NCBI GenBank assembly: GCA_037379345.1
Contig: CM074523.1
Location: forward strand, 4,100,525 to 4,164,524
Length of the DNA stretch: 64,000 nucleotides
Reading direction: 5' to 3'
From: Perna viridis
Taxonomy: Eukaryota
Position numbers and translations under genes: made by a program. Numbering within the stretch: position 1 is the first letter of the stretch; every line of letters starts with the position of its first letter. The notes under the pieces were generated by a model. The model was not told the origin of the DNA, made no database searches, and saw only the letters and a list, made by a program, of their open reading frames with translations. Positions 1-64,000 of the stretch are shown one piece after another.

Positions 1-3000
1 ATCTTGGCTTTATCTAAGATTTGAACTTCAATTTTGCCAGATTTTTAAATACCCCACTGTTTTGAAAATATTCATAGAAAAAAAAATGACAGGAAGAAGA
101 TAAGATTTATTTGTTATCAAATTCATCAGACATAAAATTTGATTTTTTTGACAGAATCTGACACAATTTGGACAGAAAACAATGTTTACATCAAATTCCA
201 ACACATTTTGGGAGACTTCTTTATCTGAAGTGTGATTCATTTGGTAATTCGCTCAGGTAGGTATGATCCATTCTGTGAGAGTGCCTTAAATATAACCCTC
301 AAACCAATAGGGGGAAGCTCTTTTGCTATGGGTACTAGATTCTTGTTAAAGTACAGATTCAAATTAACAAAACAATGAATTTACTATGAAAACTATGAAA
401 ACAATATTTAATGAAATCAGAACTGTAACAAATAACAAAGTTTCCTTTCTGGTAATGATATTTTAAAGCATTTCAATGGTTAATAAATCCAAATTTACAA
501 TAACTTATTTGTTTATCAATGTAATATGGCACAACTCAACATGGGTTAAGTCAGAACAAAACTTATTCCTTTCTTGATGCTCATGTCTCACATGACAAAC
601 CATGTAAGATTCTGTGATTCCAAGGATTGAATTTAAGTATTACAACTAGCTTCATTTCTGCTCAGAATACCCCAGAATGCAGAATTATGCATGAAAAATT
701 CTAAAAAACTTTTTTGGGAAGGCACCCTCTACCCACCTTTAATGTGGCCTCCTTGAATTGGAACAAGTCCTGCTCAACTAAAATGATGTGAAAACCCTGA
801 ACTTAAAGCAAGTACCAAAAATGTCCACTAACTCTAATTTCATTATTTCTTTACCCCTCTTATAAATTCTGCAGATTTTAGCAAGTAGTAATAATTTCTG
901 CTTAGAAAATTTTTACTGGCATTCCCCCCTAAAATTCCATAATAGACTATTACAACCACAAGAGACCACTGAAAAAAAAATCTGGGGGTCTTTTGCATAC
1001 TTAAAACCAATTCAGGTATATGCACTAGAGGGTTTTATAGAGCAAATACAAATTTTCAGATAATAGACAAATCTTCTAATTTACAGACTTATCATTCTCA
1101 CGGATTCTTGTTCATATATTCTTATTTAGGATCTGTCAAGCAGTCTTATATCACCACATGATCCTACCAAACCAGGACCTGTCAAGCAGTCTCATATCAC
1201 CACACAATCCCAACTAACCAGGAAATAAGAGAGAACTTTCTGTTTGAATCTTTCAAGCAGTCTCACCATATGATCCCAACTTACCAGGATTTAAGAGAAT
1301 TTTCTGGTGGTCTCCATAAACTGATTTCAATTTGGACCCAGAGAGACCACAATTAATTTTCCTGAATGATAACCCTAAATCTGAGGTGAAAACATTTATA
1401 GATAAATGCAAGATGTATGTGGTGCATTTAAAGACTGACGTAATTAGATACCTGTTTAAGGAGTGTAAAACTTCAGGATTTTTTTCCACAAATGTTTCCA
1501 TAAACTGTAATTGAACTGTTTTTGGGGTTGAAATTTTCATTTTTTCATTTTTCAGTCAAACAACAAATTAAAATTCCCACTGAAAGGTACATTCTATTTG
1601 AAAATTGTGATCAACTTTAGAAACTACAAGTTTCAAACCACTAAGTCCACTACTAAAATTAGTACTGTAGAATGAAAATACCCATTGTTACACAGTGATA
1701 AATATATCAATAGTATACAGTAACAACTGATTCTTAATCAACTCTTTCTTTATGCGAATGTTTTTGTTTGTAAAAGGGGGAGGGTTAGAAAAAAAAAAAA
1801 CAAAATGGAATACTCAAGAAAGTTCAAAATTTTCAGAAAATAGAATCTTCTAAATTATAAAATGGGAAGTCCAGCACATTTTATCCTGCGAGGACATCAT
1901 TTCACAACTAGACTGTATAAGACATATTTATACTTACAAACAATGTATAAAATTTCTTTCACATACTTGTATCCATTATAATGAAATCATCCCAATTCAT
2001 GCAAATATCTATTGAAGTCACAACATTTACTTAAAATTTTACTGCCATCTTAATTACTGTATTTCCACACTGTACCCAAAGAATTAATAAAAATTACACA
2101 GGATATTCCTCTTTGCCCAAAATGAACATAAAAATTACCTTCAAAGAAAAAAAGAGTGCCAAACCTGTCTCATAAAAAATTTAATTAAACCTCAAGTAGG
2201 AAATACTCCTTATGACACTAAATGACAAAGTCATTTATCAAAACAAACTAAAATTTAAAATCTGTAGGTTAAAATCCAGACTTTAAAGAGCCTAAAATAT
2301 GATATCAAAGGACAAATCAGAAAAATATATCTACTCTATCATGTAAAATCACCAAAAAATATCTATAAACAGTCTTGGCAGCACAGACTTAATCTTGTAA
2401 TAATAGTTCAATCAAAACCAGGAGGGTCTGAAAATACTACAAGATTAAATAGACCAACAAAAGCATGTTACAGTATATGTGCATAGTAACAACTCATTCT
2501 AGCTTCTAATGATTTATTGAAGGTATTTGTAAATATTTTGTTTTTCAAAAGTTTTTGCTAAATGCTTTAAATTTTTACATTTCAGGCTTGCATTATAAAT
2601 TTTATTGGTTATCATAAAGAACTTTTGTATCTTACTTCTATAATACTGATTTATTTAAGGTATTTTTATATATTTTTTATCAACCTGTTTGGCTAAATGG
2701 TTTGAATTTTTAATTTCAGGCTCGATTCTACAAACAAGAGAGCTGTAATTAAATGTTAATAAACTAAGAAATGTACCATATAACATGGATTAGAAAAATG
2801 GAAATCCTTTGACATCAGCAATAGACTAACTTAAGGCAAGGATAAAAAAATGTGAAAAAAAAAAAAAAGAATGGATGGTTAGTTTTAACCTGGTGTATCT
2901 TGCTTTCCCATGTAGTTCAATGTTCTGTAATATGTGATAATTGGGGAGTTGGCTTTGATGAAAAAGTTTTAAAAGTAAGTTAAAAAGAAAATTACTTTAA

Positions 3001-3379
3001 ATTTTAATCTTTTATTTAGGTGCAGTTCTTACAACACAGAGTACTTTATCGCAATAGGGTTTAGAGTATTACACCTTTCAACACCTCTGGGTTAACGATA
3101 TAATCAATAAGTGAATCTTTTAATTATTGATATTGAGTGCTTGTAGGTATGAGGCCTGATTTTGGTCCAAACAAGGGACTTAATTATGATTCACACAGTA
3201 ATTCAAATTGTAATTTTGTACTAAAGCTAATTATAATGTTACCAATTTAGAATAGGGATAGAGACTCTTGCCGCAGAGCTTTTATCCCCAATAAATTCAA
3301 AGCCTGAAATTTGGCAATCATATACATAATAATTTGATTTAATATATGAATCTCTACAGTTAAACTGTATTTCTAATGT

Positions 3380-3670
3380 GAGACCTGAGGAGACTACATT
3401 GTGAAACCAGAGAGACCTGAGGAGACTACATTGTGAAACCAGAGAGACCTGAGGAGACTACATTGTGAAACCAGAGAGACCTGAGGAGACTACATTGTGA
3501 AACCAGAGAAGTCCATATTTAACAATTTAAGACTGGAGAAGTCTACTTTTTAAAATGTGAGACCAGAGAAGTCCATATCTAACATTGTGGAACCAGATAA
3601 GACCACATTTTACGATATGAGACTAGATAAGTCCATATTTTACAATGTTAGTCCAGAGAAGTCCATTGTC
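3380..3670. repeat. 32-bp minisatellite (4 copies) decaying into ~30-bp degenerate units
   Basis: gagacctgaggagactacattgtgaaaccaga x4, then agaagtccatattt-type copies. Confidence 0.9.
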
Positions 3671-3907
3671 AGACCTATTAATGACAGATGCTCAGGCTAA
3701 ACCCAAAAAGTGTCCTTAACTGAACACAAGCATGTCACTATCTCTCACATTAGCAAAAGTTGTATATGAAATACATTCATGGTCTAAATGCTCAAATGAT
3801 CCATAGTACCCCCTTTTTTTCTGTATTAAGTGTTGACAATGAATACTATACTGTTAGCACTAGACATATTGACAAACAAATTGAATGTCATTTTAGTTAA
3901 TAAGATA

Positions 3908-3988
3908 AACCATAAACCACCTATCATTATCAACCATAAACCAACTATCATTATCAACCATAAACCATCTATCATTATCAACCATAAA
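3908..3988. repeat. 24-bp tandem repeat, ~3.4 copies
   Basis: aaccataaaccaNctatcattatc. Confidence 0.9.
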
Positions 3989-4734
3989 CTGTCTTTGTCT
4001 AACTTGTATCATATTTAATAACTTGAATATGGGCCAATTTTCATGTTAAAAGACTTTTTGAAGTCTGACAGCAGTCTCTTCATGAAGGTTCTCAAATAGC
4101 ACACAATAAATAGACTAGGACAGAAGTATTTATAGGCCACACATATACTGTTCATTAAATACTCAATTTTGTGAAGATCTTTTAAAAATTAGCAAAAAAT
4201 GTATCACCTTCAAAATTGAGTTGATTTATAGTAAACAGTGAACAATGTTATTTCTTTTTGCATACAATTAGCAAAGTGTGAAGACAAGTAAGAAATTTCA
4301 CCAGAACCAATAAAACTACTCATCTCTTCGACTTCATTTCAGCACATTAACTGTTTAAGTCACATCAGTGGGCCCATATAAGTCACAACAAGACAATCTG
4401 TTGTGATTGATGGTAAAAATCAACACCTGATGACCCCAGTAACACTATATACAGAAATATCTCAAGCTAAAATAAGCCAAAATTAAGGAATGAACATTTT
4501 AGAAACTCTCAGCCAACATATCTGTATTTGTACCAAACCAGTATAAAATAAAAGGACCAAACATTGCCTCTGATGATTCTGCAGGCCATTTGAATAAGGG
4601 AAAGAAGTCTGGCACCATATCTGTTACCATAGAGGGAGATTATAGGCTTATCTTAAATGTTAATGGTAAATTAACTTTCCAATTCAGTTGAGTTTAGCAG
4701 TAAGGGGACAACCATTTGATTCTGAAATTCATTT

Positions 4735-5481
4735 TCTAGCGGTCAAAAACTACAGAAAGATAGCCATACAAGCCATATGGCCCTATTTTTGACGAAAATA
4801 AGTAAGTTTAACTTCCACCAATTTCTGTAATATTTCACGAAAATTAAAATCGTTTGACCCTGCACACCTTAATCATGTGTAGAAATATCCTGTAAAATAT
4901 TTTAGATGTAGTTCAAAAACTGTATGAGGAGATAGCCGGACAAGCCATATAGCCCTGTTTCTGAGTAAAATGACTAAGTGTAACTATCACCAATTTCTGT
5001 AATATTTCACGAAATCAAAAATCCTTTGACCCTGCACACCTTCATCATGTGTAGAAATATCCTGTAAAATATTTTAGATGTAGTTCAAAAACTGTATGAG
5101 GAGATAGCCGGACAAGCCATATAGCCCTGTTTCTGAGTAAAATGACTAAGTGTAACTATCACCAATTTCTGTAATATTTCACGAAAATCAAAATCCTTTG
5201 GCCCTGCACACCTTTATCATGTGTATAAATATCCTGTAAAATATTTCAGATGTAGTTAAAAAACTGTAACAAGAAGATAGCTGGACAAGCCATATAGCCC
5301 TATTTCTGAGTATAACGACTAGTGTAAGAATCACCAACTTCTATGAAATTTCACGAAATATCAAAATCCGTTGGCCCTGCACACCTTCCTCATGTGTAGA
5401 AATGTCCTGTAAAATATTTTAGATGTAGTTCAAAAACTGTACGAGTAGATAGCCGACAGTTTGTCGTGGGGGCATTAAAAA
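4735..5481 (+). mobile_element. HINE/Helentron-like non-autonomous element with ~4.3 x 172-bp internal tandem repeats
   Basis: gatgtagtt(c/a)aaaaac at 4905, 5077, 5249, 5422. Ends in the hairpin cgacagtttgtcg + ggggcattaaaaa. Confidence 0.7.
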
Positions 5482-6894
5482 CTTGCTGAAAAATGACCAA
5501 AAGTAAAGACTTGAGTCTGAGTAGTTGTATTATGGAGGGAATCACTAATTTTATAAAAATCCTGTGTTATAACCTACATATTCTACTGTACAGTTTAATA
5601 AAAATAACTAATCTGGCCGTATAGATATCTGAAAATAAATATTCTGCCCAACCAAAACTGCTAGGCTCCTCTCATTATCAAATAGTCCTCCTCTAAATAT
5701 ATGCATTGGTATATATACTCATAGAACATTTCTTCGTTAGTTACTGTTATACAGGACTACATCCAAAAAATATATAATTCATATCCTTGGCCTTGGGCTT
5801 ATCAATTATGAGGATCAATTTTCAACTCAATTTAAAACAAAGGTATGATAGAAGTCCTTTGTAGATGAAGAACTACCTATCTCCGCCCTCGAAATCTAAG
5901 ATCCTGCATGTCACGCGTGTTCTATGTAGATCAAAAAGATACTACAGTGTTATATAATATCTCAGAGTTATATAACGAGCACCTGATGATAGGTTCGTGT
6001 TCTTGATTTGTGGTTTGTGGTTAAACCTTGTGTTACTATCAGCTTAAATATACTCTCAAAAACTGACTCCGACTTTTACATATTACTGTATGATCTCTAT
6101 GAATGATAAACACCTGTAAATATCTCAACTGTATCATATTTTTGGAATCTTTGTTTTACATATAATCTTACTGAGGACTTTTCTTCAGGTGGACTTTTCA
6201 TTTAGGATGAACTCCAATATGTAGTGATAATTAAGGATAATTTTTTACTTAAAAGAACTGCAAAAATATATTTCTACTGAAGGCAGACTAGATCCAAATT
6301 TTACACCCAACAATAAACAACTAGTGAAAATAGCAGCCTCAATAACAATCCTCCTCAAACTTCCTGTTCCCTATCCAACCTACTCATACTACAGTGACCT
6401 TGATCAGTGTGACATTCGATGACATTGATACATTTACATATTTATATAATCTTATTAACCAAAACCTAACTAGGATATAAAGCTTACTAAGTTCAAACAC
6501 ATAACTCCTCCTGGATCAATGAGCCTGGCGTCTGTATGTCTGCTATTATATATGTATGGCCAAGATGTCACTTCTTACTGATATAAAACATGATCAATTT
6601 AGAGCACCTGACCGATATAACACCATATTGTTTACTATATAGTAAGTAAGGGGATTTGTTTCTGGATAGGGATCAGAAACTCAAGGTTAAAGACAAAGAT
6701 GGACTTTGGTTATTAAGGCATGTATAACACAATGAAATCAGAATAGCCAGTTAACATTTTTTACACAGGGAATTCTTTTTTTATGTTATTCCTGACATGA
6801 GAAAAAATGTAACACAGAAGAAAGAAAAAGGATTTCAATGAACACACTATGGTTATCCTTGGTTGTTGATAATAATAACAATGAACTAAAAATA

Positions 6895-7035
6895 TTGACC
6901 TTTCAAAAAGCGGCAGCAATTTTGACCTTGACTTTTCAGAAAGCAGAAGCAGTTTTGATCTTGACCTTTCAAAAAGTAGTAGCAGTTTTGACCTTGACCT
7001 TCCAAAAAGCAGCAGCAATTTTGACCTCGACCTTT
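6895..7035. repeat. 33-bp minisatellite, ~4 copies, rich in TGACCT
   Basis: Unit starts at 6901, 6934, 6967, 7000. Confidence 0.9.
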
Positions 7036-8089
7036 ATATGACACAGACCTAGTTTAATTTTCTTTGGTGTAACTACATGTACAGTCTCTGAAGTGACCTG
7101 TGCAACAATTTGACAGATCCCCAGTAGTCTAATGACTAAATGCAGATGGATCAATAACCGATGCCCATGACCAATCTGATTGGGGTTTCATTACAAAATT
7201 TCAATTTTTTTCATTGGAATTGATCAATAGGTGATCTGTAAATGAATAATGATTGACCACAAAATAATCCATGGATTGGTTCATTTTTATTTTATTATTA
7301 GAGAAAATCGCATCACTAAAATATCATGCAATAAAAGAAAAATATTGAGATTAATTTCTTTTTAGACTTCTTTAAACAGAATTATTAAAAATAAATAAAT
7401 TCCAACCATTGAAAGTATGTTTACTCAAAACAAATGTAGCCAGAAATTAAGATTACTTCACCTACATCATTTTCATAAATTTAAAAGTGAGGAATTATTT
7501 TTGTATGCAAGCTAATTAAAGCAAGAAAATAGAAACTACAACAAAAATTTCAACTCACAACACTTGGTCTCTTTTTGAATATTACCATCCTTTCTACATA
7601 AAACTATCCTATCACCACAAAATAGACTCAATCATCCTATAACATAATAGTAATCCATGTAGACACAACACTTGTTTATTATAAAAAAAAGATGCTGACA
7701 TATTTCCAGGAGATATAACTGATATTGGACAAAGAACAGCAATATTTGCCAATTATGGTATAAAATGTACATATACAGAAAGCTGTAACACCTAGACAGA
7801 GATACATATATATGTTGATAATGATCAGGCGCATTCCACACACAGTAACATGTGGCACATACTATAAAAAAATAGACTAAATATATGTTACAAACATTCC
7901 TCACGCTGCAGGTTAATAACCAGACAATTTAGGTTAATTTCTTTAAGTATATCATACATATATTGTCATAAAGCTTACTGACAAATGTCATCTCGTCATG
8001 ATTATTAATGTAAATTCTATCATAACTTCTGTATCAGTATTATAGTAACAAACCAATGAGAAAAGTGAGTCAAGACAACCTGCCAGCAA

Positions 8090-8275
8090 GATACCAGTGA
8101 TAATGCCCTGCTCGACACTTGCCACCGATACTAGTGATAATGCCCTGCTCGACACTTGCCACCGATACTATTGGTAATGCACTGCTCGACACTTGCCACC
8201 CGACATTAGTGGTAATGCCCTGCTCGACACTTGCCACCGATACTAGTGGTAATGCCCTGCTCGGCACTTGCCACC
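8090..8275. repeat. ~37-bp GC-rich minisatellite, 5 copies
   Basis: gatactagtgRtaatgccctgctcgacacttgccacc. Confidence 0.95.
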
Positions 8276-9088
8276 AAAAATTTTTAAATGGACATACGTG
8301 TATTCAGTTTTATAAGCTAGATAAATGAATCAAAATTGCACCAGATATGTACTGGTGCAAAGATCAGCAATGGTTCATCGAGTCATTAAATCATTGATAT
8401 TATTTAAAACTCATTCATGAGTTAAACATTAGAAATAACTTAAATCTATCATCACATTGTCCCAAAACTGACCCAACCTGTGTTCTGATTCATCAAGGAT
8501 GCAAGTTACTTAAATAATTTTTAACTGTGAACTGTGAAATTGAAGGCAAGTGAGTAAGCATCCTACATAAATGTAAAATAAGTTCATTGAATGTTTTGCA
8601 GTGTGCAGCTTGATTCAACAGTACCAGTAACATTTCGTGAATGAAAATTATAGGATATATTTTTCTTGATCAAAAAACTTCATAGATAATAAAAGAATAT
8701 TTAATTGGAAAGAGTTAATAAACAAAATATGATTATGGGTGCCGAAGAACAGCTTTATTAAACGAGTGTGCAGAACTGGTTCCACACGAATGTTAAATCT
8801 TAATGCTTTCTTGGCACCAGTAATCATGTTTTGGTTATTTACCAATTGATTATCCTATTTATTATATTAACTTCCTCCTATATTCATTGCTATTTTAAAC
8901 ATTACTTTCAAATTTTGTGAAAGACGGATTGATATTTGTAATGTGACGTTTCACTGGGAGAAAGTGCGAGGGTGAAATTACCGAATTTATTTCACACTGG
9001 GAACATTTGGTAAATCACTGATATCTATAGAAGAGAAGGCTTTTATTGCAGAGTATGTACATGCAAATCAGACCATGCATGTACAAAC

Positions 9089-9190
9089 CTCATACTCCAA
9101 ACTAGACTCAGATGATGAAGTTTCACTGTGACAATTTGTAAACAATACACGTTTTGCCTCTCGTCTCCTCTTAGACATTAGTCTTCTTTC
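9089..9190 (-). CDS. Internal coding exon (102 nt, phase 0/0) of an unidentified large gene: ERRLMSKRRREAKRVLFTNCHSETSSSESSLEYE
   Basis: Minus strand aattttacag|GAAAGAAGACTAATG...TTGGAGTATGAG|gtttgt. Length is a multiple of 3, only frame 0 is open (the other two frames hit TAA early), and the peptide is protein-like (basic cluster then Ser/Glu-rich). Confidence 0.7.
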
Positions 9191-12100
9191 CTGTAAAATT
9201 ATACATGTATGTGATCAGAGTGAGGTCAAAACATCAATGGGCAACCATAACAGTCCTGTAGCCAGAATTTATTAGAGGGGTCAGAGGGGGTTATTTGGAC
9301 GAAACTTTTCAGTTTTTAATAGTGCTTTACAGATTTAAAGCTAGTTTTTTTAAAACAAAAAAGGGAAGTGTTCAATCCAAAAAAATACTACTGTTAACAC
9401 AAATGAAAATAATTATCAAACACAAAATTTGCACATTTACAGTAACTTAAACTGAATTGGAATTTCTGAGGAAAATATTCCTTATCACTATATACAATGA
9501 CTAAGTCTACTAAAATGTTTTCTTCAATTGTAGAATTGATATAGAGCTTTGATTGGAGCAGCATTACTGTTATGGTACATATGCCTTTGTTGCACTGAAA
9601 AAAAAAAGATTTTCTTTACAGATTGTTTAAGTCACTATGACTATGATAAAGCTGCAGGCTGAGTTTTAATGATTTTAACCCAAGTATTAAGTGTTTGATA
9701 GGGAGGTAAAAACATCACAAAACAGACTACAGAGGTGATCTCAGCAACATAGCAAGAATACCTCACAGATTACAGATCCTAGAAATCACTGCTAATCAAA
9801 TCCCCCTGATAATCTTTGGTAGATCTGGTACTAACATTGCTGTCTGCCCTGTCATGGCAAAGCAAAAACTTGGTAGCGGTTCGATGGAAAGCTTTTAAAA
9901 TTTCTAATTGTTCATTTCTTTAGAGTTACTCAAGAGGCATTATGATTATGTTCATACACAACTGCATTCTACAATCAGTTGCTGGGAAAACTTCAAAACA
10001 GCTTCACTGAGTAGTACACCACCAACAATTTGGCACCTAAATTCTGAAAAGGCAGGGAATCAGGATATTTTTAAATATCTAACAAAAATATAACCAACAT
10101 AATATATTTTAGTTTCCTAAGAAATGTCTTTTAAAAGACAAACTTATAATAAAAATGTAAAATGGCATCAATATTTAGGCCATTCCATTTTGTCCCAACA
10201 TTTTCATACATGCCCCACTAATGTTTCAATAAAAATATATCAATTTAATACCTAGAAGCTATCTTATTTATCAGATAGGAGACAATCATGCCGACTTTAG
10301 AGAAGGTGTGTACATTTGAAGACTGGTGCCTCTAATCTGATAATCTGATAAATCACCTGGTATCTGAATTATACACCTACAGACAAAGATTAACAGAACT
10401 GTAGGATACCATGATATCAATTCAATATTGTCTGTTTTAAAACCATCAACAGAGCATCTATATAAACACTGCAAAAAATGTGATAAAAAGACTCCCAATT
10501 AGTCATATCTGGTCTTAGCTTTCAAAAGTACATTACACAGCCATCCACAGTACAACAAGCAAGCCTTATTCAGAGGTCATACCTCAAGTTAGGAGTTTTT
10601 TCTCAAATCCTATTAGACCAATCTGATTGGTTATTAAGCCAAACTAGGAAAACTTGGGAGAAAATATCAATTAAAGAATTTTGTGGAAGCAGGACACAAA
10701 CCCATAACACATAAACATATATCTAGCCATCAATATTGAGAAAAATGACTGGTATATTCCCCAAAAATGGACAGTTTCTAATTTGTATTAATCATTACAG
10801 AGCCATATTATGTCACTATGGATATCTAATATCAAATTATACACCTGCTAATGAGTTAATGGATTAGTAATGATTCATTATCAAAAACATTTATTTTGGC
10901 AGTATTATCAGTTTCTACCATGAAATAGTGTAAATGATTGGTTGTTATACTGCCCCCTCTATATAGTTTAGCTTATCCCAATAATCAGAGAACACTGCCT
11001 ATGATAAACACATCCACGTTCATATATTTAAAAAAAGTACATGTATTTTCCTTATATAACTTAATCACAATGGTTTTGTTTCATGTCTATGCCATTCATG
11101 GGACCTTTGTTTTGAGAATAAACACTTTTTCATTTATATCATCTGCTCAATTCACACTTACTCTTTGTTTAATCTTTAGTAGATTGTAGAGACTTGACTA
11201 ACAATCACATTTTGCAGCCAGAACATAACCACATTAGCAAAGCCACCCAGAAACTTTTTTTACTTATAAAAATAAAGCTTTCTACCAATATTTTACTGAA
11301 GCTATTCACAAATCAATAATGTATGTCAAATCTTCAAATATACAGTGTAGGCCTAGAAGGCACACTATGGCAGTCTTAATTTATCATAGCTGCTCATCAC
11401 TTCCATAGCTTTTACTCAGACAGGATTTTGCTCATTGTCAAAAAAAAATAGGAATGGGGGAGGGGAGTGAGGTCTAGAAAAACACTGTCCTCTGTCTGTT
11501 CAGACAAAAATTTGTAACTTTGATCCTGAAATTTCAGAGTAGGAATTCCTATTTAAATAGGAAGAAAATCATGTCTTTTTACAACATTCATTTACAAGAT
11601 TCCAAATTGGGAAACACTCGATTGTAACATAGTCTTAACAACAGAAGTGAGCCAATGGAACAATTTGTGTACATACCAGACTGATCCCGTAAATGAAGGA
11701 ACATGAACCCCATAACCTTATGTACAATAGCTGTTTAGTACAGATCTAATTTCCCTGACAAAAACAAATATTAAGGTGAATTAGACAAAGCATGCAGTTA
11801 ATTGAATCTCCAGCAGTTTAGAACATCAGTAAATGAGAAAGCACTGTTCTACTTATAGAGAATACAGAAATATCAAAGTGAACCAATGATCTGTAATCAC
11901 TACTGTGGATACGAGGTCTAGTCGCATACTGGCAGGAGCATCAACATTCCTGATGTAGTGACAGAAAAAGGTACAGAATTAGGTTACAAGTCGTCAAGGA
12001 GCCAATTGTCAGTACAATTAATCCTGGGAGTACTAGACATTAAGAGACAAGAGCCTACTCAATTAGACTCGATTTGAGGTAAGTATTTCAAGAATTCAAC

Positions 12101-13220
12101 AAATTTATTGAGCTTATGGGCAATGAAACCAACCAATATGTATGGCTGTATGCAGTAAAATCTTTTGATATTGTAAATTCAGAATTTTTTGGCGTATCAT
12201 CTTGATACAACGATTTTGATTTTATCATATAACCACATCAGTTATCATGGTTATGTTGAAATTCATTAACCCAAGGTTTAATTATTACAATTTTGCAATA
12301 TTGTTTGAATTTGTAGTACCGGTCTCCTAAGTTAAAATCTGTAATAATAAATGCAATTGTTTTTTTTCTAATTGTTTCAATATAGGTCATATTATAAACC
12401 TTTTGCCATGGACAACAGATTGCACTTTGTCTAGAAACAAGAAAGGAAGTGCTATCAAACAAACAACGATAAAAATACAAAATGGCTACTAAACTTGTGC
12501 CTTGTGACCCAGAAACACAATAAACATTGCACACAGAGTATAATCATTAGCACTTAATACTAATTCTAACACTACAAGAATAAACTAAAATGCCTGCAAC
12601 TACTCAAATGTTAAGATGGTAAGTTTATTAACACAAAGTCAATTTAGTCCAGTGGTTTACCAGGTTAGGATGTAAAACAGATCAACATTTTGTACTTGGT
12701 CAGTAAATGTCATAATAACAACAGGAAACCTACAGATTATGCCAATATAAATGTTGACGGTAAAGTACACTGTTACTCAAGCATGGGTGAATCAATGTGG
12801 TGTTGTTACAGCTCACAAGTCAGGTCTTTCCATTATGTTAAATGCAATAATATTCTAATACTGTGTCAAAGAGAGCAACAGTACCAAGTGAACATTACAG
12901 AATGATAAATTAGTGCCTTGTTGCAGAACCATAACAAGCATGCATTTTTAAAATTGTCAAGATGTTAGCAAGCATACCATGCCTTGTGATATGATAATGT
13001 GACTTAACAACAGAGTCAGCGGGACATATCGTAAACTATTGAATTTGGGTTTTTTTGTGGTTAGTCTTGTAAAGTTAAAATTGAATTGTCACATTTTCTT
13101 CAAAGAACATTGTATATATAATATAATATGAGGAACAATCAGGATTTTAAATGGCATGAAAGTTGATTGATTCTAGGATGCACAACAAAATTACAGTGCA
13201 AAAATCCTCTTTACAGCGGT

Positions 13221-13459
13221 CAGTCTTTCCAAAGGTTCGTCGGACTGTTGGATATCACCAGTAAATATGAGATAGGATCAGAAAAAAATCTGGAACGCCA
13301 GACCGGAAGTCCGAAAATTTTATCTGATATTAGTCATTCTTGATTCAAGTCAAAACATATGGTAAGACTTGGTTCGGTCCTGAAAATAGTAATATGTCAT
13401 CACAAGACCGAATGTCCTAAAAAAAACCAAAAAAAAAAACTGTACCTTTGGAAAGACTG
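13221..13459. mobile_element. MITE with 16-bp perfect TIR and probable 6-bp TSD
   Basis: CAGTCTTTCCAAAGGT ... ACCTTTGGAAAGACTG. Flanks are agcggt / agtggt. Confidence 0.85.
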
Positions 13460-14349
13460 AGTGGTATATATGATTGATTGATTGATTGTAGTTTAATATC
13501 TCATATATTTCAGAACAAGAAAGTTTGAATAGTAAACTTGACGATATTCGAGCATACTCTAAATGAGAATGAACTACAATGCCTGAAGAGTAGTCAAATA
13601 TATACACATGTATATTTATATATACCATAGACAATTATTACAATAACTGTTCTCATCATTAACACTTAGGTTACAGAATAAGACCCTGGAGAAAATTAGA
13701 CATAGGATATAACTTCGCTGGCATGCTTATTAGAATAAACATAAACAAGAAATAATAAGTTTATATTTCATTTTCAAATTGCAGTGATTCACACAAAATC
13801 AGCATATCTTATTATAAGAAGGAGTAAAGCTTAGTGGGTACCTAGGTGGTTGTTCTAATGTTAAGGACCCAGAAGACATTGCCATTGATATCAGAGTGGA
13901 AAGATCTTACGATATAACGTTCATCTTTGAAATAATTCTAAAATTTAAACCTTATATTTAAATATATCATTACACACCTCTGATATTTATGTTATAGTAT
14001 ATTATATGCCATTCTCCCTTTTAGCCAAAATAAAAATCTGAAAATGAGAAAAAAAAACACACACACACACACAGATACCTAACATAAAGACATGTATTTC
14101 ATTAAAAAATCCCAAAAATTATTAAGTCACCAAACCACTTGTACACAAGCAGACAGAAAAATGCCTTGTGATATGACAATAAAAAGATATGCATATAAAC
14201 AGTACAAAACTTTACGTTTAAAAAAAAAACAAGTTAACTTGTCTATTGCAATTGATACCTGCTTAACTAACACTGCTACGTTAATGAAAACACAGCAATC
14301 CAATGATATATTTACCTAGCATCAAGTTTAAAGAAGCAAAAAAACTTAC

Positions 14350-14367
14350 CAATGTTGTTATTCTCAT
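14350..14367 (-). CDS. Candidate alternative first coding exon end: MRITTL, phase 0
   Basis: ggaaaATGAGAATAACAACATTG|gtaagt. A-rich start context, consensus donor, CpG-retaining patch upstream (~14570-14730). Confidence 0.5.
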
Positions 14368-15252
14368 TTTCCAATAAACCAAATTGAATTTTTTTCTAAC
14401 CGCAACAAAAGACTTTGGTATAATAAATCCATTTATATTACTTAAAATACTGTTTAAGCTTGACTTCTATAGAATAGAGGGTTTATGTAAACAGAAAGCA
14501 ATGTTATAGCCCTAAGTTTGCTCAGTGGCTGGGAGAAACTGAATGGATCCATGCTGAGGATATGGAAGATTTAACGATTTTACGATTCTTATGTTTTTTT
14601 CAATCGTTTTATCCCTTTTTTTGTCCAAGTCATTAGCTTCTATTAATAATCTTGGCTATTTATATCACAATAGTATCGTACTGTATTAAGAAACAGTCAG
14701 CGGTGGATCGAAGTCGGTGAAATCGAAAGGGAGTAAGTATATGTCAGATGGAATCTATTTCATTTGTAAGGTTTGAGAAAGAAAGTCTAATCATTTTATA
14801 GATATTCAATATTTCATTTCAGCAAAGATATTAAGAGTGATGGTTTTGTACTAATGTTTGGACAGTTGAAGGCTGTGAACCACAAGTTTATGGTGCAGAG
14901 AATCCCTTAATCACATTTTCCACAAAGTGAACGTAACATTTAAGTACAGCCAATATTTGACTGACTTATGACTAAAGTTGGACCTTTTATACAGAGCAGT
15001 AAGGATGGAATACACAGAGTTTAGAGATAATTTTGGTACAAAATGAGTAAGGAACAAATGCTGAATAGTCTATTTGAAGATTACAAAACACTTAACACAT
15101 AGATATAGTACACAGTGCTGGAAGTTAAACAAGAGCAGCAAGAAATAGTCATGTATTAACATACCAAGCATAAACAACAAACATGAACAGGGTACACAGG
15201 AAGTACTGGAAAGCTGTAGATACAGTATTAGTCATTAAGTGGGAGCCATACA

Positions 15253-15469
15253 CAAGGATTGAATGTCAGAATATTTTCCATTAGCTGAATTTAGCAAGTA
15301 CTGAAAATTTACACTCGGTAAATTGTAGTTTTTTGGGTAATTTCTGGACTTTACCTATATGACATATAGAATTTCAATAGCAAATTTTAGCAGGTGGAAA
15401 TAATTTCTACTAGCAAAATTGAATTTCAACTTGCATTTAGCAAGTATTTCTCCTTAAATTCGATCACTG
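15253..15469. mobile_element. Degenerate MITE with 6-bp TSD CATACA
   Basis: cataca|caaggattgaat ... aattcgatcactg|cataca. Confidence 0.6.
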
Positions 15470-16038
15470 CATACACTATATAACTTTATGTCTACTAGAA
15501 GCTGAGAAGTGTGAAAATACAGACAGTCTGACTGCAGTATTGCCCCTATTCTATGAGTTCAAGGAGGTAATAAAGAACAGAACTAAAAGTTGCACATGTT
15601 TAAACAATAATGGAATATTTCATTGGAGCTAGCATTCTTCAATGATTTTTCCAGTGTTCTCCTTGATATTTACAGATAGTATTCAATTTCAATAAAGCAT
15701 CACATTTGTAATGGACCCTAAGGGAAGTTCTTTTTGGAAAGCATCCTGGTAAAAATACAGCATTAGGGCAATATGGTGCTAAATTGCTCTTGGGAAGATC
15801 ACTGATTGTCCTTCAATAGTCTGCAATTAAAATTGAATACTAAGTGCAGACAAATTAAAATGTAAAGTTCTAATCTGCACACTTAGATTAGCCAAAGAAA
15901 CTTCAATTGCCTCCATATTATTGATTTTTTAGTGGTATGTTTCACATTTGTATACATTAACCAAAGAGGAAAGTTTTTCAGTTGTAGAATGTGTTGGAAA
16001 TGTTAACAATACAAATATTTCATTGTATCTTAATTTAA

Positions 16039-16433
16039 GAGGCCATCCATGTAAAAATCAGGCAGATCTTATGATATGGGTTGCATAGGGTAGATTTTAT
16101 ATCACTGAATGTTTTGTTCCAATGTAATGTATATATAATATGTATGTCAAATAGCATAAAGTTTGTTTTAAATCAACTATGGGTGGCTCAGAAACGATTT
16201 TTAAGTTCCCTAACAAAGCAACCTAATTTTGCTCAAATTAAAGAGTTATCTCCCTTTTTCCAATAAATTTCAATCCTTTCTATGTAATGTATCTCTCTTA
16301 AATCATTGCAGTTAATCAAAAGCCAACACCCAAGTTTGAAAAGGGTGCATTTGTGGTATGAAATTAGTGAATTTTCTTTAAAACAAAATTTGTCATGTGC
16401 AGCCCACTGCCTGGTTTTTGCTTGGACACCCTC
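16039..16433. mobile_element. TTAA-flanked MITE (Kolobok/piggyBac-type target site)
   Basis: ttaa|gaggccatccatgtaaaaatcaggcag ... ctgcctggtttttgcttggacaccctc|ttag, an imperfect ~27-bp TIR. Confidence 0.65.
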
Positions 16434-16479
16434 TTAGCACTTCCAAAGTTTTAATATCAAATTGATTGGTTAGCATGTA

Positions 16480-16862
16480 AGTGTAAGTGTAAGAATCAGG
16501 CAATATGTGAAAAATCAGAAACATGCATGTCAAAAACCCACCAATCTGACATTGTAATATCACCTGAAGATTCTTTCTCTATCTAAAAAAAGACCATTAT
16601 TTGATCTCTGCATCACTGGCTTTGCACAAAAAATTTTCAATAGAATCTTAGAAAAATGATGTTTTTGACAGAGTTATCTGCCCTTGAAATGTTCATTTAG
16701 TGCATTTCAATGAAATTGTAACTCAATAGTCCATCATGATATGGAAAATCTTGTTTGTTTTTCTTGATTCTGAAGGTGCAAATAGTCAAATTACAATATC
16801 AAAATGATGGTTTTTTTCATACCAAGTTTCACCCACTGCCTGATGCTAACAGGGACTAACAC
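16480..16862. mobile_element. Second related TTAA-type MITE adjacent to the first
   Basis: Left aagaatcaggca, right ctgcctgatgctaacagggactaacac|ttaa. The internal part is similar to 61700-61890. Confidence 0.55.
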
Positions 16863-17534
16863 TTAACCTCTAAGTAGCAAAATTGCAGCTACATAATCAA
16901 GGGGTTGAACATGAAATGGATGATAAAATGAAAATAAATTGATGATGGAATGAAAAATGGAAAGGGACGAAAGGATATTAGGGTCAACAAGAATTTCAAA
17001 TTGATGCTTAAGGACTGCTGTCAAGCATGCATACATACATTTGGTATATTAAATAATTTAAGGGTCAGCTTCACACTGAAGTTTAAGCACAGTACATTTA
17101 ATTTAAGTCTGGTCCAGTATATCATAATTTTGCAACTTAAACACAGTTTGGCAACAAAAATCTAAACTGAATCTGCTTCTAATAATCAATGATTATATGT
17201 AAATCAGAAGATATTTAGCATTATATAATTTTATGGGGCACTTGTACTTGCAGATTTAAGTTTCCATGGGGCCTATTGACCCCCTTCATTACATGTTATT
17301 GCTATGTTAATCTACAAATTGCATAACAGAAAATGTATGATGAAAAATCTGCTGCAGGATTACAAAAAGAAACATGTAATAAAACTCATTAAGCTATAGA
17401 ACTGGGAAACAAGTTTCTAGAAATTATCTAATGAAATAAGAACTTTGCTAAGAAAAAAATAATCCTCTATTCTTTGATAGTTAAAATAAAGTAATGCCAT
17501 TATGTAATCTTTGATAAAATATAATTTTACTTAC

Positions 17535-17543
17535 CACAGACAT
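17535..17543 (-). CDS. Candidate alternative first coding exon end: MSV, phase 0
   Basis: agaatATGTCTGTG|gtaagt. An in-frame TGA lies 13 codons upstream of the ATG. Confidence 0.35.
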
Positions 17544-20500
17544 ATTCTTTGCAAACACTGCCCTAATATAATCCTTAATTCACAAAACTGGCAAAATACT
17601 GCAATACAAATGATTTTCCATGACAAAAAAAAACAAAATCACAAATATCTAGGTCTCTTTCTATCATTCTACATTTTTCACCAAATCCATGACAACAAAA
17701 AGCATTTTTTACATCATTCTTTCTTTTCGTCAAGAGGAAATGATGAATAAGGCTGTCACTGTCAGGAATCTTTCTTTTCACTGTGCATCATTCTGATCAT
17801 CACACATGGTGACAAGAATGTCAGTCTATAGTCTGTTTCAGAATGGCTGAGTGCATCTGCCCAGATGTTATGATTAGGCTATTATCTAGGATGTGTATTG
17901 GGTTGGATGATATGATTAGGGATGTGTATTAGATGGCATATGATAAAACATAAACAGTTTCCTGAAGTACCATGTATTAATGTTTCAGGAATTATTCCAG
18001 CAATGGTATTTAGTAGATATATATATTTAGGTTGGTGTCAACTGAATATTGGTGCAGTGTCTAAGTCTTCCATTGACATAATTTTAGGAGTTGACATCTT
18101 GGGACACAAGTCCATCCCATATTTTACACTACATTGTCTTATTAATAACTATTACCATGGTTGTGTGCCCAAGTAGCATTGTTTTGATACAGCTAATGAG
18201 GAAAAGTATGCATTTACCCAAGGATCTGTATATATACATGATTCTACTTTCAGAATATTTACATGTACTGTAATGGTAAAAAAAAAAGTACATATTTAAT
18301 GCTTTATATTTTTTTAAATACAAGCAGAAACGTTGTGTTAGGTATGACAGTCATCAGAAAAAAATACCTATAGAATCATTTTCTCACTCAATATTTATAT
18401 CATTCTAATGTCCTATGTCATAGCTCCAAAGAAAGACACATTAATGTTCAAAAAGAGGAACAAAATATAGACTAGATCAGTATTTTAACAAACAGATTTA
18501 ATTTTTTCTCTCAAATGTGAATTCTCTAATGATTGGCTGTAAAATGCTGCTAATTAAGATGTAAATGTATTAAGTGTTAAGTCATTTTCGGAGACCCACG
18601 ACTGACTTTAGTTTGTACCTCAGAGGAGTGAGGTATGGAGGATAGTCAGCCCAGGGTTTCTGATAACACCGTGTTGACACAAATCTAATATTTGTATGTA
18701 ATTATAGAGAGCCATTAAAAATAGTTTATCTTTACAGCTGTTTTTACCAACCAATACTGTTTCACTACATTCTTGACCTAAAATACAATCCAGCTGACCA
18801 GATCCCAGGGCATCTAGCTTAAATGATTCAGATGTGTCTAATTGAAACAGTAAACATGAAAAAGATTCCAAAAATACCTCTAAAAAACCTAAATATTTTG
18901 ATGCTTCCAGGTGGTGTAGGTTCTGGTAACCACAATCTGTATTCAGATAGTAATTAAACTTAGGTATGGCTGCTCTAATGGACATTGACCAAGTTGCTAA
19001 TGATCCTTGGAATATTTCTCTACACACCACTGGGTACTGATATCTGTGGCAGAGATTTTTTGGGTCAGATGCCAATGTTCTGCATACTTTTCTGGACATA
19101 TTGATTCTTTCAGTAAGGCCTGGTTTTAATTATTTCCACATTCCAGATGGTAAAATTAAGATTTTCAAAATGTGACCTTTAGCAAGGACGTTAAAATCTT
19201 TATTTTGAACATAGAGAGTGGAGAAATAGTTTAAATCTAAAACATAGTATGCAAGAGAATTGATTTCTCCTATGAAATCTTTTGAAAACTTAGAAGAAGG
19301 ACATCTCTCACAGAAATTAAATCCTGTTCCAAATGGATAAAAATTCTTAAGTTAAGATTATCTCCCCTTTCAAAAAGTTCTGATGATCTTCCCTTTCATA
19401 CTTCATGTGATATACTAAATATCCAGCAGGAATGGTAATCAAAAAAAAAAAAAAAATGCAATGACTTATTGTAAAGTGTTGATTATTTAAGTTACTGTAA
19501 ATAAATGCAGTCCTTATTCTTAAACCTGATATAATAGAGTACAGACATCTTGACCCAAAACATCAGCTGATGCTGGTAAACAATATCCAAAGTCACTGTA
19601 AACAACATGATTATACAATGGTTAAGATTATTAGTCTAATCAGTGGAATTAACCATGTCTCCATGAAAGAAGGGGGATAATTAATATGTTCTGTTTGGTA
19701 ATTATGAACAAGTGCCTGACCACAATAATTTATAATCTAAAAGATACTTTCAAGTATGCATAAATTTCATTATATACAAAGTATAAATATAATCTATGAA
19801 AATTGAACTCTCAGTGTCAGGTATGTTGATATTAAGAGTATTCAAAACAAAAATGGTCAACAATGGTTTTAACTTGATTGTAAACAATTGTATTAATTGG
19901 CAACCAACGGTAGAGGAACAATTTACCAGTTATTAACAAACAACATGAACTTGCAAGCAATGTTATGCCAGGTACATCCCAACTCACACAGGAAGTTTAT
20001 ATCAGACAGCACCCAAAATGGTTTACAATATATGTCCAGGCCATCTATATAAAACCAAAATTAAATATGAAATCAACCCGTCCATTGGGAAATGTAATTC
20101 TATTTACAACAATTTAGTCTATTATTCCACATAGTCAAAAATAGCGAAGTCCAACAAAAGTTGATTTCTTACAGCACCCAAAATCACTTGTGACATTGTG
20201 CCCAATCTATATAAAGCTACACACCAGATTAGAAATCAATCCATTTGATGGGAGTCAAGATAAGCCGGATGGAAAAGGTAATTCCAATATATCATTCATC
20301 TGCCACAATCAGACATCAAATGAATATATTTCTTTTGAAATACCCCAAATTACATTTCTGTTAAGAATGTGAAAATAATGTTAATAATGATAGGGAAATA
20401 GACAAATGGACCAAAAAACTAACTGGCCTTTGTTATAATGGGCAAAACAGGTCTTTTAAAGCAAAGCAGAGACAATTAATCATCAAAGCACATTTCACTG

Positions 20501-21182
20501 AAACAATGTAACATACAAATTTCTGATATTGAGTTCATCAAATTATTCCAGTTTTTATACAGATGCAAGCTGTTATGTAATAAAGGATTAATGTATCACA
20601 AAAATCTACCAGCATCTGCTACATCACCTGAATCGTAGAGAATATAAACATACAAGATTTATGTAATTCTCAGGGAACATTTTGCACATTTTATGTTGTT
20701 TTTGTAATCCAGTCTTGTTTTTTCTATAACCTTTTAACCTTCAACCCATAATACAATGTCAATAAAATGCATGCAATAATCAATGCCTGCAATTTTTAGA
20801 AAATATAACTGCATGTATTCATGTAACTGTACAACATATCTGATTTCCAAACTCTCAATTTTTTTTTATTTCCCCCAATACTTGACAGGTCTTTTAAATG
20901 ACAATCGTTTGATCACTTAAATGTCCTCTTAATTTCCTGCCAATCTTTATCCATTTTAAGAATGTCTCTTAACTTATTGTGGTTGAGGAAACTACAATAT
21001 GAAAGCCACACATACTATGCTAATCACCAATTGACATATCATAAAATACAATCAAGCAACATATTGTTGTATGTGCAATGTAAAGCTGAGTATAATTAAA
21101 AAAATTAATACTGCAAAATTATACATGGCTGGTAATATTTTTCAGAGCATTATGACCCTTGCTAAAATAAAACAACCAAAAC

Positions 21183-21863
21183 ATGAAGTTGCATGTGTTG
21201 CCATGCTTTGCATTTACACTCCCAATCTTGGAGTTGCATGTGTTGCCATGCTATGCATTTACACCCCCAATCTTGGAGTTGCATGTGTTGCCATGCAATG
21301 CATTTACACCCCAAATCTTGGAGTTGCATGTGATGCCATGCTATGCATTTACACCCCCAATCTTGGAGTTGCATGTGTTGCCATGCTATGCATTTACACC
21401 CCCAATCTTGGAGTTGCATGAATTGCCATGCTATGCATTTACACCCCCAATCTTGGAGTTGCATGAATTGCCATGCTATGCATTTACACCCCCAATCTTG
21501 GAGTTGCATGTGTTGCCATGCTATGCATTTACACCCCCAATCATGAAGTTGCATGTGATGCCATGCTATGCATTTACACCCCCAATCTTGGAGTTGCATG
21601 TGTTGCCATGCTATGCATTTACACCCCCAATCTTGGAGTTGCATGTGTTGCCATGCTATGCACTTACACCCCCAATCTTGGAGTTGCATGTGTTGCCATG
21701 CTATGCATTTACACCCCCAATCTTGGAGTTGCATGTGTTGCCATGCTATGCATTTACACCCCCAATCTTGGAGTTGCATGTGTTGCCATGCTATGCATTT
21801 ACACCCCCAATCATGAAGTTGCATGTGTTGCCATGCTATGCATTTACACCCCCAATCCTGGAG
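21183..21863. repeat. 45-bp minisatellite, ~15 near-identical copies
   Basis: ttggagttgcatgtgttgccatgctatgcatttacacccccaatc. Confidence 0.98.
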
Positions 21864-21930
21864 ATTACTGCGATGAAATTCAAACGGACAGACAAGGTGA
21901 TTTAAATATACCACCCATTCATTGAGTTAA

Positions 21931-22126
21931 GAGTAATCAAGGGAACCAAGGTTCTAGCGGAAATCAAAAGAAGGCAATCCAGGGACAAAGACCAAACATG
22001 GAAAGCAGACATACACAACAAAGAAGATTAAGTAACTAAAATAACACATACAAAGTAACAAAAGTAAATGAGCAACTCGGACTCCGCTTAAAACTTGGAG
22101 CATGGACGAGGTGCACCGGTAGGGTA
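21931..22126 (-). mobile_element. ~200-bp interspersed repeat, same family as 35439-35665
   Basis: The reverse complement aligns by eye with 35470-35665 (taccctaccggtgcacct ... aaccttggttcccttgattact). Confidence 0.85.
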
Positions 22127-25100
22127 TAATATACATGCAAATCTTCCCCTAGTTTCTCTTTAAGAACATGTTACTATGTGCTCTTGCTATTCTTATTCAT
22201 GTAGTTACTACCTGAAACACATAAACATACAAATATAATAATCTACTTTATTCTGCTGAGTGTCAAATTGTTCCCAGTCATAGACCAACAATTCTGACTC
22301 CCCCTGGAAACTGTCCAATGAATCTGAACCCAATGTAAAGCAATGGCATTCAAAAGCATGTTCCTAATCAACCAATTCTATGACATTGTGGTATTATGAA
22401 AGATCATTCATTCCTTCATGTGCATCAACATACACTGTTTTGTCATTTAAAGCTTCAAGAAAAAAGTCATTGTTTTCTGAGGCATGTTGTCATTATAGAA
22501 CAGACTATAGACCTAATATTGGGGCAACATCTGACATTCAGAGCACAAATAGGGCTCACATCTTTAGGATGTCCATTCATTGTTATCTTATAGATTTCTC
22601 AATAAAAGTCTTGGCAGCATCTCAATGGTCACCAATTTTCTTCTGAGAATGCTCCTTCACATTACAATAATACAAAGGACAGAGAAAAACCTGAATCAAA
22701 TTCAGCTCATTTCTGACCTAAGAAAGAGATTTCTGTTGTTTGAAATTAAGAATTGATAGGAATGTTATATCATAAAGTGCATGTTTCCAATCAGAAACAG
22801 ACTATAAGCTTGTCATTGTGAAATTATGTAACAAATTATCAGTTCCTAAGGTATGTACATCAAAGTCACAGGTTTTGCCATTCATATCTTCTAACACACC
22901 CAACTCAATGTCATGTTAGATATGTTGAATGGTCATTCAGAAAAAATAGGAAAAAAGCAAAAAAAAAAAAAGCTGATAAAATAACATTACATGTATTATG
23001 AAGAGATAGTTTTTTAGTTGTCTGGTTCTAGATCAGAAACAGACTATAATTATGTCATTGTTGAGTTAAAAAATATCCATCACATTCAATCAGAAAATAT
23101 ATAAATGTTATTTCTGTCATTGAGAGCTTAAACCTAGTCATTGTCTTCAAATGCATGATGATAATAATTAACAGACTATATTCAACTAAACTGTAGAAAA
23201 ACTGAGCAAGTCTAACTATATATAGGTAGTATCCCTTCTCAGAAACCATACAGGAAACATCATAAGTCAGATGAGAAAACATAATAGAAGATGCACAACA
23301 GCATCATGTGGCACAGAACGTACGAAAGTTTTATTAAATTCCATTCTGGTGTTTCAGAGGAGTTGCAGATTAGAACTGGGTATGGATGGTCAGACAAACA
23401 GACGAAAGGACAGTTGGACAGCATGATTGTTATATACCTCCTGTTTTGTTGAGAATATAATAACTTGCAAGCTGTTTGTATTTTCCCGATGTCTTTATTT
23501 ATTACAATATGAATATACGCTTTATAAGTTACATAAGAACATTATATCAGGTAAAACTTCCCATCTTCATCACATTAATGAAACTACGTGGTCTGACCTT
23601 GGACTGAAATCTTTTAATAGTAAAGGAAAATGTGCTTCATCAGGGAAATAAGCAATAATACTTATCTGAAGTATATGTTTGTGTACAGCAGCAGTACATG
23701 TTTTGATTATTGCATGTTTCTATTTTGAATCAGACTATAAAAAGGGTCATTAGAGAAATTATATAATACTCATCATTTTAATTAAAGTTGTATATAAAAT
23801 TTTTAAGTTTTTTCATTAAAATGTTTGCACCCCATTACATTATCCTCTGCATTGTAATAGTACAGAGAAGAATTACCATGCAATATAAAATAATTTCATA
23901 TGCATTTCATTAGATGATAATGAACTTGTAAAAAGGACAAAGCATTTCCTAAAAATGCAAACTTACTTTTACCTCTAAAGCAATAGGGTTCAAAATCAAG
24001 TTTCATCAAAATTAGTTGAAGGAATTTTTTTCTAGATTACAATTGTGTTGAAAATAAGTAAAAAATCAATAATGGATTAATTGCAATAATTAAAGCCACC
24101 TATCTTCGCTCATTAATTATTTCTGATTACCACATAGCTTGGATTCCTGAACACTTCGACTTGGTGGATAAAAGTTATGAGTACTCTTTTGCAGTTAAAA
24201 AACCTGATAGTGTAGACTAGAAGGATAAATTAAGCAGTTTACTTCTGAAAATTCTGACATTAATTAAACCATAGCCGATGATTCTATAAAATTTGAAGTC
24301 TATCTTAATCCTGAAGTATGTTACCTTTTTGAAACAGACTGTAAATATGATAAACCTATTCACAGATCACAAGGAGACAAGATTCAATATAAAACAGTTT
24401 AAACTCATCTTAACATCCAACAGAAAGATAACTGAAGCTACCACATTAATTAAAAGTGAATTTTCATGCTAGGGAAAAATGCAAGCTCATGCTCGCTAGT
24501 TACGTAATGGTTGAACTTCTGGTTGATCTCAGGAGATCCAAATGGGAGTATTCCTTTGAAGCAGATAGGGTGCCTATTTACTAATTTATTTAATTAGTTC
24601 TAAATGAAGTTAAAGGGAGACAATCATGCTGATGACTAAGTTATCATAATGCAATAAAATTAACAAAAATGTCTGTTTTTATTCTGTTTTATGTGCATCC
24701 TTTGCTAAATCTTTCATCATTTTCCTATAACTAATTTGCACTGGATCTGCAGACTCAAATATGCAGGTGCCATGGGAAAAGTTTCTTGCAATATCATACA
24801 TATCGGTACTAAATCTTATAAAGGGGGTTCAGAGGAGTGGGGTCTCTAGGTCACAGGTTTTGTCAGAAAAACTGGCCATATAAATGCTTGATTCTTTGTA
24901 ATATGGTAGTAGTGGTTAAATCCTGAGCAGTATGAATAAGTATAGATATTTAAGCTACACATAATGAATTTGATACATATACTCTTAAAATCCAAAATTA
25001 AAAATCTAAATGATTGAATATTAAGAATCAAAAGTGAAATTTCTCCAGAAATAAACAAGTTTCATAAAATGCATTTTAGGTTCCTACTTTCAAGTCAGTT

Positions 25101-27143
25101 GGGCCATTATGCCTAAAATTTCATTAAACTCCATCAAGTTAATCTTAAGTCATTGCAGAAAAATTAAGTGATGAATCTGGCCTAAAGATTCCAATTAATA
25201 CAAATGTATGGCCATAAACGTTTTGCTGTAGTATAAGAAATGTTGGTCTAAAAACTGTCCCTTGGCCTGTCAATTCTTCATAAAATTATTTACATCATTG
25301 ATGTTCCATTTCTGTAAATATCACAAGAATAACTATAGTTTTCTAAATTTACAGCAATTTACATTCAATAAACTAAATACATTCCACAGCAATCAATTTC
25401 ATTTCAAACATGTTTCAGATTTTGGCACAATCTGTGTTAGTATTCAAATCTGACTCTGTTTAATTGGAGTTTTATTGCTCCATAAGCAGGAAATGCAACA
25501 AATTTATACCTAGTTAACATGCATTTGATAGCTCTTATAACTTAGCAGGTGCCCCTTAATAAAAACAAAGATGCATGCAAGCATCCCTGTCAAAGTTTAT
25601 CATAACCTCAAAAAATAATTTCTCATCAAAGACTAAAAATATGATTAAGTATTCTATAATTAACTATTTAACCCTTTGACCTGTTTCCTGTGGATGAAGG
25701 GTTTTTTGATGTCCACATTTCATCCAAAGGGTTTAAAAGGTTTAGTAAAATATGGGATGGCCAAGAAAAATGGAGCCTTGTTGGAATTGAGTACTATTTC
25801 TTAGAATCAAGAACAATTATTGATTAATTTAACAGCAACCTTAGGACAGAAGTGAAACAGAAAAGTTACTAAAGTTTACAGAAAAGTTTCAGTAAAATTT
25901 GGGAAGGCCAAAATGAAATGGAACATGTTGGTATTTGAAACAGAATTCTTTTAATAAAAAACCACTACTACCGGTAATTAAGTTAATAGCAACATTAAAC
26001 ACATGAATTAAGTAAATTTTCATAGATACCAATAAATTAACATGAAATACAAAATAAAAATATGTAACTTCTGTCCGGAAATGCAAGGGTATAAATCATA
26101 TCCTGTTCAGGAGTACAGAAAGAATTGTTAATGAATATACACAGATATTTATCATTTTTGACAGGGTCATAAAATGTATGATGACAATAGGAATACTCAA
26201 AATCTATGATCCACTTCCAAAATAAACACCTTATTTTACAAGCTACCCAGTACAGAATGTATCTCCCAGGGAGAGAAGCATCATTTATCTATGCATGACC
26301 CTGTTTGTTACCTTGTCAAACAATGATGAGAATTTGATGAGGAAACCATACACAGAAATTCTCTATGGGCAGATGCTTCCATAGAATCTAAGCTAATCAG
26401 TGATAAAAAAAATAAAACAGGCATAAGAGTCTTGAAGTGCAGGTACATGTGTTAGTGAAAGATGCTCTACCCTGGTGAAAGCAATGCTTCTATGGAATGG
26501 AATTTGAACAGATGAAAATAAAGAATTTGGCAAAACTTATTCTTCAAGTTTACTTTTATGTCATGTGTTTTTCTACTTAACCTATTATTCTGTAGAGTTA
26601 AACTTAGATAAATCATATACTTTAGGATTCATGTATCTAAAACACAAATTTGTGAAGATTATTCGGTTTTGAAATTTCTCTTTCTTAAAACTTTATTTTT
26701 ATACACATGTAATACCCTTTGTTTTCTATAGTGGTTCCACAACCAGTACCTGATGATGTTTGCATCTATCCCTGATCAAACATAATTTTAAATATAGACC
26801 CACTAAAAACCAGCTCATATGGGCCTCTTTGTGTGTATGTGTTTTTTCACAGTTACAGTGTTTGCCAAATGATTGGCATTTTATAGAAGAAAAGGAAGAT
26901 GGATATCGTTTAATTTGCAATTATGAGCCAACATGAGATAGTAGTAGTAAAAATACATGGTATGATTCATGAATTATACATTTTTTTAGTCAGGTACAGA
27001 TTAATTATAGCAGATACCCCTTTCCTAAAAATCAGCTTGGAATATTGATTTCTCCATATTAATTATACCTCCTTAAAATTTTTATTATTTATATCCTTTT
27101 CATACCCCATAAAACCTTAATTCTAAAGCTGTCCCTAAGACTA

Positions 27144-27378
27144 CACAGGCAAATATTTTTCATGTGAAATTCATATTAATCGAGATTCACATGAAATTAA
27201 CATGATTTTCATGTGAAATTCAGGGACACGAATTTCATGTGAACATTTCGTGTGAATTTCATGTGAAGGCTCCATTCACCCGAATTTCATGTGAACTCTG
27301 TCACTTAGTTTATTTGCTCAATTAGGTGAAAGTCAAGTGAAATTTGTGTGAAAATCATGTGAAATAATTTTGCCTGTG
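27144..27378. mobile_element. TA-flanked MITE with internal TTCATGTGAA repeats
   Basis: ta|CACAGGCAAA ... TTTGCCTGTG|ta. Seven TCATGTGA/TCACATGA motifs inside. Confidence 0.85.
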
Positions 27379-41565: not shown

Positions 41566-41778
41566 TGACTGTTAAAGTACTTTTAATTGTGGGTACAAAT
41601 TTTCATAGTCTTGGGAAAAATGTTATTTCACAGATTCTTGAATTCATGGATTTGACAAGTCCATCTAACAAATGCATTGGAAATTTCCTCTTCATCAGGA
41701 ACCAAAAGTGGTGGTTTACAAATCTAAGAAAACCGCGAAAATTGATATCCCACGAACAAATTGAAAACTTCCACAGTA
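41566..41778. mobile_element. Degenerate (T)ACTGT...ACAGTA-type MITE
   Basis: gactgttaaagtactttttaattgtgggtacaaattttc ... gaaaattgatatcccacgaac...ccacagta. Similar relics near 1502-1697, 31967-32189 and 36558-36770. Confidence 0.55.
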
Positions 41779-42831
41779 TTAGAATGTGTAGTCTGATTGA
41801 ACCTTGAAAACCACTACGTTACATTTATATTGACATATGATTTTATAGCTTTAAGACATGAAATAAGCTGCCGAGTTAATTTATAAGATCTGTATCTCAA
41901 TATTGTATCATTAAATATATCAGAACATGTATAAATGTAATTGGGTTATAATATTGGCTGGTATTGTTCTAGTTAAGTAGCAGTCTTTATAAAAATCAGA
42001 CAGAAGGTGATTCATGCAGGTCAAAAACCCACCAAATTCAGTTTGGTCTCTGATTCACAATCATTTACAGACCACATAACCAGTCTTCGTTTTTCATTTG
42101 GGTGTTGTACTTTTGAGATAAAATTTATATAGATAGTATATAAATAAGAAATTTGCAAGATTTATTATACTTGATTTTGTCTGATTTTAGTGGGAGATAA
42201 ATGTACGATTTTCTCAAAAGTACAGATCTGAATACAGAATGGACAACCTTTACATAAATAGTATAGCATATGGTGATTGAAAAAGCATTGTTTGTTTGGT
42301 GGTTTTTTCTTCACCATGAATCACTTTAAAAAGGACACTACCTGAATTTTATATGGGCAGGTGCTTAACACTAATTAAAACAGATTGTCAACGTAAAACT
42401 GCATATAACAAAGGCCTTTTTCTGTTTACTGAAAAATATGAAACTATATTAATCTTGGTCAAATAAAAGCGTTTTACAGAGGTTTACAAAAAACACTATT
42501 GTGTCACAAATCCACTTCATAATTGTTTTATGTTAAAGACTATGGAATTTATGAATTTACAGATACCAGGTTAAAGGCAAAGGAAAGGGTAGTAATTACT
42601 AATTGCAACCACTTAACTTCCCTCTTAAAGGGAATTAACAATCTAGAGGATTTTCAAAAACATTATTCACACCCATACCATAGGTGGGATGTGGTAGGGG
42701 TGGGATGTTCAAGGGGTTAGAATGACAACTTTCTCCTGGAAAAAAAAGCATAAAAAAACTGTCAAAATCAGGCTTTAAATTGGTTTAATCACTATGAAAG
42801 TTGGGAATATTTCTTTCAAATAAACTCTCAC

Positions 42832-42885
42832 CAAAAAAAACCCCAAAGAAGTTCTGACAATAGGCCTTACACAATTACAAGCCAT
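42832..42885 (-). CDS. Candidate alternative first coding exon end: MACNCVRPIVRTSLGFFL, phase 0
   Basis: ATGGCTTGT...TTTTTG|gtgaga. 18 open codons, but the frame passes through homopolymer runs. Confidence 0.25.
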
Positions 42886-45800
42886 GAACCCTGATTAAAG
42901 TTGCCCACTCTCTCCAAGCTCTTGGCTATAACATGGTATCAAACAAATACAATAATCCCAGTTAAGCTCTGGTCACTTTCATACACTGAACTTTCCCATG
43001 AAACATCAACTACATGTAATCCCTCCCTCCAATAAAATACTGTAGAACTCTTTGATGGTAGTGCTGTAGGATTAGATATGTCATGTCCAATCTGTGCCTC
43101 CCACTTATGGTCATGTTTGCATAGGGCTCAAGTCTCAATCATTTTATTAAATACTTAGTGTAATATTGGTCCGAGCTAATAAAGGGCCACTTCAAATGGA
43201 CATGGTTGAATCAGAAATAGTGCAGAAAAGAACATTGAAATGGACCAACTTTGAATAGAAAACAAGAGAGAGTGTCACCTAATGCAGAATTCAGGTGTCT
43301 GAATCAATGAAAAAAAATATAAAGAAAAGGCCCAAGTCTCAGGGAAATAGCCATTTGAAACAGTCCTGTCTGATGTAATTTTAAGGACTGATGCACTGTT
43401 ATATATGAATAGACTAAAAGGATTAGGGTCCATACTATATAAATTGCAAATGCCATTTTCCTAACTGTATTATTGACTTAAAGATACAAATCAGTACCAA
43501 AGGTCAGAAAGTCAAGCTGAATAACTCCCCACATTATATTTAACATGCCCTATAGAAGAGAATAGTGACTAATTGTGATTGATGACACACCAGTACTTAA
43601 ACTGTTTTGACCAGTTTAGGGTTTATACGGCTGATATTTCAAAAGACCTTTTGAAACAGTGTTGGTCTAAACGGGAATTTCAGAAAAGTTTAAACCATCA
43701 ACTAAAAGTCTTAAAAACAGATTTCCACACTGATATATAAAATCTTGACTCAATGATACAAATCTGTACTTACAAGGTCATAAGATCAATTTGGATAACC
43801 ATTGCCTGATTTCTGAGGATCTAAATTGATAACTCACCAGAGGTCAATGAGAAAATTGGCCTGTACAGGGAAAAAAACAGTGATTTTTTTTTATTTTTGC
43901 AATAAGTTCTTGACTTTGTCAGTTCATGAATTATTTGATATGTCCCTCCAATTTGTGATTATGAGTTTGGTAATTTTGTTAGAAATGCATTACGTTCATT
44001 TACAATGGAACCAAAAAAAAAGGCTTGCTGTAGTTACTATATAAGCCAGACTTTATGTGTTGGATAATAACATACACACAAACTGACAGCCTTATGTAGG
44101 TAGAAAAGACAAATACTGGGTCCCTGTTGTGAAGGAGACAATTGACTTGGTTGAAGTACCAGCAGTATTTATTTTGGTGTGGCCTTTGGGATGTTTGTGA
44201 GCTCTTAAAAAGGTCCTTAAACTTGAATTGATTTGACAGAAAAGTAAACAAATTAGAGGTCAAGATGTTGTTTTGTAATCTAATTTATTTACTGTGATGC
44301 AACTAAGTGTTTGTTTTATATGGGATTATGACCAAAATAGGTAAATAAATTACATGAACCATCTGGGATATTTCAAGTACTAAAACTATTTAGGCAGTGT
44401 GTGAAATACTGCCCACAAAAATAATTCAGGGTGGTTTATTTTGCCTTGCATAGATAGGAATGTCAAATTGCACCCATTGTTTTGCTAGATACCCAGATCA
44501 TTCAAAAGTGAAAAGTGGTAGCAAAGTCTCTCAAATTAGGAAATAGATATCAGATAACTTACAAAGTATGCCTCATGTTGAAAACCTTACGGTGATCTCT
44601 GTAGTTATTTTGTAGTTAGGTTATACAATGGTGCATTTGTTACATTGTACCATATCCATTCTTTTTTTCTATCATCTATATAAAGTCACGTTTCATATTT
44701 GACACGTCAATTCTTTGGGAGATGAGACAAAATTGTGACAGAATTACAGATGGCAGGACCAAGTGATTTCACTATACCACCCAATAGTTGAGTGGAGGTA
44801 CAATTAACAAAAAGAAGCAGACCTGAAAACTACAATGATATTCCATGATACAACCATCTGTTAGAATGTCACAGTACTCTGAGGAAACTGGTGAGACTTT
44901 ACTAGTAACATGCATATTTACAGCAGGATACCATTATCAAAATACATGTAGATTTTTAATGACAGAATTACATGCATCTGGCTAATGGACAACTCGTGTA
45001 CAGCACTGTTGTAAATTTAACGAAACATTAAAATAGTCAGGTGATATATCGGTGACAAATTTGACAAGGTTCGTAACAGTTTTGATTTGAACAAATTTGT
45101 TCAAATGATAAAATTGATAATGATAATTTAGATAATGGTAAAATCTTATATTTGACAGAAAACCATTAGGTCCATAAGAATGAACAAATAAAGATCAGAT
45201 CATTTATATGATAGACCTGATATATGCTGGATTGCCCCATGTTTCCCATAGCAGGATTATCACTAAAATAGGCAGAGCACATTATCAACTCAGTTGAGCA
45301 AATTTGTACCTTTAATAAAATTGATAAGTTCCTGTGTAAAACCAACTATATTACATGCAAATAATTACAATTGGACATGACTGGTGTTACCTGTTTGCCA
45401 AGCTATGTTGACTAAAGGATATTTATCATTATGGGATAGATCATTATCGCTTTATGATGTGAAATAATTGTCAAGTGTTGAACAGTAGAAGAGCTACATC
45501 ATAAAACTAAAGTCAGGCTGTGTGAAGTAAACTCTCCTTTTTGTACATGACTATATTGCTACTATAATCGTTTTTGAACATATATTTTATGTTGGAAAAT
45601 GGAAGAACAATAACTCATGGGTTACTAACTCTGGTGGTTTTTGAGGTTTGGACAAACAAAACTTTTTAAGTCCTAACAAAATGGTAAAATATTTGTTTCA
45701 AACTTCCTTGACCTAATTAAATTCACAGAATATTGTATGAATTTTTTTTTTTTTAAAAACACTGCAGGAAAATTAGCATCCAAGAATACAACTACCTTCA

Positions 45801-47199
45801 CAGTATGAGCTTAAAATATTATGCTCAAAACAAAGAAAATTATAGCTGTATAGACCTATAGTTAGAAAGATACATGCAGACAGTTTCTTCCAAAAAATTT
45901 CAGAGGAACAACCACGACTACACCAGTATTTCAGCCTTTTAAAGAAAGCTCTGAAAAATTTCAATCATACACTCATTTAGTAGTTCTACTGCTGACGATA
46001 GGTTCCTACATGAAAACTGTGTACAATGAAATTTGTAATATTCATATGACTGCTATTTTTGTATCTTGCGATTTTTCTGATCTGACAATAAAAATATTCG
46101 GACTAGAAAGATTTTCAAGGCGCCAAGGCAGCTAGATCCCCAGAACATTCTGGCCCAAACAAGGCTCAAGTTGACTGGGAATTGTGTTACCACAATGCAG
46201 TCTCTCCATGAAGATGACCATGTGCTTTTTAAGTGACACTGTCATATTTTCTGTTAAACTGAATTGATATTTCATATCAAAACATCTAGATTGGGTAACA
46301 AAAAGATGTATCAAATGAAAACTTGTCAAAAATCTGAAAAATGACTACACAATGACCACCCTTATTGATCTGACGTACCAATAAAATTAGACATATTCAT
46401 TTCAGACTGATAACAATCAGGATATCAAATATAATTTCATTTCAAACAAAAGTCATTCATAAATATTTCCACCATTATCTACAAATCAGTTCGGGTGGCC
46501 ATTATGGGCTCTGACACTAGAATGTTTGCTTTCATCGATAGAATTTTAATATTTATATAATTTGGACTATTAACAATTACTTGATGGCAGTAACCATTGT
46601 AAGATCACCCAATACAAAAAAAAAAAAATAATTTCCGTCAGCCAATTTTCACAATGGCATCCAGTTTTCTGTCAATGATAAATTGACAAATTTTTGTGAA
46701 GTTGTCAAACTCTATTACTATCTAGATAACATTTTGTATGAGCACAAATTTAATCAGGAACTGGCAGGTCTATATATAACAAGTTTGTGTTTTGCTTGCT
46801 AAAAGGTATCAAAAAGGCATGCCTCCTCATCAAGTTCCTATTATATGCTTAAGTATATATCGTACCCTAGCTTAAACCAACTACCAAGTTCCATGAAATT
46901 GTCTTCAGTAGTGTCAAAGGAGGGGTCCAAGTAAGTGTTAGTCTGAGGTATGGGACCATGAATTTCTGACCAATGAACATTTTAATTGCATTAACTAGCA
47001 CCTGGACCCATGACACTTTTCATTGACACTTTTGGTTTTCAAGTAGACCATTGAATCCAAACTTGGAATAGTTAATTTGAACCTCTAAAAAGGTGTGCTT
47101 AATAAATGAGTGACAGACAGGGCAAATATAATATGTGTGCTCATGAAAGTCATTAAATGCAAAGGTCAGTAGATGAGAAATGCTTTAAAGCCAGATCCT

Positions 47200-47485
47200 T
47201 ACAAGGGAGAGGTCACATGGATGAGATGGCAGAGGTGGACATAGGAGAAAAGGTAGAGATCACATTGTTGAGATGGCAGAACTGGAAGTAGTACAAGGGA
47301 GAGGTCACCTTGTTGAGATGGAAGAGGTGGAAGTAGGAGTACAAGGGAGAGATCACATTGTTGAGATAGAAGAGGTGGAAGTAAGAGTACAAGGGAGAGA
47401 TCAAATTGTTGAGATGGCAGAAGTGGAAGTAGGAGTACAAGGGAGAGGTCACATTGTTGAGATGGAAGAGGTGGAAGTAGGAGTA
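47200..47485. repeat. 48-bp purine-rich minisatellite, ~6 copies
   Basis: tacaagggagaggtcacattgttgagatggaagaggtggaagtaggag. Confidence 0.92.
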
Positions 47486-49506
47486 AGTTGAACAATGATA
47501 TACTCAGATAATTGTAAGCTGTAGCAATTCAAGGATTTCAGAACAGCTTTTTAGCAGTTTATTGGGAATTTGAATTCATTGTTAAATCAAACAACCCCCA
47601 ACTCCCACCCCCTCCCCCCAAAAAAAAAAATAATTCTACACTCAATAATTCTTAAAATAATTCTCTAAGATGCTACCCATGATGCCTTATGAGGTCCAGT
47701 GCTCTAAAATTTCAAAAACTTTCAGTATTCAGTGACTTAGTTTAGCATATAAAATAACTTTTCAAATAAAAAAAAAAAACAAACAAACAAACAAACAAAA
47801 AATCAACCTGAAGAACTTTCATATGTAACTTCCAAAGGCTCAATTTTGCCTCCCAAAAGAAATTGGAAATGTGAATTCTAGAGTCTTGGTACTAATATGG
47901 GTAAATATTTAAAAACATTTCAACATAAATGGCCAGCCTCTGGTAAAACAATGATAAAACAGAGTCTCAGTGATTTATTTCAATTCTAATAAGACTATAG
48001 TTTCTTCGTATTTTTGAATAGACACAGCATATGTGTTACACAGAATGGCTACTGTTTTGAAGTAAAATTCCATTGTGACGTCTGTAAAATTGGATAAAAT
48101 TTATCTGTGACATCACAAAAAAGACCATCATACATCTATGATATTGGTCATCTGTTTATCTACTTTTTTTACTATGGCTGTAGTCTAAAGAACTTTGAAG
48201 CACCTCAAATTAGAATTGACATTTGACCTCTACCTTTCCCTCTTATACTTCTTATGTATTCAGCATAAAGCAACACATGTATCCAAAACAGTACTTAAGC
48301 ATGTAAAATAAACAAAAAAATTAACCGACAAACACTATGAAACTTACGACTGTAACTTTCCCTAGCTCAATTTAACCTGCCACAGGTAATAAAATACTAG
48401 AACCCGGCAAATAGGGATATTATCTGATGGACACTATCAGTGTTTTAGGTTTCTACTTTTCCGTCATGGGGGGCAAGTGAAATTTTGGTGTGTGAAAGTT
48501 GTTTATTATTCTACATTTTCCCTTTGTGGAAAAATTAAATTTTATAAAGGATTTCTCAAGTTCAGAAAGCAGACATTGATAGTGGGAAAATTAGTCTTTG
48601 TTTAAAGCTTTCCCATGGAAACATAAATAATATTTAAATCCTAGAATACAGACATTGTCTTCACATTTCCTTTTTTACTGGTTTCATTCACCATAAAGGC
48701 TACACCTGTATCCAAAACAGCAGTATATGTATAATATTGTTGTTGATAATGTTTCCATTTCAGTCCCACTTCAAGGCACTTCAACAAATGTGTATATTTA
48801 CTCAAACATTTTCTACAACTTTTTTTTTCATTCATGGATTTAATACTGATTGAAAACATATGTTTACCTGATGTTGAAAAGGTTTTCATATTTGTTTAAA
48901 AAATAAACATTTGAATGTTTAACCAGAACTACTAAAGCTCAAGGATAATACTATCATATAAGACCATTCAACAAGAAAGTTTTAACTTTACACTTCAACT
49001 GTATATATTAAAATGGAAATAAATGAAAATTTGGATAAATTCTTGTGTCAACGAACACCATGGCAGGTCTGATTTGGCACCCAATTTTTTTTTAACTTAA
49101 TTTAGTACATGTACACAAATCAAGATTTTTTTGGGTACTATGAACAAGCTGACAATCATGTTTTTAAATTATTCAATTTTACATAATCAGCATAAATTAA
49201 ATCCTTTTAGACTAATCTCATTCAATTCTCATATACATAAGCACTGAAACCTCAAAAATTTTTATTGTCATAAATATAAAACTATTTTCTTCTTGTCATA
49301 AATATAACATTGAAACCTCCAGAAGGTCAAACTGTTTTTGAGATAATTTATTTTCTTTTTTCATAAATATAACATTGAAACCTCAAGAAGGTAAAACTGT
49401 TTTTTGAGATAGTTTATTTATTTTTTTTTGTTTCTTCAGTTGATTTGTTGATGCTGTTTTTGTTTGATAATAAAACACTGATTTGTTGAGTCTGTATTTG
49501 GATCTA

Positions 49507-49555
49507 CTGATTGTTGGGGTTCAACGTCCTAACAGCAATATTTCAGCTATATTCA
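49507..49555 (-). mobile_element. SINE 3' tail fragment
   Basis: gttcaacgtcctaacagcaatatttcagctatat is the reverse complement of the tail type seen at 41413. Confidence 0.55.
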
Positions 49556-50140
49556 AACATAAGAAATATGATTGATTAGTTGGTCTCACAAAAATTGCAA
49601 CTATTTCTCCAGCCAACAACATAAAAGTGCTAAGTATCTGAGGAATTCATATCATAATCCTTAGAAGTGGGTATAGTACATATCACTCAAGGAACAAATT
49701 TTCATATGTATATCATAATCCTTTTTATCATATTTAAAGTATTGGTTATCGTTTTACTTTAACCCATCATCTCTTATGTTAAGTAGGTCAATATTTAATA
49801 TAGATAAAATCTGTCACTGAAATTTTGATTTGATTTCAATTTATTGGAAATCAAACAGTCAGTATGATATAATATAGATCACAGCTAATCAGTGATAAAT
49901 TCATGGGAATATTGATATTGAAATTTGACTTAAGTACTTCTGAACTTAAATAGTCAGAGCTTACAAAAAATTGAGAAGAATAAGAGAATAATCCAAAATG
50001 ATTTCACATTTTTATTTCCAGACAGTTGTTGCTAAAATAAAGATAAGGTAATAATGGAACATATGAAAACTTATTTACTGTACCAAAAAATACTAAGACT
50101 TCACCCTAGTACTAACAGATGACACTGCCACACCTTAAAA

Positions 50141-50945
50141 GAGTAATCAAGGCAACCAAGATCTAAGCAGAAATAAAAATAATATAATCCAAAATAGACA
50201 CACAAAACTATATAAAGTGATGCCTCTGCATTTAACGTTCATACAGCTATATCATAACTCATAATTGTAAAAAGCACTTTGTCAGAAGTGTTATTGTGTC
50301 TGTGAGACACAAATGATGCCCCATCATGTGGTTTTGAGTAAAATTCAGCATAGCTGAACGAAACTTAAACTAAATCTGTAACTAATCATGACAGACTCAC
50401 ATACCAAAAACCAGTCAAATATCTTCAAGCATTTACAAAAAAATGTGAAAAACTAATATTTCAATACAATTTTTAAAGTGCAAGGCCCATTATTTTGGTA
50501 AAACTCAGTGTAGAAGAATGAAACTTATACTCAATTTGTAACTAATCATGACAGACTCACATACCAAAAAGCAGTTCAATATTTTCAAGGGTTTACCAAA
50601 AAAGTGTGGAAAACTGTTATTTCCATGAAATTTTTTAAGTCTAGGGCCCATAACTTTGCTAAAACTCAGCATAGCGAAACAAAACTTTAACTCAATTTGT
50701 AACTAATCATGAAAGACTCACATACAAAAAATCAGTTCAATATCTTCAAGAAGTTTCAAAAAAAGTGCGGAAAACTTATAAGACGGACAGGGGTAAAACA
50801 ATATGCCTCCCAACTTATCGTTGCGGTGGGAATAAAAAACATGAAGTGACCAAAATAAAAGGTACAAAGAAATGACAGTAAAGGAACAACTTGGACTCCA
50901 CTAAAAACAGGGAGCATGGACCAGGTGCATCGGGGAAGGGCAGGT
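50141..50945 (-). mobile_element. Third copy of the 35439 family, split by a nested insertion
   Basis: 50141-50208 matches one end (gagtaatcaaggcaaccaag) and 50835-50945 matches the rest (ggactcc...ggagcatggaccaggtgca). Confidence 0.7.
50290..50838 (+). mobile_element. HINE/Helentron-like element with ~3 x 160-bp internal repeats
   Basis: 5' gtgtctgtgagacacaaatgatgcccc. tgtaactaatcatga at 50377, 50537, 50698. 3' gacggacagg, tcccaac...gtgggaataaaaaa. Confidence 0.75.
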
Positions 50946-51474
50946 GAGGTGGCAGTCACAGAGTTTGCATTATGTTATATAAGTAATTAACAAATACAAC
51001 ATAAAAAATGAATTCAATGACTAAATTTCACTTTTTTTCCACTGTTTAAACATGATTGAACAGGATTTTTCACAAAACCATTTCCGTTACTTATTACTGC
51101 CTGGGTTGTATTAGCAGCATCAGACACACAAATTTATGATGCCATATATTGATTCTAATCAGAACCCTAAAAAGAATTGGATATAACTACTAATCCTGTA
51201 AGATCTGGATCTTAAAATGTTCATTATGGACTAATAAACATTTCTGTACCAAAAGGTTTGTAGAAGTTTTGGGATCAACAAAGTTAGAAAATGATGATAT
51301 CACACCTGCCAACAAGTGAACATCAAAGGGATCTTAACCTTTGATCTTAGGGGAAGGACAGGTAAACAACAAGCAAGGTGTGAAAGGAGGGATCACAGAC
51401 AGGACTCGTTCACAGTTTACAGTGGACACTAACTTAAGTAAAGTCTGAGTAGCAGACTCTACACAAAGACATAC

Positions 51475-51531
51475 CCTAGTTGTCAGAATTAAGTAAATAA
51501 GAAATACAACTAGGAATATTACAAAAGGCAT
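51475..51531 (-). CDS. Weak candidate first exon end: MPFVIFLVVFLIYLILTTR (hydrophobic), phase 0
   Basis: First 19 codons of ORF 51334..51531, followed by AGG|gtatgt. Confidence 0.2.
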
Positions 51532-54359
51532 GCCTAGGTTGACAGATTGACAAAAGAAGGGTTACAGGATTACATAAAACAAAAACTAAGAGATATACAG
51601 AATCAAGTAAAAGTTAGGAAACAAAAATCATGTACAAACTATGAACAGTTCATGCTTAAATATACAATACATGTAGTCTTCAGGTACACAAAATAACTAG
51701 CAGATAAGAATAATGTTAGCCATACAGAATGACCACAGTTTAGAAGTTGAAACTGGAAATATCACAGTGATGCTGTAGGACTGTATGCGATGTTTTTTTT
51801 CCTCGTAACTGACTTTCTTCTGATTATTGTCAATTTCACAGTCAATATGACAGAACATTGTCAATGGAAATTGCTGAAGTATTTCAGAATCTCGACAGTA
51901 GCCCGAGATATAAAATATCAGGCATTAAGAACAACTGAAATCAATTATGTTGCTGATAAAACATTTTATCTCCCAGTAGTTGCACCTAAACATATAATTT
52001 ACTGTTATCAGAAAAAAAATGCAAAATAAGTCTATATACATCTAGTCACCACACTTATGTATCTAATATAGATAATCATTAGGAAACAATCGGATACTTT
52101 TTAGGAACTTGTGTTTCATTTTTCTGTTGCTGAAATATGACACTGGGTGATGATAGTGGACAACACTAAGTGTTTACAAAGCAGGATTTATTCACAAGGA
52201 ATTGTGGACAAAATAAAGTGAAGTCTGGGTTGCAGACCTGATTACAAAGGGCATGCTCTTATTGCTATAGAAACGAACTCTGGTTAAGCAAATAAAAAAG
52301 ATATGTATAATGTTGGCCATATCTAATGTCTCTTTTCTCTTTATATTGTCTTTGTCCCACCACATCTAATATTTAGTAATTGCCTTTGTTTGATGTACCT
52401 GCCATATCTATGTTGCCTAAATGTGAAAGTGAAGTGATGAAAGAAAAGGTGAGAATCAGGATAAATTGACAGCTTACTGTGGACACACACTCTAGTCTGG
52501 ACCAAAGGCCAACCAAGAACATTCCTTATGTACTAAATTGAGCTAGAATGATGGTGAAAATCATAAGGCATGTGCTTAACAAGTTTATATTATAACAATA
52601 TAAGTTCCAGTTTGACTGGTCACATGTTTAACAACTTTATATCAACAATGAAGTCAAATGCACCTTATGCAAAAGTGGCTCTCGCAGACCTTGCTAATTT
52701 CATTCAATCATATAGCTTAGCTTTATCAGTCTAGTATGTTCTTACCTTTTATTTTACTCAGTAAATTAATTTATATATCAGTACTCATTTAAAATTTTAG
52801 CTTGCTTTGATTAGTTTATCAGTGTGCTTTTTATGTAGTGCTAAGGATAGGCAGGTAGGTAGTTAAATTTTGTATTTCAAAAACATTTTACATTGAGTTA
52901 ATGGGGAAACAACCTAGACTTAAGCCAAATTGGGCATACAAAGTTTAGAGTAGGTAGGGTAGCAGTAAAGAAACATAATATGTTTTTGGCCTGATGGTAG
53001 TATAAACCACTGAATGTGGCCAGTCTGTAGATCCCCTTACTTCAACTTGTTACAATTAATATTTGGGGAGTGTTATCTGGAAACACAAATACCTCTTAGG
53101 AGAAAGGTCATAGGTTACGTGGGTCAATAGAACTAATGGGTCTAATGGAGACATGGGACATAACTCTGTTGCACAGGTCATCAGAGTTGATTGCTTCCCA
53201 TTAAATGTTCATATCTAAGTTGCTGAAATTTGTGTTGAAATTTATGGAAATGTACTTGTCAAAAAGGTTAGCCAATGCAAACTAACTGTAATTAAAGGCT
53301 TTGGAGCCTAATGTCAGGAAACCAGTTGGTAGGTTTGACAATTATTTTGTCGATTTTGTTTATGAAGGGATATTTACTGTTCTAAGTTCAAATCATGCAC
53401 CAGCACATTACAGGAGAGGTGTTTTCAAAGTCTAATAAAATTCATGCTCCTGCACTCAGTTTTCTGTTTACAACTTTATATGTTGATTGGTAGGTATTGT
53501 AGATTTTTTTTAGTTAAAAATTGACAATAATAAAAATTTTGTCTATAGAAAAATAACATTGTTTATTGCATATATAACTTTCTCAAAGAAATATGCTAAA
53601 AACAGAAACCCTTACAAAAAGTTTTTAAATGAAGAAAATCTTTACCCAGTAGATAGGGGTTCTTAGTCAGCAGATATCTAAGAATTTTAATGGCAGTAAA
53701 ATATTTTACCTATATGCACTCTTTAAGGCTTAATCAGCAGACCATTTTTGCTTTATAAAAAGTACTTTCTTTAGGTTACTATAGACTTCCATGTGGTCAT
53801 CAGCTGTTACACTTACCTCTTTTTCTACACATTTTTAGAATATTTACTGGTTGTAACATATGTCAAAGTGTTATATAAACGTAAAATTAATTTCTTTTTA
53901 TACAATAATTATTTACATATTTTACCTAGATATTATTGATTGTAAATAAAAGTATGTATACCATGATATTGTTATTTATACAATGTATCATAAATATGTG
54001 TTTAAGCATGAGAAATAGATTTACACCAAGAAAATGTGTTTGTACATGGTGAACTTTGACCATGATGTAGCCAACTGATTCAAAAGGACTAGTATAGTGA
54101 AAAATGCTAATATTCAATAAATTTGATTGGAAGTGCTCACTTGAAATTGAAATAACATGTATGCTACATGTAAATGCAGCTATAATAAATTAAAACTTGT
54201 AGCTTTAGATTTTTTTTATTGAAACCACATAATTAAGAAAAGGCAAAAGTGTAATTATTAAAAAAAAACAAAAACAAAAACAAAAAAATAATTAAGTCAT
54301 TACAGCATATACATAGAAAAGTATAACCTGAGAATACAAAAGGCATTCTAGTTCAAATT

Positions 54360-54661
54360 TTGAGTTGTCATATGTTGTCTGTCAACCCCAGGTCCACATG
54401 ATTGAGTTGTCATATGTTGCCAGACAACCCCAGGTCCACATGATAGAGTTGTCATATGTTGCCAGACAACCCCAGGTCCACATGATTGAGTTGTCATATG
54501 TTGCCAGACAACCCCAGGTCCACATGATTGAGTTGTCATATGTTGCCAGACAATCCCAGGTCCACACGACTGAGTTGTCATATGTTGCCAGACAACCCCA
54601 GGTCCACATGATTGAGTTGTCATATGTTGTCAGACAACCCCAGGTCCACATGATTGAGTTG
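54360..54661. repeat. 42-bp minisatellite, ~7 copies
   Basis: tgagttgtcatatgttgccagacaaccccaggtccacatgat. Confidence 0.97.
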
Positions 54662-54787
54662 ATTTTTCTTAAAATACTTCATATAAAAAATATAACATTT
54701 TTTTGCTTTCAGGGAACCAATCATAACTTTCTGATTTTCTAACCCTGGAGCATTAAACTGAAATTAGTAAAGTTGGGAATATTTTTA

Positions 54788-55260
54788 CAGTAAAACCTGT
54801 ATAAACTAAACACTGAATAACCAATCACCTGTCTAAACTGAACACCGAATAACCAAACACCTGTATAAACTGAACACCGAATAACCAAATGCCTGTCTAA
54901 ACTGAACCCTGAATAATCATAAACCTGTTGAAAATGAATCCTGACCTGAATAATTATAAACCTGTTTAAACTGAACCCTGAATAACCAAACACCTGTCTA
55001 AACTGAACCCTGAATAATCAAACACCTGTCTAATATGAACACTGAATAATCAATCACCTGTATAAACTGAACCTTGAATAATCAAACACCTGTTTAAACT
55101 GAACACTGAATAATCATAAATCTGTTTAGAATGAACCCTGAATAATCATAAGTCTGTTTAAAATGAACCCTGAATAAACAAACACCTTTCTAAAATGAAC
55201 CCTGAATAATCAGTAAAATCTAAAATGAACAAATATTTCAGACTTAGAAAGGTTACACTG
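54788..55260. mobile_element. TA-flanked Tc1/mariner-type MITE containing ~13 x 32-bp tandem units
   Basis: ta|CAGTAAAACCTGTATAA ... TTAGAAAGGTTACACTG|ta. Unit is acctgtNtaaactgaacNctgaataaYcaaac. Confidence 0.8.
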
Positions 55261-55543
55261 TAAAAAATGGAACTTTTAAAATATTAAAGGTGTCTTGGTA
55301 TTTTAGTCTTAACCCAACTAGATGGAGAGTTCTAGTTTTAATACAAGGTAAATTACTATAATTTGAGGACAGTTCCCAGTTCAACTCTGACTTGAATAGG
55401 TGTTCTAAAGAAAATTTAAAATGCAAATTTGATCCTGACCCTTTAACAGTCCTTGTTTCAATATTAAATAAAAAAACCCTACCCTCTTGTCACTCAAACT
55501 CAAAGTCAGTCCTCATCTCAACTTATATCCTGAATAGGTAGAA

Positions 55544-55708
55544 CAGTGGCATATAAAAAAAGAAGAGGTGTGACCCAGGGTTCCTCAGAAAAAGGGGATG
55601 CTAGGACATCATATGCCATTTTTTTGTAGAATTTATACATGAAAATGACAAATTTTCCAATGAAAAGAAGGTGCCCACTCCTGCACCCCTCCTCTGGATC
55701 TGGCACTG
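55544..55708. mobile_element. Degenerate CAGTGGC...GCACTG MITE
   Basis: cagtggcatat ... cccctcctctggatctggcactg. Confidence 0.5.
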
Positions 55709-55934
55709 TAGACATGTGTTCATTTAATGCAATATTTAACAAAAAATACTTAAAGTATTATGACCTTTACGATTGGTACTTAGTATGTAACTAATAATGG
55801 ATTACAGAGTATAATCCGTTCTTTCTGTCTATCTAGACCAAAAGTCTACAGATCAGGCTCCAATCACTCTCCTATAAGGACAAATATCAAATATAATATA
55901 ACTTTGTAAGTCATTAGAATCAGTTATATAGATC

Positions 55935-55992
55935 ACAAGCCTGACTGATGTGGGATTAGACTACAAGCCTGACTGATGTGGGATTAGACTAC
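55935..55992. repeat. 28-bp tandem duplication
   Basis: acaagcctgactgatgtgggattagact x2. Confidence 0.95.
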
Positions 55993-56617
55993 ACTATTTA
56001 ACTTTCAATTGATAGGTTAGTTAGAGCCAAGGTTATGACCTTTTATCATTACAACAAAACTTCAGCAAATTTTTTTTTTTCTCAAAGGAAATTTCATTTC
56101 TTCCAAAGAATAGAAAAGACCATTCCAATTTTTATCAAACACATTAACTGACACTCTCTAGAAGAAGGACTTTGTAAGGTAAACCAGAGCAAAGGTTTCA
56201 TTTGTCTTGATTGATTGACTGATCATAGGTTTAACATCCAAATGTCAGGTATTTCATGCATGTCTGTTTGAAGAGGATTAACCAATCAAACATTCCCTGC
56301 TTTGCACTAGACTATCTGGAACAGGGTTTTGAGGTCATTTACTCAATTTGTACTTGATATTTGTGATATCTGCAGCAAAAAAGCATTTATACAAGTGTTT
56401 ACATTAATCAATATAAAATATTAAAGTGTTATAAAAAACTGCTTGGCCTTAGAGTTAAACTCACATTAATGCCTTCTTAACTTATAATCTCAAGTCAATG
56501 GTAATTCCTACACCCTCTAGGTACAGGTCTCTGGTCTTAATCCAAAGCCTATTATTGTAATGCACTGAGTTAAGAAATCTTACAACCAGCGTGTACAAAA
56601 TTAACCTTTTATCTTAC

Positions 56618-56620
56618 CAT
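56618..56620 (-). CDS. Weak candidate first exon ending in the start codon (M), phase 0
   Basis: aactcATG|gtaaga. Confidence 0.2.
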
Positions 56621-56798
56621 GAGTTCAATTGATCAGTTTATAATCTCCAATGCCTTTACCTTCATCGGACAAATGGATAAGTTTTTGTAGTTATATACAC
56701 TTTAATGTTATAATATTACAAAACTGGGTATTCAAGTATTTGGTGCCAAACCCTCATAGTTTCATATATATAAAGAAGGTTTTACATAGACTTTTAGA

Positions 56799-57830
56799 AC
56801 TTACACAGACACAACATCTACATGCATCACTTACTTCTCCTGGCTTACGCGGACTCGACATCTACATGCATCCCTTACTTCTCCTGGCTTCCACAGACTC
56901 AACACCTACATGCATCCCTTACTTCTCCTGGCTTACACAGACTCAACATCTACATGCATCCCTTACTTCTCCTGGCTTACAGACTTGACACCTACATGCA
57001 TCCCTTACTTCTCCTGGCTTACAGACTTGACATATACATGCATCCCTTACTTCTGGCTTACTCAGACTTGACATCTACATGCATCCCTTACTTCTCCTGG
57101 CTTACTCAGACTTGACACCTACATGTATCCCTTACTTCTCCTGGCTTACAGACTTGACATCTACATGCATCCCTTACTTCTCCTGGCTTACTCAGACTTG
57201 ACACCTACATGCATCCCTTACTTCTCCTGGCTTACTCAGACTTGACACCTACATGCATCCCTTACTTCTCCTGGCTTACAGACTTGACATATACATGCAT
57301 CCCTTACTTCTCCTGGCTTACAGACTTGACATATACATGCATCCCTTACTTCTCCTGGCTTACTCAGACTTGACATCTACATGCATCCCTTACTTCTCCT
57401 GGCTTCCACAGACTCAACACCTACATGCATCCCTTACTTCTCCTGGCTTACTCAGACTTGACACCTACATGCATCCCTTACTTCTCCTGGCTTACAGACT
57501 TGACATATACATGCATCCCTTACTTCTCCTGGCTTACTCAGACTTGACAATCTACATGCATCCCTTACTTCTCCTGGCTTACTCAGACTTGACATCTACA
57601 TGCATCCCTTACTTCTCCTGGCTTACTCAGACTTGACATATACATGCATCCCTTACTTCTCCTGGCTTACTCAGACTTGACACCTACATGCATCCCTTAC
57701 TTATCCTGGCTTACAGACTTGACATATACATGCATCCCTTACTTCTCCTGGCTTACAGACTCGACACCTACATGCATCCCTTACTTCTCCTGGCTTACAC
57801 AGACTTGACACCTACACACATCCCTTACTT
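56799..57830. repeat. 43/45-bp minisatellite, ~23 copies
   Basis: ctacatgcatcccttacttctcctggcttac(tc)agacttgaca. Confidence 0.98.
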
Positions 57831-58109
57831 CAACCTGTATATAAAGACCACCTGTTTTATGTAACCATGAATTTGATCTCCACTGGATGGTCATTTAAGA
57901 CAGGTTAGAATGTAGTTTTGCTGATATCATTTTATGAGAATTCTAATGCTGAAACTGTAAAATATCAGAAGAATATGAAGTAATGTAAAACTATTTTTGT
58001 GTGTAACAACTTTTCGGGTTGATCAAAATCTTCTAATTTTGCCAGTTCTTAATTTTGAAAGTTTCATTAAACCATAAGTTTCCAATTAAAATTGATCATT
58101 TGTTTGGAC

Positions 58110-58470
58110 TGTACACTGAAAAAATACAATTGGTATCCCATGGACAATAGTCAGGTGCACCAAGAGCGCATCCCCACCTAAAATGTACATTGGAAAGTAC
58201 AACTGGTACCCCATGGACAATAGTCTGCTGCACCCAGAGGGCATTTCCACCTAAATGTACATTGAAAAGTACAACTGGTACCTCATGGACAATAGTCAGG
58301 TGCACCCAGAGCACACACCCACCTAAAATGTACACTGAAAAGTACAACTGGTGCCCCATGGACAATAGTCATGTGCACCCAGAGTGCATTCCCACATAAA
58401 TGTACATTGGAAAGTACACCTAGTACCCTATGGACAATAGTCAGGTGCACCCAGAGTGCACCCCACTTAA
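58110..58470. repeat. ~73-bp minisatellite, 5 copies
   Basis: atggacaatagtc near 58140, 58213, 58285, 58358, 58430. Confidence 0.93.
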
Positions 58471-60403
58471 AATAAGAATTTAGAAACTTTTTTTGGAAGA
58501 AATCTTAATTTCTTATAATCTTAAATAAATGGTAATTCCTACTACACCCTCTAGTGACAGATGCCATACTAATGCTACCCCCAAAAAATGTTCTTAATTT
58601 ACTTCGTTTGGCATTTAATTCTATTTATGCCCCCACCCCCCCAACATGAAATCCTGCATCCCCCCTTTTGATACCTCTACAGTACCTAATATTTCAATTA
58701 TGATGTATAGTAACGATTAGCAAAAATCATGAAAAGTAGTAACAAACACGAAGAGAAAACAATTTATGTAATTCTTTGAGGTCAAATAAAAAATATCATA
58801 ACCTTCTTAAATGATAATGGAAATGTTTATGACATAAATTATTTATGAATCAACAGGCAAAAGATCACTTTTACTTCAAAAAAGACCTTAATGTAAAATT
58901 CTTTTCATTCTCCAAAACAAAATTACAATCTTTGATATTGAAATCACATCAAAACTTCGTTTCAGTGTCAAACCACAAGACAAGATAGATTAATCCTTCC
59001 TATTCACTTATTTCCTCTTTGTGACAATCAGTTGTATGCTTAAAGGATTAACGTATTTTTGAGAGAAGACAAAATAATAAATACTCAAATCCTGTAAAAT
59101 CTGTGTCAATAAAGAGCATTTATCAATGGACTGCCGTAACATTTCCGTTAAATACAAAATGATAGTAGAATAGGAAACATTGCTGTAATGTGTAATAGTA
59201 TCTTAAACTGTTACTGTTATCCTCATTTTTCAGACCATCTCAAGTAGAAGTCCTTCACTTACAAATAATGTATAGAAAGAACTTGTCTGTAAAAGTTCAT
59301 TCTAGATTTTCATGCCTGCCCTCAACATTGTATGGCTAAAGCACTATTAAATTCTAGATTGATTCCCCATTAATTCAATGTAAAATGTTTTTGAAAATTA
59401 AAATAATTTCCCTACCTTCTTATCCCATTTTTTTCCTTGCTGGTAGCAGGAAACAAGACTATTATAATTTTGGTCTAAGAGAACTGACAAAAGTCAAATA
59501 TAATCCTCTATTTATTACCACCAATAGAAGCATAGAAATCTATTAAAAAAAGTGTAACTAACTTATGGACGGACAATATAGCAATATGATTGCAATATAG
59601 CCCCAACTCATTAGTGGGGGTATAACATTCAAAAATAAGTGTACTGTTTATAGAGCATATTGTCGTTCAATTAATTTCTAAAAGAACCAATATTAAGCTA
59701 AGATTACATACAGCTCTCTTTCAGTAGGCATTTTGCTGACATCAGGAATAAGGTGGAATTATTTTTTAGCTCATAAAGAACTCATTTAATATGAATTGCA
59801 ATTTGACACCTAATTAGTCAATTGAGATATTGAAGCAGACCAAAATTTGCAACTGCAGACAAATCTTAACTGCCAAAGATGTAAACACAAGGAAAAATAA
59901 CAAATTCATTTTATATGGCAACTTAACACCTAATTTGTCAAATCAAGTATTGAAATGATACGAGTTATTGGCACCTTTACAAATACACCATCCTATATTG
60001 CGTATTAAATCAACACCTTCCGACACTTTTCACGTCATTGTATTTTTTTGAAGTTGAAATCAAATGATAATTAATGCAAATTACTGAGTAAATATTACAT
60101 GACAAGCAAAATGTTATTTATGTAAGTTTTGGTATTTAGACAGATCTTTTCATAATCATTGATGGGTTGAGTTTGTCAAATTGTTACTCTACATTTGGGT
60201 ATCATTAAACTTGTGTCTTCAAAAATACTTATGAGATTTGCTCATTGTATATTTGTGCTTGTTTTGATCAAAGCTCTGTGAATATGTGATCAATTTTAAG
60301 TAACTAATTTTAAAAACATATCTGAAATCATTTGTCTTCCCCTTTCCCATCCCTTAACTCATATCCCCCACTCTCTCATTTATAAACCCCTTATTGATCA
60401 GTA

Positions 60404-60432
60404 ACTTACCTGAAAAAGATAAAAAAAGGAAG
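60404..60432 (-). other. Juxtaposed acceptor/donor (recursive-splice-site-like)
   Basis: Minus strand cttcctttttttatctttttcag|gtaagt, junction at 60410/60409. Confidence 0.5.
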
Positions 60433-61082
60433 TTTCCACTTTCAAAGCTTAATTTCTGTTAAAACATGCAGGCTTCAGCATTACAAGGCAAATTTTTAAC
60501 AAACACAGCACAATGCTGCACTATTTACCATCTAATAGAACTAATTTACAATAGAAATCTCCCATGGAATGATCAAGTATTCCAATAATGTTTACAGGAC
60601 CATATATCTGCAAACTCTATGTTTTCCTTTGTAAAAAATATACTTTCAAGTCGGACAAAACATCATGTTGACCAAAGACATTAAAGATTGAAAAACCAAC
60701 AGGACTCAGGAATTATAACACTACATTGTAATTTAAAAAGTAATGACACGCTTCAAAAAGAACAACTGATTTGGACATCTACATGTGATTTGAGAAAGTG
60801 ATGGGGTGGGCATGAGAATACAAGTAATGTCATGTAATATACATAATTCCTACTGACACGCTTCTATATCTTCCATCAATCACAACTATCGTAATGATTG
60901 TATTCATGAAAGAGCTAAGTCACAGAAAATAAACAACCAGAGTATAGATATTTAATACAAGTCAATTCTTAGATTCTGGCAAAATGAGAAAAATCTGAAA
61001 CATGCCATAAAAAACCTAAGGATCTGATAATATACTTTCATTCTGAAACATGCTATAAAAAAACCTAAGGATCTGATAATAT

Positions 61083-61619
61083 TAGATTATTTACTATTTT
61101 TTCAACGAGATGAGCATGAGAAAATCCCGTGAGTTGAAAAAATATTTAATTACTGTTTTGCTGAATTGTAAGGCATTAGTTTTCTTTTATTTTTAATAGT
61201 CCTGACCTAAATATGTAAGTTTTATAAGCGCTGCAAAATTTCCTTTCGGGACTATTTTTCGGCAATGTGACATCACATGTTGTGCAGTTATGATCCATAT
61301 TATTTGAAAAAAAATCGGTTCACTATGACAGTCGCGTTTAAAATTTGTGGAATAATTTTGGAATTTATTCATTCTAATCGGGTAAGTTACTGTATTTAAT
61401 CATTTTCCATTGTAGACTAGAAAATATTGCCACAAATTAGCCATTATTTCATACGCAGTAAACAAACAGATGGTTATTTGGGTCATCAAATATTCCTATG
61501 CTGTTGCTTGTATGTCACGCAAGGACATAGAAACTAGCGATAATTTTCATTCTCACTTGACTGGCGTGAGATTGAAAATTATTGTATAGCAAGATCAAAG
61601 GGATTCTAAACAAAATAGC
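61083..61619. mobile_element. ~540-bp CpG-rich insertion within a 49-bp tandem duplication
   Basis: GATAATAT duplicated at 61075-61082 and 61620-61627. The uninterrupted paralogous site is at 61021-61043. Confidence 0.75.
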
Positions 61620-61699
61620 GATAATATACTTTCATTCATGGAAATTGTTTCTATTTAATTTCTGCATAACTTGATATGGTCAGAAATTTATTATTTCAA

Positions 61700-61892
61700 T
61701 GTTTGAAAATTGAGGTTTTTGACAGTTATCTGCCTTTAAAATGTTCATTTGCTGTGTATCTCAATAAAAATATAACTAAAATAACCAAACTGAGATGGAA
61801 AATACTGTCTTAATTTGTTGATTCTGATGGTGAAGATAGTAAAATTACATTAATGGCTCATTTGATACCATGTTTCATCCTCTGCCTGATAC
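61700..61892 (+). mobile_element. Fragment of the 16480-16862 MITE family
   Basis: tttttgacagttatctgcc...aaatgttcattt...ttgattctga...tacca.gtttca.cc.ctgcctgat is shared with 16660-16845. Confidence 0.7.
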
Positions 61893-63452
61893 TTTCAAAT
61901 ACTTGTACTTAATTCTAAAAATGAATATTAGTGAAGTATCGCGCTATTCATATTTGAAGTATAAATGTTTAATGGTGAAGTGTTCTAACAAACAAACTTA
62001 AAATCAGAACAAATAATGGGTCGAGACCGGATCAATTTCTTAATGAATAGACAGCCATGCCACTGGCGCCAAGTTGTTCCACAGTTAAGCTGTTAACTCG
62101 ACACCCTAACATCAAGAAAAACTATGATAAGTCTTATGTTGTTCTATACATCAAAAAAAGGAATTGGTATATCTGTATTAATAAAAAAAAACATGAGATG
62201 GTTGTAATTAACCTAATTAAAATTAAATTAAAAAAGAATGGCATTAAGTTGCAATAATAAATATGTGCAATAACTGATTTTAGTATTAGCACAGGGAAAC
62301 CTGTCAAATCCAAACCTTAGAAAATTGCAAATTTTGTCACATGACACAGGATTAGTGGAAATAGCAGAAATAAACTAATACTAATTTAGAGCCCACAAAA
62401 AAGTGTCTGCTTATAAAGAGGTCTGGAGTACTCATAATCCATGAAGAAGGTGCATAAACAAAAACGTGAAATTTGCTTTTTTATACAAAATTTGTTTATT
62501 TGTCAGTGGCCATTTTCATAAAAATCTCAAAATGAGAATTTCCTCATATTCTTCCTTTACTTAAGTATAGACCAATCAAATTACTTGAAATTGAAGATAT
62601 TTTATTAAACTTAAAGATTTGAGGAAAATCTCAATATGAAATATGCTACATGTTATTAAACTTGGCTGTAAAACTCTATTGCATGATATATCACTTTCCC
62701 ATTTGACCATAGAAATAAACCAGCAATGATAAACTATCATTGATAACAGAAAATGTAAATTTTAGAGCCTGCTCTATTTCAGCCCTTAAATTTTGAAATA
62801 TAAGCACTGGTTCTACTGTTATATACTACATGTATATCATAATCCTGTCTCTGTTATATTGTTTGACAAGCAGGAAGAGCAAGGTCAAAAGTTCAAATAT
62901 TATAATTTACAAATTAGTCTACATTGGTATGGAAATGGTCCTATTAATCATGGAGACAGTTCATAATATATAGCAATATAAAGAAAGGCTACCAGAGTCA
63001 ACTTGATAAATTGCATCATAGCAGCTGAATGCTCATGAATTAAAACTTAAAATACCCATGAAATCTTCCTCAGCTAGACCATGGCAAAGGAAGACAGACC
63101 ATGGCTATGGCTTAAAGTTCTATAGTTTTTTTTCACAAATCAACTGAAACTGCAGTCATAGAACACAGTTATTCGTCTATATTTCTTCTTTTTAATGTAA
63201 CCTGCAGTCCACCAACTATTTGAGAACTAAAATAACTTAAAACACCAAACCATTACCAAGCAGAAACATAAAGTCTTTGACGGATTTAATACTGTATGCT
63301 TACGGCAAATTAAAATAGATTGATATATAGAAGACCTTTTTTGAACTATTATTTTCATCTCGCCTATTTCTTTAAAACCCATATCATAAAGGAGGTTATA
63401 GTGTCAAATCTTTCTAGCCACAAGATATCAAATTATAACCTTTAGCCCTCAC

Positions 63453-63470
63453 CACAAAATAAACAATCAT
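63453..63470 (-). CDS. Candidate alternative first coding exon end: MIVYFV, phase 0
   Basis: acataATGATTGTTTATTTTGTG|gtgagg. A few CpGs just upstream (63500-63610). Confidence 0.35.
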
Positions 63471-64000
63471 TATGTTATAACAGAAAAAGATCATTAAAAT
63501 CCGACCTGGCCAATTCAACAGTTCGTTCATCACTTTTCATTTTTATTGGGCTATAATAATAATACTGTCTTGATATGTTTTATAATTCTAATCAAAATGC
63601 TGAGTCGGCACAAAAGATGTCATTCAGCATGCATTGATGGAGCTGTGATCACAAGGCATGGGTTTCTATACACCATGAAAGAGGCACATTTAAGTCATTG
63701 ATTACTGAAACAATTTACAGATACAGACTTTCCAAATTTTAATTGGTGAGGGTTTTCTGTTCCAATAAAAACAAACATTTTAACTATCCTTCACTAAAAA
63801 AATATTTCAACAGTGACATATTTCTTTCTACTTTGTGCTACTTGATCAATGTACAAAACTGTCTATAGAAACAACTTTAACTCTAGAATTATAATATTTT
63901 CAACAATTTTACTTGTGATATAAAAACTATCTGAACTGTTAAATGAGTTCAGTACCCTACCAAATTTGCCTAGCTACTGAAAATCTTGATCCATTGATAA

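Follow-up and report, generated by a model that had tools for sequence, protein, structure and literature searches.

The window analysed here (64,000 nucleotides of the Perna viridis genome, contig CM074523.1) is most probably the long 5' intron of a single-copy NCKAP5-like gene, and the eight small ATG-donor units previously described in it as alternative first exons are probably for the most part, or even wholly, products of chance. The earlier note had proposed a gene with multiple promoters and interchangeable short phase-0 N-termini; this idea does fit the gene, since ortholog isoforms swap their N-termini and matching units occur in the genome, but the listed array does not. What likely remains, judged from sequence comparison, is an ordinary multi-promoter design in the NCKAP5-like gene of a mytilid mussel. 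Had the array of eight to nine micro-coding first exons held up, it would have made a striking molluscan parallel to plectin; it is unsupported, however, and the remainder is modest, with several short alternative N-termini already implicit in RefSeq isoform lists.

Identity and layout of the gene

Based on matches to Mytilus NCKAP5-like proteins, the exon chain of the gene maps collinearly on the minus strand and includes a 991-amino-acid exon with 65-66% identity to four Mytilus proteins as well as an exon starting with DVLERK that is 94% identical to its Mytilus counterpart. A conserved exon of the gene has one match in the genome, as expected of a single-copy gene.

9191..64000, minus strand: in-window part of the intron between exons A and B, a putative 55.7 kb in full, containing all 13 donors discussed below
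9089..9190, minus strand: exon B, coding, in phase 0 on either side, with an ATG of its own at 9178-9176, a skippable and thus variable N-terminal exon
1..9088, minus strand: in-window part of the intron downstream of exon B, reaching as far as the first shared exon, which is off-window
L002:7788-7651 (left of the window), minus strand: first shared exon, starting with DVLERK, with a Mytilus match
Starting at L005:1797 (left of the window), minus strand: second shared exon

Residues 58-310 of the M. edulis ortholog are 44-49% identical to vertebrate NCKAP5 across ca. 250 residues (E 1e-48 to 5e-44), and exons of the Perna viridis genome match the same Mytilus stretch, showing that the N-terminal region of the NCKAP5 family is present. 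Human NCKAP5L tracks microtubule plus ends via SxIP motifs and binds CDK5RAP2 with its residues 1-135 (PMC4613824). The mussel gene resembles vertebrate NCKAP5 and NCKAP5L/Cep169 in the conserved N-terminal region, and its 991-residue exon has four matches to the SxIP-type pattern; the motif is short, EB1 binding would be a prediction from the pattern, and the function in molluscs is putative. Unlike the mussel gene, the vertebrate NCKAP5 matches contain Pfam PF15246, which was found in none of eight mollusc orthologs and in none of the scanned exons of the gene, for all of which the Pfam scan returned no credible family, and the mammal and bird isoforms listed mostly share one N-terminus. None of the 120 matches listed out of 183 is named NCKAP5L except for a fish protein called "nck-associated protein 5-like".

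Exon B and the ortholog-supported alternative N-termini

Exon B (102 nt, open in frame 0, flanked directly by TTTTACAG upstream and by GTTTGT downstream) is indeed real by orthology to Mytilus NCKAP5-like proteins, with 18 of 32 residues agreeing with positions 27-57 of M. edulis X1. It had been presented as a shared, constant exon, but 13 of the 18 Mytilus isoforms listed do without it. Four of the five isoforms that carry exon B begin at its own Met, the counterpart of the in-frame ATG at 9178 that the earlier note does not mention, and in the fifth this Met is preceded by exon A and four residues, the same spacing as ERRL here. The exon A ortholog of M. edulis joins its exon-B ortholog, and this sole upstream coding exon in the Mytilus isoforms examined maps outside the window, the very situation that the earlier note had named as refuting its array, seen here by orthology and not in reads. 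All of these isoforms are database gene models, and the listing covers 15 of the 32 members in the main Mytilus cluster, so that unlisted isoforms may carry other N-termini. A metagenome scan with the open frame of exon B gave 591 pattern matches, none of them confirmed as a relative, and a short-protein search returned nine fragments, the seven viewed of these nine being single exons read from DNA.

L012:984-919 (donor 919 bases past base 64000), minus strand: exon A, 22 codons from ATG to AAG/GTAAGT (slash, splice boundary)
L002:4912-4874, minus strand: D1, likely alternative first exon, score 40 against 13 for the next of 62 same-length sense units
L003:6382-6359, minus strand: D2, likely alternative first exon, score 31 against 14 for the next of 83 same-length sense units
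L004:615-595, minus strand: D3, weaker candidate first exon, score 19 against 10 for the next of 96 same-length sense units

Exon A is likely the ortholog of the 22-residue Mytilus N-terminus, scoring 32 where the next of 4559 stop-free donor positions scores 20, though 17 bases ahead of its ATG there is an acceptor-like site, and it may be an internal exon. Exons A, D1 and D2 are each the clear best match among thousands of donor positions. These three ATG-donor units match alternative N-termini annotated in Mytilus; one sits past the right end of the window and the other two to its left, at distances of 5 kb and 14 kb. Orthology to gene models indicates that alternative coding 5' exons join in the same phase, A and B to the DVLERK exon and D1 and D2 to the next one. 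Orthologs swap their short N-termini onto these two exons, both of which lie off-window to the left. Homologous junctions carry short alternative N-termini in mussels, scallops, oysters, clams and snails, and the same is true of gene models of amphioxus, acorn worm and starfish.

We also considered a candidate for an exon C within the window (MDLHSKK, AAG/GTAGGG, 38426..38446, minus strand), which had escaped the donor filter of the earlier note and is the best of 130 same-length sense units against M. trossulus X4. Its score of 14 is not significant because antisense units reach 19.

The eight ATG-donor units

All 13 minus-strand G/GTRAG sites reported upstream of 9190 were recovered at their positions, and eight of these donors are preceded in phase 0 by an in-frame ATG with no stop in between, giving the reported peptides.

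14350..14367, minus strand: MRITTL, likely chance, donor score 6.0, RNA depth 0.03-0.09 in its bin
17535..17543, minus strand: MSV, strongest donor of the eight (score 10.1), without ortholog match
33037..33045, minus strand: MTS, likely chance, donor score 0.6
37029..37040, minus strand: MLAL, within a dispersed repeat with at least 52 genome matches, donor score 3.8
37172..37225, minus strand: MDQR..., 18 codons, donor score 8.9, without ortholog match
42832..42885, minus strand: MACN..., 18 codons, likely chance, donor score 2.6
56618..56620, minus strand: M, an ATG/GT site and thus positive by construction, donor score 8.1
63453..63470, minus strand: MIVYFV, likely chance, donor score 5.9

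While the sequences of this supposed array exist, it is highly improbable that most of them are real micro-coding first exons with their own promoters that are spliced to the acceptor at 9190. Such a role would account for the lead of phase 0 on the minus strand, where phases 0, 1 and 2 are found at eight, two and one of the 13 donors, and the probability of eight or more positives is 0.018 given the last codon (4.1 expected), a value uncorrected for the choice of filter. But the plus-strand control, which the earlier note had called for, gives five, two and one of nine donors with phase 0 again in the lead, though three of its five positives are trivial ATG/GT sites compared to one of eight on the minus strand. 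The chance rate of about 25% assumed for phase 0 was too low, since any G-ending position shows a background of 35-36% (26-28% for phases 1 and 2) that rises to 50-54% after TG, and the G/GT filter therefore favours phase 0. Without conditioning, the probability of at least eight of 13 becomes 0.042, and given the last two bases 0.080, both likewise uncorrected for filter choice. In 60 runs of an order-3 Markov model, we obtained on average 15.9 donors (at least 13 in 51 runs) and 5.5 positives (at least eight in 15 runs), so the number of donors is at or below chance expectation. The claimed enrichment thus holds as a count of eight in 13 without being confirmed as a clear excess, and a small leftover excess in the fraction (eight against 4.1 expected) is not fully explained. 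More generally, the case shows how a G/GT filter biases ATG-phase tests toward phase 0.

The donors themselves are atypical. We built a donor matrix from 16 sites placed from protein matches, including D1 and D2, and found A at position -2 in 15 of these ortholog-anchored donors but in none of the eight listed units (Fisher P 1.2e-5); the same holds against the six anchored donors that fit G/GTRAG, all with A at -2 (P 3.3e-4). These six are all that the filter of the earlier note would pick from the 16. The donors at 17535, 37172 and 56618 nevertheless score within the range of the anchored ones (6.3-12.8, leave-one-out). First coding segments as short as 1-7 residues do occur in this gene family, including an M-only N-terminus of O. 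edulis that is joined to the DVLE exon, and the M. edulis exon-B ortholog does accept an in-frame coding exon from upstream. However, only one of the five exon-B isoforms listed has upstream coding sequence, which is the one mapping off-window, and the eight peptides match no ortholog N-terminus compared (at the protein level, with 14 as the highest ungapped score when Met is counted), speaking against the conservation of these units; lineage-specific first exons would lack any ortholog.

No RNA data set is listed for 8400-11000, which counts neither for nor against. We also compared bases 1-20000 with a contig set and with 19-23% of each of three raw RNA-seq runs. None of the 15 joints listed out of 97 touches 9190, 14350 or 17535, in an alignment that is dominated by repeats and with samples that may not express the gene. 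Of the aligned raw reads, 93-94% continue into unlike sequence (repeats), and the 9190 junction is not resolved.

Regarding strand asymmetry, an apparent minus-strand excess of GTRAG (104 versus 50) proved to be driven by repeats and shrank to 45 versus 38 after masking. Unmasked strong donors (score of at least 9) number 12 sense versus 23 antisense in the A-B intron and 25 versus 8 in the intron with D1-D3 (one-sided P 0.002). The sense strand of the A-B intron is thus not enriched in strong donors, though a strand asymmetry of donor counts is also seen upstream of the gene (18 versus 32).

Possible non-coding feeders of exon B and recursive-like sites

Alternatively, exon B could be fed mainly from within the window by non-coding pieces that the earlier note left unlisted or took as negatives (donors at 53817, 52746, 10583, 13978) or via a recursive-like site at 60410, or it could itself be a first exon, which is compatible with the existence of exon A and seems rather unlikely as an overall account.

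60404..60427, minus strand: recursive-splice-like site, pyrimidine tract and CAG/GTAAGT at 60410, recognised by motif

Phase would then be irrelevant because translation begins at 9178, as it does in the four Mytilus isoforms that open at this Met. The five best in-window upstream donors, 60410, 53817, 10583, 52746 and 13978 (scores 10.7-13.3), are indeed all without a phase-0 ATG. Yet strong donors with a score of at least 11 are equally frequent on both strands of the A-B intron (four sense, four antisense). In Drosophila and vertebrates, recursive splicing uses a strong acceptor with a directly following donor in introns above 24 kb (PMC8758631); 60410 is alike in its strong acceptor directly adjoining a donor and in its long intron, and is known here from its motif. 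Two of the 11 strong acceptor-like sites in the 5' introns of the gene run directly into GTAAGT against 0.003-0.02 expected, though the pyrimidine threshold for these sites was picked after they had been seen. Genome-wide, the recursive motif shows no excess, having 66 matches where a version with scrambled tail has 63 and the pattern in reverse 69, while a stricter pattern gave four against one. Our literature search found no oyster study of recursive splicing. A second recursive-like splice site lies at L002:6702.

Proposed working of the gene and comparison to known systems

Returning to the multi-promoter design, several promoters would drive short phase-0 first exons onto one of two shared acceptors. 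Exon A would join exon B or bypass it to the DVLERK exon, exon B could itself start translation, and D1, D2 and perhaps D3 would join the exon after DVLERK, so that the 46-residue DVLERK segment is dropped. Which N-terminus a protein carries, and how long its conserved N-terminal region is, would thus follow from the choice of promoter.

UGT1A and the clustered protocadherins, too, combine a constant region with variable 5' exons, which in their case are large, duplicated and paralogous and code for entire domains. The NCKAP5-like units differ from these in comprising 1-34 codons with, by inspection, no shared sequence beyond Met. A closer parallel is plectin (PLEC), in which a dozen short variable first exons are spliced into exon 2 and several short, unrelated first exons likewise give different N-termini to a large cytoskeletal protein (PMC8468861). 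Unlike plectin, orthologs of the NCKAP5-like gene use two or three shared acceptors, its variable exon B doubles as an internal cassette, and it has three to five supported coding first exons, not eight to nine, with putative promoters and isoform functions.

With exon B, the N-terminus would gain an RVxF-type motif as well as a cluster of basic residues, PP1 docking being a prediction.

9140..9154, minus strand: KRVLF codons, match to the RVxF-type PP1-docking consensus, binding predicted

It is a speculative and quite improbable extension that promoter choice acts as a signalling switch in which exon-B isoforms dock PP1 via RVxF, D isoforms lose both RVxF and the first conserved N-terminal segment, and both long 5' introns are removed via the recursive sites at 60410 and L002:6702. 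In a literature search with most subscription journals outside its coverage, we found no paper for NCKAP5 with bivalve, unrelated material only for NCKAP5 with alternative promoter, and nothing joining NCKAP5, PP1 and RVxF. The RVxF consensus turns up by chance in ca. 25% of proteins (PMC4794898). The pattern [RK]x0-1[VI]{P}[FW] is matched in Perna exon B and in the exon-B-type N-termini of all five Mytilus and both scallop proteins, compared to none of four from oysters, and the exon B motif is the sole RVxF in the Mytilus proteins scanned. This conserved motif offers a cheap test of the function of one swapped N-terminus.

Identity of the gene and its variable exon

With 100 kb added on each side of the window (G000:C13:4100525-4164524), 264 kb were examined, in which leftward open frames carry on a minus-strand gene whose exons map in order. 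Its 991-aa exon shares 65-66% identity with four Mytilus proteins and 28-40% with the remaining bivalve matches, several of which are called Nck-associated protein 5, which makes a mytilid mussel the likely source of the DNA. Residues 58-310 of the Mytilus edulis ortholog are 44-49% identical to vertebrate NCKAP5 among the 120 of 183 matches listed. A conserved exon of the gene has one genome match, and Pfam PF15246 was not detected in eight mollusc orthologs. The gene is a mussel NCKAP5-like gene and, judged by orthology to database gene models, does seem to swap short N-termini using exons mostly outside the window. Such swapping is already implicit in RefSeq isoform lists, and among the papers listed by literature searches none dealt with this gene in bivalves. 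UGT1A and protocadherin clusters follow a different design from the N-terminus swapping of this gene. The variable first exons of plectin are of similar design (PMC8468861).

Exons and candidate exons of the 5' region (L002 to L006, flank pieces left of the window; L012, beyond its right end)
L012:984-919, minus strand: exon A, likely variable exon of 22 codons from ATG to AAG|GTAAGT, matching the 22-residue Mytilus N-terminus
9089-9190, minus strand: exon B, coding
L002:4912-4874, minus strand: D1, candidate alternative first exon, score 40 (runner-up 13 among 62 sense units of equal length)
L003:6382-6359, minus strand: D2, likewise, score 31 (next 14 of 83)
L004:615-595, minus strand: D3, likewise but weaker, score 19 (next 10 of 96)
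L002:7788-7651, minus strand: DVLERK exon, first shared exon
L005:1797 (start), minus strand: second shared exon, next after the DVLERK exon

Exon B aligns to residues 27-57 of M. edulis X1 (18/32 identical) and holds an in-frame ATG at 9178. Among 18 Mytilus RefSeq isoforms compared (15 from the main cluster, which has 32 members, and three from two small ones), it is present in five and absent from the other 13, so that the exon which the earlier note took for the shared one is a variable exon instead. Four of the five exon-B isoforms start at its own Met; M. edulis X1 has the 22-residue exon and four residues ahead of that Met, and four residues precede it here as well. Exon B also encodes KRVLF (9140-9154, minus strand), matching the RVxF consensus for PP1 docking (PMC4794898). 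This match is the sole one in the Mytilus proteins scanned and is kept in 5/5 Mytilus and 2/2 scallop exon-B-type N-termini, while absent in 4/4 oyster ones; because the consensus is loose, we offer PP1 docking by exon B only as a hypothesis.

Candidate first exons matched to orthologs

Across the minus strand of these 264 kb, ortholog N-termini were scored against each GT/GC position that was stop-free at phase 0. Exon A, 919 bases past the window's right end, scored 32 (next 20, 4559 positions), and other same-length ATG units on both strands reached at most 12 against its N-terminus. The N-termini matched by D1 and D2 feed the second shared exon in orthologs. The 7-residue N-terminus of M. 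trossulus X4 has a weak in-window candidate at 38426 (score 14 vs 19 for the antisense control), and those of clam, oyster, scallop and abalone that were compared yielded no clear match. In isoform sets of scallops, oysters, abalones, clams, limpets, snails, amphioxus, acorn worm and starfish, several alternative N-termini join at homologous junctions; most of the whale and bird isoforms examined have one N-terminus in common.

The sequence shows that the exons are homologous, that exon B has an ATG of its own and that several units match ortholog N-termini. Several promoters would drive the short N-termini: exon A would join exon B or skip past it, exon B could itself initiate translation, and the D exons would enter one exon later, which would shorten the conserved N-terminal region by 46 residues. 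Residues 1-135 of human NCKAP5L are both necessary and sufficient for CDK5RAP2 binding, and its SxIP motifs confer microtubule plus-end tracking (PMC4613824), functions that by analogy may carry over to the mussel gene.

A pyrimidine-rich acceptor-like site (L012:1001-1060, minus strand) lies 17 bases ahead of exon A's ATG; exon A could be an internal exon preceded by a non-coding first exon. The intron holding D1-D3 contains strong-donor micro-units at L005:4416 (MLKFFK) and L005:8749 (MFKFQ), both on the minus strand. Of the sense units of its length, the latter matches a clam N-terminus best, but it does not exceed the antisense control. At the homolog of the third exon's acceptor (L006:6365, minus strand), further short oyster and scallop N-termini enter in gene models; the preceding intron is phase 2 here.

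The proposed array of micro-coding first exons

The earlier note had read eight minus-strand ATG-donor units (14350, 17535, 33037, 37029, 37172, 42832, 56618 and 63453) as an enriched array of alternative first exons. A script recovered all 13 G|GTRAG sites that it lists upstream of acceptor 9190, along with the identical set of eight phase-0 peptides. Phases 1 and 2 gave an ATG at 2/13 and 1/13 of these donors, and the plus-strand control gave 5, 2 and 1 of 9 for phases 0, 1 and 2; ATG|GT sites, positive by construction, make up 3/5 plus-strand positives vs 1/8 minus-strand ones. The G|GTRAG filter is itself biased towards phase 0: the phase-0 rate is 35-36% at any G-ending position (26-28% in other phases) and 50-54% after TG, the ending of 7/8 minus-strand positives. 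Reaching at least 8 of 13 has a probability of 0.042 without conditioning, of 0.080 once the two final bases are fixed and of 0.018 once the final codon is fixed, and 60 order-3 Markov simulations averaged 15.9 donors and 5.5 positives, with at least eight positives in 15/60. From the simulations and probabilities, the supposed enrichment comes down to a slightly high positive fraction among an unremarkable number of donors. Repeats explain most of the minus-strand GTRAG excess.

None of the eight peptides matches an ortholog N-terminus among those compared, so at the protein level conservation in relatives was not borne out. Against 16 reference donors placed from protein matches (matrix leave-one-out 6.3-12.8), the units score 0.6, 2.6, 3.8, 5.9, 6.0, 8.1, 8.9 and 10.1, a comparison by which units 56618, 37172 and 17535 may still be genuine. 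A at -2 occurs in 15/16 reference donors vs 0/8 units, G|GTRAG fits just 6/16 reference donors, and unit 37029 lies inside a dispersed repeat matched 52 or more times in the genome. Sense vs antisense counts of unmasked donors with scores of 9 or more are 12 vs 23 for the A-B intron, 3 vs 3 for the one after it, 25 vs 8 for the D1-D3 intron and 18 vs 32 for the sequence upstream of the gene. An array, if there is one, would sit in the D1-D3 intron, where 9/25 strong donors have a phase-0 ATG, near background. The sites are thus real, but with no ortholog match, atypical donors and a positive fraction just slightly above chance, the listed array is probably chance; multi-promoter N-terminus swapping fits the gene by its ortholog isoforms, though with mostly off-window exons in place of those listed. 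Strong minus-strand donors without an in-frame ATG at 53817, 52746, 10583 and 13978 may mark UTR exons or non-coding first exons that feed exon B.

Recursive-like sites, repeats and neighbouring features

The 264 kb hold 23 YAG|GTRAG sites. For two of them, 13-14 of the 14 bases just before the site are pyrimidines, and these two lie one each in the longest and second-longest 5' introns of the gene:
60410, minus (sense) strand: recursive-like site, YAG|GTAAGT
L002:6702, minus (sense) strand: recursive-like site, YAG|GTAAGT
They are two of 11 strong acceptor-like sites vs 0.003-0.02 expected, with the threshold set after seeing the sites. The 13-letter motif shows no genome-wide excess (66 vs 63 and 69 for controls; further control patterns 48 and 66), and we regard the pair as a local lead from sequence.

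On bases 1-20000, a contig set and three raw RNA-seq runs were repeat-dominated; raw reads reached depths of 0.03-0.09 in the 14350 bin and of 0.35-0.70 in the 17535 bin. None of the 15 joints listed of 97 touched 9190 in these repeat-dominated reads, from samples that may not express the gene. The repeat at 16009-17342 has very deep two-strand coverage from divergent copies elsewhere. A dispersed repeat at 36921-37062 and 19109-19324, with 52 or more genome matches, has copies that match in both orientations at shared loci. Tandem arrays, 34 rows in total for the window, include 56800-57831, 21187-21863, 4758-5455, 29037-29535 and 40051-40434, with units of 44, 45, 172, 100 and 63 bp.

Within an intron of the gene, a plus-strand open frame of 313 aa (L005:71-1009) has a weak, below-cut-off reverse-transcriptase match (PF00078, E 7e-4) and is likely a retroelement fragment. 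Neighbouring genes on the plus strand include a C-type lectin domain (L009:4613-4840, E 3.5e-14) and kinase exons (L011:5230-7168, Pfam kinase E 1e-4), which may resemble a TGF-beta type I receptor.
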